From an uncultured virus (IMG/VR IMGVR_UViG_3300046359_000084) (Duplodnaviria; Heunggongvirae; Uroviricota; Caudoviricetes; Schitoviridae): DNA of 64,000 nucleotides. The notes beneath the pieces were generated by a model. That model made no database searches and was not told the DNA's origin. It worked only from the letters and a program-made list of their open reading frames with translations. Where the stretch lies: IMG/VR virus record IMGVR_UViG_3300046359_000084; one strand, written 5' to 3'. The number at the start of each line of letters is the position of its first letter. The first letter of the stretch is position 1. The translations under genes and the position numbers were made by a program. This document shows, piece by piece, positions 1 to 64,000 of this stretch.

Positions 1-1224
1 AAAACACAGACACAAGTTACTACTCCAGTCATAAATAAACTTATACTAAAGACAAATAAAACATTTACAGATAATTTCTATATGCAATTATCTTGGTTCA
101 ATATATCTGAAACTTTATATACAGGAGTAGGTAGAACAGGTGCTAAACGTGGAGATCTATGGTGGGTAGATACTGATGTTGCTCCTCGAGCAGATTGGTG
201 GGCTATATATTTAGCTGGATTTACAGATACAACAACATCTGCTCCTTTAGGATTTAATAATATAAGTTCCTTTTTATATTTTCAAGTTGATGAAGATAAT
301 TATAAAGTTTTAAAAGTTACAGGCTTAGAACATAGAAACTATGTTTACAAGGGTAAATACACAAGTGTGAATAGTAAACAAGCATTACTTGACCCAGATA
401 AAAGTGATTTAATTATCCCTTTGCATGAACCAACATTAAAACGATTACCTGGTGCTTATAGAAATGAAGTTGTTGTTCGATCACATAATTTAGTATTTAA
501 TAGTTATGAGATTGTTAAACGTAGATGGTATCAAACAACTTGGTTCAAAATATTTGTTATTTATATATTGATTAATATTTTAGTTATTATTACTGTTGTT
601 ACTGTTGGTATTGGTACAGGTCCTGCTGGTACAGTTGCTGCTGCTATTGTTGCAGCATTAACTGTTACTGGTACTGCAGCCTTAGTATTAACTTTAATTT
701 TACAAATAGTGATTTCAGTCATTGCAGGAATAATAATAAAAACTATATTAGAAGAAGTTTTTAAATTATTTTTTGATGATGAACTTGCAGCATTATTAGC
801 TACTATTGGGACAATAGTGGTGACTATAGGTATTTCAGGAGCGTATGAAGGCGTATCATTTACAGAAGCAGCAGTTTCTATATTATCTGATCCATTAACA
901 TTATTAGCTTTAACAGTTAATGTAGCTGATGCTACTTTGACTTATGTTAATACAACTAATCAGAATAAACTGATTTCTGGTACAGAAAATGCTAAAAGAT
1001 TATTTGATAAAAATAAAAAAATTATTGAAAAAAATACAGAATTGTTTAATCTTGAACCAAAGATAGATAATACAGAAGAAATAATATTAGATACATTAGT
1101 TTTTCCAGAAAAAAGAAATGATTTCTTAACAAGGTCTTTAATTACTGGAACATCTGTTAGACAATTAACATTATCTATGGTATATGATTTTGTAGATTAT
1201 TCAAAAATTTTAGGTAAACTGTAA
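1..1224 (+). CDS. Virion structural protein, N4 gp53-like (5' truncated by window)
   Basis: Frame of ORF 82..1224 is open back to base 1; long hydrophobic segments after KRRWYQTTWFK; lies directly before gp52/gp51/vRNAP as in N4-like phages. Confidence 0.7.
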   Translation, partial: KTQTQVTTPVINKLILKTNKTFTDNFYMQLSWFNISETLYTGVGRTGAKRGDLWWVDTDVAPRADWWAIYLAGFTDTTTSAPLGFNNISSFLYFQVDEDNYKVLKVTGLEHRNYVYKGKYTSVNSKQALLDPDKSDLIIPLHEPTLKRLPGAYRNEVVVRSHNLVFNSYEIVKRRWYQTTWFKIFVIYILINILVIITVVTVGIGTGPAGTVAAAIVAALTVTGTAALVLTLILQIVISVIAGIIIKTILEEVFKLFFDDELAALLATIGTIVVTIGISGAYEGVSFTEAAVSILSDPLTLLALTVNVADATLTYVNTTNQNKLISGTENAKRLFDKNKKIIEKNTELFNLEPKIDNTEEIILDTLVFPEKRNDFLTRSLITGTSVRQLTLSMVYDFVDYSKILGKL

Positions 1225-1246
1225 CTTAACATAAAGGTGATTATAG

Positions 1247-1726
1247 ATGACTGGTAATAATGGAAATACAAGTGGGTTCTTTGATTTTCTCCCTAACATT
1301 TTTGGTTCAAGTGGTAACAATGGATCATCAATGTCTATGCCACGAACACAGTATGATACGTTACTAAGATCTAATGAATACATTGATTTTGAGAATCCTA
1401 GTGCTGGCGGTGGATCAGGTATTTCTAGTTTTGGGAAACTTGGGACTAATGGTGGTATGAATACTGGTATCAAAAATAATACACTTTCTGACTTAACTGG
1501 TATAGCACAATTAATTCAAGGTTTATCAGGTTTATATACAGGTTTTGTGGGTAATCAACAAGCTCGTAGATCATTAAATTTTACTAAAGATGCTTTTAAT
1601 AGACAAAATGCTCAACAAGTTAAAACATATAATAATTACTTAGAGGATAGAGCAAGATCAAGATTTGGTATTGAAGGTAAATCTCAAACTGAAGCTGATG
1701 CTTTTATTAAAAAACAAAGTTTATAA
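1247..1726 (+). CDS. Internal virion (ejection) protein, N4 gp52-like
   Basis: 159 aa, Gly/Ser/Asn-rich, C-terminal QQVKTYNNYLEDRARSR motif, no Cys, synteny. Confidence 0.7.
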   Translation: MTGNNGNTSGFFDFLPNIFGSSGNNGSSMSMPRTQYDTLLRSNEYIDFENPSAGGGSGISSFGKLGTNGGMNTGIKNNTLSDLTGIAQLIQGLSGLYTGFVGNQQARRSLNFTKDAFNRQNAQQVKTYNNYLEDRARSRFGIEGKSQTEADAFIKKQSL

Positions 1727-1737
1727 GGATTACCGTT

Positions 1738-4428
1738 ATGGTAAAGAATACTCTTCAACAAGTAGCAATTCCTAATCTGTCTGGTTATTTACAACAAATG
1801 ACTGAAGCTAATAAAGCTATTACAGAAAGTTTTGGTAACTTTGGTAAAGCAGCAGAACGCTATCAAACAAGACAAAGTGATGCTTATAATAATCCTTTGA
1901 TTGATAGATTAAATAGAGCTGCTACTCAACAAGAGTTTAATCAAGTAAGTGATTCTATTGATTCAACACTTGCTAATCCTTTATTACGTCAAGCACAAAC
2001 AACTGGTATTCAAAAATACCAGAATTTAAATAATAAGATTCAACAACAACAATTATCTAACCAATTTGATACAACTGATTTAACGCAGTTACCTACTGTA
2101 AAAAATTTATACGATAACGAAACTGATCCAAACAAAAAACTACAATATGGTGCTTTGTATAGTAAGTTGGTTAATAACCAACAAAACTTTACTAACACAA
2201 AACGTAATTTAGAATTTAGTGATAAAGCATCAACAGATATTCTTGATGGTTCACAAGAACTTACATATAATGATGCAAGCACACCACAAGATTTAAAAAT
2301 AATTAGTGTCGCTAAAGCAAAATTAATTAATGATAAGCAAACAAGAGCATTAGCAAATATTGGTAATTTAAACACACCTAGTTTATTTAGTTCTAGTTCA
2401 TCAGCTACACAAAATACTAATACTGGTGTTGTAAATTATGATTCAATTTATAACCCAAATGATCCAGCTACAACAAGTAAAGTATTATCAGTTTTAAATG
2501 CTGGTGAAAACGGTAATGGTACAATTCCTGATAGAAAAGGAAGTCAGTACCAAGGAAATTTTCAATTAGGTAATGATATTGTAGCAGATAATGCAAAAAT
2601 ATTAGGTGTTACTCCAGGTCAAATAAGATCTAATCCTGAATTACAAAAACAAACAACTTTATTAAATAATGAACAAAACGCAAAGATATTTAAAAATACT
2701 TTAGGTACAGAGCCAACAGTAAAACAAGTACCTGTACTTCATCAACAAGGTGGAGCAGGAGGTACTGAATTATATAAACCAGAAAATGCAGATGAACCAG
2801 CATATATTGTTTTAAGTAAATTCTCTAATATAGATAAAGCTAGAGAAAAAGTATTAGCTAACGGTGGTCGATTAGATATGACTGCTAAAGAATTTACAGA
2901 TCATATTGAAAATTATTATGTATCAAAAGATCAAGAGTATAACGGTAAACCTAATAACCAATCTAAAATTGTTGGTGATACAACAACTACAAATACACCT
3001 GAATTAATAAATCGTATTAGACAAAATGCTAGTCAACAAGTACAACAAAAATATGCTCCTAGATTAGCTGCTTTAAATTCATTACCTGTAACTAAAGAAA
3101 CTATTGCTGAAACTAAAAAACAGATTACTGAATCTCGTAATTTTGAACGTCGAGCTATTGCTGAACAAATATTTAAAACAGCTACTACTCCTAAAACACA
3201 AAATAGATTATTAACTCAAATGGGGATTACTGAACCAAAAGAATTATCTGTAATAAGTAATTATTTAAAAGAATATAATTCTTCAAATTTAATCCCTAGA
3301 GCTGATGCTGAATTACCTGTTCAAGTTAAAAATACTGTAGATATAATTAATGCTGATGCTGAATCTGCTAAACAAACTATTACAAATAGTAATAAAATTA
3401 TTGCTGATAGTGAAGGATATTTAAAAACTGTTAAAAAGTATTCTAGTTTACCTAATGCTCAAGCAATAATTAATAAAGCTATTACTGAAAATGTAAATAG
3501 TGGTCTTGATCCAAAAGATAAACTTAATGCTACAACTAATTTAAGTAAAACTGTTCAACAATTAAGAAGTAAACTTAACGAAGGTTCAGATGATAGATTA
3601 TATAATATAACAGATGCTCAAGCAGTAGCTGCTATTGAATCTAGTATTGGATATAGTGATGGAGGTTGGTTCAGTTCAGAAGAGTTTGTACCTAATTTAG
3701 ATAGAGCAGTATCTTTTCTTGAAAATAATGCTACAGCTGATAGTAAAGCTATTACTTTAGAAAAACAGAATTTTACAAATGCTAGTGATAAATTAAAGAA
3801 ACTAACTGATCGTATTGAATCTATACAAATTGATATTAGTAATAATAATAATGTAGATTTACCTATTGATAAAGAAGTTTTAGAATTAAATAAATTACAT
3901 ACACAAATAAAAAATCTTAAAAGAACTGATCCAGTATTAAATAAAAGTTTAAATCCTAATGAAAGAGGATTACCAAAAACTGATACAGCAGTTACTAAAA
4001 CACAATTAGAACAAGATGTAGAGAAAGCACAAAAAGAAGGTAAAATTGTTGATCCAAACAATACACAAGAATATAAATATTCAAGTGGTACACAGAAATT
4101 AAAAGATATTATTAAATCAAATAATGTGTCTATTTTAAGACGTGTTGCTAGAGGTAATTCTGATCAACGTATAATACCTTTTGAAGAATTTAAACAACAA
4201 ACTATTCTAGTACCAATACTGACTAAAACTGTTAGTGGTAGGGGTATTGCTGGATCATCAAATATTAATACAAGAACTGCTACTGAGTCTGAAAAGAAAT
4301 CATTGTTTGATTATTTAAAAAATAATATTAAACCTGTAAATAATTCAAAGACAAAAACTTTTAATTCAGATAATAAAATAGAACATACAAATCGTTTAAA
4401 ATTAGTAGATAGAATTGTAAATAAATAA
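1738..4428 (+). CDS. Internal virion protein, N4 gp51-like, with a lysozyme/lytic transglycosylase-like domain
   Basis: 896 aa directly upstream of vRNAP; internal AGENG...GNFQL...LHQQGGAGG pattern resembles the lysozyme superfamily; no Cys seen. Confidence 0.65.
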   Translation: MVKNTLQQVAIPNLSGYLQQMTEANKAITESFGNFGKAAERYQTRQSDAYNNPLIDRLNRAATQQEFNQVSDSIDSTLANPLLRQAQTTGIQKYQNLNNKIQQQQLSNQFDTTDLTQLPTVKNLYDNETDPNKKLQYGALYSKLVNNQQNFTNTKRNLEFSDKASTDILDGSQELTYNDASTPQDLKIISVAKAKLINDKQTRALANIGNLNTPSLFSSSSSATQNTNTGVVNYDSIYNPNDPATTSKVLSVLNAGENGNGTIPDRKGSQYQGNFQLGNDIVADNAKILGVTPGQIRSNPELQKQTTLLNNEQNAKIFKNTLGTEPTVKQVPVLHQQGGAGGTELYKPENADEPAYIVLSKFSNIDKAREKVLANGGRLDMTAKEFTDHIENYYVSKDQEYNGKPNNQSKIVGDTTTTNTPELINRIRQNASQQVQQKYAPRLAALNSLPVTKETIAETKKQITESRNFERRAIAEQIFKTATTPKTQNRLLTQMGITEPKELSVISNYLKEYNSSNLIPRADAELPVQVKNTVDIINADAESAKQTITNSNKIIADSEGYLKTVKKYSSLPNAQAIINKAITENVNSGLDPKDKLNATTNLSKTVQQLRSKLNEGSDDRLYNITDAQAVAAIESSIGYSDGGWFSSEEFVPNLDRAVSFLENNATADSKAITLEKQNFTNASDKLKKLTDRIESIQIDISNNNNVDLPIDKEVLELNKLHTQIKNLKRTDPVLNKSLNPNERGLPKTDTAVTKTQLEQDVEKAQKEGKIVDPNNTQEYKYSSGTQKLKDIIKSNNVSILRRVARGNSDQRIIPFEEFKQQTILVPILTKTVSGRGIAGSSNINTRTATESEKKSLFDYLKNNIKPVNNSKTKTFNSDNKIEHTNRLKLVDRIVNK

Positions 4429-4440
4429 AGGTAATTACCT

Positions 4441-7400
4441 ATGGATAAACTTATTCCAAATTTAAATCAAATTGGTCGTAATTATGGTATAACTGCTAAA
4501 GATTTACCTAAAGTTAATTCTCCTAAAAGTCTTGATTATGATCCTAATTTACCTACAGTAAATGAAGATTTATCTATACCTAATACAATAGATATGAGAT
4601 CTGTATCTCAACAATTAAAAGATATAAGTTTAGGTGTTGGTTCAAGTGCTGTTAGTACACTAGGTAATATTGGTGGAGCAGTTATTGGATCAGATGCTTA
4701 TAATTTAGGTAATGATATAAGTAATACATTTAATAATTTAAAAACAAATTATACAAAAAATCTTGAACAACAATTATCTCAAGAATCAGATATTGCTAAT
4801 AAAGTGTTTGATAAACAAGTAGAAAAAGCACCAACATCATTATCAGCATTAAATACAAGAATTAAACAAGTTGTAGCTAATATTGCTAATACAGATATAG
4901 AACAAGCTGCAAGTAGTACCTTTGGTTCAGCATTAGGATTAGCTCCTGTAATTGCTGCAACAGGTGGTATTGGTGGACTAGCAGGAGCAACAGGAGCAAG
5001 TGTAGGAGCATCATTTGGTGCAGGATTAGGTAGTTTAACTGATGCTGGTGGACAAGCATATCAACAAGTTATAAATACACCTATTGAACAGTTATCACAG
5101 ACTTCTCCATTATGGAATAATGTACTAGAACAAAGCAATGGTGATCCAAAATTAGCTAGACAAACACTTGCAGAAATAACTGCTAAAGATGCTAATATTA
5201 ATCCAACAAATGTAGCTTTAAGTTTTGGATTAGGTGCTGCAACAAATAATTTAGCTAAAGGTTTAGCTAAAGGTAAAATAATTAATTCTAATTTAAATAC
5301 TCCATTAAATGTAGGTATTGAGGCGATTGGTGAAGGTATTGATGAAGGTAAAACAACTTATGCTTCTAATCAAGCTATTCAAGATAATGTTGATCCAAGT
5401 CAGTCTTTATCAGAAGGTGTTACAGCATCAATTACACAAGGTCTTGTTGGTTCAGGTATTACATCAACTCCATCACTTGTAGGTAATACAATTCAATCAG
5501 GATTAGAAATTGCTAAAGATGTTACTCAAAAACCAGAAGATAAAGAAGTTAGTAATATAATTAAAGAAGTTAATAAATCCTCAGAAACTGTATCTAGTTT
5601 GGTTCAACCAACAGAGAATATTCCTAATAATGAATTGATCCAAGCTGCTAATAGTAAACTTATTGCTGGTAAAGAAGATATATTTAATTTTGTATCAACT
5701 GAATATCCTAATGTTGATCTTAATAAGATGTATCCTAATAGTGATAAAGAAACACAGTTATCTACACTAGCAGGTGTTAATAATTTAATGAATGTTATTA
5801 ACAATAATGATTTTAAAACAAATCAAGAGAAGATAGAAACTGCTAGATTATTTAAAACATTAGTTAATGATATTAGAGATGGTTCAATACCTTTATTAGC
5901 AGAAACTACAGAAGCTGATAAAATTGTAAATCAAGAAATTAAAAGGCAACAACAATTACTCGAACAGTTTACACAAACAACAAAATATCAAAATTCTATA
6001 AAAGAGTTAGAAACTCTCACACAAGAGGATAATAAAGAAATTGAAGATATTATTTCTACTGGATCAAAAGAAGATATTGTATTGAACCAACGAAAAATAA
6101 AGAATGTGTTTAATCAAACTAAAACTGTATTTGAAAATAATCCATTAGGTATTAGTGAAAAGTTTATTAAGTATTTATATGATAACAAAGAAATATTGTC
6201 TAAAAACACAGATTTTACACAAGAAGATTTAGATTTTATTGATACGTTATATAATACAAAACAAGATGAACAAGCAGCAAAATCTGTTAATGAAGAAATT
6301 AATTCTAATGTGGATAATGCTGATGAATTAGTTAAATCAAATGTTGATAATGTGTCTTATGAAATATCTGATATAGGTAAAGCAGATGGTAAGAAATCAT
6401 TATCACAACATATTAAAGGTATTGTTACAGCGTTAAATAGTGAAACAAAGACAGCTAGAAATCAAGATGGTATTGATAATACTGCTGATGAATTGATTAA
6501 TAATTTAGGTGGTTTTGCTGGACACATGAAACGTAAAGCAGAAGCTGCTATACAGTCTATTAATGGTGGTAAAGGTGAACAAATTAAGTTTGATCCGTTT
6601 AGTGGTTTCAGACAATACAATAAAGATAATGAAAGATCTAAAGCATCTGTATATGTTAATCTTGGTTCAAAAAACTCTATTTATACAGGATTAGCTGTAT
6701 TTAATGATGCGTACAGTACAATCAATACATATAATAATATGGTCAAAGAAGCTCAAAGACAAGGGTTACAATTAGAAACTGATTTGATTGAATTACCTCA
6801 AGTACCAGAAGCATTGTTAAAAAATGTAAGTGATTCTGTTAGAGAAAGATTTAATAATATTGCTCCAGTAAAAACAACAGTAACTGAACCAACACAAGAA
6901 AATAAACAAAAAGATAAAAAGAAAACTAATACAAGTTTTAGATCTGTTAAAAAAAATCTTAAAAAAGTTGTTGAGAATAACCCTATTACAGATACTACTG
7001 AACCAGAAAATAATATACCTGATTCTAATGTTAATGATGTTAAACAAATACCTACTACTAAGACTGAAGGTATTACTACTAAAAATGATAGTGATAAAAC
7101 TAATGATAACAAAGAGTTATTTAATACTTTAACTACTAAAGTAGGTAAAGTTGCTACTAATTTAGTTAATGATCAAGTAACAAAAACTGATGAAAATATT
7201 ACTAATGATAAAGTAGATAACAATGTTCATAGTGCTGGTTCAATACAAGAATCTTATTACACTGATGAAGAGGATTTATTAAAAACTTATAAAACCAAAG
7301 AATTTAAAAAAATAACTAATCGAAGTAATAAAGATGCACCTTTGACATTTAAAACATTCTTTCCTAAAATTAAAGAAGGTATATTAAATGTAAATTTTTA

Positions 7401-10400
7401 TACAAATTTATTTACTGATCCAACAAGATTAATAGAAATATTTAATCCTATTGTACCTAATAATGATTTTGAAACTATTGATAGTAATATTGTTATTAAA
7501 AGATTTAACAACTTTATAAATAAGACAGCAAATTCTTTAATAAATAATTTAACAGATATTGCTAAACAATCTGCTATAGGTAAAATATCTGTTGGTTCAA
7601 AAAATTATAGTTCTGAACAAGCATTACATTTAAGATTTTTATTAAACTCACAAGATGAGTTAGATCGTGATTTAGTATATAAAACATCTATGGCTTATGT
7701 AGATTGGTCATTAAACTTATCAAATGAAAAATTAATTACAGCTGAATTGTTAGGATCAAAAGCTGATGATTATACAGATTATTCAGGTAAAGATGTTCAT
7801 ACATTAGTACAAGAAGTAAATACTTTATTAAACCTAATTAAAAAATATTGGGGTGTTGAAGAAGATAATAATCAATCCCAGACATACACAGTAGGTATAG
7901 CAGAATTATTAGCAAGATATTTAATTACTAATTCTGAAGAGTTTGGTGCTACACTTAAATATATCAACACTAATGAGAGTAATGATGATGTTACTCAGAT
8001 ATATGAAACTTATGTTTTAACAACTAAAACACCTTATATTAGTGATCCAAACAACAAAGATAATACTCCATATAATATTTATAAAAAATCATATTTTAAT
8101 CAAACAAATTTTCTTAAAAAGATTACACAAAATAATGATGATATTGGTTATTTAATTAATGAACCAATAACAGATATTGATAGCCGTATTTCAGGTCGTA
8201 ATACTAACGTAACTAAGTTTACTCAAAATGCTATTAAACAATTACAGAATATTAAATTAAAACTTAATAAACCAATGTATGATTTATATAGACGTATTGG
8301 TCAAAAGAATTTATCTTTATTGTTTTCGTTACAAAATAAATCATTTAAACCTTTTGATAATTTAAATAAATCTTTTGTTAAAACATTAACTGGACATGAA
8401 TTAACAACTAACGAAAATATGAAAATAGCTATGTCTATTGGTTCACAGTTAGATAGTTTAAATGATCCAGAAGCAGGTGTTTACTTTAAATATAACACAA
8501 CATCTGTAAACAGATTACAAGAAGCCTATGGTGGACAGCAATCGAATAAACATTCAAGACAGTTACTTCTTACAGAAGAATATAGTGTTAATTTGAAAAG
8601 TGATGATAAAACTGATTTAAATTGGTATAGAGCAGCTATTGCTCAAAATCTAGGATTAGTTAAATTAGAACAAATTGATAATTTTAGATCAATCGTAAGT
8701 AAACTAAATGATTTTAAAAACAAACCAGAAGTTAAGAACTTTTTTAATTATTTAAATGATCCAAAACAAAAATTTGATATTAATTTAATTAATGATTTAA
8801 AAAACTTATTTGATAATGAACCAGAAGAAAAACATATATACGGTTTAACGGAATTAAATAAATATCTTAATGCTATTAAAAATAATGATACTTTTTTATC
8901 AACAATGATTGTATTAGAAATTGATGGTATTGCTAATGGCTATAACAATGCTATAGGTAACTATAATACATCATTCTTAGATAATAAATTACAGACATTA
9001 ATGCAAAGAGGTGGATTGTTTTATAACAATGATTTTACTACAAGTAATGAGTTTTTTAATAATGTTACTGGTGACACAAATGATAGTTATAATAACGTAC
9101 AAAGTTTATTCATTGATGAATTACAAAACCCAAACAAAATTATAAAAATAAATGATAAATTCTCTAAAGTAAGTTTTATTGATTTATTTCCTGAAATAAG
9201 ATCTCAAGTAATTCCTTTATTACAATCTGTTAAATTAACAGAAGAAAATAAAGATATATCATTACCTCGATCAGAAATAAAAGGTTCTGTTATACCTATT
9301 ACTTATGGTTCTGGTTCATTAGGTACAAGTAAAAAGATGCTTAAATCTTTCTTAGATAAAGTAGCTTTAGATCTTTCTATTCAAGATAATGTTATTACAG
9401 ATCAAAATAATTTAATTGATACATTAACATTTATGTTATCGTTCTCAGAACTTAATACAAATATTAAAACAAATAAAGATGGTAAAAAACTTACTACAAT
9501 TAATTTTAAAAGATTTAATGAAAATCAAATTCAAGAAATTAAAACAAATATATCTAAACGAATTAAAAATTCTGAATTATTTGAATTAACAAAGAAAGAG
9601 TTTAATTCTGCTGCAAAAGTATTTCAATCAATCTTTGGTTCAGAAGTACATTCTATAACTAAACAAACTCTTAATTCTGCTGGTAGAAATATTGATACAA
9701 TTCAACAGTTTACAAATCTTCAATCAGAAGTAGGTAAACGTGTTTATGAAGATTTAAGAGAACAAAAACTAAGAGAAATTAATAAATCTATTAATGAATT
9801 AGAAGATAATACAAAAAATATCTTACAGTTAAGTAAGAACCAAGAAAAAGAAATATTTAAACAATTACAAGAAGATAATATTTTAACCGAGTTAAAACAT
9901 AAAAATCATGTATTTGATTTAGGTACATCAGAAAAAATATTATCTAAAAATCCTTTATACGGGTTTGATTCATTTTCTTCTAATAGTAAAAGTGTTGGTT
10001 CATATTACACTGGTGTTGAAGCATTAGGTGTAGCATTTAGTGCTACATCAAATATTGGTAATGGTGATGGAATGATGATCCAACACTTTTATAATAATCC
10101 AGATATAAAAGATATTTTACCATTTATTACACAAACTTATGATGGTATCTATGTTCCTGTAAAATATGTGACTCGAGTATCTGAAGCAATTAATAAAGCT
10201 GTATGGAAAACATATCAAGAAAATTTAATATTACCTGTAGCAAAGCAATCGTATAATTTTTATACAGGAACACTAAAATATTTAAATTCTGTGGATAAAG
10301 ATAAACAACAAGAATTATTAAGTACAATTATTGAAGTTAGTCGTATTAAAAATCTACAAGAATTGTCTGATATTGAATTAGTTAAAAATTATCTTGGTAA

Positions 10401-13400
10401 TGAGGTAAAACAATTAGTTACTCTTGCTGCTGAAAGACAAGCATTTATTGATACAGTTAGAGATCATGTTGATGTTAGTATTAATCAAATGGGAGGAGGT
10501 AGAATACCTTATATACATAAAGCATCTAAAGAAAAAATTATAGATGAAAATATATTAAGAGAAATCCAAGAACAAAAATTTAATGAGTATTATAATAAAT
10601 ATGTTACAGATCTTAAATTAGAAAAACAAAATAAAGGGCTTGGAGAAATAAAACTTACTAATATTAAATCAATTAATGAAAATCAAAGTGATATAGAATT
10701 ATTTGATAAAAATTTATATAATAAATTAACTCAAAAAAGAAACACAAATGGTAGTATTTTATTAAAGGATATAGTCCCTGAATTATTAGAATTAAAAAAT
10801 GTACCTAAATCTTTGATAAATAAAATTATTCAACTTATTGATCCAAACACAGTAATATATTTAAGAGATATAGAAAATCCTGATCTTACTTCGTTGGATC
10901 AAATTAAAGATAATTTATTTCCTGAATTAAAAAATAAATCTATTGAAAATGGATTATTTACTAAAGATCTAGTAACAAGACAAACACATTTATTTATTAA
11001 TAATGTTTCCACAGAAACATTAGTACATGAATTAAATCATGTTATTCATGTTGATATGTTTAGTAAGTATTTTGGTGATAGTTCATTATTAACTGCTGAA
11101 CAAGTTGCTTATATAGATGTTCTTGTAACTCTAAAAGATGAGTTTTTAGAACTAGAATCTAATGATCGTATTGTAAATACAGTAAAACAAATTATCAGTA
11201 CAGATAATGATGTTGTTAATATGTCTGAATTTGTTTCATGGGTATTAACAAATAAACAATTAAAGACTAAATTAGAAAATATTAAATTAGATAATTCAAT
11301 TTTAAATAAAATAATTATCATTGTTGATAAAGTGTTTAATGCTTTAGTTAAATTTTTTTCTAATAGTAAGGATAAAAATCAAGATAACTTTTATGATACA
11401 TTATTGTTTACATATCTTAGAGCTTTACCAAAAAATAAAAAAGATATTAATCCAATTCAATTATTACAAGTTAATACATTAAACCAAAAACAAATAAATA
11501 GTTTTACTGAAATTAATACAAAAATATCTGCATTGGTTCAAAAACATCAAGATAGATTTAAAACTGTATCTGAACCAAACAAAACAATGTTTAAAGATAT
11601 TAATAATCAACGTAGTTCTGATAATAAATTAATAACAAATCAATTAGAAACTGTATTTAATTTCAGTCCTGTAGAGAAAATTACATTTAAAAATTTAATG
11701 AATTTATTTGATTTAGGATTAGTAAACAAATCTTATAACATTAATAAATTACAACAAGTCTATAATAAATTTATTAACGAAGTATCTTATAAAGATTTTA
11801 TTGATTCAAACACAACAGAAAATCAAGCAAGACTTAAATATGAGAATATGACTGGATTTAATGAAAATAATTTAAAAGTATTTTTTGCACTATCTCAGAC
11901 TAATTCTATGGTTCAAGATGTATTATCAAGACTTATATTTAAAGAAAATAAATTAACAGGTATAGCAATATCTGATAAATTAAATAATTTAAAAATAGAC
12001 ATTTTAAATTCTATTGATCCAGTAAATGTAGTTGGTAATGGTGCTACATTGATGAATGGTATTACAGTTGATTATTTAAACAGTGAATTAGAAGCATTAG
12101 ATGAATTAGAAAGATTGAACCAAACAAAATATAATATTGATGGAAAGATAACTACAGCAGTTGTTGATTTATTTAATAAAGTTACAGATGATAAATACAA
12201 AGATGTGTTTAAAACTAATGCTATAAGTGCTGCATTTGATCGAGCATCAGCATTGATTGGTAAATCAGATACTAAACTACCACAAGCACTAAAAGACATA
12301 TTTAAAGAACTTGTTGGTAAGACTGTTACAAGTGAAAATATTGAAAACTTAATGAACATTGTTAAAGACAAAGTACAATCTGTTAAAAATTCTTATAAAA
12401 CAATTTTACCACAAAACATAAAAGAAGAATTTAAAACAAATCCTGATAATAAAGTATTTGAAAATTTAACTACTACAGTTGGTAAAACAGATATATTTTC
12501 TCTTGGATCAACAAGATCATTTAATGAGATATTTAAAATATTATCAAGCGATAAAAATGTTCAAGAAGAAATATCTATTATAGAAAAAAGATTAAAGAAT
12601 AAAGATTATATTAGAAAATCTAAACAATTAGCTAATTATTTAATCACTGGTTCAGCAGGATTTAATTTACTTACTAATGCTAACAGTATCAGTATATTAG
12701 CAGGAGAAAGTAATTTTTTAGATGTTGATCCAAGTGATACAGTTGTACAAGATATTGATCATTTAGTTTCATTGTATGCTTTTCAACAAACAACAGATAG
12801 CAATAAACAAGAATTAAGAGATCTTATTAAAAATGATACAAGTGGATTACATATCTTATTAAGTAATTTACATGAGCTTAATCAGAATGAAAATAATAAA
12901 ACTCTTGGTTCAGAAATCAATAAGTATAACCGTAGAAAAGGATATTTACCATTCTCTATCAGAGATGGTAAGAAATTAATCATAGCCACAGACACACAAA
13001 AACTAAAGCTATTAGAAGATGGATTTGTTAGAGTAGGTGATTACACTGATCCAGTATCAAAAGTAAAAAAAGGATATTATTTATCTTCTGTTATTGGTTC
13101 ACCATATTTACAAGGTATTATGCAGACTGTTAATAACAGTATTAATGGTATGAATGTTTACAGTGGTCAAGATATGACAGGACAGTTTGCTGATTATATT
13201 ACAGACACTTTATCTATTGATAAGATCTATGATGCTACAAAGAACAATCCTAATGCAGCAGAATCATATATTCCTGTGATTGGATTAAAAGGTACAATTA
13301 TTGCTTATCAACGTAATATGCGTCAAAATATGTTAGATTTATTGAACCAAGAAAAAGACTTAACAAACCTTATGGGGATAATGAAATCAAGACAAGTTGA

Positions 13401-14664
13401 GGAACAATTAACACAAGAGTTTAATAACAAACTTATTGATAGAACATTCGATTTATACAAAAATGACTTTGATAAAAGTACATATACAAATATTGCTACA
13501 TCTATTGATCCAGTGATCAAAGATACATGGAGAGTTATCCCTAGTGAAACAAAAACATATATAGAATCTGTATTTGGTAAAGATAAATTCTTTGTTAGAA
13601 ATGATTTAATAAACAATTCATTAGGTTATAGATTACCTTCTGTTAGTGATTTATTTACTGGTAAAACAAAATTATCAAAAGAAACAAAAGATGTTATTGA
13701 AAAAATGATGAGATTAGTTCTTGGATCAAAAGCGTATATATATCTTAAAAATGCTGAAGATGGATTACAAGAATATGTTAAATACACAAAAGAATGGATT
13801 TATTTAAAATCTATTGTTGTCCCTGCTTCTAATACAGCAAGTAATATATTACAATTAGTGATGAATGGAGTACCATTAACATACATTGCTAAAAATGGTT
13901 TAAAAGCGTTATCTGAATTAAAACTTTATCATAAAAATGAATTAAGAGAAATTAAGATAAACACAATATTACCTTCTGTTGATGAACCAACAAAGAAGAA
14001 ATTACAACAAGAACTTAAAGTTATTGAAGAAGTTTTAAATAATTTATCTATTAAACCATTAGTTGATGCTGGAGAGTTTTCTGCTGTTAATGAAGGTGTT
14101 AGTGAAATTGATGGATTGTTATCTGCAAATAATATTGGAGAGTTTTTAAATAATCAAATTAATAAAATTGTAGATACAAAAAAAGTAAATAGTAAGATAC
14201 CTGAATCATTAAAAACAGTTAGTAAGTATGCTATTGTAGCTAAAGATACTGCGTTATATAAAGGCTTAGTACAAACTGTTTTGTATAGTGATTATGTTAG
14301 TAAAGCAATTTACTATAATCATTTAGTAGAAAATCAAAATATGGATATGGAAAATGCTAAACGATTAGTATCTGAGGAATTTATTAATTATAATTTTTTA
14401 CCTGGACGTACTAGATCGTATTTAGAGTCTGTTGGATTATTATGGTTTTGGAATTTTAAAATAAGATCATTAAAAGTAGCAGGAAGAATGATTGTCAATA
14501 ATCCGTTCAAATCATTGCTTGGATCATTGTTTGCATCAGAACTTCCTGCTTATGGATTAGGTACACCAATACAAGATAATATTGTTACTAACTTCTCAGG
14601 AGTAGGAGTTAATAACTTATTACGTCCTGCTGCACATAATCCATTATTAAATGTTATTAGTTAG
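4441..14664 (+). CDS. Virion-encapsidated RNA polymerase (N4 gp50-like vRNAP)
   Basis: 3407 aa; motifs TSVNRLQ, LEIDGIANG (A), RSEIKGSVIPITYGSG (B), IGNGDG and TYDG (C region); HELNH zincin-like motif; no Cys seen. Confidence 0.97.
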   Translation: MDKLIPNLNQIGRNYGITAKDLPKVNSPKSLDYDPNLPTVNEDLSIPNTIDMRSVSQQLKDISLGVGSSAVSTLGNIGGAVIGSDAYNLGNDISNTFNNLKTNYTKNLEQQLSQESDIANKVFDKQVEKAPTSLSALNTRIKQVVANIANTDIEQAASSTFGSALGLAPVIAATGGIGGLAGATGASVGASFGAGLGSLTDAGGQAYQQVINTPIEQLSQTSPLWNNVLEQSNGDPKLARQTLAEITAKDANINPTNVALSFGLGAATNNLAKGLAKGKIINSNLNTPLNVGIEAIGEGIDEGKTTYASNQAIQDNVDPSQSLSEGVTASITQGLVGSGITSTPSLVGNTIQSGLEIAKDVTQKPEDKEVSNIIKEVNKSSETVSSLVQPTENIPNNELIQAANSKLIAGKEDIFNFVSTEYPNVDLNKMYPNSDKETQLSTLAGVNNLMNVINNNDFKTNQEKIETARLFKTLVNDIRDGSIPLLAETTEADKIVNQEIKRQQQLLEQFTQTTKYQNSIKELETLTQEDNKEIEDIISTGSKEDIVLNQRKIKNVFNQTKTVFENNPLGISEKFIKYLYDNKEILSKNTDFTQEDLDFIDTLYNTKQDEQAAKSVNEEINSNVDNADELVKSNVDNVSYEISDIGKADGKKSLSQHIKGIVTALNSETKTARNQDGIDNTADELINNLGGFAGHMKRKAEAAIQSINGGKGEQIKFDPFSGFRQYNKDNERSKASVYVNLGSKNSIYTGLAVFNDAYSTINTYNNMVKEAQRQGLQLETDLIELPQVPEALLKNVSDSVRERFNNIAPVKTTVTEPTQENKQKDKKKTNTSFRSVKKNLKKVVENNPITDTTEPENNIPDSNVNDVKQIPTTKTEGITTKNDSDKTNDNKELFNTLTTKVGKVATNLVNDQVTKTDENITNDKVDNNVHSAGSIQESYYTDEEDLLKTYKTKEFKKITNRSNKDAPLTFKTFFPKIKEGILNVNFYTNLFTDPTRLIEIFNPIVPNNDFETIDSNIVIKRFNNFINKTANSLINNLTDIAKQSAIGKISVGSKNYSSEQALHLRFLLNSQDELDRDLVYKTSMAYVDWSLNLSNEKLITAELLGSKADDYTDYSGKDVHTLVQEVNTLLNLIKKYWGVEEDNNQSQTYTVGIAELLARYLITNSEEFGATLKYINTNESNDDVTQIYETYVLTTKTPYISDPNNKDNTPYNIYKKSYFNQTNFLKKITQNNDDIGYLINEPITDIDSRISGRNTNVTKFTQNAIKQLQNIKLKLNKPMYDLYRRIGQKNLSLLFSLQNKSFKPFDNLNKSFVKTLTGHELTTNENMKIAMSIGSQLDSLNDPEAGVYFKYNTTSVNRLQEAYGGQQSNKHSRQLLLTEEYSVNLKSDDKTDLNWYRAAIAQNLGLVKLEQIDNFRSIVSKLNDFKNKPEVKNFFNYLNDPKQKFDINLINDLKNLFDNEPEEKHIYGLTELNKYLNAIKNNDTFLSTMIVLEIDGIANGYNNAIGNYNTSFLDNKLQTLMQRGGLFYNNDFTTSNEFFNNVTGDTNDSYNNVQSLFIDELQNPNKIIKINDKFSKVSFIDLFPEIRSQVIPLLQSVKLTEENKDISLPRSEIKGSVIPITYGSGSLGTSKKMLKSFLDKVALDLSIQDNVITDQNNLIDTLTFMLSFSELNTNIKTNKDGKKLTTINFKRFNENQIQEIKTNISKRIKNSELFELTKKEFNSAAKVFQSIFGSEVHSITKQTLNSAGRNIDTIQQFTNLQSEVGKRVYEDLREQKLREINKSINELEDNTKNILQLSKNQEKEIFKQLQEDNILTELKHKNHVFDLGTSEKILSKNPLYGFDSFSSNSKSVGSYYTGVEALGVAFSATSNIGNGDGMMIQHFYNNPDIKDILPFITQTYDGIYVPVKYVTRVSEAINKAVWKTYQENLILPVAKQSYNFYTGTLKYLNSVDKDKQQELLSTIIEVSRIKNLQELSDIELVKNYLGNEVKQLVTLAAERQAFIDTVRDHVDVSINQMGGGRIPYIHKASKEKIIDENILREIQEQKFNEYYNKYVTDLKLEKQNKGLGEIKLTNIKSINENQSDIELFDKNLYNKLTQKRNTNGSILLKDIVPELLELKNVPKSLINKIIQLIDPNTVIYLRDIENPDLTSLDQIKDNLFPELKNKSIENGLFTKDLVTRQTHLFINNVSTETLVHELNHVIHVDMFSKYFGDSSLLTAEQVAYIDVLVTLKDEFLELESNDRIVNTVKQIISTDNDVVNMSEFVSWVLTNKQLKTKLENIKLDNSILNKIIIIVDKVFNALVKFFSNSKDKNQDNFYDTLLFTYLRALPKNKKDINPIQLLQVNTLNQKQINSFTEINTKISALVQKHQDRFKTVSEPNKTMFKDINNQRSSDNKLITNQLETVFNFSPVEKITFKNLMNLFDLGLVNKSYNINKLQQVYNKFINEVSYKDFIDSNTTENQARLKYENMTGFNENNLKVFFALSQTNSMVQDVLSRLIFKENKLTGIAISDKLNNLKIDILNSIDPVNVVGNGATLMNGITVDYLNSELEALDELERLNQTKYNIDGKITTAVVDLFNKVTDDKYKDVFKTNAISAAFDRASALIGKSDTKLPQALKDIFKELVGKTVTSENIENLMNIVKDKVQSVKNSYKTILPQNIKEEFKTNPDNKVFENLTTTVGKTDIFSLGSTRSFNEIFKILSSDKNVQEEISIIEKRLKNKDYIRKSKQLANYLITGSAGFNLLTNANSISILAGESNFLDVDPSDTVVQDIDHLVSLYAFQQTTDSNKQELRDLIKNDTSGLHILLSNLHELNQNENNKTLGSEINKYNRRKGYLPFSIRDGKKLIIATDTQKLKLLEDGFVRVGDYTDPVSKVKKGYYLSSVIGSPYLQGIMQTVNNSINGMNVYSGQDMTGQFADYITDTLSIDKIYDATKNNPNAAESYIPVIGLKGTIIAYQRNMRQNMLDLLNQEKDLTNLMGIMKSRQVEEQLTQEFNNKLIDRTFDLYKNDFDKSTYTNIATSIDPVIKDTWRVIPSETKTYIESVFGKDKFFVRNDLINNSLGYRLPSVSDLFTGKTKLSKETKDVIEKMMRLVLGSKAYIYLKNAEDGLQEYVKYTKEWIYLKSIVVPASNTASNILQLVMNGVPLTYIAKNGLKALSELKLYHKNELREIKINTILPSVDEPTKKKLQQELKVIEEVLNNLSIKPLVDAGEFSAVNEGVSEIDGLLSANNIGEFLNNQINKIVDTKKVNSKIPESLKTVSKYAIVAKDTALYKGLVQTVLYSDYVSKAIYYNHLVENQNMDMENAKRLVSEEFINYNFLPGRTRSYLESVGLLWFWNFKIRSLKVAGRMIVNNPFKSLLGSLFASELPAYGLGTPIQDNIVTNFSGVGVNNLLRPAAHNPLLNVIS

Positions 14665-14812
14665 TATCATCATTGTCTTTAGTTTCATTTAAGAAACCAT
14701 AAACAATAGCTGCAATTATAAGAGGAACAATAAGATATGTTCCTCCTAATAATAATAAAAAAGATAGTACGAATACACCTATAGCTATAAGTAGTTTAGT
14801 AGTAGTATTCAT
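14657..14812 (-). CDS. Small membrane protein (51 aa, not in ORF track)
   Basis: Hand translation MNTTTKLLIAIGVFVLSFLLLLGGTYLIVPLIIAAIVYGFLNETKDNDDTN; AGGTAGGT upstream; fills the gap convergent with vRNAP. Confidence 0.6.
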   Translation of the reverse strand: MNTTTKLLIAIGVFVLSFLLLLGGTYLIVPLIIAAIVYGFLNETKDNDDTN

Positions 14813-14823
14813 AGATACCTACC

Positions 14824-15276
14824 TTACAAATTAAATCTTGGTTTTTTAGCAGCAGGTTTGACTTCTTCTTCTACTGATTCAAGTTCAGATTGAATTTCAT
14901 CATCTTCTTGAATTTTAAATACAGACTGTTTAATTGTTGTAGGGGTTACAACAGTAACCTCTTCTTCAATTACTTCTGGTTCTACTTCTTCTACTGGTTC
15001 AAGAACTTCTTTTGTAGTAATAAGTTTATGAACTTTCTTAGGAGCTTCTTCTTTTACTGGTTCAATGATTGGACGAGTAACTGTTACAGTTGTACTAGCA
15101 ACAGAATCAAAAATATTGATTGTAGCTGATAAACCATTAGCACCTCTTCCTGCTGTAAAATCAACAGTAATATGTTTGTGATCTGCATCTTTTAATTGAG
15201 TAGTTTTAAGATGATCAATAATTGCTTCTACAATTAATTTTTCTGTAATTGTAATAATCATATCTGGATTAGACAT
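14824..15276 (-). CDS. Conserved N4-like hypothetical protein (gp46-like position)
   Basis: DFTAGRG motif and acidic Pro-rich tail; follows SSB. Confidence 0.55.
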   Translation of the reverse strand: MSNPDMIITITEKLIVEAIIDHLKTTQLKDADHKHITVDFTAGRGANGLSATINIFDSVASTTVTVTRPIIEPVKEEAPKKVHKLITTKEVLEPVEEVEPEVIEEEVTVVTPTTIKQSVFKIQEDDEIQSELESVEEEVKPAAKKPRFNL

Positions 15277-15284
15277 AGTTTTTC

Positions 15285-16016
15285 CTATAATAAAGATGTT
15301 CTTTTTGTTGTTGTTGTAGGCTTAGTTCCTGCTGTTTTTACAGCAGAATTTGATGTAGATCCTTTAGTTGTTTTATCTTGGATTTTGTTTAGATTTTTTT
15401 GTAACCATGTTTCTTTCCAAGATATTGCATTTGGATCAATATCATCATCTCTTGTTGCTTCGGTAAATGTATAATGATTTTTTACTGTAAGAAATTTATC
15501 AATAACATTAGCTTCTTTTGAACCATCGACAATCCATACACCATTTTCTTGTTTCTTCTTATCAGTTAAAACTTTTAAAACAGCAACAACAATTTTAGCA
15601 TCTGTTAAATCTGGTAAAATTATTTTAGATGTAGGTATTTTTTCTTTAGACTCATAGTCGTATAGTTCAATCATTTTAGATTTCTTACGAGCAAGACATT
15701 CAGTAAAATCTTTAACATCTCCTTTTGAACCAGTAACTAACTGACATAAAGAATTAATAAGATTATAACCTTTTAATGGTTTACCGTTCTTATCTAAGTT
15801 ACTACCTTCTTTAGTGGTAATAAATACTTTGTCTGAAAGTTCTTGATTATTAATATCTATAATAATGTGTGCAGCTACTGATTCAGAATTTTGTGCTTTA
15901 TCTAAATATACTACTTTAATAGTAGCATCGTAAAGATTACTATCAAATAAAGAATAGTTGCCTCCAATAGTATCGTCATCACCTTCAATTTTAGTGATGT
16001 GTAAATTATCAAACAT
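15285..16016 (-). CDS. Single-stranded DNA-binding protein (N4 gp45-like)
   Basis: 243 aa; DTIGG..LFDSNLYDATIK N-terminus, low-complexity tail ending RTSLL; synteny after the gp44-like ATPase. Confidence 0.8.
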   Translation of the reverse strand: MFDNLHITKIEGDDDTIGGNYSLFDSNLYDATIKVVYLDKAQNSESVAAHIIIDINNQELSDKVFITTKEGSNLDKNGKPLKGYNLINSLCQLVTGSKGDVKDFTECLARKKSKMIELYDYESKEKIPTSKIILPDLTDAKIVVAVLKVLTDKKKQENGVWIVDGSKEANVIDKFLTVKNHYTFTEATRDDDIDPNAISWKETWLQKNLNKIQDKTTKGSTSNSAVKTAGTKPTTTTKRTSLL

Positions 16017-16032
16017 ATTGTTTGTTTCCTTT

Positions 16033-16755
16033 CTAGTTATAGTATTGTTTTAGTCGTTCTAAAACAGCATAGACATTATTATCTATAAATGTTTCTTGTT
16101 TAGTAAATAGATCTTCAGGAGATTTAATAATCTCCCCTACAGTATCTTTGGTTACTCTTGTTTGAAAGACATATTTGTTTCCAATATCTCTATCTCGTTC
16201 TGTAATATTAAGTAATGGATTATCTTTTATGTATGGTTCAAGTTGATCCAACTCAACACTCTTTGCTGATAGTACAGTAGTGAAATACGCTTCTAGTTTA
16301 GTATCTTTAAGTGATCCTTTAACAGGTGCAGATATATTAAACTGACCTTTCTTAGCATCAAATACTGAACTTGAATGAGCATATACGACTACATCTATAG
16401 GACAAGTAGAACATTTTTGTTCCATAAGTGTTTTAAAGAACTGTGCATAATTACCCCAAGCCACTTGTCCATTAGCACTACCTACTACATATTGAGATTC
16501 ATACTTCTGCATTAAAAATGTTACAGTGTCTAATAACACTGCATCATATTTTGTTGTTTGTTGTATGTCATCGAAATACTCTAATACTTCTATTGGATCA
16601 ACAATAACAACATTTTTAAAGTTATTTTTAAAAGGAGGTTTCTTATTAGAATCACATATCATGTTTATGATACGTCCGTGATCAGGAAAATCTCTTGCAG
16701 ACATTGATTTACCTGCACCAGATTCTCCTCTGATCATTATTACATTACTTGTCAT
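16033..16755 (-). CDS. P-loop ATPase, Sak4-like (N4 gp44-like)
   Basis: Walker A GESGAGKS, Walker B VLLDT, LEAYFTTV, YVFQTR. Confidence 0.85.
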   Translation of the reverse strand: MTSNVIMIRGESGAGKSMSARDFPDHGRIINMICDSNKKPPFKNNFKNVVIVDPIEVLEYFDDIQQTTKYDAVLLDTVTFLMQKYESQYVVGSANGQVAWGNYAQFFKTLMEQKCSTCPIDVVVYAHSSSVFDAKKGQFNISAPVKGSLKDTKLEAYFTTVLSAKSVELDQLEPYIKDNPLLNITERDRDIGNKYVFQTRVTKDTVGEIIKSPEDLFTKQETFIDNNVYAVLERLKQYYN

Positions 16756-17077
16756 TTTCTTCTTTCTTTTTATCTTTTAATATTAAATCATTTACAGGAA
16801 GTCTTAACAATAATGATAAAATGTATAATTGTCTTGAATCTATATATGTGAAAGCATCTTTTTTTAATAAGTCGTTTAAATAACCAATAAGCGTATTATC
16901 AATAGTAAGATCATGTTTCATTAAAACTGATTTAAATATTATTTTATACATCTCTAAATATTTATTAATTAAATCGTCAGTAGTTAAATTTAATTTAATT
17001 AATTGATTATTAATTAAATCAATATTCAATTTTGTGTGTATCAAAACATAGCAGTAGTCTAACATATTGTGCTGCAT
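16745..17077 (-). CDS. Hypothetical protein
   Basis: 110-aa ORF tightly coupled to both neighbours. Confidence 0.55.
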   Translation of the reverse strand: MQHNMLDYCYVLIHTKLNIDLINNQLIKLNLTTDDLINKYLEMYKIIFKSVLMKHDLTIDNTLIGYLNDLLKKDAFTYIDSRQLYILSLLLRLPVNDLILKDKKKEENDK

Positions 17078-19278
17078 TACTTCACTTTCCTAGCTACAGT
17101 TAATAGTACAGTATTTTTTAATTCTAATTCAGTTAATGGATTAGGAATTTGTTTATTAAGATTAAGAATTTTATTCTCAATATCAACATAGTTATATCCA
17201 GCATCTTTAAGACATAAAGCATATTTTAAAAATGTGTTATTGCGATTACCTTCTTGCATTTCTAAAGCAAAAAATTTCTCAATAGCATTAAGTGAACTTA
17301 GTTTAATATTATTAGATAAAAATTCTTCATTCTTAGAAGTCTTAGGAATAAATGGTAATGGGTTTAACAACATACCTTCATTTAAATGATATATGTCTGT
17401 TTCATTAGACATAGATTTTTTACATCTACTGTTATATGAATGATCTACTTTAAACGGTATCCATTCAAATATATTATTCATAAACTGTCTATATTCATCT
17501 GAACCAAAACGAAGAATATATTTTATAGGTAATATAATTCTAAATCTAGGTTGTTCGTCAGTATGTCTTTTAGTGGTATGTAAGAAGAATGTGTATTCTT
17601 TTAACAATACTTTTACAAGTTCAATACTTATGATTGGTTCATTTGGATTATCATTATCTACATCTAATACAACTGTGTTAAATCCATTAATTGTATTACT
17701 ATCACTACGGTGTTCTTTATCAAATTGATGATTACAATAATGAATATCATTTGTTTCAGTTAATCCAATAAGATGATCAAATGGTATTAAATTAGCTTTA
17801 TAGTTATAAGCTAAATCTGTTGACATAGATAATAGTAATTCATCTATGTTTGTTTCTTTTAGCTTATCAGCACTAAAAAACTCAATACTATCAATATATT
17901 CTTTCTTGATAATAACACAGTTTTTATATCCCCAAGCCATTGCAAGATTCATAAGTTCATTACGTTGAGTTGATGATGTTTTATAGAAAGCTAATGCTTC
18001 ATGTAAATCAGCATGAGTTAAATTCTGTTTTGACTCAGCAATATAATTTGCTAATTTAACATAATTCTTTTCTCTAGTAAGAATCTTTTGAAATGCTTTA
18101 CCAGATTCTTCTACAAGTTTAATTGCAGATTCAATATGAGATATTTCAATAAATAATGATTCATCAATAAAAGCATATATTCCTGCAATCTTTAATACTC
18201 TGAAATATCTATGAGCTATTTCAGATTTCTTAATTTCATCAGATTCTGGTAATAAACTAGCTGCTTTCTCACAGTTTAGTTTGTATTGGATCAATAAAAT
18301 ACTAACATCATCTTCCATCTCTAAAGCCATATTATGCTTTACTGGATCAGCTAATTTAATAAAATGATTAGACCATTTATCAATGATTTGTTTATTATGT
18401 GGTGAAGATAGTTTGTTAAAAATAGCTATAGCATCTGTTGGATCATCTTCTTTAACAGATCTTATTCCATGACCAAAAATACATCTACGAGCATAACCAG
18501 TTTCTAGTAATTCGTAAAATTCTTGTTCTGTTTTACCACCATCTAGTAACTTAGAAGGTGTACCAAACAATAACATATTAGCTGGAGTACAACCATCAAG
18601 ATCTTCTGATCTTTTGTTATCATTAGATTGTTTAGTAATCTTTTGTTTGATTTTACCTTTATCATACAGTTCTAAGAAGCAATGTAATAATTCTCCATTA
18701 CCTACAAGGTTTGAACCAATTTCATCAATTTGTAAGTTAATTGAACCACAATCAGCAAGTAAAAATTTATCTCTTAATTGTTTAGTTGCAGCAGGTGAAC
18801 CAGAATCAAATGTAAAGTTAGGAGGACCTAATCTAGCAAATTCTTTATCTAGTTTAGTTTTTTCTTCTTGTTCTTCTGTACCATAAGATGCAGATTTGAT
18901 AGCAGCTAATTGCCATAAGTTTTGATCACTTATTATTTTAAACGTATCATTTAAAAATCTATGTTTAAATCCTGTTAATAGTTTTTCTTCTATAAATCCT
19001 ACACTTGTACCTTTACCATAACCTGATGGTGCTAAAGCAATAGCATAAATATTTATAGGTATTTCATCACCAAAGACTTTAGAGTCTATTGTCGTTCGCA
19101 TAGAACTACAGATTTTACCTAAAAAATGTATGAGTACAATTCTAAAAAAATCTAAAGATTCGTTACCAGTTTTATGAGATAATATTGTTGTAATTTCTTC
19201 AATACATGGGTGATGATGATACTTAGTAACATCAATCGTTGTCATTAAAATATTCCTTTCTTTGTTCACAAAAATCAT
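17077..19278 (-). CDS. DNA primase (N4 gp43-like); true start probably MTTIDV near 19245
   Basis: LAPSGYGKG, QIDEIGSNL, ETGYARRC, VLDVD, HTTKRH, C-terminal EGNRNNT primase C-terminal-like motif. Confidence 0.85.
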   Translation of the reverse strand: MIFVNKERNILMTTIDVTKYHHHPCIEEITTILSHKTGNESLDFFRIVLIHFLGKICSSMRTTIDSKVFGDEIPINIYAIALAPSGYGKGTSVGFIEEKLLTGFKHRFLNDTFKIISDQNLWQLAAIKSASYGTEEQEEKTKLDKEFARLGPPNFTFDSGSPAATKQLRDKFLLADCGSINLQIDEIGSNLVGNGELLHCFLELYDKGKIKQKITKQSNDNKRSEDLDGCTPANMLLFGTPSKLLDGGKTEQEFYELLETGYARRCIFGHGIRSVKEDDPTDAIAIFNKLSSPHNKQIIDKWSNHFIKLADPVKHNMALEMEDDVSILLIQYKLNCEKAASLLPESDEIKKSEIAHRYFRVLKIAGIYAFIDESLFIEISHIESAIKLVEESGKAFQKILTREKNYVKLANYIAESKQNLTHADLHEALAFYKTSSTQRNELMNLAMAWGYKNCVIIKKEYIDSIEFFSADKLKETNIDELLLSMSTDLAYNYKANLIPFDHLIGLTETNDIHYCNHQFDKEHRSDSNTINGFNTVVLDVDNDNPNEPIISIELVKVLLKEYTFFLHTTKRHTDEQPRFRIILPIKYILRFGSDEYRQFMNNIFEWIPFKVDHSYNSRCKKSMSNETDIYHLNEGMLLNPLPFIPKTSKNEEFLSNNIKLSSLNAIEKFFALEMQEGNRNNTFLKYALCLKDAGYNYVDIENKILNLNKQIPNPLTELELKNTVLLTVARKVK

Positions 19279-20248
19279 AAACAGGACAATATAAGCAAGC
19301 CTTTGGTTCAGATTCTACAGTTTTGATAATACCTTTACCCATTTCTTTAAGATGCTGATGTGCTTCTAAGAAATCAGTAAAGTTTTTTGTTGATCTTGAA
19401 CCAGGTAAATTAGCTTTGTTTGAATCAGTGTAGTATTTGTATGTTGGTTCAGATTGCCAAAGATCTTTCTTTGTACAACGAATCATGTCTGATTGTGTAA
19501 GTTTTTTATTATATTCAATTTCTTCTATTTTGTTTAAAATAAATTGTTCAGTATCTTTAACAGACATTAAATCATAATGTTCTGATAATGATTTTGTTAC
19601 AGGATAATGTTCTTGTTTACCAACTCTATTACGAGTCCAGTCAGAGAATTTATAATCAATACAAATTGTATCTTTTGTAATTAACTCTGGTGCTAACCAA
19701 CGATAAATTGATCCTTGAAGAATATAATCTTCTTCTTTGGAAGATTTTTCTTCTGTTGCTGCTTTAATTGATGTGTATGTAAATGTTGATGTATTTTTAA
19801 CATCAATTAATTGACCATCAAATATAGCATCAACTTGTCCTGATATGATATAACCATTTAATTCTTTAAAGAATCTACGTTCTAAATAAATAGGTATATT
19901 ATGATCTTGTACATTTTTAGGATTTGGATCAATAATAAATGCTTTAGATTCTTCATCTGTATAGCCATACATTTGAAGTAGGTTATATAAATGTTCACTT
20001 CTCCAAGTTTTTTCAACTGAGTCATGTACTGCTGAACCAACACGAGAGGATACAAGATCTGATATATCAATTTGTAAATCTGATAGATCAATTTGTTTTT
20101 TTATAACAGTTTGTCTTGTGGGCTTGAGTAGTGTTGTAGCTGATATTAATTCTTTACCTGGGTATAAGTTTTGTCCATTGTTGTATGAACTATCTAATAA
20201 CCATATAGCACTAAAAGTATTGATATTATGTTTGTTCGTGTATTTCAT
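19232..20248 (-). CDS. PD-(D/E)XK exonuclease (N4 gp42-like)
   Basis: ISATTLLKP, SGQVD...DVK, YILQGSIYRWL, C-terminal CLYCPVYDFC. Confidence 0.85.
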   Translation of the reverse strand: MKYTNKHNINTFSAIWLLDSSYNNGQNLYPGKELISATTLLKPTRQTVIKKQIDLSDLQIDISDLVSSRVGSAVHDSVEKTWRSEHLYNLLQMYGYTDEESKAFIIDPNPKNVQDHNIPIYLERRFFKELNGYIISGQVDAIFDGQLIDVKNTSTFTYTSIKAATEEKSSKEEDYILQGSIYRWLAPELITKDTICIDYKFSDWTRNRVGKQEHYPVTKSLSEHYDLMSVKDTEQFILNKIEEIEYNKKLTQSDMIRCTKKDLWQSEPTYKYYTDSNKANLPGSRSTKNFTDFLEAHQHLKEMGKGIIKTVESEPKACLYCPVYDFCEQRKEYFNDND

Positions 20249-20414
20249 TAGTAATTTCTTTCACGTTATAAATTTTATGTGATGGTTCATTATCTCTACT
20301 ACAGATATAATAATCTGATTCATTATCATACTGACAGTAAATATTTTTATCAATACCTTTAAAATATTTTCTACAGTTACCTTTATTACAATGAGTAAAT
20401 GTAATATTAATCAT
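20226..20414 (-). CDS. Hypothetical protein
   Basis: 62 aa, ends in CSRDNEPSH, coupled to neighbours. Confidence 0.5.
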   Translation of the reverse strand: MINITFTHCNKGNCRKYFKGIDKNIYCQYDNESDYYICSRDNEPSHKIYNVKEITNEIHEQT

Positions 20415-21165
20415 TAATAATTTTCCAATATTTTACTTTTATAATTTGATTATATAAATTTAATGATATTTTTTGATACAACGGTTTCCATTCACTATAT
20501 AAATTAAGACCATCATCACACCAATTAATAAATATTGTTAAGTTTAAGTCTTTTGGTTCAACATTTTGTAATTTTAGTGTTCTACAATTATTTCTTTCGT
20601 ATAATACATTTAATCTATCTTCTTCATGTAATTGAATGTAATCTTTTTTTGGTTCAATAAGTTTCCATAATTGATCTGCTAAAGATATTGTTTCTTTTAA
20701 CACATAATTAAAATCTTTATAATCAGGTATATTTTTAAAACTTGCTTGATTTTCTCTTAAAGGACTAAAATCATTATAGTGTGCAGTATCAAAACCAATA
20801 ACATAACTACCTATTGTTGATGGTATTACACTGGTTCTATCTACTTCTACATATTCACTTTGAGTAACTCCTCCATGAACATCTGCATCAATACTATATT
20901 TATGATTAGGATCAATTTCTAATAGATGAACTAAAGAATCAGGTATATAAACATATCCACATAAATGTCCTGCATGAGTCATTCTTAATATTTGACATTG
21001 AAATGTTGATTTTTTATGTATGAAATCAAATCTGTTTGGTTCATAACTCCATACACCTTCATTAAGGTATTCTATTGGAGTCTGTATAACATCTTGATTC
21101 TCATTATAAATAATATCATTTTTATATACTGATAGTATTTTTTCATATTTTTCTGTGTTTAACAT
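20407..21165 (-). CDS. Conserved phage hypothetical protein
   Basis: GHLCGYV...VHGGVT...IGFDTAH motif set common in phage proteins, plus an extra C-terminal region. Confidence 0.6.
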   Translation of the reverse strand: MLNTEKYEKILSVYKNDIIYNENQDVIQTPIEYLNEGVWSYEPNRFDFIHKKSTFQCQILRMTHAGHLCGYVYIPDSLVHLLEIDPNHKYSIDADVHGGVTQSEYVEVDRTSVIPSTIGSYVIGFDTAHYNDFSPLRENQASFKNIPDYKDFNYVLKETISLADQLWKLIEPKKDYIQLHEEDRLNVLYERNNCRTLKLQNVEPKDLNLTIFINWCDDGLNLYSEWKPLYQKISLNLYNQIIKVKYWKIIND

Positions 21166-21167
21166 AA

Positions 21168-21599
21168 TTACTCTTCTTGTAAGTATTCTTTTTTACATAC
21201 CCTATTTGACCATTCTGTCTCATCATCAGGTATTGGTTCGTACTGTGCTGTACTTAATAATAAATTATTTAACTCTATAGCTTTCTTTGTTAATGAGTTT
21301 TTTAATTCATTCTCTAATGCTTTTAAAAATTCTGGTGATAAAGTATCTACAAGAAATGATCTTTTATTACCATTATTGTAGTTATCAGATATAGATATTT
21401 TAATTGTTGAATCGTGAAAACTATCTAAAAATTTATTATTATGTAAATCATTTAATATATTTTGGAGATAATCAAAATTATGTAATCTACCTTGTTTTAT
21501 ATAAAAATCAAGTTCACGTTTTAAAGAGTCTGTTATTTTTTCACTCTTTTGATATATGTTATTTATTTCATGTAGTAATGTTTGTACAGTTTTAGACAT
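21168..21599 (-). CDS. Hypothetical protein
   Basis: 143-aa ORF with AAGGA RBS. Confidence 0.55.
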   Translation of the reverse strand: MSKTVQTLLHEINNIYQKSEKITDSLKRELDFYIKQGRLHNFDYLQNILNDLHNNKFLDSFHDSTIKISISDNYNNGNKRSFLVDTLSPEFLKALENELKNSLTKKAIELNNLLLSTAQYEPIPDDETEWSNRVCKKEYLQEE

Positions 21600-21610
21600 A
21601 ATTTTAATCC

Positions 21611-21802
21611 TTATTTATTTATTTTTATAAATCGTTCTTGTTTACGGTGTGTAACACATTTCGTATATCTTGCTTGATATTCAATAGTAATACCTGTTTC
21701 ATTAATTTTAATAATTGTACCAGTATTAAACTTTCTATGTAATGGATCAATGTATGCTACTTGATCTCCTACTTTTACTTCTTGATTTAAGAAATCAATC
21801 AT
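21611..21802 (-). CDS. Small SH3/KOW-like hypothetical protein
   Basis: DFLNQEVKVGDQVAY pattern. Confidence 0.55.
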   Translation of the reverse strand: MIDFLNQEVKVGDQVAYIDPLHRKFNTGTIIKINETGITIEYQARYTKCVTHRKQERFIKINK

Positions 21803-21805
21803 TGT

Positions 21806-22048
21806 TTATTCCTCATATGAATCAATAGTAATTGTTACGTTTACAAGTTCAACTAATGTATCAGGATAATGTTCATAATCGAAAACATATCCACTACTCA
21901 ATTCTATATAATCATAATTTCGATCACACATCATACATAGCATTTCTGTATTTGAAGTATTGTCTTTTAAAAATAAACTGCCTGTTAATACTTCATTTAT
22001 AGGTATTTTTTTAGGTTCATAAAGTTTACTAATAATTGTTAGTGACAT
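21806..22048 (-). CDS. Hypothetical protein
   Basis: 80-aa ORF with RBS. Confidence 0.5.
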   Translation of the reverse strand: MSLTIISKLYEPKKIPINEVLTGSLFLKDNTSNTEMLCMMCDRNYDYIELSSGYVFDYEHYPDTLVELVNVTITIDSYEE

Positions 22049-22051
22049 AAG

Positions 22052-22300
22052 TTATTCCTTTTTTAATAAATCTGTTTCATTACTAAATAATATAATTAAT
22101 GATTTTAAATACGCTAATGCTTGATACATCGTATTAAAATAAATTAATGTTTTGTAATGCCATCTAGGTTTTAATATTGTTAAATTAATTGAATAAGATA
22201 AATCATTTATACCTATAATTAAATTATTTGGATTAAACACTTTTGTATTAAGAAAGAATAAGTTTTCTCGTATATGTTCTTTTAATTCTTTTATTTTCAT
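22052..22300 (-). CDS. Hypothetical protein
   Basis: 82-aa ORF overlapping the upstream stop. Confidence 0.5.
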   Translation of the reverse strand: MKIKELKEHIRENLFFLNTKVFNPNNLIIGINDLSYSINLTILKPRWHYKTLIYFNTMYQALAYLKSLIILFSNETDLLKKE

Positions 22301-22851
22301 AATATTTCTTCTTTTTTATAATAAATGATTGAAGCTACAACTTCTAAATCAAGATCATATCTTTCTAATAGTACAAAATGTATATAATATTTATCTATAA
22401 AGGTATTAATATATTTTGTAATATCATTATATTGATTTTTTACTATACTTTTAAAAAAACTTTTTGTATCAAAATATATAAAATCTACAGCATTACGAGC
22501 TATAAGAAAATTTATTTGTTTAATATGTTTTTTTAATAATATAATATCTTCTATTTTATTTTCAAAAACAGGATTACCTATATCTTTTATTAAGTTATTT
22601 GTAGTTAAAGGTTTTACAATAGACTCAGGATAATTACAAAATACCTTAGAGTATGTATGTGGTAAATCAATTTCTTTAACGATATTATAGAATATATCTT
22701 GTAATTCTTTAAAAGTAAGTATTTGTACGGGAATATAACTATCTCGTGCTAACTCATAAATAAATTTACTTTTCCACCTAAAAACACCATTTAATAATTT
22801 TTGATAATAATATTGTTTAGATTTACGTTTATCTTTAAATCTTTTTTTCAT
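22297..22851 (-). CDS. Hypothetical protein
   Basis: 184-aa ORF directly after DNA polymerase. Confidence 0.55.
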   Translation of the reverse strand: MKKRFKDKRKSKQYYYQKLLNGVFRWKSKFIYELARDSYIPVQILTFKELQDIFYNIVKEIDLPHTYSKVFCNYPESIVKPLTTNNLIKDIGNPVFENKIEDIILLKKHIKQINFLIARNAVDFIYFDTKSFFKSIVKNQYNDITKYINTFIDKYYIHFVLLERYDLDLEVVASIIYYKKEEIL

Positions 22852-22853
22852 AA

Positions 22854-25427
22854 TTAATCTTTATTTAGATGATTGTTAATTAATGTTCTTAGTTCTTCTG
22901 GCTCAATATTGTTAGGTATAACAAGCTCATTATCTTTATCCCAGTTAGGATAAAATAATGATAACTCACCAGATAGTTTTACTTTATCGTGATATATGTT
23001 TGGATCATCTTGCCATTGAATTTCTTTAATAAGATTTTCATTAACATACTGTAAAACATTAATATCAGGTCTAACAAGATAATACTGTGCATCATGGATA
23101 TGACATATTGGTTTAATATCATACTTATATTTACTAGATCGAACCTTGTTCATAAATGCTGAACAAGCTCTGTTATTAAGCATACCGTATGATTGTCCTA
23201 ATGCGTTACCTGCTGTTCTACCTTCAGCAGATGCTTCAATAGGTGTTTTAGAATTACCTAATATAACTTGTTTAAGAAGTGGAGTTCTCAATCGTAAACC
23301 AAAAGCACATTGTACATAGCCTGTATTTGTAGCTTCAAGTAGTTTATTTTGTACCCAAGTAACTGATGCGTTATATAATTTCTTGTATCTAGCTTCAATT
23401 ATTTTAGCTGTTTCAATAGGTAAACCTAAGTTTTTATGTAAAGTATGATATGTTCCAGCATAAGTACAGGCAAATGTAATATTCTTACTTGATTGACGTA
23501 ATTCAGGAAATTGTTTTTTAATTTTAGCAATTTCGTTTGGATCATTATCATTAAAACCTAATTCGTAATAAGCGTTAGCGTTAAGGCAATGACCATCAAA
23601 TCCATCAGTAAATACTTTTAATTTAACTGGATCTTTAGATAATAAAGCAGATATACGATCTTCAAGTCCATTAAAATCTATACCAACAAGTAACCATTTA
23701 TCTGTTGATATAAAACACTCCTTAAGAGGTTTTGCATATATTGAACCAGTAGCAGGAAGATTCTGTAAATTAATTGAATGACTACTCATTCTACCAGATT
23801 TAGTTCCACCTAATTTAAATGAACCAAACAAATAATGACAGTCTGTATTTTCATCATATTGTGCTTTTTGAAATGCAGGAATAAATGAAGATAACATCTT
23901 ATCAATATCTTTATACGCAATAGTGTTATTTATAAATTCTATTGCTTCTGGATCAGTAGTATGATTAACAAGTTTACCAATTACTTTTTTACCAGTAGCA
24001 GGATTCTTTTTATGTGTATAATCTAAAATAGGTAGATTATAGTATTTTGAACCATATAAAATATTTGTAAGATCATTATTAGAATTAAGATTAAATTGAT
24101 ATTTACAGTCATCTATTGTAACTCTTTTTTTCTTTAATCTAGTATTTTCTGATTCTACCCATTGTTCAATCATATCATTTCGATATTCTTTAACTGTAGG
24201 TAATTGTAATATTATATCTAAATGTTCATTATATTTTTTAGATAAATTATTTTTAACAATATTTACTTGGTTCAAATTAATAGGTAAACCTGTAAGCTGC
24301 ATTTGAATAATATCTTTAACAGCTGGTTTAAATATATTGTTATAAATATCTAGTTGATTGTCTTGGATCATTATTGGTTCATATTTTTCTTTTACAAACC
24401 ATGTAGATAATCCATCAATTAAGTTATAACGTAAGAGTTTATCATACGGTATATCTAAAACATTGTTAATACCTTCAACAGAATAATTACCACTAAATTC
24501 ATGTGATAATTGTTTAAGTGATAATGAATACTTAGCTGTTGAATTAATTGCTAAATAAGTAATTAACATTGTATCATCGAAGTTTTTTAACATAACGTTA
24601 AGACCTTCTAATAATCCTTTAGTATCAGATAAATGATCCATAAATAAAACATATATCAATACAGTTACATCAAATGAAATGTTATGATAAATTGCTTTAC
24701 CCTTATATTTAATAAAAAACTCTTTTAATAATTCTTTCACAGATTGATTGTCTATACGTTGATTATCTTCTGTTATATCCACAGGGATAACAATACCAGT
24801 GTGTTTATCTAAACACATTGTAATGCTTGCTATACCAGCATTATAGTGTTTTAAATCAAAAGTTTCTATATCTATGGTTAAAGGTATATCATATTGAATA
24901 AACTCTCTAAGAGAACTAATTATTTGATCTTCTGTATCAAGGATTCTATAATCTTCAATAATATTTGAACCAGGAATAATATAATTATTATTTCTATGTG
25001 TGTTTAAAGAAGTTAATGCTTGTTGTATTGATTCTCTTACTTTTGCTGGATCATAAAAGATAGTTTTATACGATGGACAGTAAATAACCTTATATGAACC
25101 ACAAAAAGAATCTAATACATAATTTTGTACATTAATAACTTTTGATACTTTAGCGATTGTTTTAAAGTATTCTGCGTCACAGATGATAAGATATTTAACT
25201 TCTTTAAGTTTAAGATAATAATCTAATTCTTCCCAATATTCCTTTATCACAGATACTGGGGTTTTCTTAGATTGTTTGTATAAACTGTAAGCAATAACAT
25301 TTTTTGAATCATTTAAATGAATCAGATATTCTGATTCAATAGATTTTTTATTAAGATCAGAATGTAATATTGCTATATCATAGAAATCTTGTTCTGGTTC
25401 AGTAAAGGTTAAATATTTTACTGTCAT
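22854..25427 (-). CDS. Family A DNA polymerase (N4 gp39-like)
   Basis: Exonuclease IDIETF, HNISFD, YNLID; polymerase motifs DFNGLEDR, RQSSKNITFACTYAG, HIHDAQY. Confidence 0.96.
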   Translation of the reverse strand: MTVKYLTFTEPEQDFYDIAILHSDLNKKSIESEYLIHLNDSKNVIAYSLYKQSKKTPVSVIKEYWEELDYYLKLKEVKYLIICDAEYFKTIAKVSKVINVQNYVLDSFCGSYKVIYCPSYKTIFYDPAKVRESIQQALTSLNTHRNNNYIIPGSNIIEDYRILDTEDQIISSLREFIQYDIPLTIDIETFDLKHYNAGIASITMCLDKHTGIVIPVDITEDNQRIDNQSVKELLKEFFIKYKGKAIYHNISFDVTVLIYVLFMDHLSDTKGLLEGLNVMLKNFDDTMLITYLAINSTAKYSLSLKQLSHEFSGNYSVEGINNVLDIPYDKLLRYNLIDGLSTWFVKEKYEPIMIQDNQLDIYNNIFKPAVKDIIQMQLTGLPINLNQVNIVKNNLSKKYNEHLDIILQLPTVKEYRNDMIEQWVESENTRLKKKRVTIDDCKYQFNLNSNNDLTNILYGSKYYNLPILDYTHKKNPATGKKVIGKLVNHTTDPEAIEFINNTIAYKDIDKMLSSFIPAFQKAQYDENTDCHYLFGSFKLGGTKSGRMSSHSINLQNLPATGSIYAKPLKECFISTDKWLLVGIDFNGLEDRISALLSKDPVKLKVFTDGFDGHCLNANAYYELGFNDNDPNEIAKIKKQFPELRQSSKNITFACTYAGTYHTLHKNLGLPIETAKIIEARYKKLYNASVTWVQNKLLEATNTGYVQCAFGLRLRTPLLKQVILGNSKTPIEASAEGRTAGNALGQSYGMLNNRACSAFMNKVRSSKYKYDIKPICHIHDAQYYLVRPDINVLQYVNENLIKEIQWQDDPNIYHDKVKLSGELSLFYPNWDKDNELVIPNNIEPEELRTLINNHLNKD

Positions 25428-25436
25428 ATAATTACT

Positions 25437-25619
25437 TTATTTTTTATATTGAATATGAGGATTAATTTTTGGTTGTATAAATACTACTTTAATTCTTTCT
25501 GGAGAATCTGAACTTGTAATTTCAACACCATCTAAATATTCGTTAAATAGTTGATCTGGATCATCATCTTCTGTTCTTAAATCAAATTCTACAATGTATT
25601 TTCTAAATTTAATTGTCAT
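25437..25619 (-). CDS. Hypothetical protein
   Basis: 60-aa ORF in operon. Confidence 0.45.
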   Translation of the reverse strand: MTIKFRKYIVEFDLRTEDDDPDQLFNEYLDGVEITSSDSPERIKVVFIQPKINPHIQYKK

Positions 25620-25632
25620 TATGTTGAATTCT

Positions 25633-25836
25633 TTATTTTTGATTAATTATGTTATTTAAACGTATAATTTCTAACGCTAATTTATCTTTACCGTAAAAAC
25701 AATTATCACAATAACAGTTTTTTCTTGGTTCAGGTAAAGGTTCTTCCCATTGTGCATACGCATATTGGTGTATATAAAATGTATCACTTCTTGAATCTCT
25801 ATTACAAAGATATGTATATATTTCCTCTAATTCCAT
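25633..25836 (-). CDS. Small Cys-rich hypothetical protein
   Basis: LCNRD...CYCDNCFYG pattern, possible metal binding. Confidence 0.55.
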   Translation of the reverse strand: MELEEIYTYLCNRDSRSDTFYIHQYAYAQWEEPLPEPRKNCYCDNCFYGKDKLALEIIRLNNIINQK

Positions 25837-25841
25837 AGTAT

Positions 25842-26345
25842 TTAATCTCCATAAATATTATAAGATATATAAAAATAAATTTTACCAATAACATAATCAA
25901 ATTGTTTTAATAAAATAGGAGTATCTTTTAAAACAACTTTATAATCAATATTATCAATAAAATTAAATTGTAAATGATTGACAATAATCTTAGGTATTAA
26001 TCCGAAGAATTTATGTTTCTCAGGTAATGTATTTAATAAACTATTAAGATAAGTTTTAATTTGTTTTTTATCTTTTTGATAATTTACATAATCAAAGAAT
26101 TTTAAGAAATCATCTTGTAAGTCTTTATGGAGTATTTGTGTACCCATACCTAATCTTACATTTTCAAGATTTCTATTAGGGATATACGTTTTATTATTAT
26201 AAACAAATCCTGCATAGTTTTGTTTATATAGTAAATTATTTTTCTTAGTTAATTCAACAATCTTTTTATGTAAAATTGTTTCAGAATTAAGAAATAAAAA
26301 ATCTATAACTTTATTAACAGTTCTAATAATTTCTTCTTGGTTCAT
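25842..26345 (-). CDS. Hypothetical protein (N4 gp38-like position)
   Basis: 167 aa between helicase and polymerase; GFVYNNKTY...LHKDL. Confidence 0.55.
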   Translation of the reverse strand: MNQEEIIRTVNKVIDFLFLNSETILHKKIVELTKKNNLLYKQNYAGFVYNNKTYIPNRNLENVRLGMGTQILHKDLQDDFLKFFDYVNYQKDKKQIKTYLNSLLNTLPEKHKFFGLIPKIIVNHLQFNFIDNIDYKVVLKDTPILLKQFDYVIGKIYFYISYNIYGD

Positions 26346-26356
26346 AAGTTTTCCTA

Positions 26357-27655
26357 TTATGGTTTTGTATAATCGTAAATATATACATCTTTCTTAGCTC
26401 TACTTACTGCTACATAAAGTAATCTAGCAAGTGTATTAATTTGTGTACAAGTCATTAAATCCCAGTAATCTATAACAGCAAAATCAAAAGTTGATCCTTG
26501 AGATTTATGAATTGTTCTAGCATCAGCTGATGTAAAATTAGGTATAGATTCTTTACAAGTATAATGTGTTGTCCATATTTTTTGTCTAGCAGTTTCTTTT
26601 ATTACAGACAGAACTTCACTATAATTTACAGGTATATGTAAACTAAACTGATAATTTTGATCATTTAAAGCATACATATTTGTAGCTTTATACATACCTG
26701 ATTTAAATTTAGGTATATCTTGTGGGTAATCTATATCTGTTTCTAAAATTATTCTATCACTGACAATAGGTAAATGAACCAATGTATCTGTACTAAGTGT
26801 ACATTTTGTATTTAATTTTAAATAATTATTGTTTATAAGGGTTTCACCAGATTCAAACATTATAGGATTTAATCCTCGTTTGTTTCTTATATACTCATTG
26901 TATTCATTAACAGTTTTATTGGTATAAGCTAGTATAATTCCTTTATGATCTAAAGGAATAAACTTATTTTCTATTAAATCTTTTAAATCAGATTTACCAA
27001 TAACAGTTACATAGTTAGCTAATTCTTGTATTGGTTCAATTAATGATGTTGATACATTCTGTTTTAGTTTATTTACTAAGTCTTGTAATCTTTGATTACA
27101 AGCAGATCTGATTAATGTGTTTAATACAGCAGTAGGTTTATCTTTTGTAAATACAATAGAGTCTTTTGCTTTAACTGCAAGTAGTTGTTTATCATCACCT
27201 ACATAAATAATTTTACAAGTGTGATCCAAAGCTAAATCAATATATTTTTTTAGTTTATAATCAATCATTGATGATTCATCTATGATTAATAACAAGTTTG
27301 AATATCCTGTCCAATTATTATTTTTAGATAATATTGTTTCTCCTGTTTGAAAATCATTAAATAATTTTAAATTTAAAAAACTATGTAATGTTGTAACTTT
27401 ATTTGATATAGATTGTTGTAATACATCTACAGCTTTATGTGTAAGTGCAGTAAACATTATATTTTTTATTTCTGGTTCATCATAATAAAGATTAGATATT
27501 TTTACATAATCTTGATACAAATTTGTTTGTAGATAATTTAATAAAAAGCTCTTTCCTGTACCAGCTGAGCCAGTAAGAACAAACTCTCTTTTATCAGATA
27601 AGAGAAATTTTATAATCTCATCTGCTGCTAGTTGTTGATCTACATTTAACATCAT
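26357..27655 (-). CDS. SF1 (Dda/RecD-like) DNA helicase (N4 gp37-like)
   Basis: GSAGTGKS, IIDESSMI, YVGDDKQL, TIHKSQGSTF, LYVAVSRA. Confidence 0.93.
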   Translation of the reverse strand: MMLNVDQQLAADEIIKFLLSDKREFVLTGSAGTGKSFLLNYLQTNLYQDYVKISNLYYDEPEIKNIMFTALTHKAVDVLQQSISNKVTTLHSFLNLKLFNDFQTGETILSKNNNWTGYSNLLLIIDESSMIDYKLKKYIDLALDHTCKIIYVGDDKQLLAVKAKDSIVFTKDKPTAVLNTLIRSACNQRLQDLVNKLKQNVSTSLIEPIQELANYVTVIGKSDLKDLIENKFIPLDHKGIILAYTNKTVNEYNEYIRNKRGLNPIMFESGETLINNNYLKLNTKCTLSTDTLVHLPIVSDRIILETDIDYPQDIPKFKSGMYKATNMYALNDQNYQFSLHIPVNYSEVLSVIKETARQKIWTTHYTCKESIPNFTSADARTIHKSQGSTFDFAVIDYWDLMTCTQINTLARLLYVAVSRAKKDVYIYDYTKP

Positions 27656-27660
27656 TATCC

Positions 27661-27930
27661 CTATATTTTTAATCTATTTATTAATTGCTTTAACTTATCT
27701 AATTCAGGAAATAAATATATCCACATACTTGTATCAGGAGAAAACTCTGTTTTAAAAAATATATCGCATATTGAATTATCAGTTGATACATTTGGATTTA
27801 TTTTTTTAGCTAGTTTATCAAATTCATCATTTGAGATCCAAGACTCATCGGCTAATTCATACATACAAGCTGCAATCAATAATCTTATACGATTACGTTT
27901 TTCTATTTCAACTACTGATGGTCCGTACAT
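27661..27930 (-). CDS. Stand-alone NAD+-dependent DNA ligase subdomain Ia-like protein
   Basis: LLIAACMYELADESWISNDEFDKL resembles the LigA N-terminal YY...P.ISD.EYD.L pattern; no catalytic KxDG. Confidence 0.6.
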   Translation of the reverse strand: MYGPSVVEIEKRNRIRLLIAACMYELADESWISNDEFDKLAKKINPNVSTDNSICDIFFKTEFSPDTSMWIYLFPELDKLKQLINRLKI

Positions 27931-27944
27931 AAATTTTTATCTCT

Positions 27945-28316
27945 TTAAGTTCTGTATGTGTATTTTAATGGTGCTGGTTTTATGTAACATAATTTATGAT
28001 GCTCTTTACAGTACACAGAGTTTAACTTTTGATCTTTTGCACAAAAATGAAAATCTTTCTTTTTTGGATCTCCAATAGGAAATTTACATTGCCCATCTTT
28101 AATATGTTTTATTAATGTAGGTGTACTAACATTTAATGGGATAGGTTTAATTTTTTTCTTGGTTTGGGAGATAAGATTTCTACTTAAAAATCCTGCTACA
28201 GCTCCTACAGTTGTATCGTATTTTACTGCTATTTGGGAGTAAGTTAAGTTATTCAATCTATCTTGTCGTATTTGTTCTAAGTATTGGTTTAATAAACAAT
28301 TTGATTTTCTTCCCAT
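27945..28316 (-). CDS. gcrA: GcrA-like transcription regulator
   Basis: N-terminal HTH LTYSQIAVKYDTTVGAVAGFLSR; C-terminal CKFPIGDPKKKDFHFC...YCKEHHKLCY matches the GcrA CRWPIGDP...FHFCG...YC..H...Y pattern. Confidence 0.85.
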   Translation of the reverse strand: MGRKSNCLLNQYLEQIRQDRLNNLTYSQIAVKYDTTVGAVAGFLSRNLISQTKKKIKPIPLNVSTPTLIKHIKDGQCKFPIGDPKKKDFHFCAKDQKLNSVYCKEHHKLCYIKPAPLKYTYRT

Positions 28317-28458
28317 ATAATACCTTATTTATTTTTTATATGTGTTTAATTGAGTTTATACATACTGGGTATCACTCAATTTACTTAGAATTATTAATAT
28401 AATTAAGTGAATGAAAAACAAATCACTTAATAGTAGTATAAGTACGCCATAGACCGTA

Positions 28459-28956
28459 TTATATTGCTTTCATTGGTTCATTGATTTGGTTCTGGTATTT
28501 ACCATTATACCCATCACAAACAAATTCTGTTTTAAATAACAGAAACTGTACAATAGGTTGACCTTTTTTAAGTCTTATAAACTTATGAGAATTATTTAAT
28601 AATTCAAGAGTCACATAACCATTAAATCCTGGATCAATAAATGTATTGTGGCTAAAGTTTAGATTACGTCTTGCTATTGTTGATTTTTCTGTAACAAGAA
28701 TATATCTATCATTAGGTAATGAAATACGTTCTCTTGTTGAACCAAGTTTAAAATTAGGTAATAGACCAAATGTTATGACACTTAACCATAATGGATATAA
28801 TGTTATATCTTGGTTTAAATGAGCATCATAAGATAGTGTATTTGATCCACCACCAGATAAACCTGATGAATGTTTATATTTAGGTACAAAGTTTCCTATA
28901 ATAGATTTCCATATATCTATGTAATTATCTTTAGCATTGTTGGTTATATGAGCCAT
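28459..28956 (-). CDS. dcd: dCTP deaminase
   Basis: SYDAHL, EKSTIARR, FIDPGFNGYVTLEL, PIVQFLL, YNGKYQNQ. Confidence 0.88.
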   Translation of the reverse strand: MAHITNNAKDNYIDIWKSIIGNFVPKYKHSSGLSGGGSNTLSYDAHLNQDITLYPLWLSVITFGLLPNFKLGSTRERISLPNDRYILVTEKSTIARRNLNFSHNTFIDPGFNGYVTLELLNNSHKFIRLKKGQPIVQFLLFKTEFVCDGYNGKYQNQINEPMKAI

Positions 28957-29404
28957 ATTTTAACTTTTCTTTTTCTATAGATTCTTCGATATATTTTTTA
29001 TAAAAATGTATTTGATAAGGTATATTGTTTACAGGATACTCATTATAAATTAAACCATGGACACATAGTATAAACCTTATTAAACTATGTTGATTAACTG
29101 ACAAATTTATCTCTTTGTTTAAAAAATTGTTAATTAATTCCCCCATATTTACGTTTTTATTAAGAGAAATAGTTAATAAATTGATTTGTTTATCAAGCGA
29201 TAAACTAAAAAACTTATCAATGTAGTGTTTAGCTTTTTCTAAATCTTGTAATCCATTTTTATTTTTACATCTGTAAATATATTTAATAGCGTTAGCTAAT
29301 AAAAAGTTTAAATTAATATCAGTAATTAAATCCCATAATTGATACTTATCTTTTGTTTGATAATGATTACCTGCTACTTGGTAATCATTCGGTTCATAGG
29401 TCAT
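28931..29404 (-). CDS. DUF3310-family phage protein
   Basis: YQVAGNHY...NAIKYIYRCKNKNGLQDLEKAKHYI. Confidence 0.8.
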   Translation of the reverse strand: MTYEPNDYQVAGNHYQTKDKYQLWDLITDINLNFLLANAIKYIYRCKNKNGLQDLEKAKHYIDKFFSLSLDKQINLLTISLNKNVNMGELINNFLNKEINLSVNQHSLIRFILCVHGLIYNEYPVNNIPYQIHFYKKYIEESIEKEKLKYGSYNQQC

Positions 29405-29407
29405 TGT

Positions 29408-29755
29408 TTAATCCTTTTTATATTTTTGTAACAATTTATTTAAATGGTTTCTTCTTGAATCTATTGTTAATAATTTTTCTTGGAAATAAGTAAGATGGGA
29501 TTCTCTTTCTAAACGTATTTCAGTAATTTCTTTAATTAAGAGATATGGTATATCTTTATTGTTTACAATACGTTCACTTACTGCTTTATTATTTTTATTA
29601 AAACCTACTCCAGTATATTTACAATATTTAATATTTTTTATAAAAACATGATGTTCTTCTTCAATTTCAATTATTTCTTCAGTGTATTGTTTAAACATAA
29701 ATCCATTGTATTCAACAATTACATTTGAACCAACAGACAAAAATTGATCAATCAT
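29408..29755 (-). CDS. Hypothetical protein
   Basis: 115-aa ORF in operon. Confidence 0.5.
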   Translation of the reverse strand: MIDQFLSVGSNVIVEYNGFMFKQYTEEIIEIEEEHHVFIKNIKYCKYTGVGFNKNNKAVSERIVNNKDIPYLLIKEITEIRLERESHLTYFQEKLLTIDSRRNHLNKLLQKYKKD

Positions 29756-29760
29756 ATTAT

Positions 29761-30513
29761 TTACTCTTCAAATGGTTTAATATCTTGATAGATACTGTTA
29801 TATCTTTTTTGCATCAGTTTTTGTACTTGTCTAAATACAATTCTTATCTCTTCTTCTGCGTGATCAGATGTTCTCATTTTAATGATATGTCTTAATGCTC
29901 TATGATTAGCAGTCATAATAATTGTATTAGACTGTCCGTTAGGAAGTAATCTTCTTAATGCTGATGTAATTTCTTTTTTAGAAGTAAAGTCATGTTTATC
30001 TTCAAAATCTAATCGTTTAAAGCATTTTGTTTCAAGATCTTGATATAATAATTCAATCTGGCTCAATGCTTGAGAAAACTGTTCTGTTTCTTCTTTATTA
30101 AAACACATTGGATTATACGCTTCTAATTCATTAGTTCTTACATATCTACCTGATACTTGGCTATAGGCACAACCTGCTCTATGACGTACAAGCTCATGTG
30201 TAAATATACGAGATACATTTACAAATGCTAATGTGACTGAACCATGCTCTAATACTGATTCATGTCCAACTTTTAATAGATTACCAATATAATTGTAATT
30301 ATCATCTTTTCTTACATGAGTAAGGTTGTTATTAAGTTCTGTATCAAAACTCATATAACAAGTTTTACCAGCTACTTCGATAAGAGATTCAACATCTGTT
30401 GAACCGCATAAAGAATAGTTATTAGCGTTAATAGATTTAAGGTATTCATACATTCCTGTATTATTAATTATAGTTTCTGCAATAAGATGTACTTGTGGTT
30501 CAACGAGTTTCAT
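29761..30513 (-). CDS. thyX: FAD-dependent thymidylate synthase
   Basis: GHESVLEH and ThyX motif RHRAGCAYSQVSGRY. Confidence 0.95.
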   Translation of the reverse strand: MKLVEPQVHLIAETIINNTGMYEYLKSINANNYSLCGSTDVESLIEVAGKTCYMSFDTELNNNLTHVRKDDNYNYIGNLLKVGHESVLEHGSVTLAFVNVSRIFTHELVRHRAGCAYSQVSGRYVRTNELEAYNPMCFNKEETEQFSQALSQIELLYQDLETKCFKRLDFEDKHDFTSKKEITSALRRLLPNGQSNTIIMTANHRALRHIIKMRTSDHAEEEIRIVFRQVQKLMQKRYNSIYQDIKPFEE

Positions 30514-30517
30514 AAAT

Positions 30518-31071
30518 TTATTTCTTTACATTAATATTGATATTAGATTTACCATTTTGATATACACGATTAGATTTATAATCAACTGTTACAGTATATG
30601 GGTATGTTGTAACTTTTCCTTCAATATAAATTGGTGCTATAGTTCCTGTTTTTAAATCCGTACACATGATCCAGGTAGCTGATGTATTTTTTGAAGCGTA
30701 TAATCCATTTGGTTCAGCTTGGTCTATTGTTGCTAAACCATGATGACTATATTCTGTTTTTGTTGGATTTGTTAAACTTGTATCATAAGGTAAACCATAA
30801 CCAATAGAAGGACAATCTCCTTCAATAATTCCATAATCACTTCTCCATACTGTATGTGTACTAACTGTTGTATTTCTTGCTTGATATAATTGAATTATTA
30901 AATCTCTTTCTAAAGAGTAATCAAATACTGAAATTGGTTGACCAATAAGATATTGATTTTGTTGTTGTGCAACAGTATTGTTTTCTTTATCTGTATCACT
31001 TGCATTATTACAAGCAACAAGCAACAAGCAACAAGCGATAAAGTTAAAATTAGTAATAATAACTTATACAT
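30518..31071 (-). pseudogene. Phage lipoprotein, frameshifted by a heptamer repeat in the signal peptide (possible OFF phase)
   Basis: ATG at 31071 with AGGGA RBS starts MYKLLLLILTLSLVAC but is out of frame with the body QPISVFDYSLER...QAEPNGLY; removing 14 nt or adding 7 nt of repeat restores the frame. Confidence 0.7.
31011..31036. repeat. Heptamer tandem repeat (CAAGCAA)x3 plus CAAGC
   Basis: caagcaa caagcaa caagcaa caagc read directly. Confidence 0.95.
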
Positions 31072-31072
31072 T

Positions 31073-31351
31073 TTAATTCCCTATATTTAATTGGTATTGG
31101 ATTGATTTTTGTTTCTGTAGTAATTCTGTTTTTTCTTGCTCTGTAATTCTTGGATCAGATAATGCTGAGTTAATACCTATCAATTCTGCATTTAACATTT
31201 TGGTTCTAGCTTTATCAGTAGCTGTTTTTTGATAAGAGTTTTCCATAACTACTCTATCTATAGCAACTGAACTAAAACGTAATAATGAACTGATTACAAA
31301 CACAGTTATTATTAAACTTATCCCCGCAAATATGCTTAAAAGTATTTTCAT
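31073..31351 (-). CDS. Membrane-anchored protein upstream of the lipoprotein
   Basis: N-terminal TM segment followed by a helical soluble domain. Confidence 0.6.
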   Translation of the reverse strand: MKILLSIFAGISLIITVFVISSLLRFSSVAIDRVVMENSYQKTATDKARTKMLNAELIGINSALSDPRITEQEKTELLQKQKSIQYQLNIGN

Positions 31352-31560
31352 GTATTATAACTTTCTTCATGTATTAAATTTTCAATTTGATCATTAATAC
31401 TAATCTTTTTATGATGTTTAGCAATAAATCTACTTGCTTGATTTTTGTTTAATCCAAACTGATCAACAATTTCTTGTGTTGACATTATTTCTCCAACATA
31501 TTCTTCTTTTGAATCATAATATGTTTGTAAAGTTGTTATTAATGATTTAATTGTTGGCAT
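31348..31560 (-). CDS. Hypothetical protein
   Basis: 70-aa ORF. Confidence 0.5.
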   Translation of the reverse strand: MPTIKSLITTLQTYYDSKEEYVGEIMSTQEIVDQFGLNKNQASRFIAKHHKKISINDQIENLIHEESYNT

Positions 31561-31580
31561 TTGTTATCTCTTTGTTAAAA

Positions 31581-31766
31581 TTACTCTGATGGAAATGCTT
31601 TTGTTAATGTAGATGCTACAATTTTAGTTTTATTTATTGGTTTACTATTGTTATAGATTTTTCTGTATTTATGTATTCGATTTATGTGTTTTCTATAAGA
31701 CTTTGCTTCCACTGAACTAAATAAAACCATGTACATTGTACCTAATATTACTAAAATTTTTAACAT
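31581..31766 (-). CDS. Small basic protein with signal peptide
   Basis: Hydrophobic N-terminus ending VEA, Lys/Arg-rich remainder. Confidence 0.45.
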   Translation of the reverse strand: MLKILVILGTMYMVLFSSVEAKSYRKHINRIHKYRKIYNNSKPINKTKIVASTLTKAFPSE

Positions 31767-31784
31767 ATCATTTCCATTTTAAGT

Positions 31785-32261
31785 TTATAGATTATTAACG
31801 TAGTGTACTAATGCTAAAGCATCAGCTTGATTATGATCATGTGGATAGAATCCTAATGTTTTAACAGCAGTAAGAACCATATCTTTGTTTGCTTTACCAC
31901 TTCCTGTAATATGTTTTTTAATAGTTAATGGGTTTACACCTATATAATTTATATTTTCTTGTTCACACCATGCTGTAAGGATTGCTAAATAACCCCCATA
32001 AGCATGAGCTACATGAGTAGAATTTGACATATTATGGTTTACAACGTGTTCATAATAAACCGTATCTACTTTATATTTTTCATGTACCTCATATAAAAAT
32101 TGTTGAAATGTTAAGAACTTTTTTCCTTTTGGATCATTTTTTGTACGGGATTTAACTTCGTTACCTAAATACACTGAACCAGAAGAAATAATATTTTTAT
32201 GGAATATTGCCCAACCTGTTTGTAATCCTAGATCAAGTGTTAATATTGTTTTATGATTCAT
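31785..32261 (-). CDS. ruvC: RuvC-like Holliday junction resolvase
   Basis: ILTLDLGLQTGWA, VYYEHV, IKKHITGSGKANK, DHNQADALAL. Confidence 0.88.
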   Translation of the reverse strand: MNHKTILTLDLGLQTGWAIFHKNIISSGSVYLGNEVKSRTKNDPKGKKFLTFQQFLYEVHEKYKVDTVYYEHVVNHNMSNSTHVAHAYGGYLAILTAWCEQENINYIGVNPLTIKKHITGSGKANKDMVLTAVKTLGFYPHDHNQADALALVHYVNNL

Positions 32262-32769
32262 CAGTTAAATACTCTTTTTTTAATAAATTAAATAATCTAT
32301 TTGTATCAAAACTTCTCCAACTATGATAACAATATACTTTAGCTTCACTTGAATAGTGATGTTTATTTTTTTGTAAATGTTCAGTTGCTTCTTGTTCAAA
32401 TAAAAACATATTTCTAAACACTTTTACTTTTTGTTCAGGATATATAACAATTTGGTCGCTATCATCATCAATAATGATATTGTCTGTAAATGAACTAATA
32501 TCGTCACGAATTTGAGTTACATTTTCAACTGTAATTATATGAGATTCATTTAATAATAATAAATTTTTAAATAATTCTGAAAGATCTTTTCCATAAGCTA
32601 AAGGATTATCTTTATATAATAAAACGTATCTATCAAAATGATGATTTTCACTATATACAGGATAATATACATAATCTTCTATACAAAAATATATTGGATA
32701 AGCAGTTGAAAAATTATTTTGTGTAAGATACTGTTTTACTAATTCTGTAAGTTCTGTTTTCTGCGTCAT
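32251..32769 (-). CDS. Hypothetical protein
   Basis: 172 aa; TAYPIYFCIE and EATEHLQKNKHHY...YCYHSWR resemble common phage hypothetical proteins. Confidence 0.55.
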   Translation of the reverse strand: MTQKTELTELVKQYLTQNNFSTAYPIYFCIEDYVYYPVYSENHHFDRYVLLYKDNPLAYGKDLSELFKNLLLLNESHIITVENVTQIRDDISSFTDNIIIDDDSDQIVIYPEQKVKVFRNMFLFEQEATEHLQKNKHHYSSEAKVYCYHSWRSFDTNRLFNLLKKEYLTDES

Positions 32770-32781
32770 AATTTTTCCTAT

Positions 32782-32817
32782 AAAAAAAAATAACCAATAA
32801 ATTAATTATTGGTTATT
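32782..32817 (-). terminator. Intrinsic terminator
   Basis: Stem AATAACCAATAA/TTATTGGTTATT with a T-run on the - strand. Confidence 0.7.
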
Positions 32818-32825
32818 GTATTTAA

Positions 32826-33158
32826 TTAAGATTGTTTAACATATTCTTGAAATTCTGTTAGTACAAAATTAAGAATTTCTGGTTTACATTCTTGATGTAC
32901 TGCTCTTAGTAGTACAGCTAACATATTTGGTAATACATCATTATCATCTGATTCTAATTTAATACCTACTCCACCATCTTTTCTATAGAATGAAGCAATT
33001 AATTCACCTTTAGATTCTTTATCTTCTGATTTAATATTTAACTCATCAATTAGTTTTTCTAATGGTTTAAGTAATTTATGAGCATTACTATCTTCAAATA
33101 CTTTGTTTAAAAATGTATCAATAAACATTTCCATTTCTTTTTTGTCATCTTTATCCAT
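32826..33158 (-). CDS. Hypothetical protein
   Basis: 110-aa ORF. Confidence 0.55.
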   Translation of the reverse strand: MDKDDKKEMEMFIDTFLNKVFEDSNAHKLLKPLEKLIDELNIKSEDKESKGELIASFYRKDGGVGIKLESDDNDVLPNMLAVLLRAVHQECKPEILNFVLTEFQEYVKQS

Positions 33159-33486
33159 TGAGTTCGCCTACTTCTGCTGCACGTTCATTTAAAATTTGTT
33201 GTAACTGTGCTTGTTTTTGTCTTTCTACTAATTCTGTCGCAACTAATTTAGTTACTTCAGGTATAGAGCTAAAGTTATCTCTTAATGCCATATAGACATT
33301 ACATAAGACGTGTGGATCAGATGTCCAAAATACAGTTTTATTTTCACCATCTGGTTCAACAAAAACTTCTAATAACTTTAATGCTTCAGAGCTAATGTTC
33401 TGAGCAACAAACTCCTCATCAGTCATATTATTTACTGATTCAGCAGTTTCTTCAATTTCATTAATTGGTTCAATAATATCAGTCAT
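33151..33486 (-). CDS. Hypothetical acidic protein
   Basis: 111-aa ORF coupled to the vWA gene. Confidence 0.55.
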   Translation of the reverse strand: MTDIIEPINEIEETAESVNNMTDEEFVAQNISSEALKLLEVFVEPDGENKTVFWTSDPHVLCNVYMALRDNFSSIPEVTKLVATELVERQKQAQLQQILNERAAEVGELNG

Positions 33487-34651
33487 TGTATTCTTTCGGG
33501 TTAATGGTTATAATTCTTCCATAAATAGGGAGTGTACTTGATTCGCAAGTATTGATCCAAACTATATCGGTATTCTTAGGTTTATTAGGAATAATGTCAA
33601 CTCCTAAATCTGTCATAATAATTGCACAGCTAGGACTGTGTTGATTAATATGATCTATTACTGGGTGTAAATCTGTACCTCCTCTACCTACAATTTCAAA
33701 TGTATCAAGTGATTCATTATCTTTAAATGTATATTCTTTTTGTATTTTTTCATCAAAACAAATAACATTCATTTCATTTGGATTTAAACTATTTTTAATA
33801 GAATTTAATTCAGCAAAAAATAATTTTATTTCATGATCAGTTATTGAACCAGAAGTATCAATATAGAAGTTTAATTTAGTAAGTTTTCTAAGTTTTTTTA
33901 ATCTAGGTAAGATAAAATTATTTATCTTTCTTGGTCGTCTATAACTATAATTACTTTTGTTAGATAGATCAGTTAAATAGTTTTTTAACAAATCTTTCCA
34001 GTTTAATTTTGGTTTAGTTCTATTGTTGATAAAAGTATCTATTTCATCAACAATATCATTACCTGGTTGTAACATTTTAATATTTAAAATAATTTCTTCT
34101 AAATCTAAGTCAGAATCATTAGGAATAATATCTTGTGGATCTTGATCATAGTCATCTATGTCTAAATCATCATATACTTGTTCAGTAGTCATACCTGTAT
34201 ATTTTGGTTCATAGATACCATCTTTAGGCATAAAAAATCCATATTGAACCAACAAGTTATTAATCACAATATCTGCTGCAATATTATATTTTCGTTGGTT
34301 CAAGTCTATGATTGATAAGCATCTAAATGCGTGCATTAATGCTATATGAAATAACTCATGTGCTAATAAGAATATTTTATATTCATTATTAAGAGTGATC
34401 CAGTAATCAGGATTAAACTTTATCCATTTACCGTTTGTTGCTGCTGTTGGTACATCATAAGAAAATATAAGTTCAGTGGAACATAATATTCCACCAAGTA
34501 ATCCCATATTTCTTTTAAACAGTAATTGTTTTTTAACTCGTTGAAGATCATTATTTAATTCATTAAAATTAATTGATATTGTTACATCATTATTATTTAT
34601 AGGAATTAAATCAGTCATTTGCAAACCTAATGTTAAACTGTTGAAACTCAA
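33479..34651 (-). CDS. Metallopeptidase-like/vWA domain protein (N4 gp25-like); start probably MTDLI at 34618
   Basis: PTAATNG, LAHELFH, IDTSGSI (MIDAS), GRGGTD, IMTD. Confidence 0.9.
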   Translation of the reverse strand: MSFNSLTLGLQMTDLIPINNNDVTISINFNELNNDLQRVKKQLLFKRNMGLLGGILCSTELIFSYDVPTAATNGKWIKFNPDYWITLNNEYKIFLLAHELFHIALMHAFRCLSIIDLNQRKYNIAADIVINNLLVQYGFFMPKDGIYEPKYTGMTTEQVYDDLDIDDYDQDPQDIIPNDSDLDLEEIILNIKMLQPGNDIVDEIDTFINNRTKPKLNWKDLLKNYLTDLSNKSNYSYRRPRKINNFILPRLKKLRKLTKLNFYIDTSGSITDHEIKLFFAELNSIKNSLNPNEMNVICFDEKIQKEYTFKDNESLDTFEIVGRGGTDLHPVIDHINQHSPSCAIIMTDLGVDIIPNKPKNTDIVWINTCESSTLPIYGRIITINPKEYND

Positions 34652-35624
34652 TATTATTTTTTAATATAGAAGGGTATTTAGCAATAAGTTTCTTACCAAA
34701 GATAACTTGAAACTCAGGATTAAATTTACTTATATATAATAAGATTGCTGATAAATGTTTTAATTCTATTGTTTCAGCAATATGTTGAATTGTAGCAAAG
34801 CATTTACCAAGATCTCCAGGGACAGGTAAATACGGATTATTAACAATTTCCTGTATTGTTGGTAGATCTTCAAAATATCTTAGAAACAACATAAAATCGT
34901 AAGAAATAGATTCTCCCACAACACCTTCAATTAAAGGTTTATGATTACTAAGATCTTTATATGCTTTGATAAGATGTGATAACATTGTCCAACTTCTTGG
35001 ACAGGCAAATGTTGTATCTTTACTTTCTGAATCAAACATATTTAACGCACTAGGTTTATACTGAATAAATGATATAATCCTACCATCAATATCATTCTCT
35101 GCTGCGTAGTTAATCCATTCTTTAGTGGTAAGCTCAAGTGTAAAATGAACCAAACGAGATTGTAATGATTTAGCCATAGGTATAACATAACAGTTATCTT
35201 CTTTACGATTACCACAAGCTACAATGTAACATTCTTCATGTAGTTTATGATTACCAATTAGTCTTATATCAATAATCTTTTGTGCAGCAATTTGTGTTCC
35301 ACCTTCTGTAGCACCAAACTCATCAAACAATATGATCCAACCAGAATAACCTTCTGGTATTGGATCACTTTCTAATGGAAATGTATCAAATGGTAAATAT
35401 GATGCTTTACCTGTATTTGTTTGAAATGGAATACCATGTAAGTCATGTGGTTCAATTTGTGATAGCCTTAAATCAATAAGTTTAAGATTAGCATCATTTG
35501 CTATTTCAGCAATTAATGCTGATTTAGATAGTCCAGGACTTGATACCATATAAGGTACAAGTTTATTCGCTAAGCAGTTGTTTATATACTTCTTTGCTTG
35601 TTCTCTTGATATTGATTGTGTCAT
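34611..35624 (-). CDS. MoxR-like AAA+ ATPase (N4 gp24-like)
   Basis: SSPGLSKS, LIDLRLSQ, LFDEF, ACGNR, FACPRSW; paired with the vWA gene. Confidence 0.9.
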   Translation of the reverse strand: MTQSISREQAKKYINNCLANKLVPYMVSSPGLSKSALIAEIANDANLKLIDLRLSQIEPHDLHGIPFQTNTGKASYLPFDTFPLESDPIPEGYSGWIILFDEFGATEGGTQIAAQKIIDIRLIGNHKLHEECYIVACGNRKEDNCYVIPMAKSLQSRLVHFTLELTTKEWINYAAENDIDGRIISFIQYKPSALNMFDSESKDTTFACPRSWTMLSHLIKAYKDLSNHKPLIEGVVGESISYDFMLFLRYFEDLPTIQEIVNNPYLPVPGDLGKCFATIQHIAETIELKHLSAILLYISKFNPEFQVIFGKKLIAKYPSILKNNIEFQQFNIRFAND

Positions 35625-35852
35625 TTTATTCTACTTCTATTGTTGTAAAACTTGTTTTAAAAGTTTTAGAATTTATAATTTTATGTTCTTGTTTAATTAA
35701 TATTTTAATACAATCACTATATTAATCTAAAGCAGAGTTTATATTAAAATTATTTTTTTCAAGTGCTTTCTTTCTTGCTGCTTTTAAAGATTTTGCTTTG
35801 ACTTCAATTACTTGTGAAGCCAAGCAAATTAATTCTATTTGATAAATACTCA

Positions 35853-36131
35853 TTAAGCTAATTTTCTAATTGGAGTTATTTGAATATTATTATATTTACT
35901 AAATGTTGAAGCAACAACAGTTACATCAATTAATGTAAGTTTATTTCTTAAACAAAATATCTTTGCTAATACAGGTAATGTATCAACCATTTTTAATGTA
36001 AGTCTTGTAATATTAGAATGTGATGTTGTTGCTTCAAATGATTTTTTTACAGTGTCGTAATAAAAATCTTGAACAGATCCAGTCTTAGAATTATAAGCTG
36101 AAAGCATAATTTTTCTGTATTGGTTAGACAT
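35853..36131 (-). CDS. Hypothetical protein
   Basis: 92 aa with AGGA RBS. Confidence 0.55.
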   Translation of the reverse strand: MSNQYRKIMLSAYNSKTGSVQDFYYDTVKKSFEATTSHSNITRLTLKMVDTLPVLAKIFCLRNKLTLIDVTVVASTFSKYNNIQITPIRKLA

Positions 36132-36190
36132 AATATTTTTCCTATATTTGTGTAATAATTAAAAATGGTTAATAAAACCAAAAACAAAAA

Positions 36191-36814
36191 CTAATCTATA
36201 GCGTATTTGTTCATAAACTCTTCAAATTGTAATTTTAATTGTTTAACATCTTGAACCAAAGAATCTTGTATTGCTGGTTCAGCATAAATAAGTTCTTCTT
36301 TGTTACAATATAATATTACACTTAAAATAGGTAATGTTTTTGTGTATAAAGACTTTTGTTTACCATCATATAATCTATCAACTAATTCAGTAATAGGTGA
36401 CATATTAAATTGTTTTTGGTATTCAACAACAAAATCGTGAAAAAACTGTAATTTAGTTAATTGACATTTTTCAATACGTTTTTGAATTACTTTTACATTT
36501 AATTTTGTAATAGGTTTATCATCTGTTGGTTCAATAAATAAAATATAATCTTTATTTTGAATTATTAAATCAGCTACAGCACATTGTAAAGTTATTGCTA
36601 ATATTTGTAGAGTACCTTCATACATTTTTTGTTGTACACCAAAGTAAATTTCTCTTGTCCAAGTAGGATAATTAAATGTACTACCTGTTATAAGTTTATA
36701 ACAATTTTTAAATTTTCTTGTAAAAGTATTGAGAGTGTAATTTAATTCTTTAAGTCTTGTAGCTATAAACTTATGGTTTAAATGATGTAATTTATTTTTC
36801 ATTATGATAACCAC
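36191..36814 (-). CDS. Protein with two tandem XRE/Cro-like domains
   Basis: Internal repeat LNHKFI...IYFGVQQKMYEGTLQILAITLQCAVADLI and LNVKVI...LYDGKQKSLYTKTLPILSVILYCNKEELI. Confidence 0.55.
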   Translation of the reverse strand: MVIIMKNKLHHLNHKFIATRLKELNYTLNTFTRKFKNCYKLITGSTFNYPTWTREIYFGVQQKMYEGTLQILAITLQCAVADLIIQNKDYILFIEPTDDKPITKLNVKVIQKRIEKCQLTKLQFFHDFVVEYQKQFNMSPITELVDRLYDGKQKSLYTKTLPILSVILYCNKEELIYAEPAIQDSLVQDVKQLKLQFEEFMNKYAID

Positions 36815-37230
36815 TTTCTTAATGTTGTTTTAATTTTCTGAACTAAAGATAATTTACTGTAATAATAGTTATCAACTAATGTTTCAATTTCTGCTATAGA
36901 AATTGGATATTCATGTTTACCAATTAGGTATTGATCTACACACCATTCTTTTGTTTTAAGTAATTCTTGTACATTAAAACGTGTTTCATAAAATAATTTA
37001 CCTAACAGATATGAAGTAAATTCTGATAAATATTGACTTTCACCTCTATAAATTGTTCTAACGTGTTTAATATTTTTTGTATAATTATTATTAATTGCTT
37101 TATTTAGTTGTTTATATTTTTCAATAAACTCTTGCTCTGTTAATCCTGATGTTTTTATTAAGAATTTTAATATCTTTGTATTAACTGGATATAATTTTTT
37201 ATTTCTATTTGTTGTCATTATCTTTTCCAC
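36802..37230 (-). CDS. Protein with one XRE/Cro-like domain, likely paralog of its neighbour
   Basis: VNTKIL...SGLTEQEF...IYRGESQYLSEFTSYLLGKLF...VQELL. Confidence 0.5.
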   Translation of the reverse strand: MEKIMTTNRNKKLYPVNTKILKFLIKTSGLTEQEFIEKYKQLNKAINNNYTKNIKHVRTIYRGESQYLSEFTSYLLGKLFYETRFNVQELLKTKEWCVDQYLIGKHEYPISIAEIETLVDNYYYSKLSLVQKIKTTLRKWLS

Positions 37231-37299
37231 TTATTTAATTATTGATTAATGTTTTTAATTCACTTATATTGTTAAAGGTTAATATTTTTCCTATGAACC

Positions 37300-37334
37300 A
37301 ATGAACCAAGAATATAAAACATTCTTGGTTCATT
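37300..37334. repeat. Perfect 14-bp inverted repeat containing TGAACCA/TGGTTCA
   Basis: AATGAACCAAGAAT-ATAAAAC-ATTCTTGGTTCATT. Confidence 0.9.
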
Positions 37335-37495
37335 TATTTTATATCTTTCTTGTTTTAATAAATTATTTATCACACATAGTAATCTATATTTGTATTATAT
37401 ATCGTGTTTTATTTAATGTAATATTTTTACAATACAATTTTGTACATTGTTTACTGTATTCATTGTACTCATTGTTATTCATTTGAATTAAAACT

Positions 37496-37735
37496 TCAAA
37501 ATGTGCTAAACGCTACTTCTGATAGATCAGTTTTATTATTTAAGTTTTTATCTATATAAAAACTTATAATCATTTTATTAAAACTACTAATAAAATGTAA
37601 ATGTATAATTGTAAGAGAATCTTGTATATCCTCTTCTTTATTTATTGGTTCATGGCTATAGCCTAATTTTAAAAACATTTGAATTAAGTAAGCTATTGCT
37701 TCTTCTTTTGTATATAATTCTGGCATATTATTCAT
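37496..37735 (-). CDS. Hypothetical protein
   Basis: 79 aa with GGAGG RBS. Confidence 0.55.
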   Translation of the reverse strand: MNNMPELYTKEEAIAYLIQMFLKLGYSHEPINKEEDIQDSLTIIHLHFISSFNKMIISFYIDKNLNNKTDLSEVAFSTF

Positions 37736-38135
37736 TTCCTCCAGTTGGTAGTTCTCTTAATTTATCAATAACATATTTTGCCGATTCATCAGCAAGCCGT
37801 AAAGCCATTTGCAATCCTCCTATGTAAGCATTATCAGCGGTTATACCTACCAAAGAATCCTCTAGTTTTTTTACAAGTTCAGCTTCTATAGTGTCCTTAA
37901 AGGCAATATAGAAATCAATTATTTCTTGTTTCTGTGGTTCAGGTGCAGGGGTTGCAAGTTCATCAATTAAATTTTCTAAATCTACAAGTGAAAAGGTTTG
38001 GTGATATTCTGAAACAGATTTCCCAAATTTTGGCTCTAATCTAAATTTTTTCTCTGCTAGTAGATACAACGCACTAGCGTCAATCATTTTCTTAGTCATT
38101 TTGTTTCCTTTACTATTTTTGTAAAAAATATTCAC
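37728..38135 (-). CDS. Hypothetical protein (start probably MTKKM at 38099)
   Basis: AAGGA RBS before the internal ATG. Confidence 0.55.
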   Translation of the reverse strand: MNIFYKNSKGNKMTKKMIDASALYLLAEKKFRLEPKFGKSVSEYHQTFSLVDLENLIDELATPAPEPQKQEIIDFYIAFKDTIEAELVKKLEDSLVGITADNAYIGGLQMALRLADESAKYVIDKLRELPTGGNE

Positions 38136-38171
38136 ATATAATGAAAAAAATAATACATACTAAAATTATAA

Positions 38172-38396
38172 TTATTTCTTGATATAAAATTGTTTTAATT
38201 CCCCTATTTCAATAATTCTATACATTCCTGATGTAAACAAACATACTGGTATTGTTATAATAAACATTTTATAGTGAATTAAATTCATACCGATTAATAA
38301 ACTTATTGTTCCTGCAACAGTAATTATAAATCCTGTTAATGCTATATAAAAAAACATAAAATAAATAAAATATTTATACATATTAATTACTCCCAA
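38172..38396 (-). CDS. Small membrane protein
   Basis: Two hydrophobic segments. Confidence 0.5.
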   Translation of the reverse strand: MGVINMYKYFIYFMFFYIALTGFIITVAGTISLLIGMNLIHYKMFIITIPVCLFTSGMYRIIEIGELKQFYIKK

Positions 38397-38677
38397 CTAT
38401 GTTTTAAACAGTACCCAATGTGCATATCTAACTTATCTAATACTTTTAATGATTGATCTTTAATCATATTTTTTAATGTCCAATCTTTACTATAAGACTG
38501 TAACATAACTTCTTTATTGACCCAGTAATTATGCTCAATATATAATTCCTGAGTATTATAATCTGTATCTTTAACTTTAAATTTTAACTCTTTTCTCTGC
38601 ATTAATAGCTCTGTAACTATTGACCTATTTGTTTGTATTTCTCGTTGTATTATTGATTTAGTAATTGTTGGTATCAT
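38387..38677 (-). CDS. Hypothetical protein
   Basis: 96 aa with AAGGA RBS. Confidence 0.55.
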   Translation of the reverse strand: MIPTITKSIIQREIQTNRSIVTELLMQRKELKFKVKDTDYNTQELYIEHNYWVNKEVMLQSYSKDWTLKNMIKDQSLKVLDKLDMHIGYCLKHSWE

Positions 38678-38691
38678 ATTATTTTCCTTTA

Positions 38692-38859
38692 TTAAAATTT
38701 AAATAGTTCATACATTAGTGCCACATATATTGAAAAACCAAGTCCTATACATAAAGCTTTAACATGATTATTTATATTAGCTGTACTTACATAATCTATA
38801 GATACTATAAGACCATATATTAATATAAATGTTGTGAATGTTTTTAAAAATATTATCAT
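38692..38859 (-). CDS. Small membrane protein (55 aa, not in ORF track)
   Basis: Hand translation MIIFLKTFTTFILIYGLIVSIDYV...LCIGLGFSIYVALMYELFKF; fills an intergenic gap. Confidence 0.4.
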   Translation of the reverse strand: MIIFLKTFTTFILIYGLIVSIDYVSTANINNHVKALCIGLGFSIYVALMYELFKF

Positions 38860-38874
38860 TGTTTATTAACTTTT

Positions 38875-39357
38875 TTAATTAATTTTTTGTTTATAATGTT
38901 TTTCGTGTTTTTTTAAAATTTCAATTCTTTCTTCTGTTGTTAATTTTGGATTACGAATTATTACCATTAATTTTTCGTGATGCGTTAAATCTAATATTTC
39001 AAAAGGTAACCCTAAATTAAATAATTCTACTTGATGTTTACCTACTATAATTTCAACATAAGTTGAATTATTTTCATGTTTTAATTTTTTAATTAAAGCA
39101 TAACCTTTTTGTTTTAATCCAGATTTAGCATTTACTAATGAACTCAAAGATAAATTACATTCTTGGGCTAAATTAGCATCTGTAAAATAATCTGGAGATG
39201 GTTTTAATAATTGACTATCATATAAAACAAAATAAAGTTTTAATTCTGATATGGATAAATTATTGGTTAAAGCTATAAATTCTTGGCTTCGTATTGCTAA
39301 ATTAGTCATAGATACTCTCTGTATTTGAAAAATTACTCGTCTGTCTATATATGCCAT
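38875..39357 (-). CDS. Winged-helix HTH protein resembling replication-initiator N-termini
   Basis: LSISELKLYFVL...TDANLAQECNLSLSSLVNAKSGLKQKGY. Confidence 0.6.
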   Translation of the reverse strand: MAYIDRRVIFQIQRVSMTNLAIRSQEFIALTNNLSISELKLYFVLYDSQLLKPSPDYFTDANLAQECNLSLSSLVNAKSGLKQKGYALIKKLKHENNSTYVEIIVGKHQVELFNLGLPFEILDLTHHEKLMVIIRNPKLTTEERIEILKKHEKHYKQKIN

Positions 39358-39574
39358 GTTTTACCTTTGTAAATGTGTTTAAAACATTATACAAAAATCT
39401 TGTAAAATAGCTACTAATTTTCTATAAATATTGTAATTTATTTTTCTAAGATTTTTATATTTTTAGGTACTTTTTTATAAGATTTACTATGTTTTATACC
39501 CTTTTTTTATAAGATTTTAGGAAGAATTTTACACAGATTATCAATAATATCAATGCTTTATTGCTAATTTCTCT

Positions 39575-39605
<31 letters not shown>

Positions 39606-39661
39606 GGTTATATAATTTTACTATCTTGGTTCAAAAAATTATCTTTGTTCATTACATAATG

Positions 39662-39988
39662 TTAAAGTTTATTCAACAAACGTAATGGTTTTTTTCTTTC
39701 TATATAGTCATTCAATAATGTTTTAAATTCTTCAAGATATTTAATTTCATCTTCTTCAATATAAGGAAATTTATCTATGTTTTCTTCAATAAATATGTTA
39801 TCATCTGTTGGTTCAAATAAATCATTTTGTTGTACTGAATCATGTTTTTGTTTACAATGTAAAGCTTCTTTATAAGTTTCACACTGTGAAATTCTAAAAA
39901 CCAATCCATTACGTTTTTCAAAAACAGAAAACCAAGTTGTATAGTGTTCTTGTATAAATTTTTCTATTATAGGTATTTTTCTAAACAT
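39662..39988 (-). CDS. Hypothetical protein
   Basis: 108-aa ORF. Confidence 0.5.
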   Translation of the reverse strand: MFRKIPIIEKFIQEHYTTWFSVFEKRNGLVFRISQCETYKEALHCKQKHDSVQQNDLFEPTDDNIFIEENIDKFPYIEEDEIKYLEEFKTLLNDYIERKKPLRLLNKL

Positions 39989-40015
39989 AACTATTTACTT
40001 ATTCTTTATAAAATT

Positions 40016-40051
40016 AAAAACCAAACACACAACAATATGTATGTTTGATTT
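40016..40051 (-). terminator. Intrinsic terminator after RNAP II subunit 2
   Basis: On the - strand AAATCAAACATACA...TGTGTGTTTGGTTTTT, a stem with G-U pairs and a T tail. Confidence 0.55.
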
Positions 40052-40058
40052 AAAGTTA

Positions 40059-41249
40059 CTAACTTAACGCATATTCAGAATTTCTAATATCATTAGAAAT
40101 ATTTTCAATCTTATCAACAGCAATTTTACTATTACCTGTTAATGTTCTAGCAATATACTGTAAAATATTACTTGTACTAATTTCAGCCATAATATTATTA
40201 TATTGTTGCCTAACATCATTACCATAGTTAGGTAAACATTTGAACGCATCGTGAATCACTAACATTTCAAATGGTTCACTAGGTAAAGACTCAATTATTG
40301 ATCTTAACTGAACCATATCAATTAAATTAAGATTATACTCATCAATGTATTCTAAGATCTCTAAGCTATAAAACTTAGTTTCTTTTTGTAACATTAATAA
40401 GTTATTCAGTTTAACATCTTTGGTTCTTTCTCTACCATCATGTTCTTTTGGTGATAGAGTTAAGATATTTAATAATTGATCTTCATTGTAATTACATCTC
40501 CGAACCATCTCTCTAACAATGAAAGCATCAGTCGAATGACAAACATTGGCAGTAAGAGATCTGTAATTATTAGAGTATTTATTTTCTTCAACAATGATTT
40601 TATGTTGTTGGTTCAAGAATGTAAATTGTTTCTCTACCTTTTCTTTAACAGGGATATAAACATGGAATCCATCTGGCATAATCCATTCGTGAACCAATGT
40701 TTTATTATTCCAAAGAGTTTCTATTGATTTGTTTAGTAAATATGCTCCAGGTAAATCTGATTCAAGTGTTTGATAGAATTGATCCAACAACTCACCTTTA
40801 CCGAATATTCTTTGGGGTTGTGCTGTAGAGCTATAAAATGCTGTCATTATAGCTTCTTTTACATCTTTACGTTCTAACCTATCATCTTTAACAACTTTGT
40901 TATAAATGTTGGTATAAGCATCTTGTCTGTTGGTTGATATTAACCCACACACTTCTGCTGATTTTCTACAACCCATAAATGCTGATAATATTTGTATTCC
41001 TGACGAGCATGAATCTTGTGATATAAGATAACCTGACGGAGATCCATTTAAATAGTCATTATAGGCTTGTAAACCACATAGGTATAGGTTTGGTTCATCT
41101 GCTTGGTTATTAAGCTCAGAAAGGTTATTTTTATTGTTTTCAAACCATTCAAGTCTGACTTCAAAGTTTTGTTTTTCTAAATCTTTAGAGAAGTTATTTG
41201 CTATGTCGATAGCTAAATACTGTAAACCTGTGTACTTTGTAATTGTCAT
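40059..41249 (-). CDS. RNA polymerase II subunit 2 (N4 gp16-like, T7-type catalytic half)
   Basis: YLAIDIANNF, QDSCSSGIQ (A), RKDVKEAIMTAFYSS (B), ANVCHSTDA, VIHDAF (C). Confidence 0.95.
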   Translation of the reverse strand: MTITKYTGLQYLAIDIANNFSKDLEKQNFEVRLEWFENNKNNLSELNNQADEPNLYLCGLQAYNDYLNGSPSGYLISQDSCSSGIQILSAFMGCRKSAEVCGLISTNRQDAYTNIYNKVVKDDRLERKDVKEAIMTAFYSSTAQPQRIFGKGELLDQFYQTLESDLPGAYLLNKSIETLWNNKTLVHEWIMPDGFHVYIPVKEKVEKQFTFLNQQHKIIVEENKYSNNYRSLTANVCHSTDAFIVREMVRRCNYNEDQLLNILTLSPKEHDGRERTKDVKLNNLLMLQKETKFYSLEILEYIDEYNLNLIDMVQLRSIIESLPSEPFEMLVIHDAFKCLPNYGNDVRQQYNNIMAEISTSNILQYIARTLTGNSKIAVDKIENISNDIRNSEYALS

Positions 41250-41275
41250 AATACTTTTCCTATTATTGAATTTAT

Positions 41276-41533
41276 TTAGTCTGTAGCTTGTAATAGTTCT
41301 CTGATTTTATCATCAGATAATTTATGTTTATTTGTTAGTAAGTGTTCCTTTAGCATTGATATTTTTACAGGATAGGTTAGATCAATATTTGTTTTATGAT
41401 CCAAGACTTGAAATGGTATGTTATTCCATACTAATGAATATATGTAATTGTAGTTTATAAATCCTTTTTTCTTTATATATAATCTTCTAAAGTTTGAATA
41501 TCTATAAATTGTTATCATTATCTTTTTTTCCAA
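41276..41533 (-). CDS. Hypothetical protein, weakly resembling the PhaR N-terminal DNA-binding domain
   Basis: TIYRYSNFRRLY...FQVLDHKTNIDLT resembles the IKKY.NRRLY...F.V.D.KTG.D.T pattern. Confidence 0.45.
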   Translation of the reverse strand: MEKKIMITIYRYSNFRRLYIKKKGFINYNYIYSLVWNNIPFQVLDHKTNIDLTYPVKISMLKEHLLTNKHKLSDDKIRELLQATD

Positions 41534-41732
41534 ATATTCTAATTAATTTTGTTGGATTTGTGGCTTCTACTAAATGCCTACAATTTAAACATTTTATTGA
41601 ACCAAAGAAAAAAGGTACTTTATTTTTTGAGAGTCCAGATCTATATCTTATATATAATTTATCTGTTTTACATTTAGGACATTCTTTTAAATTAGTTTTT
41701 TTAAATCTTTTTACAGATATTTGTTTTGCCAT
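41502..41732 (-). CDS. Zinc-ribbon protein (Lar-like)
   Basis: LKECPKC...IKCLNC. Confidence 0.5.
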   Translation of the reverse strand: MAKQISVKRFKKTNLKECPKCKTDKLYIRYRSGLSKNKVPFFFGSIKCLNCRHLVEATNPTKLIRIFGKKDNDNNL

Positions 41733-41746
41733 ATTATATATCTTTA

Positions 41747-41971
41747 TTAATTATATTTATATTTTCTATTATTAAATACTTCATGTGAGTATTTATGTAT
41801 TCTTATATCATTTGATACAGATCTTCTGTTAAGAATTTCTGTTTCATAAGAATTAAGGTGTTGTTCTAAAAACAGTTGAATCAAAGAAAAACAGCTATCA
41901 TTGTATTTCGATAGCTGTTTTAATTTTCTTTTAGTTAATAGGTATTGGATCAATAATTCATTGTCATTCAT
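41747..41971 (-). CDS. Hypothetical protein
   Basis: 74-aa ORF. Confidence 0.45.
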   Translation of the reverse strand: MNDNELLIQYLLTKRKLKQLSKYNDSCFSLIQLFLEQHLNSYETEILNRRSVSNDIRIHKYSHEVFNNRKYKYN

Positions 41972-42605
41972 TATTAATTAATCCTTTTATTTCATTATAT
42001 GTATAAGTTTTTTTATCTATTATTAAATAGTATTCATTATTATTAAAATTATTAAAAGGTTTTACAAAGAAAATTACATTGTCTAAGATATATTCTAAAC
42101 ACTTAGTTTTATCTAAATACTCTTCGAGATCAGAAATATAGAGATCACTATACATAGTATATACATCTAAAAATTTCTTTATTATATTATTTTTTGTTAA
42201 TATAAGATACTTTTTAAAAATATATGTTAGAGGTAATGTTTTAGTAATATTAGATGTTAATATACCATCTAAATTATCTAATATTTTTTGATCTTCTTTA
42301 GAATCTAAAAGGTATATATTATTCTGATTAAATATTTTTAATGTTTCATAACAATAATCTATTTTAAATAATATGTGACTAGGATTATTAATAACTTCTC
42401 CAATAGTATTGAATCCTATTTCATCTGAATTAATTAAAGTATCAGAAAAACAAATATGATCTATTCTAGTTTTAATTATATTAAAATCAAATGGGTTATA
42501 ACATATTGGTTCAAACTCTTTTGTTGTAAAATTAAAAATTTTATTATCAATTAATGAATTTGTATAAAATTTTAATTTATAAGTTATTTTATTTCTGTCT
42601 ATCAT
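41964..42605 (-). CDS. Hypothetical protein
   Basis: 213-aa ORF. Confidence 0.55.
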   Translation of the reverse strand: MIDRNKITYKLKFYTNSLIDNKIFNFTTKEFEPICYNPFDFNIIKTRIDHICFSDTLINSDEIGFNTIGEVINNPSHILFKIDYCYETLKIFNQNNIYLLDSKEDQKILDNLDGILTSNITKTLPLTYIFKKYLILTKNNIIKKFLDVYTMYSDLYISDLEEYLDKTKCLEYILDNVIFFVKPFNNFNNNEYYLIIDKKTYTYNEIKGLINNE

Positions 42606-43030
42606 AGTTGATATTCTCCTGACGTGTAATTACTTGTTGCTATTCTAAACTTATAACCAAGTTTACAAAGTTTATTAATCATTGAATAATAATTCTTTTC
42701 AAAGTTATAGTTTGCTAAGTTTCTTAGTTTTATTTCATTTGGTTCAAGATAGTCTGCATCATTTAATAAACACGTTTGTTTAATAATGATACCATCTCCA
42801 TAATATGTTGATTCAAATGATATTTTATATAATAAGGTTTGAATTTCATAATCTTTATCATCACTATAAACTACATTTAATATTGATTTTAAATCATGAA
42901 ATAGATTACTCATTTGATCAGAATAATCATATTCATCTTCTGGATCAATATCTAACCATACAGCTTTAACATACTGTTCATGGTTATCTTTATCATAGTA
43001 TTTGTTTGTATAGTAACAACCTGCTCCCAT
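42602..43030 (-). CDS. Hypothetical protein
   Basis: 142 aa, MGAGCYY start and FRIATSNYTS end. Confidence 0.6.
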   Translation of the reverse strand: MGAGCYYTNKYYDKDNHEQYVKAVWLDIDPEDEYDYSDQMSNLFHDLKSILNVVYSDDKDYEIQTLLYKISFESTYYGDGIIIKQTCLLNDADYLEPNEIKLRNLANYNFEKNYYSMINKLCKLGYKFRIATSNYTSGEYQL

Positions 43031-43031
43031 A

Positions 43032-43286
43032 TTATTTATCCTTATTTGATTTATATTCCATCATTAACATTACAACAGTTATTATAGGTGTTACCGTTAT
43101 ACTTTCTATTAAAGTAAATTTTAACAAAGGTATAAAACTAACAGGTTTACTTTCTGTAAAATTTATTACATAAGGTAAATACTGAAAAGTAAACCAATAA
43201 AAACAATTTGTTAATCCTATAAACAAATATGCTAATACAAAACTAGCTAAAACAGTTGTTATTAGATTTATTATAAATTTACTCAT
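43032..43286 (-). CDS. Small membrane protein
   Basis: Two hydrophobic segments. Confidence 0.55.
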   Translation of the reverse strand: MSKFIINLITTVLASFVLAYLFIGLTNCFYWFTFQYLPYVINFTESKPVSFIPLLKFTLIESITVTPIITVVMLMMEYKSNKDK

Positions 43287-44055
43287 CTTTGATTACTTTC
43301 TTATTAAATAATTCAATTATTGATTTTTGATACTCATTTCCCATATAATTTATATGATAACCAGAACAATATATTCTACCTCGTTTGTCATATCTATGTG
43401 CTAGATAAAACTTATTACCTTGCATCATAAGATGACTATAAACATCATTAACTTCAGACATAAATTTATTAAGTCTTTGTTGTTTCTGGTTCACTTTTAA
43501 CTGTGTATCGTCTTTCTTTGGTTTAACTTTATTTTTAGTCTTATTAATATTATTAATACTAAGAGCAATCTTATTCATTTTATTAAGATGAGATAAACAT
43601 ACTTCATTATTATGATAATTTAATTTAGGTTTGAGTATTACACTTTCTGAACCAATATAACTATATGCACTATCATTGTTAGTTTTTAATGTTACTGGTT
43701 CAGTAGTCATTGGTAATGGATATATTAATGATTTAACTTTCTGTAATAAATCTGGTTTGAATTTATGTCTTACAATGAACCAATCACCATTATAATCTAC
43801 AAGATCTAGTTCTATTGCTTGTTCTAATAGATTAGCACATTCTTGTATGTTATCACATTGTGTCTGTAATACACCTACAAGTGTTTCTATATTAGCTATC
43901 TCAAATAAGTTCATCTGAACCAATAACATAAGACCAAATTTCTCTGGTATATTATTATCTTTTAAATAAGATATTAAATCTGGATTATTTAATGTATCCA
44001 ATAATAATTTAAATTTAAGTCTGTTATCAAATAGTTGTTCTAATTCATTGTCCAT
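43279..44055 (-). CDS. RNA polymerase II subunit 1 (N4 gp15-like)
   Basis: YPLPMTTEP, CLSHLNKMNKIAL, FYLAHRYDKRGRIYCSGYHINYMG. Confidence 0.93.
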   Translation of the reverse strand: MDNELEQLFDNRLKFKLLLDTLNNPDLISYLKDNNIPEKFGLMLLVQMNLFEIANIETLVGVLQTQCDNIQECANLLEQAIELDLVDYNGDWFIVRHKFKPDLLQKVKSLIYPLPMTTEPVTLKTNNDSAYSYIGSESVILKPKLNYHNNEVCLSHLNKMNKIALSINNINKTKNKVKPKKDDTQLKVNQKQQRLNKFMSEVNDVYSHLMMQGNKFYLAHRYDKRGRIYCSGYHINYMGNEYQKSIIELFNKKVIKDE

Positions 44056-44060
44056 ATTAT

Positions 44061-44597
44061 TTACTCCCAGTTGTATGATTCTAATGCTTTATCTACTTCT
44101 AACTCTAATTTATGTTTAAATAATACATCAGCTAAATCTACTGATGTAACATTTAGAATATGTTCATTTTTTGCGTCCATTAAACTAACAGATATTTCTA
44201 ATGTTGGATCATGTTCTTTTAAATAATCAAGTGCTGTAATAGGTGTAAATACTTTTTTACAGTATTCTTTTATTAAAGTTCTTGTTGTAAATTCTTTATC
44301 TATTAACTCTCGATTAATCATAGTTAAATGTATTGGATCAATATTTTTAATAAATATTTTATTGTCCCAAGGAATATGTTTAAAGAATTTTGTTTCACTT
44401 TTTAAAAACATAACTAATTTATCTAATTTATATGTATTCATTTTATGTTCTACCAATTCTTTAATGTACCAATTAAAATTATCTGTATTATCTATTTCAT
44501 AAGTTGTACCTTTACGAGTGTATGTTAATTTAGCATATGGATCATATCCATCATTCGATAATAGATTAATAAGTTCTTCTAGTGAGATTGTTTCCAT
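44061..44597 (-). CDS. Hypothetical early protein
   Basis: 178 aa; ALDYLKEHDPTLEISV...LADVL. Confidence 0.55.
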   Translation of the reverse strand: METISLEELINLLSNDGYDPYAKLTYTRKGTTYEIDNTDNFNWYIKELVEHKMNTYKLDKLVMFLKSETKFFKHIPWDNKIFIKNIDPIHLTMINRELIDKEFTTRTLIKEYCKKVFTPITALDYLKEHDPTLEISVSLMDAKNEHILNVTSVDLADVLFKHKLELEVDKALESYNWE

Positions 44598-44668
44598 TCT
44601 TTAGGTATCCTTTAGGTATTTTTTTATAAATTTAAGGTGTTAATCTTTAGGTTACTATCTGTTTTTAC

Positions 44669-44706
44669 AAAAAAAAATCAACAACACAGATTTCTCTATG
44701 TTGTTG
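44669..44706 (-). terminator. Intrinsic terminator after the gp2-like gene
   Basis: On the - strand CAACAACATAGA-GAAA-TCTGTGTTGTTG followed by A and a T9 run. Confidence 0.85.
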
Positions 44707-44779
44707 TTTAGTGTATGTTTAGGTATTTTTGTAAAATATTAAAAATCTAGTCTTTAGGTTTTGATATATAAAGTTGAGC

Positions 44780-45202
44780 TTAAATTAGATCAATAAATTC
44801 ATCTTCATTTTCAATAATTTGAGCTTCTTTTGGTAATTCTTTGTAGAATTGTACATTCAATTTTGAATCATAAGTTGGATTATTATTGTCTAAAGTTGAC
44901 ATTTGTTTTTCGATTGCTTTAATAAGATTTCTCTTTTTAACACTCAATGGTGATAAAGATTTACCACTCATTAAATATTTATAATTAGTAGAGTTTTGAA
45001 TCATATCTAATGATATATTAATTGGTAAACTAATGAATTGTTCTTCTTCTATTCCATCTTCATTCTCTACCATTGTTATGATACCAATATTTAACCAAAT
45101 GTTATTCTTTGGTTCAGTTGTTGGTTTAACATCTTCTGTATTGAATATGTTAAATGCTTTATTGATGTCTGCTGTTCTGTTTGTTTTTGAAATGTAAGCC
45201 AT
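44780..45202 (-). CDS. N4 gp2-like ssDNA-binding activator of middle transcription
   Basis: WLNIG...FISLPINISLD...RNL motifs; early-region position; AGGAG RBS. Confidence 0.75.
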   Translation of the reverse strand: MAYISKTNRTADINKAFNIFNTEDVKPTTEPKNNIWLNIGIITMVENEDGIEEEQFISLPINISLDMIQNSTNYKYLMSGKSLSPLSVKKRNLIKAIEKQMSTLDNNNPTYDSKLNVQFYKELPKEAQIIENEDEFIDLI

Positions 45203-45255
45203 ATAATTTCTCCTGAGATATAGCTGAGTTATTGATTGGTATTATAAAACACCAC

Positions 45256-45283
45256 AAAACACATATAATTATATATGTGCTTT
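45256..45283 (-). terminator. Probable terminator hairpin
   Basis: Stem CACATATA/TATATGTG with a T-rich tail on the - strand. Confidence 0.45.
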
Positions 45284-45297
45284 AGCTGATATTTTAC

Positions 45298-45501
45298 TTA
45301 TATTTGAACCACATAATTAATGAATTTATCTGGCATATTTTCACAATCATATTTTGTATCAGAATGATTAATTACTCTGATACAATCACCATAACTGTTT
45401 GTATGTACTTCTGGTAATGAGAAGTAATTTATTACATTGTAAGCTACTATTAATACTAATGATATTGTAATTCCTGTTGTTATTAATAATTGTTTGTTCA
45501 T
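45298..45501 (-). CDS. Early membrane-anchored protein (67 aa; start MNKQLL)
   Basis: TM segment followed by LPEVH...CIRV...CENMP; the longer ORF-track start overlaps another small ORF. Confidence 0.55.
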   Translation of the reverse strand: MNKQLLITTGITISLVLIVAYNVINYFSLPEVHTNSYGDCIRVINHSDTKYDCENMPDKFINYVVQI

Positions 45502-45502
45502 G

Positions 45503-45622
45503 TTATTTACTTTCATTTGTTGATTGATTATCTGATCCAAAGTCTGATGAATATGCTTCATCTTCTGGTTCAGTTGATAATAAGTTTTGTACAAGTTCTA
45601 CTGGAATTTTATTATTTTGCAT
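45503..45622 (-). CDS. Small early protein (39 aa, not in ORF track)
   Basis: AAGGAG RBS; MQNNKIPVELVQNLLSTEPEDEAYSSDFGSDNQSTNESK. Confidence 0.4.
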   Translation of the reverse strand: MQNNKIPVELVQNLLSTEPEDEAYSSDFGSDNQSTNESK

Positions 45623-45776
45623 ACATATCTCCTTTAAGGATTGTTTGTATATCTGTAATTGCTTGTTCTATAACATCACTGATATGATCTGGTTCTGGTA
45701 TAGGTTTACGAGATAGATTCAAATGAGTTTGAACCAGTGATCTATCTTCTTGGATTGTTGTTTCATAATGTAACAT
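45612..45776 (-). CDS. Small early protein (54 aa, not in ORF track)
   Basis: AGGAG RBS; MLHYETTIQEDRSLVQTHLNLSRKPIPEPDH...; first gene after hairpin promoter P2. Confidence 0.55.
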   Translation of the reverse strand: MLHYETTIQEDRSLVQTHLNLSRKPIPEPDHISDVIEQAITDIQTILKGDMYAK

Positions 45777-45836
45777 ATATATTCTCCTGTTGTTATATGT
45801 TGTTAATTATATTTGCAGTAAGGTAAATTATTATTA

Positions 45837-45856
45837 CCACAAGTCAGCTTGCTGAC
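45837..45856 (-). promoter_or_regulatory. Putative vRNAP hairpin promoter P2 (template = + strand)
   Basis: CC-ACAA-GTCAG-CTTG-CTGAC: N4-type geometry of CC, 4-nt spacer and 5-bp stem. Confidence 0.75.
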
Positions 45857-45945
45857 AACAATGATGACACATAGATAATCTTTAAGATACACTAGATAAA
45901 TAGCTTACTTACGCAATCTATATACTATCCAATGTGTTATGTGTT

Positions 45946-45978
45946 AAAAAAGTTAGACTAGAGATTGCTCTCTAGTCT
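45946..45978 (-). terminator. Intrinsic terminator after the gp1-like gene
   Basis: On the - strand AGACTAGAGA-GCAA-TCTCTAGTCT followed by AAC and T6. Confidence 0.85.
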
Positions 45979-45989
45979 TTAGTATATGT

Positions 45990-46298
45990 TTAGGCTTTGA
46001 TGCGTAGAAGTTCATCGAATTGTAGAAGTTCTAGTGCCATGTTAAAAGTATTTTGTTCTTTTTCTTTTAAATCAAGGACTTCTTTGTATGTTTGTTGTAC
46101 TGTTGCTACCAATTCTTTACGATGATTGGTGACAAGAGTATCAATGTCTGCTTGCTTATTTACAAGCTGACTATGTTTATGACGTTCTATGACATTTGCT
46201 GCCATAGTGATTCCATCATTGATCATATTGAATGCTGATCCAACTGATGTAAGAGTCTGTACAGTTGTAGATTGGAATGATTTAAAGATACCTGACAT
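45990..46298 (-). CDS. First early gene, N4 gp1-like (102 aa; start MSGIF)
   Basis: AGGAG RBS before ATG 46298; lies between P1 and the first terminator. Confidence 0.65.
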   Translation of the reverse strand: MSGIFKSFQSTTVQTLTSVGSAFNMINDGITMAANVIERHKHSQLVNKQADIDTLVTNHRKELVATVQQTYKEVLDLKEKEQNTFNMALELLQFDELLRIKA

Positions 46299-46330
46299 GG
46301 TATGTTCTCCTATATTGTTAGGCATGATTG

Positions 46331-46350
46331 CCACTGGTATGCTTGCATAC
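46331..46350 (-). promoter_or_regulatory. Putative vRNAP hairpin promoter P1 (template = + strand)
   Basis: CC-ACTG-GTATG-CTTG-CATAC, same architecture as the 45837 site. Confidence 0.75.
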
Positions 46351-46511
46351 TGTGTTATACGATGTATAGGGGGGGGATATAATTTATTTGTATATATACC
46401 TCCCTAGGAGGAACACTCTGCATATAAACCTATATTCTATAGAAAATTAATAATAAAAAATATTAGATATTTACACTCTATACTTATCACTATATTATAT
46501 AGATTTCACAC

Positions 46512-46544
46512 AAAAAAATACCTAGTAATTTATTTTACTAGGTA
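46512..46544 (-). terminator. Intrinsic terminator
   Basis: Stem TACCTAGTAA/TTACTAGGTA followed by T7 on the - strand. Confidence 0.75.
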
Positions 46545-46598
46545 GAAGTTTATCCATAACAATCTAGGAGAATAAATTATCTTAACATACATTATTAA

Positions 46599-46850
46599 TT
46601 ATAAACAGTAAATATTATCAAATTGTTTTACTGGTTCAACATGAGTTAATTGCAACAACATAATATTACTTTTAATGGATATTTTTGAGTAGGTAAATAT
46701 TTTATAATTGTAGTAGATTATTAATCTATAACCATCATTAATATCTAAGATATAATTATGTATGTCATAGGATAATAGATAATCTTTAAACTCAGATAGT
46801 TTATTAAAATCAATGTTTATTATAGTTTTTACATCTTCATCTTGTAACAC
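46599..46850 (-). CDS. Hypothetical protein
   Basis: 83 aa, GTG start with GGAG RBS. Confidence 0.5.
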   Translation of the reverse strand: MLQDEDVKTIINIDFNKLSEFKDYLLSYDIHNYILDINDGYRLIIYYNYKIFTYSKISIKSNIMLLQLTHVEPVKQFDNIYCL

Positions 46851-46854
46851 TGTA

Positions 46855-47130
46855 TTACTCCAATAATGAATCTTTAATATATTCTTGTACGTTAAATAGT
46901 ATAAGACTTAATATAGACTTATTCATTAATGAATGATTATAGAATGGTAACCCATCTTTAGTAAATCCACAAACAATAATATTTTCTATATCTCTACTAG
47001 GTAATGTATTAATAATTCTATCAGCAGATTCTTGTTCTTTATTGTTTGGTTCAAAAAGGATAAGATTACTATTCTTTAACTTAACTGTGCAGTTATAGTT
47101 TTGTTTCATATATTGTTTTGTATGGATCAT
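46855..47130 (-). CDS. Hypothetical protein
   Basis: 91 aa, IIVCGFTKDG motif. Confidence 0.5.
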   Translation of the reverse strand: MIHTKQYMKQNYNCTVKLKNSNLILFEPNNKEQESADRIINTLPSRDIENIIVCGFTKDGLPFYNHSLMNKSILSLILFNVQEYIKDSLLE

Positions 47131-47153
47131 TATATTTTTACTATGATAATTAA

Positions 47154-47393
47154 CTAATACTCTAGTTCTAAATAATGAGTTACCTCTGGTGGATTAGAGT
47201 ACATATCTGCATCTAGTCTAACTTTCATTTCTTTCTTTATGTTCTTTGGATTATGGTCGTATAATTCCTCTTCAGAGATATAACCTGTAGAATAGAATGT
47301 ACCTCCTTTTTTATTTTTACCGTAAAATAAATAAGGTGTGTTAATTTTTAAATCTTTAATAGATTTGTATTCTGTAAGTTTATTTGGTTTCAT
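47154..47393 (-). CDS. Hypothetical protein
   Basis: 79 aa ending VTHYLEL (DUF551-like tail). Confidence 0.5.
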   Translation of the reverse strand: MKPNKLTEYKSIKDLKINTPYLFYGKNKKGGTFYSTGYISEEELYDHNPKNIKKEMKVRLDADMYSNPPEVTHYLELEY

Positions 47394-47730
47394 TAATGAG
47401 ATTCCTTATATATTCTATAAATGATAGTTTGATAAATCCTTGTCCATCAAATAATGATACCACTTTATCTTTATCTTTGTAAAATAAATTGTATGATGTT
47501 ATAACATTATTTAGTGAAAACAAATCAATGGGAATATTAAATAATAGTTTATCAGAATAAGTTTTTGTATCAGTATGTACTAAGGATAATGTCTTATTGT
47601 TTGGTTCAAGAAAGATATATGTTATAATATCTTTTAGTTCTGGTTCATAAGCTAATTCTCTTAAGAAATGTGATACTCCATTTAAATAGTTACCTTGATA
47701 TTTTATGAGTGTTTGTAAATCTACTTGCAT
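47380..47730 (-). CDS. Hypothetical protein
   Basis: 116 aa with AGGA RBS. Confidence 0.55.
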   Translation of the reverse strand: MQVDLQTLIKYQGNYLNGVSHFLRELAYEPELKDIITYIFLEPNNKTLSLVHTDTKTYSDKLLFNIPIDLFSLNNVITSYNLFYKDKDKVVSLFDGQGFIKLSFIEYIRNLINETK

Positions 47731-47781
47731 TATTTTTCCTGTTGAGTAATACTAACTTAAATAGTATAGGAAAATTATTAT

Positions 47782-48462
47782 ATGTTGTCAAAAGAAGATA
47801 TTGAAAGATCTTTACCTACACAAGTTAAGTTACATATTAATGATGAGTTTGTAAGATTATTTAATGAAGTATCTGATAATCCTATTGTAGCAGAAGAAAT
47901 TAGAAATAACTTTGTATCTTATTCAACAGTAGTAAGAGATGGTCAGTTTAAAGTATTAGATTATTTTAATGCTGTGAAATATGTTAGTTATAAGATATTA
48001 GGGTATAGTAATAAAGATAGTTATAAACTTACATTCCCAGAAAGATACCAGAATTTAATAGCAGAAGGTGTATCAGATAAAGATATATCTTCTTATGTTG
48101 CTGCTTATAATAAAAATAAGTTAGTTAATCTTATTCTGGATCAAACACTAATACCTGTTCATGTTTTAAATGCTAATATATACCAGCAAGCTATTAATGT
48201 TCAAGCTGATCTTATGTTTACAGCTAAGTCTGATAAAGTAAAATGTGATGCAGCTAATAGTTTATTAACACATTTAAAGAGACCAGAAACAAAACAGATT
48301 GAATTACAGATCGGTACTAAAGATAGCAGTGATCTTAAAGATTTAAAAGAAACATTAAGACAATTAGCTTCTGCACAGATGCAACAAATTAATAATGGTA
48401 GTAGTGCTAAAGATGTAGCTAGACAATCTATTATTGATGTTACACCAAAAGAGATAAGTTGA
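47782..48462 (+). CDS. Terminase small subunit (N4 gp69-like)
   Basis: YFNAVKYVSYK, TFPERY, YQQAINVQA, DAANSLLTHLKRPE; directly before the large subunit. Confidence 0.8.
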   Translation: MLSKEDIERSLPTQVKLHINDEFVRLFNEVSDNPIVAEEIRNNFVSYSTVVRDGQFKVLDYFNAVKYVSYKILGYSNKDSYKLTFPERYQNLIAEGVSDKDISSYVAAYNKNKLVNLILDQTLIPVHVLNANIYQQAINVQADLMFTAKSDKVKCDAANSLLTHLKRPETKQIELQIGTKDSSDLKDLKETLRQLASAQMQQINNGSSAKDVARQSIIDVTPKEIS

Positions 48463-48463
48463 T

Positions 48464-50059
48464 ATGATTAAACCAATAAGTGTTGATGAGTATTTAAATA
48501 ACATTGATTATCGAGATCTGAATGATAATTATATTCCTTCAGAATATGTACTTAAATATTTATCTTATATGAAATTAATTACTAAAGATAATCCTGAATC
48601 GCACCCTACTCCAATAATACATTTAAAAATGTTAGATGCAATTATACAATCTAAAGGATTAGATATAATTAATTTAGTGTTTCGTGGTTCAGGTAAGACA
48701 TCATTGTTTTGTGAGTTCTTTTTACCTATCTTAGCAATAGAAGAAGAGTTACCTAACTTTGGAGAAGTTACTGGCGTATTATCTATTAATGATACTATGG
48801 AGAATGGAGCTAAGTCTTTAAGAAAGAATATGGAATCACGTTATGATAAATCTCCATTCTTACAAGAGTGGTTACCTAAAGTTATATTTACTGATCCATA
48901 TATAGAGTTTACTAATAAAAGAGGACATCAATTAGGTATTAACTTGTTTGGTGTTACAAGCAGTATTCGTGGTAAAAAGATGTTTGGTAAACGCCCACAG
49001 ATTGCAATACTTGATGATTTGATTTCTGATAAGAACAGTCAATCAACTACAATTATGCAAGATATAAATGATACAGTTTATAAGAGTCTTGAACCAGCAT
49101 TAGATATGTCACAGAAAAAGATTATATGGAATGGTACTCCGTTTAATAAAGAAGATCCATTATATAAAGCAGCAGAATCTGGAGCATATTATGTTAATGT
49201 GTTTCCTGTTTGTGAGAAGTTTCCTTGTGATAAACAAGACTTTAAAGGAGCATGGGAAGAAAGATTTAGTTATGATGCACTGTTAAAGACATATAATAAA
49301 TTATCTTTAAATGGGCAATCAGGGGCATTTCAACAAGAAATGATGTTAAGAATATCATCACCAGAAGATAGATTGATCCAAGATAATGAGATTCGTTGGT
49401 TCAGTAGAGTGGATTTGTTAAAGCAAAAATATAATTTTAATTTTTATATAACAACAGACTTTGCTACATCGGAAAAGAAAACAGCAGATTATAATGTTAT
49501 ATCTGTTTGGGCTTATAGTAATAATGGAGATTATTTCTGGGTAGATGGTATTTGTAAAAGACAGACTGTAGATGTTTCGATTGATCAGTTATTTGATTTT
49601 TGTCAGGAATATAAACCACAAACTGTAGGTATTGAGAGATCAGGACAACAAGGAGGATTTATATCTTGGATCGAAAAGGAACAGATGAGAAGAAATGTAT
49701 TTTTTAATATAGCTAGACAGAAGGGTAAAACAGAATTAGGTATTTACCCCACAGGGGATAAGTTAAGTAGGTTTAATTTAGTAGTACCATTGTTTAGACA
49801 AGGTAAGATACATTTTCCTACTGAATTAAAAGAAACTACTACTGTATCAGAATTTCTAAGTGAAATTAATTTAGCTACAATTAATGGATTAAAGGGTAAA
49901 GATGATTGTTTAGATACAATATCTATGTTACAAGAAATGAATATGATTAAACCTTCATTAGATAGTAACACTAGAAAAAGTGATAATAGTAACAATATTT
50001 ATTTTGACAATAGTTTTGAAGATGAGTACAATCAAATAAATTCATATATAGTAGATTGA
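48464..50059 (+). CDS. Terminase large subunit (N4 gp68-like)
   Basis: FRGSGKT, ILDDL, NGTPF, ITTDFATS, KDDCLDTIS. Confidence 0.95.
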   Translation: MIKPISVDEYLNNIDYRDLNDNYIPSEYVLKYLSYMKLITKDNPESHPTPIIHLKMLDAIIQSKGLDIINLVFRGSGKTSLFCEFFLPILAIEEELPNFGEVTGVLSINDTMENGAKSLRKNMESRYDKSPFLQEWLPKVIFTDPYIEFTNKRGHQLGINLFGVTSSIRGKKMFGKRPQIAILDDLISDKNSQSTTIMQDINDTVYKSLEPALDMSQKKIIWNGTPFNKEDPLYKAAESGAYYVNVFPVCEKFPCDKQDFKGAWEERFSYDALLKTYNKLSLNGQSGAFQQEMMLRISSPEDRLIQDNEIRWFSRVDLLKQKYNFNFYITTDFATSEKKTADYNVISVWAYSNNGDYFWVDGICKRQTVDVSIDQLFDFCQEYKPQTVGIERSGQQGGFISWIEKEQMRRNVFFNIARQKGKTELGIYPTGDKLSRFNLVVPLFRQGKIHFPTELKETTTVSEFLSEINLATINGLKGKDDCLDTISMLQEMNMIKPSLDSNTRKSDNSNNIYFDNSFEDEYNQINSYIVD

Positions 50060-50757
50060 TAATGTTAGCTAAAGACTTCTTAAAACAATTAGCTCTTACA
50101 CGATTAAAGAATACAGCTGCTGTAGATCTTAATCAAACTACTGGATTTAAAACAAATTTTATTGATCAATTAATTGTTTATACAAACGAAGCATTAACAA
50201 ACTTATATTCAGAATATTATTTGTTAAAGAAGTCTGTGTTGCTAAAGTTATTCCCTCCTTATACCGAATATTATTTACGCAAAGAATATGCTTTAAGTGA
50301 TCCAACAGTTGTTACAAATAAATACATACAAGATACTGTTCATGCTCCATTTTATCCTTATATAATAAAGATAGTTAATATATTTGATCAGTATGGGTGT
50401 GACTTATTAATCAATGATAGATTAAATTGTTCATCTGTTCATACTATTTCATTTGACTGTGTTCAGTTTAGTCATTTAAATATTGGAGATTATTTCTCTG
50501 TAGTTTATTTAGCTGATCATATTCCTTTATCTCTTGGTTCAATAAATACAGATATTATATCACTACCTCCTATTATGTATGAGATGTTAAAATATTTAAT
50601 AGCTAGTAAATATTATTTAGACTTGGGTAAGAATAGTGCAGAAGCACAAAACAATTTAGTACAATACACTGAATTAGGTAATAAGATTATTCGTAGTAAT
50701 TTAACACCAGACTTTCAAGATAGTAATTATCATTTAGAACAAAAAGGATTTGTATAA
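50056..50757 (+). CDS. Head-tail adaptor (N4 gp67-like)
   Basis: YTNEALTNLYSEY, VVYLADH, C-terminal LEQKGFV; follows terminase. Confidence 0.7.
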   Translation: MIMLAKDFLKQLALTRLKNTAAVDLNQTTGFKTNFIDQLIVYTNEALTNLYSEYYLLKKSVLLKLFPPYTEYYLRKEYALSDPTVVTNKYIQDTVHAPFYPYIIKIVNIFDQYGCDLLINDRLNCSSVHTISFDCVQFSHLNIGDYFSVVYLADHIPLSLGSINTDIISLPPIMYEMLKYLIASKYYLDLGKNSAEAQNNLVQYTELGNKIIRSNLTPDFQDSNYHLEQKGFV

Positions 50758-51026
50758 TGAGTTGGGAACGTACAAAAAGTTTATCATTAGTAAATGGAGT
50801 AGCTCAAGATACTCTAGTAGACGATTATGAATTGTACATACGAGCAGATCCAAATAATGCTGTTACAGTTTTATTAAAAATGAAACCTAATGATATAAAT
50901 GATACAGTGTTTGGTGTTATTTCAGCTGAAATTCCTGCTGGACAGTTATGGGTTGCTGGATCAAAATTAATTCGTGGTGATTTACAAGTTACTGGTGGTA
51001 ATGCTTATGCAGTATTACGTTATTAA
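50757..51026 (+). CDS. Small virion-associated beta-rich protein
   Basis: 89-aa ORF in the tail block. Confidence 0.5.
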   Translation: MSWERTKSLSLVNGVAQDTLVDDYELYIRADPNNAVTVLLKMKPNDINDTVFGVISAEIPAGQLWVAGSKLIRGDLQVTGGNAYAVLRY

Positions 51027-51038
51027 TATAGAGATAGT

Positions 51039-51236
51039 ATGTTTAAATTAGTTTTACAACCTGTATTAAGACTTCCTTTAAATAATGTGTTTGGTACTAT
51101 TATAGAAAGTACCTCTCCTTTATATTATTCTTTTAGTGATGGATTTTCTATAGGTTTTGAAGTTCTCGTTAATAGCCCACCACCTGAAGAAGGTAATATT
51201 AGTTTTAGTAATGGATTCAGCGGAGGATTCGCATAA
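51039..51236 (+). CDS. Small tail-associated protein with two FSxGFSxGF motifs
   Basis: FSDGFSIGF and FSNGFSGGF. Confidence 0.55.
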   Translation: MFKLVLQPVLRLPLNNVFGTIIESTSPLYYSFSDGFSIGFEVLVNSPPPEEGNISFSNGFSGGFA

Positions 51237-51698
51237 ATGACAGTTAAAGTAATTGCTACACTTAAAAGTGATATTGGAACATTTAAGACATTAGCAACAA
51301 ATAATATTAATGATAATACAAGTGGAGCAGTATCTCCTGCTGATGTACGAGTTCCTGTACAAAATGCTTTTGATAGTGTTGTTGATACTATTGATAGTGT
51401 TATTGATGTTAGTTGTCAAAAAGCAAGTAATCTATCTGATTTAGCTAGTGCTTCTACAGCAAGAACAAATTTAGGTTTAGCTATTGGTACGAATGTTCAA
51501 GCATATTCGAGTGTATTACAAGCAACTACTGCTTCATACACTACTGCATTAAATACAAAGTTAGGTATTACACCTACGTCAGATATTACTGGTATTACTG
51601 GAGCTGATGCTATTACTAATATCGTTTCTTTGACCCAAGCAGAATATGACGCTATTGTAACAAAAAATCCTACAACATTTTATATTATAGTGGGTTAA
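51237..51698 (+). CDS. Tail fibre anchor/adapter protein
   Basis: DNTSGAVSPADVR N-terminus, NLSDLASASTARTNLGL fibre motif, C-terminal LTQAEYDAIVTKNPTTFYII. Confidence 0.65.
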   Translation: MTVKVIATLKSDIGTFKTLATNNINDNTSGAVSPADVRVPVQNAFDSVVDTIDSVIDVSCQKASNLSDLASASTARTNLGLAIGTNVQAYSSVLQATTASYTTALNTKLGITPTSDITGITGADAITNIVSLTQAEYDAIVTKNPTTFYIIVG

Positions 51699-51699
51699 T

Positions 51700-53652
51700 A
51701 TGAAAATAGGTAATGGTGCTATTTCAGCTTGTTATGTAGGTAACACACAGATAGATAAAATTTATTTAGGTGCTGAGATTGCATACACAACATTAGTAAC
51801 ACCGCCTTCTATGGTAAATCCTGTAGATGTTTCTCAAACATTTGCTACATATCATGCTGATAATGCAGCTAATACGGTTTATAATTATTCTAGTACGTTT
51901 ACTGTAAATACAGCTACAAATGAAATTACTCCAGTAACTGACCCACAATTTGCAGCACCAGGATTACCTACGGGTTATCCTAAAGGTTTGGTTCAAGGAG
52001 CAATACCTGTAACATTTACAACAACAGGTACATTACCAGCACCATTACAGACTAATACAGAATATTTTTTATCACCTACAACTACAGGTGTTTATAAAGT
52101 TTATCCTAAAGCTACTGATGCTGACGCATCTTTGTTAGAAACTGTAATTACTGGTGAAAATATATTTCCTGCACAACATTATTTTCAAACACTTAATTCT
52201 ATTGACATTACAACTTCTGGATCAGGTACACATACAGTTACACATGAGCAAACATTGTCACACCTTGTAGATGTGAAAAATGGTTATAATATGGTAACAC
52301 CAAGTACAGTAAATAGACACGCATATATGATTCGTAAAACAGATGGTGATGGGGATAAATATTTATACACTGGTGGAGGATTATGTAAAAATGATCTTTC
52401 TGGTTGGTATAATATTTATGGTAAAACTTTACAGATGAATACAAATAAAGCAGCTGGTAGACTAGAGTGTGGATTGAAAAGATATGTTTGGTTAATGTTT
52501 GTTTGTAAAACAAGAAAGATTAAAACTAGAAATGTTAAAAAACATAAAGTAAATTTTTCTGACTTTAGTACATCAACAGGAGTAATTACTTTATCTGAAA
52601 GAAATAGTGAAGAAAAAGGTGTACATAAATTTACTACTGGAGATAAAGTAAGATTTAAATTAATTAATAGTTCTGTGTTACCGACAATTTTTGATACAAC
52701 AACAGATTATTTTATAAGAAAAATATCCTCTTATACTTTTACATTACATAATACATTAACAGATGCCCAAGCAAACTTACACATTATAATACCTAGTGCT
52801 ATAGGTAGTGGTAGTTATATGTTGTATGCTCCTACACTTGTAGGACAAACACAAGTATTTAATGATTACATTGAATGGATTGAGCCAGATGGAGGAGGTA
52901 ACACTTTAACTGTTAAAGATAATAATACTTTCTTACCATCTCCTAATGGTATTTTACTTGGTTCAGATTTCTATATTAGTGGTTCTACTCAAGGTGAAGT
53001 AACTCGTTTAGGTGCAGTAGATTTAGATAGATTAAGGTTATGGAGTCCACCTGGTACAACACTACCAGCTGAATTAACAAATGAAGGTTTATACTATATT
53101 ACTCGTAAACCTGGTCATGCTACAACTTGTCGATTACATAATACATTACAAGATGCTATTGATAGTGTAGGAGTAGCGACTAATAGTGTAAGTTTTAAGG
53201 GTATTAAGTTTACATCACAACCCACTGGATCAGTATATTTTCACCACGATGATGGTAAATCTCGTATTATTGCTTCGCTTGAAGCAGGATCTCCTAATGG
53301 TAGTTCATCAACATTAGCAGAGATTCCTTATGATAGGAAACATATTGTTTTTGTAGCTATTGATTATAACCCGCCTGTAGGGTCAAACTCTATTGCTTTT
53401 ATTAAAGTTAATAGAGGTCCTATTAACTCCGTTACATTAAATAGAGCTAAAGGCTTAACAAGAGCATCTACAAACACTGATGCAGATGGATCTCCTTGGA
53501 CATTCTTTAATTCAGCACAAGGTCATGTTCCTGTTGATATGGATTTATATTCTTTATCTATGGGTTCTAGTAATACAACGGCATTAACAGAAACTGAAAT
53601 TGAGAATATGATGAATTGGTATGCAGATAAATATACTATTTCAAGTTATTAA
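51700..53652 (+). CDS. Putative receptor-binding protein 1 with three repeated beta-barrel modules
   Basis: N-terminal YVGNTQIDKIYLG module; repeats of LP..L.....Y(F/Y) (GTLPAPLQTNTEYFL, SVLPTIFDTTTDYFI, TTLPAELTNEGLYYI). Confidence 0.6.
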   Translation: MKIGNGAISACYVGNTQIDKIYLGAEIAYTTLVTPPSMVNPVDVSQTFATYHADNAANTVYNYSSTFTVNTATNEITPVTDPQFAAPGLPTGYPKGLVQGAIPVTFTTTGTLPAPLQTNTEYFLSPTTTGVYKVYPKATDADASLLETVITGENIFPAQHYFQTLNSIDITTSGSGTHTVTHEQTLSHLVDVKNGYNMVTPSTVNRHAYMIRKTDGDGDKYLYTGGGLCKNDLSGWYNIYGKTLQMNTNKAAGRLECGLKRYVWLMFVCKTRKIKTRNVKKHKVNFSDFSTSTGVITLSERNSEEKGVHKFTTGDKVRFKLINSSVLPTIFDTTTDYFIRKISSYTFTLHNTLTDAQANLHIIIPSAIGSGSYMLYAPTLVGQTQVFNDYIEWIEPDGGGNTLTVKDNNTFLPSPNGILLGSDFYISGSTQGEVTRLGAVDLDRLRLWSPPGTTLPAELTNEGLYYITRKPGHATTCRLHNTLQDAIDSVGVATNSVSFKGIKFTSQPTGSVYFHHDDGKSRIIASLEAGSPNGSSSTLAEIPYDRKHIVFVAIDYNPPVGSNSIAFIKVNRGPINSVTLNRAKGLTRASTNTDADGSPWTFFNSAQGHVPVDMDLYSLSMGSSNTTALTETEIENMMNWYADKYTISSY

Positions 53653-53679
53653 AATAAAGTACAGTAGGTAATAAAGATT

Positions 53680-55878
53680 ATGAAATTAGGTATAAATAAT
53701 ATTGCAAAATATTATGTTGGTAGTAATCAGGTGGATAAAATATATAAAGGTGTGAACCAAGTTTATACAAAAGCACCTTTCTTAGCTAATGATTTTACTT
53801 ATTGGTTTGATTTTAATTCTGGTTCAAATGTGTATGATGATTTTGCTTTTGACAGTTTATCTTATGCTCCTAATTTAGTTAGTGGTTATAGATTTTTTGA
53901 ACAACCTGTAAAAGATTACCAACCATTTAAATTATCTGATGGTATTAATTTTGGTAATACTACGGATATAGCAGATAGGTTTATGGAATTATATCCTTTA
54001 CCTGGATTTACAGAAAATAAAACTGGATTATTTTTTGCTTGTAATATTTTTACAAGTGGTAATGGTACATTACTTTCATTAAATACTTTTGAGATTCGTG
54101 GTGCTAGAGGTAAATTTTCTCTTAATGGATTAAAACCACAAATATCTATGAGTCCTAATGGAGCAGATACTGGAGCAATAACAGTTATTAAACTTGCAAC
54201 AAATGCCCTTGCTGCTGATACATGGTACACATTAGGATTTTTAATTGATAGAGAAAATGATATAGCAAAAATATATGTTAACGGTAATGTTGTTGATACA
54301 AGTACGGTATCAGCACCTTATACCTCTACTGCTACATTCCCACTTAAACAAGTTATATTAGGGGCAGATGGGATTGAGGGAGCTTCTGGTTCAAAATTTG
54401 ATGGTGTATTGTCTGAAATGATTATTCAAGATTCACTTGAATTAGCGTACATTACCAATCAATTAGCTTACTTACAAAGTACAAGATTAGATATTCCAGA
54501 TGCTCCAGTAATTACAGCAACTACTGCTAATAATAGTGCTATTATATCTTTTACTGCTCCTAATGCACATAATAAAGCTATTACTGATTACTCGTATCAG
54601 TATAAATTAAATTCTAGTGGTACATGGTTAGATTTTACAGATAGTGTATCATCAACAGCTGGTATAACAATTACAGGATTAACTAATGATTTGTTGTACA
54701 ACTTTAGAGTTAAAGCAACAAATGTTATTGGTGTAGGTTTATGGTCTAATATTGCAGAAACTACACCTACTGCTAATCCAGGACCTCCAGATGCTATTGA
54801 TGATTTACAAGTAGTTTCTGGTTCAAATAGTTTACTTGTTTTATGGACAGCACCTAATGTTAATGGTTATCCAATTACAACACATAAAGTTTATTATAGA
54901 ATTGCTGGTTCAGGCAATGCTTACACATTATTTGCTAATATTCCTGCTGGATCAGGAACATTACAAACATTAATTACAAGTCTTACGAATAATGTTTCTT
55001 ATGAAGTAAATGTTACATCTGTTAATTCTCAAGGTGAGAGTGCAGAAGCTACACCAACTGTAGCAGAAACTCCAGTTACTGCAAGAAACTTACAAACTGT
55101 ATCAGGGTTAGAATCTTGTGTGATGGATATAGATTTAACAGTATTGGCTTCTTATAATGGAACAGGTACTGTATTAAAGAATTTAGTAACATCTCCTGCT
55201 GATGGTTCAGGACAAACTGCTTATAATATGCAATTTGGTGATGGATCTCTTGCTACAACATTCCCTGTATTTAGTGGAATTGCTGGTACAGCAAGTGGTA
55301 AAATAACTTTTGATGGTGGTGATCATTTAACGCTTGTTGGTGCTAATACAACATTTTTAAACAATATTCATAAAAGTTCTGGTGGATCAGCATTTACTAT
55401 TGTAGCATTTTTTGAAGCTATTAAAGATGGTGCAAGTTCTCAAATATTATTTACTACAAAAAATGGTTCTAATGAAGTTGGTATAGACGGTTATGTAAGT
55501 AGCTCAGAAGTATTAAGAATGGGTCAACGAGGGGGAACAACTAATGTTACTTCTCCAACAACAGCAGCAACGGCTGTATTAAATACTCCTACTTACATAG
55601 GTTTTGGTTGTAATGTTAATGGTGGAACGAATACTTGTGCTTTCTGGAGTGATTCAACAACACAAGCTAACTCTACATTAAATTATAATAGTACAACAAC
55701 TAATGCTGCTCAAAAATTACACATGATGGGTCAAGGTAGTGGTACTGGTGCAGCAACAGGTCGGTTTGTAAACAATACAGTATTAAAAGCTGTAGCATTA
55801 TTTAACACTAGATTATCTAATTCACAAATGGCATTAGTAGTAGCAGAATATAACGCTAGACATGGGAATATTTATTAA
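53680..55878 (+). CDS. Putative receptor-binding protein 2 (LamG-like, two FN3, LamG-like)
   Basis: N-terminal YVGSNQVDKIYKG module; KIYVNG LamG motif; ITGLTNDLLYNFRVKATN and ITSLTNNVSYEVNVTSVN FN3 motifs. Confidence 0.7.
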   Translation: MKLGINNIAKYYVGSNQVDKIYKGVNQVYTKAPFLANDFTYWFDFNSGSNVYDDFAFDSLSYAPNLVSGYRFFEQPVKDYQPFKLSDGINFGNTTDIADRFMELYPLPGFTENKTGLFFACNIFTSGNGTLLSLNTFEIRGARGKFSLNGLKPQISMSPNGADTGAITVIKLATNALAADTWYTLGFLIDRENDIAKIYVNGNVVDTSTVSAPYTSTATFPLKQVILGADGIEGASGSKFDGVLSEMIIQDSLELAYITNQLAYLQSTRLDIPDAPVITATTANNSAIISFTAPNAHNKAITDYSYQYKLNSSGTWLDFTDSVSSTAGITITGLTNDLLYNFRVKATNVIGVGLWSNIAETTPTANPGPPDAIDDLQVVSGSNSLLVLWTAPNVNGYPITTHKVYYRIAGSGNAYTLFANIPAGSGTLQTLITSLTNNVSYEVNVTSVNSQGESAEATPTVAETPVTARNLQTVSGLESCVMDIDLTVLASYNGTGTVLKNLVTSPADGSGQTAYNMQFGDGSLATTFPVFSGIAGTASGKITFDGGDHLTLVGANTTFLNNIHKSSGGSAFTIVAFFEAIKDGASSQILFTTKNGSNEVGIDGYVSSSEVLRMGQRGGTTNVTSPTTAATAVLNTPTYIGFGCNVNGGTNTCAFWSDSTTQANSTLNYNSTTTNAAQKLHMMGQGSGTGAATGRFVNNTVLKAVALFNTRLSNSQMALVVAEYNARHGNIY

Positions 55879-57891
55879 ATGACAGAAGCTACAGAATTTT
55901 GGTATATTAAATGTAAAACAGATACTCTGAGATCTGTAAATGATAGTACGCCTATAGTTAATAGTACAGTAGGTGATAATGTTTATCCTACTACATTAAC
56001 TCAACGGCAAACTATTGAAGCTATTGGTACATTAGTTGGTAATAAAACTGTTGCTTTATGTAGGTCAGCAGATCTTGCTGAAGCTTATAGTAGTGCGTTA
56101 CCTCCACCAAAAAGTACAGTATTAAAAGTATCAGCCGCATTAAAAAATGCTTTATTACCTTATTTAGATGATGCTGAAGAAGCTACTGCTTCAGCAACTA
56201 ATATTATTAGCGGTACTGGTAATGGTACTCCAAACCAACAACATATGCACCCTTCACTATTTAATGTTTATATAGCAGGAGACAGTATTGATTATGGTGT
56301 AGGAATTAAAACACCTACATCTACAGAAATTTATACGCTTAATTTTGATGGTATGGAGGAATTTCATTATTCAAGATTAGCTATAGAAGCTGTTGATACA
56401 AATGTAAGATCAGAATCTTATTTTAATTCTAAAGAACCAGTGAGTCCTGAAGGTGATAGACTGTTTCTTGGTGATAAAATAGCAGTACATAAAATCGCTG
56501 TTGGTGGTGCAAGTTATGCAAATACTGTAGGTACAGAAGATCAAGTAGATTTTATCCATGTCTTTAATTTAAAATACAATCAGATATACAAGACTATGAA
56601 TCTAAATACTAATAGTGCTATCTTAATAGGCTTTGGTACAAATGATACTGCTTATGATACATCACTAACTGCCCAAGAGTTATTTGATATAGAAAAAGAT
56701 GCTATATTAAAATTTAAAGAAGATCACCCGAATACAAAAATTATTGCAGTAACTGATATAAGACGAACAGATGATACTACTTTGAACCAACGAATACATG
56801 ATTTTAATCAAAAAAGAAGAGATCCTGCAACAGGTTGTTTAAGTTATGGTGTAGATTATCTTTGTGATTTTGCTGATCCTAGTAAAACACACGCTAACTT
56901 TCACCCACTAACAGGTACAATTACTACTGGTGCTAATGGGTTATTCGCTGATGGCGATGTAGTTCACCCTAGTAAGTTAGGACATTATTATTTAAGTAAA
57001 CCTTTAATACCTATACTTAGTGATTTATTAGGTGTACAAAGTGTTACATTAAAACGAGTACATATAACAAATAATATTGTACGAGAACATAGTTCTATAG
57101 GTACGGTTGTTGGCACATTGTTTAATTTTCAAGATGGTTCAATAGTATCTCTTGTTAATGGTGCTGGCGGTAGATTTTCTCTATCTGGTAATAATATTTT
57201 AGTTAATGCTGATATAGATTTTAGTGAAGGGTACAAACATAATATTACTATCAGAGAAACATTAGCTTCTGTTAGTAATAGTCCAAAAGATACTGTTATT
57301 AATATTTTAATTGGGAATCTTGCTCCTGTGTACCCAATAGCAAGATTCCCATTAGATCCAGCTTTATCAGCTACAGCTGCTGGCAGACCTCAAATTACTG
57401 GATCTCCTTTTACTGGTTCAGTATTGACTGCTGATAATGGTACATGGTTTCATACTGTAGATTCTTACGTTGTACAATGGAAACGTGATGGTGTTAATTT
57501 TACAGGTACAACAACATATACATATTTACTTACACCAACAGATGTAGGTTGTGAATTTACATTTGAAGTGGTAGCTATTAATAGTAATGGTTCAACTACA
57601 AATGTTTCATTAGGTTTAATGATTGGACCTGTGTTAGATGTACCAACTGTTAGTGGTGAAAATGTAAGTTTATTATGGGCATTATACAATGACACTGGTG
57701 TAACTAATTATATTATTGAATATAAATTAGCAGCTGCTGATGATTGGATTGTATTTAATGATGGCGTATCTACAGTTAAATCAACTACAGTAACTGGACT
57801 TACAACAGGTACATATAATTTTAGAGTTAAAGCTGTTAAAGGTAATAAAACGTCAACAGCATCAAATATACAAAATGCAATAGTTAATTAG
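55879..57891 (+). CDS. Virion protein with SGNH/GDSL esterase, cadherin-like, Ig-like and FN3 domains
   Basis: AGDSI, AVGGAS, GTND and DVVHP blocks; VREHSSIGTVVG...GRFSL cadherin-like; GSVLTADNGTW...QWKRDG Ig-like; VTGLTTGTYNFRVKAV FN3. Confidence 0.75.
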   Translation: MTEATEFWYIKCKTDTLRSVNDSTPIVNSTVGDNVYPTTLTQRQTIEAIGTLVGNKTVALCRSADLAEAYSSALPPPKSTVLKVSAALKNALLPYLDDAEEATASATNIISGTGNGTPNQQHMHPSLFNVYIAGDSIDYGVGIKTPTSTEIYTLNFDGMEEFHYSRLAIEAVDTNVRSESYFNSKEPVSPEGDRLFLGDKIAVHKIAVGGASYANTVGTEDQVDFIHVFNLKYNQIYKTMNLNTNSAILIGFGTNDTAYDTSLTAQELFDIEKDAILKFKEDHPNTKIIAVTDIRRTDDTTLNQRIHDFNQKRRDPATGCLSYGVDYLCDFADPSKTHANFHPLTGTITTGANGLFADGDVVHPSKLGHYYLSKPLIPILSDLLGVQSVTLKRVHITNNIVREHSSIGTVVGTLFNFQDGSIVSLVNGAGGRFSLSGNNILVNADIDFSEGYKHNITIRETLASVSNSPKDTVINILIGNLAPVYPIARFPLDPALSATAAGRPQITGSPFTGSVLTADNGTWFHTVDSYVVQWKRDGVNFTGTTTYTYLLTPTDVGCEFTFEVVAINSNGSTTNVSLGLMIGPVLDVPTVSGENVSLLWALYNDTGVTNYIIEYKLAAADDWIVFNDGVSTVKSTTVTGLTTGTYNFRVKAVKGNKTSTASNIQNAIVN

Positions 57892-57900
57892 AGGTAAATT

Positions 57901-58323
57901 ATGTCAACACAACAATCTATATATGAAGTAGCATTAAAAGAACGTAATGTAGCAGAAGTTATTGGTTTAGTTAATAATCCTAAAATTGTTGAGTACCACT
58001 CTGCTACAACACTTAAAGCTAAAGATGATGAAACTTCATGGTGTAGTTCATTTGTTAATTGGTGCTGTAAACAAGTAAATGTTAAAGGTACTGGTTCAGC
58101 AGCTGCAAGATCATGGTTAAATTGGGGTAAAGAAGTTAAAGTTCTTTACCTTGGTTGTATTGTTGTATTAAAGCGTGGTAATTCAGTATGGCAAGGTCAT
58201 GTTGGATTTTATGCTGGCAAACAACGAGATACACATATATTAGTATATGGTGGAAACCAAAAAAATAAAGTATGTTATCTTTGGTTAAAGAAAGATAATG
58301 TACTTGGTTATAGAGAAGTTTAA
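57901..58323 (+). CDS. Endolysin, TIGR02594/CHAP-NlpC-type
   Basis: DETSWCSSFVNWC, AARSWLNWG, GHVGF, GGNQ. Confidence 0.88.
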   Translation: MSTQQSIYEVALKERNVAEVIGLVNNPKIVEYHSATTLKAKDDETSWCSSFVNWCCKQVNVKGTGSAAARSWLNWGKEVKVLYLGCIVVLKRGNSVWQGHVGFYAGKQRDTHILVYGGNQKNKVCYLWLKKDNVLGYREV

Positions 58324-58355
58324 ATACTATATCAAATTCAAGTAAGGACAATAAA

Positions 58356-58706
58356 TTGAATAAACAACCTATATCAGTATCTTTTTATCAACACTTGTGT
58401 GATATTACATTTTATATACAAACACACTATCAGTATTATTCAGGAGCAGTCATTGGAATGTTGTTAGATAATAAAAGATGGGAAAAATACGGTTTTTTAA
58501 AATATGTCTTTGTTAGTATTATTGTCGCTCATCTTACAGAAATTATTTTAAAAGATAATGGTACAAGTCTACATATTAGTATTTTAATTTGTACAGTAGT
58601 TGGTTTAGTAGGACATGCTACATTAAGATACACAACAGATGAAGCATTACCAAAAGTGTTAAAAGCAATTACTGATAGAATACTAGATAAGATTAATAAA
58701 AAATAA
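58356..58706 (+). CDS. Putative holin
   Basis: 116 aa, 2-3 hydrophobic segments, basic C-terminus, next to the endolysin. Confidence 0.65.
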   Translation: MNKQPISVSFYQHLCDITFYIQTHYQYYSGAVIGMLLDNKRWEKYGFLKYVFVSIIVAHLTEIILKDNGTSLHISILICTVVGLVGHATLRYTTDEALPKVLKAITDRILDKINKK

Positions 58707-58766
58707 TTATATATTTTTTATAAATTTACTGTATGATTAATTAAAATTAAAAGATAGGTTCATAGA

Positions 58767-59492
58767 ATGTTAAATCCTTATGCTAATGTTAATACATTAT
58801 TAAATGATCAGTTTAATAAATCATACGAAGTTGTAAAAACTGTGTATGATAATTTATCTGTTTTAATTTCAGTTAATAATAGAATTACTGTAATTAATGA
58901 TAATACTGTATTAAGAGCATTTACTTCTAGCTATAATGGACAAGTTATATTCTTAGCAGGTGTAAAAAATATAGAGTATAAGGTAGATTATAGTGATTCA
59001 GCATCACTTGATAATGGAGATACAGTCATTATTGGTGCTGATGGTAAACGATGGAAAAAAATTTTAGTTAAATTTACAGATATAGAAAATGTTGAAAATA
59101 ATGTTGGTTTTGTGCCTGAATTAAAAGGTACTGATGCAGTAGGTACAGCTACTTATACAAGAGCATTTGGTACATATAGCAGATTAAATAGTTTTGTTAC
59201 TGGTTCATTAGTGTTAGATTGGGATTTCTTTACAGGAGATGGTGATGCACAAATTCATGGATTACCTTATGTAGCACAAAGTTCCTCTAGTGATTTAAGA
59301 TATGGTTGTAGTGTTGCTACTTATGATAGTTTATCGTTACCTCCTGGTAAAGTTTTAAGTGGTTATATTAAAGATAGTGAAGATTTTATACGTCTTACCG
59401 CTGTAGATAATATAGCAGCAGTACACGTTCAATGTGCTAGTCAAGCAAGTGGTTCAGGTAAAATTTGGATTTCATTTACATACCAAGTTTAA
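58767..59492 (+). CDS. Tail or appendage protein
   Basis: SYEVVKTVYDNL N-terminus seen in N4-like pre-portal proteins; DNGDTVIIGADGKRWK fibre motif; IHGLPY beta domain. Confidence 0.6.
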   Translation: MLNPYANVNTLLNDQFNKSYEVVKTVYDNLSVLISVNNRITVINDNTVLRAFTSSYNGQVIFLAGVKNIEYKVDYSDSASLDNGDTVIIGADGKRWKKILVKFTDIENVENNVGFVPELKGTDAVGTATYTRAFGTYSRLNSFVTGSLVLDWDFFTGDGDAQIHGLPYVAQSSSSDLRYGCSVATYDSLSLPPGKVLSGYIKDSEDFIRLTAVDNIAAVHVQCASQASGSGKIWISFTYQV

Positions 59493-59516
59493 AAATAAAA
59501 AAGGAATACATATATA

Positions 59517-61658
59517 ATGGTTGATGTGAAACAAAAGTTTACAAGTTGGAAACAAGAACCTTCTTTATTAGATTTAAAACAAGATTATAATAATTGCTTA
59601 AATAACCATAAACAGTTTGTTTCTATGATCCAAAAATGGGAAGATTTAAAGAATGTTGTAGGACAATATAAACCTACTAAAAGACAAGGTAAATCTTCTC
59701 TTCAACCTAAGACTATTCAGAAACAATTTGAATGGAGGTATCCTAGTTTAACTGAACCATTTTTAAATACACCTAATTTATTTAAAGCATTACCAATTAC
59801 ATTTGAAGATGTTAAAGGTGCAAGACATAATGAATTAGTTTTAAATTGGCAATTCAATACAAAGATTAATAAAGTAAAATATTTTGATCAATTTGTAAGA
59901 CGTAATGTTGATCAAGGAATATGTATTAAACAGGTTTGTTGGATCAGAGAAACTAAAGAAGTAGAAGTTGATGTACCTATCTATAGTTACACTGAAATTG
60001 AAGATGAAGAAGCATTTAATCAGATCCAAGAACTAATACAGTTAAAAAATATTAATCCTAATGAGTTTAGTAATGTAGATCCTTTGTTACAAGAAAGTGT
60101 AAAATATTTTGAAGAAAATAATATTATCACTCAAGTTGTTATTGTTGATTATACAAAAGAAAAACAAGAAAAGATTATTAAGAACCAACCTGATATAAAG
60201 ATTCATCACCCTAAGAATGTTTATTTTGATCCTTCTTGTGGAGGAGATTTTGAAAAGAGTAATTTTATAATTGTATCTTATGAAACATCTTTAGCAGAAT
60301 TAAAGAAAAAAGGTATTTATCAAAACTTAGAAAGCATTAATATTAGTAATGATGTCTTATCTGATACAGACCATAAATCAACAAATACAGATCAGAACTT
60401 TAATTTTAAAGATAAAAGTAGAAGTAGATTAGTTGCTTATGAGTATTGGGGTAATTATGATATTAATGATTATGGTTATTTAGTACCTATTGTTGCTACT
60501 TGGGTTGGAGAAACATTAATCCGCTTAGAAGAAAATCCATATCCAGAAGGAATGAATCCTTTTGTCATTACACAATATAGACCAATTCTTGATTCTATTT
60601 ATGGTGAATCAGATGCTGAGTTACTAGAAGATACACAGAAAACTATTGGTGCTTTAACAAGAGGTATTGTTGATACATTTGCTTCTGCATCAAATGGTCA
60701 AGTAGGTATTGCTCAAGGATTTATTGATGTACAAAATAAATTAAGAAAAAACCAAGGATTAGATTATGAGTTTACTGCTAATAGTATTCCTCAACAAGCT
60801 ATCTATGAACATAAGTTTCCTGAAGTAAGTCAGAGTACAATAATATTTTTACAACAACAGAACCAAGAAGCTGAATCATTAACTGGTAAAAGTTCTTTTA
60901 ATCAAGGTATTAATGGTAATGCTTTAGGTGATGTAGCTGCTGGTATTAAAGGTACATTGAAAGCTACTACTGAAAGAGAATCTGCTATATTAAGAAGGTT
61001 GGTTCAAGGTACAATAGAAGTTGCTAGAAAGATTACTATTCTTAATGCTGTATATTTATCAGAAAAAGAAGTTATTAGATTAACAAATGATTCTGAATTT
61101 GTAACAGTTAGAAGAGAAGATCTTGTTGGTGAATTTGATATTGATATTAAAATTGCTGTACCAGAAATTAATGAAAAGAAAGCTAATGATTTAGCATTTA
61201 TGTTACAAACAATAGGACCTAGTTTATTACAAACTATCGGACCTGAGGCTGGTATAGAGTTTAATAAATTAATACTAGGTGAGATTGCTTATCTTAAACA
61301 AATGCCTGAATTAGAACAAAAGATTAAAGCATTTACATTACCACCTAAAGAACCAAGTCCAGAAGAACAACAAATGATGCAATTAGAACTTCAAATGAAA
61401 CAGTTAGAAATAGCTAAGTTACAGTCTGAAGTTGCTGTTAATGAAGCTAAAGTTAAAGAATTAAATGCTAAAGCTGATGCTGTATCTATTGATAATGAAG
61501 AAACTTATACAGGTGTTAAACATAATAAAGAAGTTGTTAAACAACAAGCACAAGCTAAAGGTAATCAGAGTTTAGAGATCACTAAAGGATTAATGAATAA
61601 AGATATTGATGGTAAAGATCTTGCTGCTGCAATACAATATAATGAAACTACAGAGTAA
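59517..61658 (+). CDS. Portal protein (N4 gp59-like)
   Basis: WKQEPSLLDLKQD, QFEWRYPSLTEPFL, AYEYWG, IRLEENPYP, DLAFMLQTIGP. Confidence 0.95.
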   Translation: MVDVKQKFTSWKQEPSLLDLKQDYNNCLNNHKQFVSMIQKWEDLKNVVGQYKPTKRQGKSSLQPKTIQKQFEWRYPSLTEPFLNTPNLFKALPITFEDVKGARHNELVLNWQFNTKINKVKYFDQFVRRNVDQGICIKQVCWIRETKEVEVDVPIYSYTEIEDEEAFNQIQELIQLKNINPNEFSNVDPLLQESVKYFEENNIITQVVIVDYTKEKQEKIIKNQPDIKIHHPKNVYFDPSCGGDFEKSNFIIVSYETSLAELKKKGIYQNLESINISNDVLSDTDHKSTNTDQNFNFKDKSRSRLVAYEYWGNYDINDYGYLVPIVATWVGETLIRLEENPYPEGMNPFVITQYRPILDSIYGESDAELLEDTQKTIGALTRGIVDTFASASNGQVGIAQGFIDVQNKLRKNQGLDYEFTANSIPQQAIYEHKFPEVSQSTIIFLQQQNQEAESLTGKSSFNQGINGNALGDVAAGIKGTLKATTERESAILRRLVQGTIEVARKITILNAVYLSEKEVIRLTNDSEFVTVRREDLVGEFDIDIKIAVPEINEKKANDLAFMLQTIGPSLLQTIGPEAGIEFNKLILGEIAYLKQMPELEQKIKAFTLPPKEPSPEEQQMMQLELQMKQLEIAKLQSEVAVNEAKVKELNAKADAVSIDNEETYTGVKHNKEVVKQQAQAKGNQSLEITKGLMNKDIDGKDLAAAIQYNETTE

Positions 61659-61663
61659 TATTT

Positions 61664-61987
61664 ATGTTAAAAGAGTTACAACAATCTTTAATAAATAAAG
61701 AAAAAGATTTACAAATAGTAAATAGTTTAATATCATTAAAGAGTAATAAAGATTATCAGACAATTTTTGATAATTATTTATTTAAAGATAAGGTACTTGA
61801 AATAACATCTAAGTTGAGATTTGGTTCAGAAATTGAGAATGGTATTTATTTAAAACAATTAGAATCATTAACTGAATTGAAATTGTTAATTAATGGTATG
61901 AGTACAAAACGTGAAGCAATACAACAGGATATTATAGAGATTAGAGATATGATTAATAATTATATGTTTAATGATTCTAATGAATAA
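61664..61987 (+). CDS. N4 gp58-like protein
   Basis: LKSNKDYQTIFDNYLF motif; position after portal. Confidence 0.65.
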   Translation: MLKELQQSLINKEKDLQIVNSLISLKSNKDYQTIFDNYLFKDKVLEITSKLRFGSEIENGIYLKQLESLTELKLLINGMSTKREAIQQDIIEIRDMINNYMFNDSNE

Positions 61988-62001
61988 AAATAGGAAAAAT
62001 T

Positions 62002-62991
62002 ATGATTGATGAAGAAATTGAAAAAAAAGATATATTTGATAATAGTGAACTAGAAACTATTGAACCAGATATAACAACAGAAAAAACTACAGAAACAATA
62101 CTTGATACAGTTGTTGAACCAGAAACAGAAACTACTGATGATATTTCTACAGAAGAAGTAACTGAACCAGAGATTGATGAGTTTGATTACAAAACAGCTT
62201 ATAAAAATTTATTAAAATTTAAAGCTGATGGACAAGATATTGAATTAAATGATGTTAATGAATTAGTTTCGCTGGCTCAAAAAGGTGTTAATTATACTCG
62301 TAAAACTAAAGAGATTTCTCAATATAATAAGTATATTAAAACTTTAAAAGATAATGAATTACTAGATGATGATAAGATTAACTTTTTAATAGATTTACAT
62401 AAAGGCGATAAACAAGCTATCACTAAACATTTAAAAGAATTAAATGTAAATCCTGTAGAATTAGACACTGATTCTGAAACTACATATAAAAGCAAAAGTT
62501 ATGTACCTGATGATGTTACAATACAAAAACAATCTTATGTAGAGAACTTGTATAGTGATCCAGATGGTAAAGCTGTTATTGATGATATAAATAATTGGGA
62601 CGATATTAGTATTAATTCTATTGCAGAGAATGTTGCTCAATTAGCGGATTTAACACAACATAAGAAATTAGGGTATTACGATATAATTATTAAAGAAATC
62701 CACAGACAGGAACTTTTAGGTAATTTGAGTAATATTCCATACCTAGATGCTTATGCGTCTATTGGTAAACAACTTGTAGAACAAGGTAAATTAGGTAATG
62801 TAACTCCTAATCCTCAACCTCAAAAAGTTGTAGATGTAAAGAAAGCCGTAACTGATATAAAACTAAATCAAACAAACATTCAGAAATTATCTCCTTTATC
62901 TGGTAAGACAACCAGTAAACAAGAGTTAGATCCTGGTTCAATGAATGATGAAGAATTTGTCAAATACATGAAAACTAAATATAAATTTTAA
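62002..62991 (+). CDS. N4 gp57-like scaffold-type protein
   Basis: Acidic N-terminus, FKADGQDI, LAQKGVNYTRK, SMNDEEF tail; directly before the major capsid gene. Confidence 0.8.
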   Translation: MIDEEIEKKDIFDNSELETIEPDITTEKTTETILDTVVEPETETTDDISTEEVTEPEIDEFDYKTAYKNLLKFKADGQDIELNDVNELVSLAQKGVNYTRKTKEISQYNKYIKTLKDNELLDDDKINFLIDLHKGDKQAITKHLKELNVNPVELDTDSETTYKSKSYVPDDVTIQKQSYVENLYSDPDGKAVIDDINNWDDISINSIAENVAQLADLTQHKKLGYYDIIIKEIHRQELLGNLSNIPYLDAYASIGKQLVEQGKLGNVTPNPQPQKVVDVKKAVTDIKLNQTNIQKLSPLSGKTTSKQELDPGSMNDEEFVKYMKTKYKF

Positions 62992-63015
62992 ACATTTTAA
63001 ATAAGGATACCTTTT

Positions 63016-64000
63016 ATGGTAATGTCGTATAATGCACCTCCAGGATCAGCTTCTGATATTGGTAGTCAACTAACTACTTATGAGATTGCTCGCCAAGCAA
63101 TCTATGATAATAAACATATTATGGTTTTTTCACAGTTGTCAACAACTATGGAAATGCCTAAGAATAAAGGTAAAACAATTAAAGTACGTCAATATTATCC
63201 ATTACTTGACTCTCGTAACGTCAATGATGAAGGTATTAATGCCGCAGGTACTACTATTGCTAACGGTAACTTGATTGGTTCATCAAAAGATATTGGTGTT
63301 ATTCCTTCTTTAATGCCTGTTCTTGATGAAGCTGGTGGACGTAAAAACCGAGTTGGTTTTACTCGTGCTGATGTTCAAGGTACAATTAGCCAATATGGTT
63401 TCTTTTTTGAATATACCAATGAGTCGCTACAATTTGATTCTGATCCAGAATTGTTAATGCACATTACTCGTGAAGCAACAAATGCTGCTATGGAATTAGA
63501 AGAGCATTTGATTCAATTAGATTTGATTGATGGTGCTGGTGTTGAATCTTACTGTGGTGGTGCAACATCTGTTGTTACTATGAGTGGTAACTTAGGACAA
63601 TCAGCAGATATTGTATCGGTAGCTAAACTTCTTGAAGTTAATAAAATTCTTGATAAAAACCGTTTGTCAAAGAATACAACTATTATTACTGGTACTCGTT
63701 TAGTAGATACTAAAACTGTTCAAGCTGCTCGTTATGCGTATATTGGACATGATTTAGAAAATACAATTCGTGGATTAGTTGATAGACACAATAGACCTGC
63801 ATTTATTGGTGTAGAACAGTATGCTTCTGGTTCAACTGTAGCGAATGGTGAAATTGGTGCAGTAGGTCCATTTAGATTTATTGTTGTTCATCAAATGCTT
63901 GCTTATCCAAATAGAGGTGCTTTAGTTGGTACTTCTGGAACAGCCAATGCTGGATACAAAGCTAGCGGTACACGTTATGATGTTTTCCCAATTCTTATTG
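63016..64000 (+). CDS. Major capsid protein (N4 gp56-like), 3' truncated by window
   Basis: Hand translation MVMSYNAPPG...MPKNKGKTIKVRQYYPLLDSRNVNDEGINAAG...GNLIGSSKDIG...GGRKNRVGF; AAGGA RBS; absent from the ORF track because it has no stop in the window. Confidence 0.93.
   Translation, partial: MVMSYNAPPGSASDIGSQLTTYEIARQAIYDNKHIMVFSQLSTTMEMPKNKGKTIKVRQYYPLLDSRNVNDEGINAAGTTIANGNLIGSSKDIGVIPSLMPVLDEAGGRKNRVGFTRADVQGTISQYGFFFEYTNESLQFDSDPELLMHITREATNAAMELEEHLIQLDLIDGAGVESYCGGATSVVTMSGNLGQSADIVSVAKLLEVNKILDKNRLSKNTTIITGTRLVDTKTVQAARYAYIGHDLENTIRGLVDRHNRPAFIGVEQYASGSTVANGEIGAVGPFRFIVVHQMLAYPNRGALVGTSGTANAGYKASGTRYDVFPILI

Follow-up and report, generated by a model that had tools for sequence, protein, structure and literature searches.

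A TGGTTC-based word enriched throughout an N4-like phage and many of its relatives, with the family primase as a candidate reader

The asymmetric 7-mer TGGWTCA (TGG(A/T)TCA) occurs 217 times in the window, the whole 64-kb stretch of phage DNA that was analysed, which amounts to 3.4 sites per kb or about one per 300 bases. The word is best explained as the version that an AT-rich lineage carries (YTGGWTCA) of a word common to the N4 phage family, with TGGTTC as its core and TGGNTC followed by any base except G as its looser form. Selection on the word acts on DNA and not on proteins, and a tentative reading is that it serves the priming of DNA synthesis.

Abundance of the word in the window

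The window has a GC content of 27.0%, for which composition and Markov models predict about 11–26 sites over 64 kb. The forms TGGTTCA, TGGATCA, TGAACCA, and TGATCCA occur 88, 40, 52, and 37 times, giving 128 sites on the + strand and 89 on the - strand. Counted on both strands, TGGTTCA has 140 copies compared to 5.6 expected from base composition, 7.7 from an order-1 Markov model, and 13.0 from an order-3 model; TGGATCA has 77 (5.6, 6.8, and 12.7 expected). Among all 7-mers TGGTTCA ranks first (z 47.7) and TGGATCA third (z 26.9), with the overlapping TTGGTTC second. These values bear out a preliminary description, made from the sequence alone, that had suggested checking 7-mers against a Markov model. 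Its counts by eye are exact (27 sites in 1–6000 and 21 in 14900–20100), and all eight of its example positions (94, 426, 541, 888, 1053, 1303, 1321, and 1411) are true sites. Most GGTTC pentamers (140 out of 168) lie within TGGTTCA, and the runner-up TGNNNCA word has 49 copies. Sites are flanked by a 5' pyrimidine in 184 of 217 cases and by a 3' purine in 152. Gaps between sites have a median of 221 bp and a maximum of 1692 bp; sites on one strand are on average 502 bp apart for the + strand and 716 bp for the - strand.

Features of the window used in the analysis are as follows.

1–64000, both strands: TGGWTCA array of 217 copies (window counts, Markov and shuffle tests)
4441–14664, + strand: virion RNA polymerase (vRNAP), 3407 aa, which marks the phage as N4-like
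15285–16016, - strand: N4-type single-strand DNA binding protein (SSB), gp45-like
16033–16755, - strand: Sak4-like ssDNA annealing protein, N4 gp44-like
17077–19278, - strand: gp43-type primase, the proposed reader (PHROG 2135, E 9.8e-289)
19232–20248, - strand: PD-(D/E)XK exonuclease, N4 gp42-like, first gene of the exonuclease-primase-Sak4-SSB module
22854–25427, - strand: DNA polymerase, N4 gp39-like
26357–27655, - strand: RecD/Dda-like helicase, N4 gp37-like
27945–28316, - strand: GcrA-like gene (Pfam GcrA, E 1.2e-12)
34611–35624: real gene, dropped by the overlap filter of a crude gene list
37294–37333, both strands: intergenic cluster of three TGGWTCA copies, read from the sequence
41276–41533: PHB_acc_N-like gene, predicted DNA-binding domain (Pfam, E 1.1e-6)
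47782–50059, + strand: gp69-like and gp68-like terminase genes, common to relatives G003 and G004
59517–61658, + strand: portal gene, the query for retrieving relatives

The early and late blocks of genes point away from each other at ~47.75 kb, a position inferred to mark the genome ends. The phage is a freshwater N4-like phage.

Selection on DNA rather than protein

Coding regions contain 207 TGGWTCA sites, compared to 55.8 ± 5.6 (maximum 74) in 300 synonymous shuffles within genes and 27.0 ± 4.8 after codon-order shuffling. The excess occurs in all five usable frame and sense classes (observed vs expected: 10 vs 2.5, 22 vs 4.5, 66 vs 16.0, 21 vs 2.2, and 88 vs 30.5); the remaining class would require an in-frame TGA stop. 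An excess above both shuffles, seen in every usable frame and in either orientation, places the selection at the level of DNA rather than protein. The preliminary description had claimed as much, naming as contrary outcomes a count no higher than a codon-shuffled null and an excess confined to one reading frame; neither was found. Of 411 codon contexts able to carry the word, 210 do so, about half, including 53 of 61 for x-Glu-Pro, 41 of 54 for x-Asp-Pro, and 69 of 97 for x-Gly-Ser. The word is thus written into both strands through synonymous codons and dipeptide choice, near the limit that the proteins allow. Frame use is uneven, with 66 sites as xxT-GGW-TCA (Gly-Ser) and 87–88 as xxT-GAW-CCA (Asp/Glu-Pro). 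AGGTTC is scarce in the window (6 observed, 43 expected) because the third position of the codon before it is pushed towards T.

By a crude gene list, 11 sites counted as "intergenic", but six actually lie inside the genes at 19232–20248 and 34611–35624, which its overlap filter had dropped. The five that are truly intergenic are at 37294, 37302, 37326, 39627, and 41598, and the word is not enriched between genes in the window. The intergenic sites reported earlier (37294–37333 and ~39626) are among them. Within the cluster at 37294–37333, TGAACCAAGAAT and ATTCTTGGTTCA form a 12-bp inverted repeat with a 7-base loop.

Distribution and strand preference across N4-like phages

The preliminary description had left it undecided whether other Schitoviridae carry the motif; in most N4-like genomes tested they do, in the form of the core TGGTTC. 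In coliphage N4, TGGTTC/GAACCA is the most over-represented hexamer (220 observed, 35.9 expected), CTGGTTC occurs 110 times (8.5 expected), and 198 coding TGGTTC sites compare to 70.3 ± 6.5 after synonymous shuffling. Six sites fall in a 1.5-kb non-coding stretch of N4. The density of the word is ~3.1 per kb in N4 and ~0.5 per kb in 50 kb of E. coli. In the controls TGGTTC is enriched neither in E. coli (27 vs 28.1 ± 4.2) nor in T7 (30 vs 20.8 ± 4.0). An unbiased scan of 6- and 7-mers against synonymous shuffles ranked a GAACCA-based word first in the window, N4, G002, G003, and G004, with 7-mer z-scores of 7.1 in G002, a 57%-complete fragment without the replication block, and 12.4–18.6 in the other four. 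Such a word is also first in G012 (z 18.7).

The core is enriched in most N4-like contigs over a GC range of 26 to 63%, and the excess is absent in more distant podophages. Among portal-centred loci, 30 of 39 with portal identity of ~37% or more have z ≥ 3 for TGGTTC, compared to none of nine with identity of 35% or less. Summed over 49 primase-centred loci, TGGTTC was observed 943 times and expected 440 times. Enrichment is absent in G005, and neither G007 nor G009 has a TGGTTC excess or any other word above a z of ~8. It is modest in three further N4-likes (G015, G018, and G019; 2.4–2.8-fold for TTGGTTC) and in G006 (1.6-fold). Flanks depend on lineage: the word is YTGGWTCA in this phage, where it is lengthened and its fourth base may be A, CTGGTTC in N4, GTGGTTC in G003, TTGGTTC in G012 (106 vs 20.8 expected), and GGTGGTTC in the 55-kb relative G004 (96 vs 0.5 expected). 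N4 has no TGGATC (37 expected) and no GATATC, and T7 also has no TGGATC (18 expected), which we read as avoidance of GATC-containing sites.

The word tracks phage family and not host, its carriers' hosts ranging from E. coli to Sinorhizobium. Individual sites turn over while site number remains constant. Compared to a 92%-identical relative, 34 of 46 sites are kept and 67% are fully identical (about 58–63% for control 7-mers), a small degree of extra conservation. The genome-wide iterated words of bacteria, namely Chi, DNA uptake sequences, and cyanobacterial HIP1 (PMC5861425), are similar in being short, many-fold over-represented through coding DNA, and selected for number, not as individual sites, but they are tied to host lineage and machinery (RecBCD/AddAB, competence, and methyltransferases). 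The N4-family word is instead bound to a phage family across hosts, is not palindromic, and comes with no encoded methyltransferase. A literature search found no report of it.

One DNA strand is favoured ~1.4–1.8-fold independently of transcription direction. Late-region loci have 731 sense and 415 antisense sites, with 30 of 32 loci biased this way. Early-region genes have 388 sense and 555 antisense sites; of 49 loci, 39 are antisense-rich, seven sense-rich, and three tied. The late-sense strand is richer in the word in all seven whole records. Both strands are heavily populated throughout the genome, no origin-marking switch of preference occurs along it, and the vRNAP gene has ~4 sites per kb with balanced strands.

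Candidate readers of the word

Priming was one item in the preliminary description's list of candidates and now gives the best explanation, held tentatively: the word is quite possibly the signal by which the family's gp43-type primase recognizes its template or starts on it. The primase would read a TGGNTC-type word on the template. Chance alone would supply a 6–8-base word only about once per 6 kb at 27% GC, too sparsely for such a primase, so the genome may have become enriched to one site per roughly 500–700 bases per strand, the scale of Okazaki fragments, and the strand bias would reflect which strand more often serves as lagging-strand template. Primase, gp69-like, TerL, and portal genes are matched in N4, G003, and G004 (G004 also has vRNAP), and the exonuclease-primase-Sak4-SSB module is common to these three at PHROG level. 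Among the genes common to word carriers, the primase alone has a precedent for reading sequence. It has an N-terminal MCM-like AAA+ ATPase (E 1.5e-6), a C-terminal AEP primase domain, and a terminal PriCT-1-like helix bundle (Pfam PriCT_1 at 19.8 bits, below the 21.1 cutoff). Conserved residues include G86/K89, D185/E186, R264/R265, D539/D541, and T569/K570, with DxD and T-K-S-H motifs. Structure models (pLDDT 93 and 95) matched the AEP domain to S-2L PrimPol (Foldseek E 1.6e-4; VIA Z 7.8 over 131 residues) and to RepB', LigD-pol, PrimPol, and PriS, with middling scores (Z below 8). Against the primase reading are the missing origin-marking strand switch and the small degree of site conservation in the 92%-identical relative. 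Primase presence also does not predict enrichment: full-length homologues occur in G007 (E 9.4e-84) and G009 (E 1.2e-166), and matches are strong in the weakly enriched G015, G018, G019, and G006 (E 1.5e-299).

Another conserved one-way DNA machine might read the word, either the terminase (gp68/gp69-like) in packaging or the vRNAP/ejection apparatus at entry, using its copies to land on or grip the DNA, or to recognize that DNA as phage rather than host. The genes shared by word carriers, a strand preference that stays the same from one end of the genome to the other, and the higher density in N4 than in E. coli fit this proposal, which we nevertheless consider unlikely: G005 and G007 have gp69-like, TerL, and portal genes without the enrichment, and both strands are heavily populated everywhere. 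We know of no terminase or ejection protein with a requirement for hundreds of sites. Less probable still is a Chi-like signal that attenuates or redirects an exonuclease-helicase (phage gp42 nuclease with gp37 helicase, or host RecBCD/AddAB), protecting linear or branched phage DNA and feeding recombination-dependent replication. The phage does encode a RecB-family nuclease, RecD-like helicase, Sak4, SSB, and RuvC, and the word is asymmetric and strand-biased, as Chi is. However, the Chi words of hosts differ from host to host, whereas the N4-family core is constant across phages that differ widely in host and GC content; half of the possible contexts are used, far beyond the need of a few protective end sites, and gp37 has no clear match in G003 or G004.

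A DNA-modification target (Dnd/Ssp phosphorothioation, methylation, or a HIP1-like methyltransferase-linked word), enriched by selection for more marks or by biased repair, is very unlikely. As the preliminary description had remarked, GAAC/GTTC and GATC look like cores reported for Dnd, but the likeness is confined to four letters of a 6–8-base word whose distribution tracks the phage family rather than any host system. Searches of 81 proteins with PHROGs, 74 with Pfam, four from a 3-kb gap with Pfam, and 79 with PADLOC identified no methyltransferase and no Dnd, Ssp, or BREX protein. The consistent loss of one-mismatch neighbours expected of repair-driven conversion is also missing, with AGGTTC, CGGTTC, and GGGTTC in N4 at 0.8–1.0 of expectation. 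We give similarly little credence to a by-product without a reader, arising from preferred codon pairs, from a translational preference, or from a context-dependent bias in the mutations made by the N4-type DNA polymerase. Most sites do fall in the two codon-aligned classes, Gly-Ser and Asp/Glu-Pro, and the polymerase is common to all N4-likes, yet a translational effect would not mirror on the antisense strand, the word also populates the non-coding stretch of N4, strand bias is independent of transcription direction, and G007, G009, and G005 have the polymerase (E 2e-38 to 2e-26) without the word. A phage-specific protein coating DNA at the word, for which GcrA-like, XRE-like, or HTH products had been proposed, is hardly credible. 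GcrA-like and PHB_acc_N-type DNA-binding domains are encoded, but tblastn matches neither gene in N4, G003, G004, or G006, all of which have the core word. The GcrA-like gene has only three database relatives, and a Pfam scan of 74 proteins showed neither an XRE nor an HTH_3 domain.

The primase reading has parallels in two characterized enzymes. The NrS-1 primase-polymerase likewise combines an AEP catalytic domain with a helix bundle, and its recognition word, 5'-TTTGGTTA-3', is bound through the helix bundle (PMC8718748). This 8-base template word and the N4-family TTGGTTC have TTGGTT in common. The same paper also reports a short GTG(A/G) site. Domain order differs, since the gp43-type primase has its MCM-like ATPase first and AEP domain last, and structural likeness to NrS-1 is weak (Foldseek E 0.16). 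The T7 primase is a zinc-finger/TOPRIM (DnaG-type) enzyme, in contrast to the AEP-type enzyme here. It similarly reads a short asymmetric word on a single-stranded template, the gp4 recognition sites being 5'-(G/T)2GTC-3' (PMC12839067); TGGTC resembles TGG-N-TC. T7's own primase sites are modestly enriched in T7 relative to synonymous shuffles (TGGTC 70 vs 48.7; 52 vs 36.0). The T7 5-mer needs little enrichment (~1.3–1.5-fold), while the 6–8-mer here is 2.5–4-fold above codon-aware nulls and 10–200-fold above composition.

Occurrence of the word and selection on the DNA

Counting both strands, the window contains 217 copies of the word TGGWTCA (W = A or T; reverse complement TGAWCCA). Among 7-mers ranked by z-score, TGGTTCA (140 copies) is first and TGGATCA (77 copies) is third, and order-0 to order-3 models predict 5.6–13 copies of each. 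The excess is 10- to 25-fold over base composition or an order-1 model and 6- to 11-fold over an order-3 model. Most GGTTC pentamers (140 out of 168) are inside the word. Flanking bases are a small addition, with a pyrimidine before 184 and a purine after 152 of the 217 copies. Sites extend across the entire window at 1–6 per kb (2–12 per 2-kb bin), and only five are truly intergenic. The enrichment was reported in a preliminary description made from the sequence alone; a recount confirmed its coordinates exactly, along with its two hand counts (27 and 21).

The + strand carries 128 sites (mean gap 502 bp, largest 1866 bp) and the − strand 89 (mean gap 716 bp, largest 3709 bp). The overall coefficient of variation (CV) of the gaps (0.93) is no different from random (0.99 ± 0.065), and no preferred pair distance or helical phasing between sites was found. 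Spacing appears more even on the + strand (CV 0.74) than on the − strand (CV 1.13), and − strand copies are thinner between 50 and 62 kb. Some copies are arranged as a hairpin:

37286–37345: intergenic hairpin of word copies, TGAACCAAGAAT and ATTCTTGGTTCA forming a 12-bp stem with a 7-base loop

Another TGAACCA is immediately upstream of this hairpin. A T-rich run follows it on the + strand, though the neighboring genes are on the − strand.

Selection was proposed to act on the DNA, and the shuffled controls bear this out. Coding sites number 207, compared to 55.8 ± 5.6 after synonymous shuffling within genes and 27.0 ± 4.8 after shuffling of codon order, and all five possible frame-and-sense classes are in excess. 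Codon choice and dipeptide choice are therefore both bent toward the word. Codon contexts able to encode it do so in 210 of 411 cases, including x-Glu-Pro (53/61), x-Asp-Pro (41/54), and x-Gly-Ser (69/97). AGGTTC is nearly missing (6 vs 43 expected) because the third codon position ahead is T, and one-mismatch neighbors of the word have no consistent depletion. In a comparison with a relative of 92% identity, 34 out of 46 sites persist, 12 are lost, and 13 others are gained. The number of sites is steady despite this turnover (46 vs 48), and the extra conservation of individual sites is small.

Spread among N4-like phages

The window has a GC content of 27.0% and belongs to an uncultured N4-like phage with both RNAPII subunits, terminase, portal, and capsid genes. 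Schitoviridae markers include the two-subunit RNAPII, an N4-type SSB, and a gp42–gp45-like replication block (PHROGs 2051, 2166, 743, 2139, 2135, and 124). The exonuclease-primase-Sak4-SSB order of this block is the same as in N4 gp42–gp45, with tblastn matches to N4. The virion RNA polymerase (vRNAP) is also encoded:

4441–14664: virion RNA polymerase gene, 3407 aa (PHROG 2206, E = 0, profile positions 93–3405 of 3406)

One IMG/VR contig joins both window ends through 3,066 extra bases, producing a circular map of 67,066 bp that carries the word 225 times. Judging from N4, the physical genome ends are probably near the divergent early/late junction at ~47.75 kb (47730–47782). No close cultured relatives were found by megablast, and portal and TerL identities to cultured phages are below 60%. 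An 84%-identical portal (P0002), sought as an intermediate relative, was absent from the viral contig collection.

Related phages were used to identify how far the word extends. A genome of the same species from elsewhere (G001) contains 161 sites within 46 kb, compared to 19 for a reversed control word. A 57%-complete fragment with 27% GC and 50% portal identity (G002) has the same word at lower density. Two further phages have extended forms of the same core, GGTGGTTC in G004 (96 vs 0.5 expected) and GTGGTTC in G003. G004 is complete at 54.8 kb and has a 3046-aa vRNAP-like gene; G003 is 40 kb and about half complete, and no vRNAP-like gene was seen in it. No N4-type RNAPII was identified in either by tblastn, and the two appear related to N4-like phages in a reduced or divergent form. 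Both have terminal repeats, a gp43-type primase (named after N4 gp43), Sak4, SSB, and a Cas4-like exonuclease.

The top hexamer of coliphage N4 (NC_008720) is TGGTTC/GAACCA (220 vs 35.9), and CTGGTTC occurs 110 times (vs 8.5). TGGTTC in N4 coding DNA numbers 198, compared to 70.3 ± 6.5 after synonymous shuffling, with no comparable excess in the controls T7 (30 vs 20.8 ± 4.0) and 50 kb of E. coli (27 vs 28.1 ± 4.2). The same test was applied to 47 portal-centered loci and the window. TGGTTC reached z ≥ 3 in 30 of 39 with portal identity of ~37% or more and in none of nine with identity of 35% or less. In 49 primase-centered loci, which represent another part of the genome, 943 copies were observed vs 440 expected. 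TTGGTTC is still 2.4- to 2.8-fold enriched in three weak-looking whole genomes. When all 6- and 7-mers were scanned, a GAACCA-based word ranked first in the window, N4, G002, G003, G004, and another relative (G012), and did not rank first in G005, G006, G007, G009, or T7. The word is specific neither to the window phage nor to its host. A host-based account was dropped because the word is found across the phage family. Together, the codon-aware excess and its spread indicate, with high probability, a family-wide signal at the DNA level that is read by conserved phage machinery.

The form of the word differs by lineage: YTGGWTCA in the window, CTGGTTC and TGGGTC in N4, TTGGTTC in G012, and GGTGGTTC in G004. 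In N4, the fourth base is T (TGGTTC, 2.8-fold), G (TGGGTC, 2.2-fold), or C (TGGCTC, 2.0-fold), and TGGATC is absent (0 vs 37 expected). T7 likewise lacks TGGATC and N4 lacks GATATC, so the absence in N4 is read as avoidance of GATC-containing sites. The W proposed earlier for the fourth base fits the window, where T (2.5-fold) and A (2.0-fold) are used and C and G are not; from fourth-base usage across N4 and the window, TGGWTCA is how a looser TGGNTC reads in an AT-rich genome. The AT-rich window phage is the clearest case, with a fourth-base A that is unused in N4. G is rare as the next base after the word in every lineage, and A follows 89% of TGGTTC sites in the window. Another word, TGGGTCA/TGACCCA, is also enriched in N4 (41 vs 11.3 after synonymous shuffling), and ten 6-bp palindromes are missing from this phage, including AAGCTT, CTGCAG, and CAGCTG.

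Candidate readers of the word

Several readers had been suggested from the window alone. A GcrA-like protein does not fit the spread of the word, as its gene has no match in N4, G003, G004, or the weakly enriched G006, and the same is true of a PHB_acc_N-like gene. An XRE-like reader has no counterpart, with no XRE domain found in the window proteins. For a Dnd or Ssp modification target, a PADLOC search of 79 proteins identified no Dnd, Ssp, or BREX proteins and only generic RecD-like helicase models, and the core is common to phages of unrelated hosts. No DNA methyltransferase was found using PHROGs (81 proteins), Pfam (74 proteins and four from the gap), or PADLOC (79 proteins). A HIP1-like, methyltransferase-linked word was not supported, with no cognate enzyme found in the phage genome, leaving a host enzyme as a possible source. 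Drc/gp2-type ssDNA-binding cofactors were also set aside; PMC7145618 describes them as lacking sequence specificity and not conserved across genera.

We took as a premise that the reader is a protein conserved wherever the word occurs. Genes with tblastn matches in N4, G003, and G004 code for the primase, a gp69-like protein, TerL, and the portal, with vRNAP also matched in G004. The replication block is missing from the G002 fragment. The exonuclease-primase-Sak4-SSB module is common to all three at the PHROG level. The gp43-type primase is present in all enriched phages:

17077–19278 (−): gp43-type primase, predicted model pLDDT 93

Foldseek matched the N-terminal half of the model to MCM subunits (E 1.5e-6 to 3e-4, prob 1.00), with low TM scores (0.25–0.5) because only part of the primase aligns. 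Walker A (G86/K89), Walker B (D185/E186), and arginine finger (R264/R265) residues are invariant or nearly so, and the modeled N-terminal domain thus has the fold and all three motifs of an MCM-like AAA+ domain. Residues 450–733 (pLDDT 95.4) have the S-2L PrimPol AEP domain as best Foldseek match (E 1.6e-4, TM 0.47; VIA Z 7.8 over 131 residues, rmsd 3.4). Further AEP matches at Z 5.0–6.4 are RepB', LigD-pol, Prim-PolC, CAPP, PriS, and MPXV E5. PrimPol was matched as well. These fold scores are middling, with many AEP families matched and every Z below 8. D539 and D541 reach 90% conservation or more (consensus "IVLDxD," 62 sequences), and T569 and K570 are conserved in the same set (consensus "YTTKSHT"). 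We take these to be AEP motifs I and II. The Pfam domain PriCT_1 (PF08708) scores 19.8 bits at residues 670–724 (E 6.1e-4), below its cutoff of 21.1, with 17.3 bits in the G003 homolog and no match in that of G004. The C-terminal end of the model is a bundle of five to six helices, for which the resemblance to PriCT-1 is a likeness only. Searches of the primase sequence and profile against solved structures returned nothing at E ≤ 0.1.

Presence of the primase failed as a predictor of enrichment. Full-length homologs occur in two non-enriched phages (G007 and G009), the gene is also found in four weakly enriched phages (G006, G015, G018, and G019), and no gene in a gene-content contrast separates enriched from non-enriched phages. 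G007 has a mild excess of GGTAGAT (29 vs 6.6) and GGTAGCT (27 vs 7.9), and G009 of CTAGGG (63 vs 22).

For decades, coliphage N4 has served as a model phage. Outside of subscription-only N4 replication papers, a literature search found no report of the word saturating N4 or Schitoviridae genomes and no lead on N4 replication or primase recognition. The available text of PMC4889955 does not mention the N4 primase, and that of PMC10654107 does not discuss GC content, primase, or DNA motifs. Other primases offer comparisons. The NrS-1 AEP enzyme recognizes 5'-TTTGGTTA-3' through a helix bundle (PMC8718748); the window primase has a candidate AEP domain and ends in a bundle. The T7 primase site is 5'-(G/T)2GTC-3' (PMC12839067), and the test used for TGGTTC gives a mild enrichment of T7's own primase sites in T7.

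Patterns of strand preference were compared among gene classes. In late-gene regions, the word is richer on the sense strand (731 vs 415), a bias found at 30 of 32 loci. In early and middle genes, the antisense strand is richer (555 vs 388; 39 of 49 loci, with seven sense-rich and three tied), and both orientations are above the codon-aware expectation. The late-sense and early/middle-antisense strands are one DNA strand. All seven whole records have 1.3–1.9 times more copies on the late-sense strand, and the ratio is nearly equal in N4 (130:90) and the window (128:89). No origin-like switch of strand preference was found along the genome, and GC skew merely tracks gene direction.

This polarity fits terminase-based, ejection-based, and Chi-like readings of the word as well as it fits a primase reading. 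RecB-like and RecD-like genes in the window, together with the strand bias, are compatible with a Chi-like role. Both template strands have sites, spaced at roughly the length of an Okazaki fragment. From sequence patterns and the modeled fold, we tentatively suggest that the word could be the start or recognition signal of the gp43-type primase, at somewhat less than even probability. The putative MCM-AEP-PriCT primase would need a word of 6–8 bases as its template start signal, and so long a recognition word would account for the enrichment of the genome to one site per 500–700 bases per strand. A slightly more doubtful extension is that N4-like genome wording co-evolved with the template specificity of this one enzyme, each lineage having rewritten about half of the permissive codon contexts to supply the word and re-tuned it as the primase drifted. 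If true, the word would serve as a genome-wide "priming code" and also as a self mark of phage DNA for its own replisome, and these phages would be a natural series for studying the joint evolution of primase specificity and genome composition.

As a primase start signal, the word would provide the first handle on site choice by the uncharacterized gp43-type primase, would account for a strong codon and dipeptide constraint in a whole phage family, and could be tested with a simple oligonucleotide priming assay. Under any mechanism, it is a composition-independent marker of N4-like DNA in metagenomes and a reason for caution when recoding N4-like phages.

Host and palindrome avoidance in the window phage

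The 24 public runs listed with the window phage are all labeled freshwater metagenomes (DNA, kept as contigs), with no RNA runs among them. Considered together, these runs, the 27% GC content, and the GcrA-like gene (27945–28316) hint at an AT-rich freshwater alphaproteobacterium as host. The GcrA-like protein has just three database relatives, none giving a host name, and no tRNA genes, sought as a further clue, were found in the window. A nucleotide-metabolism cluster (28459–30513) contains a dCTP-deaminase-like gene, a DUF3310 "nucleotide kinase"-like gene, and ThyX.

Palindromes of 6 bp are broadly avoided in the window and the 3,066-bp gap (contig L003:14485–17550). Of 35 with an expectation of at least 5, 12 are absent (ACATGT, ACTAGT, AGTACT, ATCGAT, ATGCAT, CAATTG, GATATC, GGATCC, GGTACC, GTATAC, TACGTA, and TCTAGA). 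A further eight, such as GAATTC (1 vs 20 expected), are almost missing. CCGG, CGCG, GCGC, and GGCC have zero copies each, and GATC is not avoided (245 vs 233). Only 3 of 31 6-bp palindromes are absent from G002, and the two phages may therefore face different restriction systems.

Follow-up and report, generated by a model that had tools for sequence, protein, structure and literature searches.

The DNA analysed here, called the window below, is a 64-kb stretch with an overall GC content of 27% (range 22-33%). It belongs to a deeply divergent N4-like phage (Schitoviridae) found in freshwater metagenomes, as follows from the presence of a gene for the virion RNA polymerase (vRNAP), of genes for both subunits of RNAPII, a second, T7-like polymerase, and from the N4-type gene order (Table 1). 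Primase, DNA polymerase, terminase and portal protein are also encoded. The genes are laid out as in coliphage N4, with an early/middle block and a late block that converge: the minus-strand block of early and middle genes (14.8-47.7 kb) runs towards the vRNAP gene, and the late block lies on the plus strand from 47782. No close cultured phage was found, RNAPII large subunit identity being at most 42.8% among 474 matching phage records, and DNA similarity to phage records is confined to ~100 bases. Closer relatives are known as proteins (RNAPII identity 86-93%). IMG/VR also contains fragments of the same phage, and scans of IMG/VR for close relatives retrieved this phage and one 50% relative only; the one metagenome scan for relatives yielded a single distant 2-kb contig, and a scan of a genome collection for close relatives yielded none. 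The phage was present in 24 sequencing runs, all of them DNA freshwater metagenomes, and no RNA run was among those listed.

Table 1. Coordinates of the features of the window discussed in the text
Feature	Coordinates	Strand	Description
Putative promoter element 1 (P1 equivalent)	46331-46350	+ (template)	CCACTGGTATGCTTGCATAC; CC 46331-46332 (predicted +2, +1); spacer ACTG 46333-46336; stem GTATG 46337-46341; loop CTTG 46342-46345; stem CATAC 46346-46350
Putative promoter element 2	45837-45856	+ (template)	CCACAAGTCAGCTTGCTGAC; CC 45837-45838; spacer ACAA; stem GTCAG 45843-45847; loop CTTG 45848-45851; stem CTGAC 45852-45856
Possible third, atypical element	45252-45279	+	just upstream (50 nt) of the gp2 homolog; CCAC 45252-45255; AAAA; 8-bp A/T-rich stem (45260-45267 pairs with 45272-45279); loop ATTA
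Poly-C tract	46369-46376		C8 on the early-gene sense strand, G8 on +
Predicted 5'-terminal leader stem-loop, transcript 1	46321-46332	-	GGCA-AUCA-UGCC
First early gene, N4 gp1 homolog	45990-46298	-	102 aa; phrog_5020, E 2.2e-4
Terminator-like stem-loop with T run, end of unit 1	45955-45978	-	
Predicted 5'-terminal leader stem-loop, transcript 2	45822-45838	-	GGUAA-(7 nt)-UUACC, 5-bp stem
Three small early genes after element 2	45298-45776	-	54 aa (45776-45612), 39 aa (45622-45504), 67 aa (45501-45298)
N4 gp2 homolog	44780-45202	-	140 aa; phrog_4099, E 2.2e-15
Strong terminator after the gp2 homolog	44706-44679	-	
RNAPII subunits	40059-41249 and 43279-44055	-	second, T7-like polymerase
vRNAP, proposed reader of the hairpins	4441-14664	+	3407 aa; phrog_2206, E 0, whole length; polymerase domain at ~residues 1018-2062

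The early genes lie on the minus strand, and the plus strand is therefore their template. Terminator-like sites split the early region into units, and one of them separates elements 1 and 2; on the minus strand between 44400 and 47900, three such sites are found versus 0.5 expected. Element 1 is followed by a 34-nt leader with the ribosome-binding site GGAG, which ends at the ATG (46298) of the gp1 homolog; N4 gp1 itself matches the same protein family at 1.3e-46. The leader that follows element 2 is 62 nt long, contains the ribosome-binding site AGGAG and ends at the ATG at 45776. Among the small genes downstream, the product of the third matches phrog_8293 at 2.5e-6; by eye, it is also similar to the product of nucleotides 8158-8358 of L005, the nearest relative that was fetched (50% RNAPII identity). 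The gp2 homolog is the final gene before the strong terminator, and its family is also matched by N4 gp2 (6.2e-50), by gp79 of Pseudomonas phage ZC08 (1.4e-36) and by the product of L005 nucleotides 7306-7722 (2.4e-7).

The leader stem-loops of the two transcripts begin at the predicted +1 sites, C46332 and C45838, respectively. GG sites that open a Watson-Crick stem of at least 4 bp number 40 out of 2331 in the window. Since 49 of 135 GTGG sites pass the leader stem-loop test when G-U pairs are allowed, the test in that form is weak.

Each element is 20 nt long. The pattern common to the two matches the window twice versus 0.02 matches expected, and none of 100 shuffles contained two or more matches. 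Since this pattern was taken from the two sites themselves, independent tests were run. On the plus strand of the window there are five GCTTGC and four GCAAGC words, and the only two of these nine with complementary flanking bases are elements 1 and 2, where four extra pairs surround GCTTGC in each case. When hairpins that contain G/C and have loops of 3-4 nt were listed without bias for the early region (41250-47800, 6.5 kb), GCTTGC was the sole combination of closing pair and loop found twice. First-order Markov simulations of this region produced any repeated signature in 19 cases out of 1000, and a repeated signature accompanied by a common 4-mer at the place of CCAC in one case out of 1000.

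The stems of the two elements differ at two positions, and both changes are compensated on the opposite arm (AT/AT versus CA/TG); the basis for covariation consists of the two paralogous copies in the window together with the sites of phages ZC08 and ZC03 described below. The stems are 5 bp long, or 6 bp if the inner C-G pair forms. Nearest-neighbour DNA folding yields a 5-bp stem with a 4-nt loop at about -3 kcal/mol per hairpin, which is ordinary (z -0.2 to -1.2 versus shuffles). Since folding energy is not unusual, support for the elements comes from repetition, covariation and position. The sequence-only reading had described two hairpins with compensatory stem changes, each upstream of a gene with a ribosome-binding site, with a terminator between them, with the plus strand as the template and with a loop unlike that of N4, and these observations were all borne out.

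The window contains only these two copies of the CTTG hairpin, with none before the RNAPII genes and none in the middle region. A generic search for CC, a spacer and a hairpin was too permissive in A/T-rich DNA, retrieving 78 sites on one strand and 97 on the other. A search of Rfam over 44000-48000 returned no family, the lone match (E 0.75) being irrelevant. When IMG/VR was scanned with a loose version of the hairpin motif, at least 119 loci were retrieved, mostly representing one unrelated conserved coding sequence; a tighter version retrieved 10 loci, three of which are the window phage and the rest of which are unrelated by blastn. L148 (29% GC), which matched the tighter motif, was rejected, as its arms do not pair. 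A contig of a divergent strain (runs X21 and X22) aligns with the window up to 45857, one base beyond element 2, then realigns over the terminator (45957-45982) and again from 46213. These alignment spans suggest that element 2 and the terminator may be conserved islands in the divergent strain.

A possible third, atypical element precedes the gp2 homolog (Table 1). It is one of three CCAC words, out of eight between 41000 and 47800, that adjoin hairpins, and a stem that starts with GG and includes one G-U pair comes after it. The centre of its loop is 5 nt farther from CC than in elements 1 and 2. Its stem and the accompanying T run also resemble a terminator.

The poly-C tract upstream of element 1 is the sole run of six or more C or G residues in the window. 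The equivalent run is found at nt 32 in the record of N4, at nt 29 in that of LUZ7 and at nt 40 in that of Rhizobium phage RHph_X3_15, and C runs of this kind precede the first early gene in 10 more genomes. In N4, the counterparts of the four genes ahead of this point in the window are gp70-72, located at the right end. From these poly-C counterparts and the gp70-72 correspondence, the physical left end of the genome is probably located ~30-40 nt upstream of the tract. Both elements lie within ~75-560 nt of the poly-C landmark.

The order of features after the poly-C tract is GTTGC-ttc-GCAAC, ttat, GGACA-tgt-TGTCC in N4, GCGAC-ttc-GTCGC, ttat, GGCAA-tt-TTGCC in contig L013, and GTATG-caag-CATAC, cagt, GGCA-atca-TGCC in the window. 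Since the order is the same in all three, element 1 occupies exactly the place of N4 P1, with which it shares three landmarks, i.e., the poly-C tract, the GG-initiated leader stem-loop and the gp1 homolog; element 2 heads the next unit, which includes the gp2 homolog. In ZC08, the tract is followed by a hairpin and then by GG after 4 nt; in Arace01, by a hairpin, 4 nt and a stem-loop that begins with GA. An identical leader 12-mer, GGCAATCATGCC, is present between the poly-C tract and the first gene of contig L025. The first hairpin after the poly-C tract was compared in 14 genomes: its loop is of the GNA type in four (N4, LUZ7, L013 and Arace01), is CTTG in two (the window and ZC08), and is of another or unclear kind in eight, whose hairpins are candidate promoters.

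The N4 virion polymerase is the model for promoter recognition via DNA structure, and the family as a whole has been credited with its code, namely a GNA loop, a purine at -11 and G at -8. A scan of the N4 record for C-GNA-G hairpins retrieved nt 90-102, 557-573 and 4546-4562, located upstream of gp1, gp2 and gp15, respectively; on the template strand, all three have the form CC-N4-stem5-GNA-stem5. According to PMC4496689, the N4 enzyme reads A or G at -11, G at -10, G at -8 and C at +1, and hairpin extrusion requires the closing pair and the loop G and A. Early promoters of the N4 type have a template-strand stem of 5-7 bp, whose sequence is free provided that it pairs, and are used by the virion enzyme on single-stranded or supercoiled DNA without the host polymerase.

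Like N4 promoters P1-P3, the window elements are template-strand hairpins with a 5-bp core stem, and CC at +1/+2 lies 4 nt from the stem. Position -1 is A in both phages (CC-ACTG and CC-ACAA in the window versus CC-ATAA, CC-AAAA and CC-AAAA in N4). In both, the hairpins are found at the left end of the genome, preceding gp1 and within the gp2 unit, and each unit is closed by a terminator; as at N4 P1, a GG-initiated stem-loop follows the hairpin of element 1. In contrast to the GNA triloop of N4, the loop in the window is CTTG (4 nt, or a C-G pair plus TT). Positions -10 to -13 are thus occupied by C, T, T and G, with T instead of a purine at -11 and C instead of G at -10. In place of the G at -8, which the N4 enzyme contacts through the major groove, element 1 has T, element 2 has A and the two ZC08 sites have C. 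Two copies were found in the window, neither of them before the RNAPII genes (compare N4 P3). Only three weak canonical C-GNA-G hairpins are present in the whole window, and none in the early region.

As a control of the method, the unbiased hairpin survey was applied to N4, where the top repeated signature corresponded to P2 and P3, i.e., two of the three promoters. In LUZ7, C-GTA-G hairpins gave the top signature; there are three of them, including a tandem pair in front of gp14 (Drc). This matches a study in which early start sites were mapped by ONT-cappable-seq and the strongest were found in tandem before gp14 (PMC9163698). The LUZ7 early promoters, as described in that work, resemble the window elements in being repeated early-region hairpins whose stems differ while the loop stays the same and whose start base is G. 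They differ in that the loop is of the GNA type (C-GTA-G) and that 6 nt separate CC from the stem, which places the start 13-14 nt away from the centre of the loop; in the window, the loop is CTTG and this distance is ~12 nt.

We also surveyed 17 N4-like loci from IMG/VR for repeated hairpins with a nearby CC. Two G-CTTG-C hairpins were found in one of the 17 (L018), which is Pseudomonas phage ZC08. On the template strand, the first of them, CC-AGAC-CTACG-CTTG-CGTAG, follows a C run, and 36 nt of leader separate it from the gene at the gp1 position; the other, CC-AAAC-CTGCG-CTTG-CGCAG, lies ~60 nt before gp79, the gp2 homolog. Both CTTG hairpins are present in phage ZC03 as well. The six sites of the window, ZC08 and ZC03 all have CTTG on the template strand, CAAG on the opposite strand and A at position -1. 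The two cultured phages (Zicotriavirus) thus share with the window CC, a 4-nt spacer that begins with A, a 5-bp stem, the CTTG loop and the presence of two copies, one at the P1 position and the other in front of the gp2 homolog; in their genomes, these hairpins are unannotated. Unlike those of the window, their stems are G/C-rich and of unrelated sequence, and the genome has a GC content of 43%.

The relative L005 has no CTTG hairpins. It contains two hairpins with the loop AATTAA and unrelated 5-bp stems 27-28 nt before a start codon, one in front of the gene at the gp1 position and the other in front of the gp2 homolog. The CTTG loop is not unique to the window phage, and it is one of several non-GNA loops at P1 positions. 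The word "promoter" does not occur in the main text of the ZC03/ZC08 genome paper or of the family taxonomy paper, and the term was not found in PMC5418858, PMC7650795 and PMC10654107. Within the main texts of open-access papers, we found no description of non-GNA loops in vRNAP promoters; predicted LUZ7 and LIT1 promoters are given in Table S2 of PMC3715699.

A family profile made of 84 polymerase domains aligns with residues 1018-2062 of the window vRNAP at E 3.9e-102; K437, R440 and D559, which serve catalysis and initiation, are conserved. The domain is an outlier: in a library of 1.8 billion proteins, its matches reach ~1e-30 with 21-27% identity. The N4 domain can be aligned over its full length with other vRNAPs; of 147 compared, the best 60 have E values of 1e-180 to 1e-279. 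In a tree of the domains, the terminal branch of the window enzyme is 3.13 long versus 0.61 for N4; the window enzyme is at a distance of 6.14 from that of ZC08 versus 4.51 from that of N4, and the window and ZC08 are not neighbours. A word-indexed search with residues 900-1400, the region of -11 recognition, found nothing, and phmmer with residues 900-1250 against solved structures returned no vRNAP; this region was reached by the family profile only.

The residues through which N4 mini-vRNAP reads positions -11, -10, -9 and -8 of its promoters (K114, R119, W129, D901 and R904), whose comparison the sequence-only reading had proposed as a check of a different promoter code, were examined in the profile alignment. 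K114 of N4 is replaced by T, R119 by Q and W129 by Y in the window enzyme, and the alignment of the loop with D901 and R904 is ambiguous, one version giving S and K and the other N and S. Among the 84 family members, however, position 129 is W in 30, F in 20 and Y in 10, and K114 is present in 17, R119 in 14, D901 in 29 and R904 in 34. Thus, the residues do differ from those of N4, but since the contact positions vary throughout the family the differences are not diagnostic: they allow a different promoter code without demonstrating it. The window and ZC08 enzymes have no obvious signature in common at these positions.

We conclude that both elements are very probably early promoters for the virion RNA polymerase and that they represent a variant loop class recurrent in the family. 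The sequence-only reading had arrived at the same function, which accords with the P1 position, the N4 geometry, the recurrence in ZC08 and ZC03 and the coincidence of the predicted +1 sites with leader stem-loops.

One can suppose instead that the early units are transcribed by host RNA polymerase from σ70-type promoters and that the palindromes act at the RNA level or in regulation, e.g., as leader hairpins or sites of processing. A σ70-like sequence, TTGTCA-17-AATAAT (10/12), does overlap element 2 on the minus strand (45858-45830), and an 11/12 match is found at 47791-47763, before the four small genes upstream. However, matches of this kind are rarer in the region than in shuffles (23 versus 32.1), none is listed at element 1, and the gp1 and gp2 units of N4 are made by the virion enzyme, according to PMC4496689 and PMC13434306. 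Transcription by the host enzyme also leaves unexplained the fixed 4-nt distance to CC and the recurrence of the arrangement in ZC08 with its GC content of 43%. We therefore regard this explanation as quite improbable.

The elements could also be hairpin promoters of RNAPII, similar to the middle promoters of LUZ7, which are described in PMC9163698 as having stems of at least 6 bp and 3-4-nt loops ~15 nt upstream of the start; when read as 6-bp stems with a TT loop, the window elements resemble them. Yet they precede homologs of gp1 and gp2, on which the RNAPII of N4 itself depends as cofactors (PMC4496689). Since RNAPII cannot make its own cofactors first, an earlier polymerase is needed. The elements are also located near the left-end poly-C landmark, where the first DNA enters the cell, and the middle region has no copies. 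Their use by RNAPII is thus very unlikely.

The same low probability is assigned to a third explanation, in which the palindromes are operators for a dimeric DNA-binding protein of the phage or the host. Two copies of a near-perfect 14-bp palindrome at regulatory positions would fit such a role. In the operator reading, however, one has to accept that variable positions change on both arms with pairing kept, and that ZC08 has wholly different stems with an unchanged loop and CC spacing, which indicates that structure rather than half-site sequence is maintained. Moreover, the element has a direction, as its centre is asymmetric (TT on the template strand at all six sites) and CC flanks it on one side only. 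Finally, a chance resemblance of two functionless hairpins, for which the abundance of A/T-rich pseudo-hairpins and the unremarkable folding energy might speak, can be practically dismissed given the shuffles and simulations described above, the equivalent location of the N4 promoters and the recurrence of this class of hairpin in ZC08 and ZC03.

If the elements are vRNAP promoters, early transcription of the window phage may proceed as follows. After DNA entry, the inverted repeats would be extruded with the help of supercoiling, as in the N4 model (PMC4496689), so that the template plus strand would form a hairpin with a 5-bp stem and a CTTG cap, in which C and G could pair around a turn of two thymines. 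The vRNAP, a T7-like single-subunit enzyme packaged in the virion, would bind this hairpin and initiate RNA synthesis at C46332 and C45838, at a distance of 4 nt from the stem; since the starts would lie at template CC, the RNAs would begin with GG. The first unit would supply the gp1 homolog and the second the three small proteins and probably the gp2 homolog, with both units ending at terminators. Extrusion, vRNAP binding and the exact start sites are inferred here.

CTTG may cap the template strand with a compact and stable structure, a role played by GNA in N4. According to PMC9975016, CTTG is a compact DNA tetraloop with a C-G loop-closing pair, characterised by NMR, and the most stabilising of its class in minidumbbells. 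This type II tetraloop, 5'-CTTG-3', has exactly the sequence of the template-strand loop; it is known from minidumbbells and short oligonucleotides, not from promoters. The enzyme may read CTTG specifically rather than tolerate it.

Since the loop in the window differs from the textbook loop of N4, the virion polymerase family seems to use more than one promoter code. LUZ7, according to the mapping study, has the same loop type as N4; judging from the window and from the cultured ZC08 and ZC03, it is the architecture that is conserved and not the loop that is read. The occurrence of the CTTG class in two lineages with distant polymerase domains means that it either arose twice or is ancient. 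The window enzyme may thus be orthogonal to that of N4. We put forward, as a tentative proposal with slightly less than even chances, that CTTG hairpins constitute a second self-contained class of vRNAP recognition, in which a C-G-closed TT loop is read instead of a stacked purine and which is mutually exclusive with GNA, and that Schitoviridae accordingly represent a library of orthogonal polymerases.

For uncultured N4-like genomes, the results provide a rule by which early promoters can be looked for: poly-C, hairpin, 4 nt, start. They also raise a structural question, namely how a pyrimidine mini-loop is recognised. Since ZC08 and ZC03 are cultured, the idea is open to bench testing now. 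The small polymerase domains could serve as orthogonal transcription tools on single-stranded DNA templates, and, if the proposal is true, the AATTAA loop of the nearest relative and the other loops at P1 positions would point to a natural library of mutually orthogonal polymerases.

Genome records of N4-like phages carry a run of 6-10 C on the strand of early-gene sense; this poly-C tract is 29-40 nt away from the left end and lies 5′ of the first promoter. A tract of this kind is found in the window, which holds no other such run of C besides it. As can be seen from the table, it is shared with several relatives, and it is also present in ZC08, in the N4-like IMG/VR loci L010, L011, L013, L016, L020, L021 and L025, and in Arace01. 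Long homopolymer tracts, their meaning unknown, have been described in a paper on Vibrio N4-like phages, where the passages concerned do not mention position (PMC3670811). In permuted assemblies, the tract can conveniently be used to recognise the genome end. Taken in the direction of early transcription, a 13-nt palindrome, CCTCC-CTA-GGAGG (+ strand, window 46398-46412), precedes the tract by ca. 22 nt, near the predicted genome end.

Coordinates of poly-C tracts and loop hairpins
Feature	Genome	Coordinates	Remark
Poly-C tract	Window	46369-46376	C on early-gene sense strand
Poly-C tract	N4 record	nt 32-40	
Poly-C tract	LUZ7	nt 29-35	
Poly-C tract	RHph_X3_15	nt 40-48	
Poly-C tract	L005	6636-6642	
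AATTAA-loop hairpins	L005	6681-6696 and 7266-7281	sense strand
CTTG-loop hairpins	ZC08 (NC_048639)	~44811-44824 and ~45667-45680	P1 and P2 positions; unannotated
CTTG-loop hairpins	ZC03 (locus L165)	~6520-6533 and ~7375-7390	P1 and P2 positions; unannotated

Four small genes on the minus strand (47730-46599) are positional counterparts of gp70-72, which are found at the right end of the N4 genome. They are preceded on the same strand by a near-consensus σ70-type match, TTGACA-17-TATACT (11/12; window 47763-47791). A divergent strain that co-occurs with the window phage in freshwater metagenome runs X21 and X22 lacks 390 bases at window 44072-44463 and 269 at 47140-47410, with 10-11 other letters in place of each missing stretch. 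These differences are indels in small genes of the early region.

The gap between the terminator of the gp2 unit and the next gene contains four minus-strand copies of ACCTAAAG (window 44600-44760; first bases at 44759, 44652, 44617 and 44606). Words resembling AAAAATACCTAAA were seen by eye ahead of two genes, the one at 44597 and that for the small subunit of RNAPII, the second phage polymerase. This repeat could be a promoter of the unit to which the RNAPII genes belong.

In L005, the nearest relative (50% RNAPII identity to the window phage), two hairpins with an AATTAA loop have 5-bp stems of unrelated sequence. Each is located 27-28 nt from a start codon, one in front of the gene at the gp1 position and the other in front of the gp2 homologue, and they are probably the early promoters of the L005 lineage itself. 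The polymerase domain of the window virion RNA polymerase (vRNAP), taken as a whole, is on a very long branch. For vRNAP residues ~900-1120, directly preceding the alignable polymerase core, neither a word-indexed search nor phmmer against solved structures detected any relatives.

Hairpins with the CTTG loop were located in ZC08 and ZC03, two cultured Pseudomonas phages that offer an experimental system for this class of promoters.
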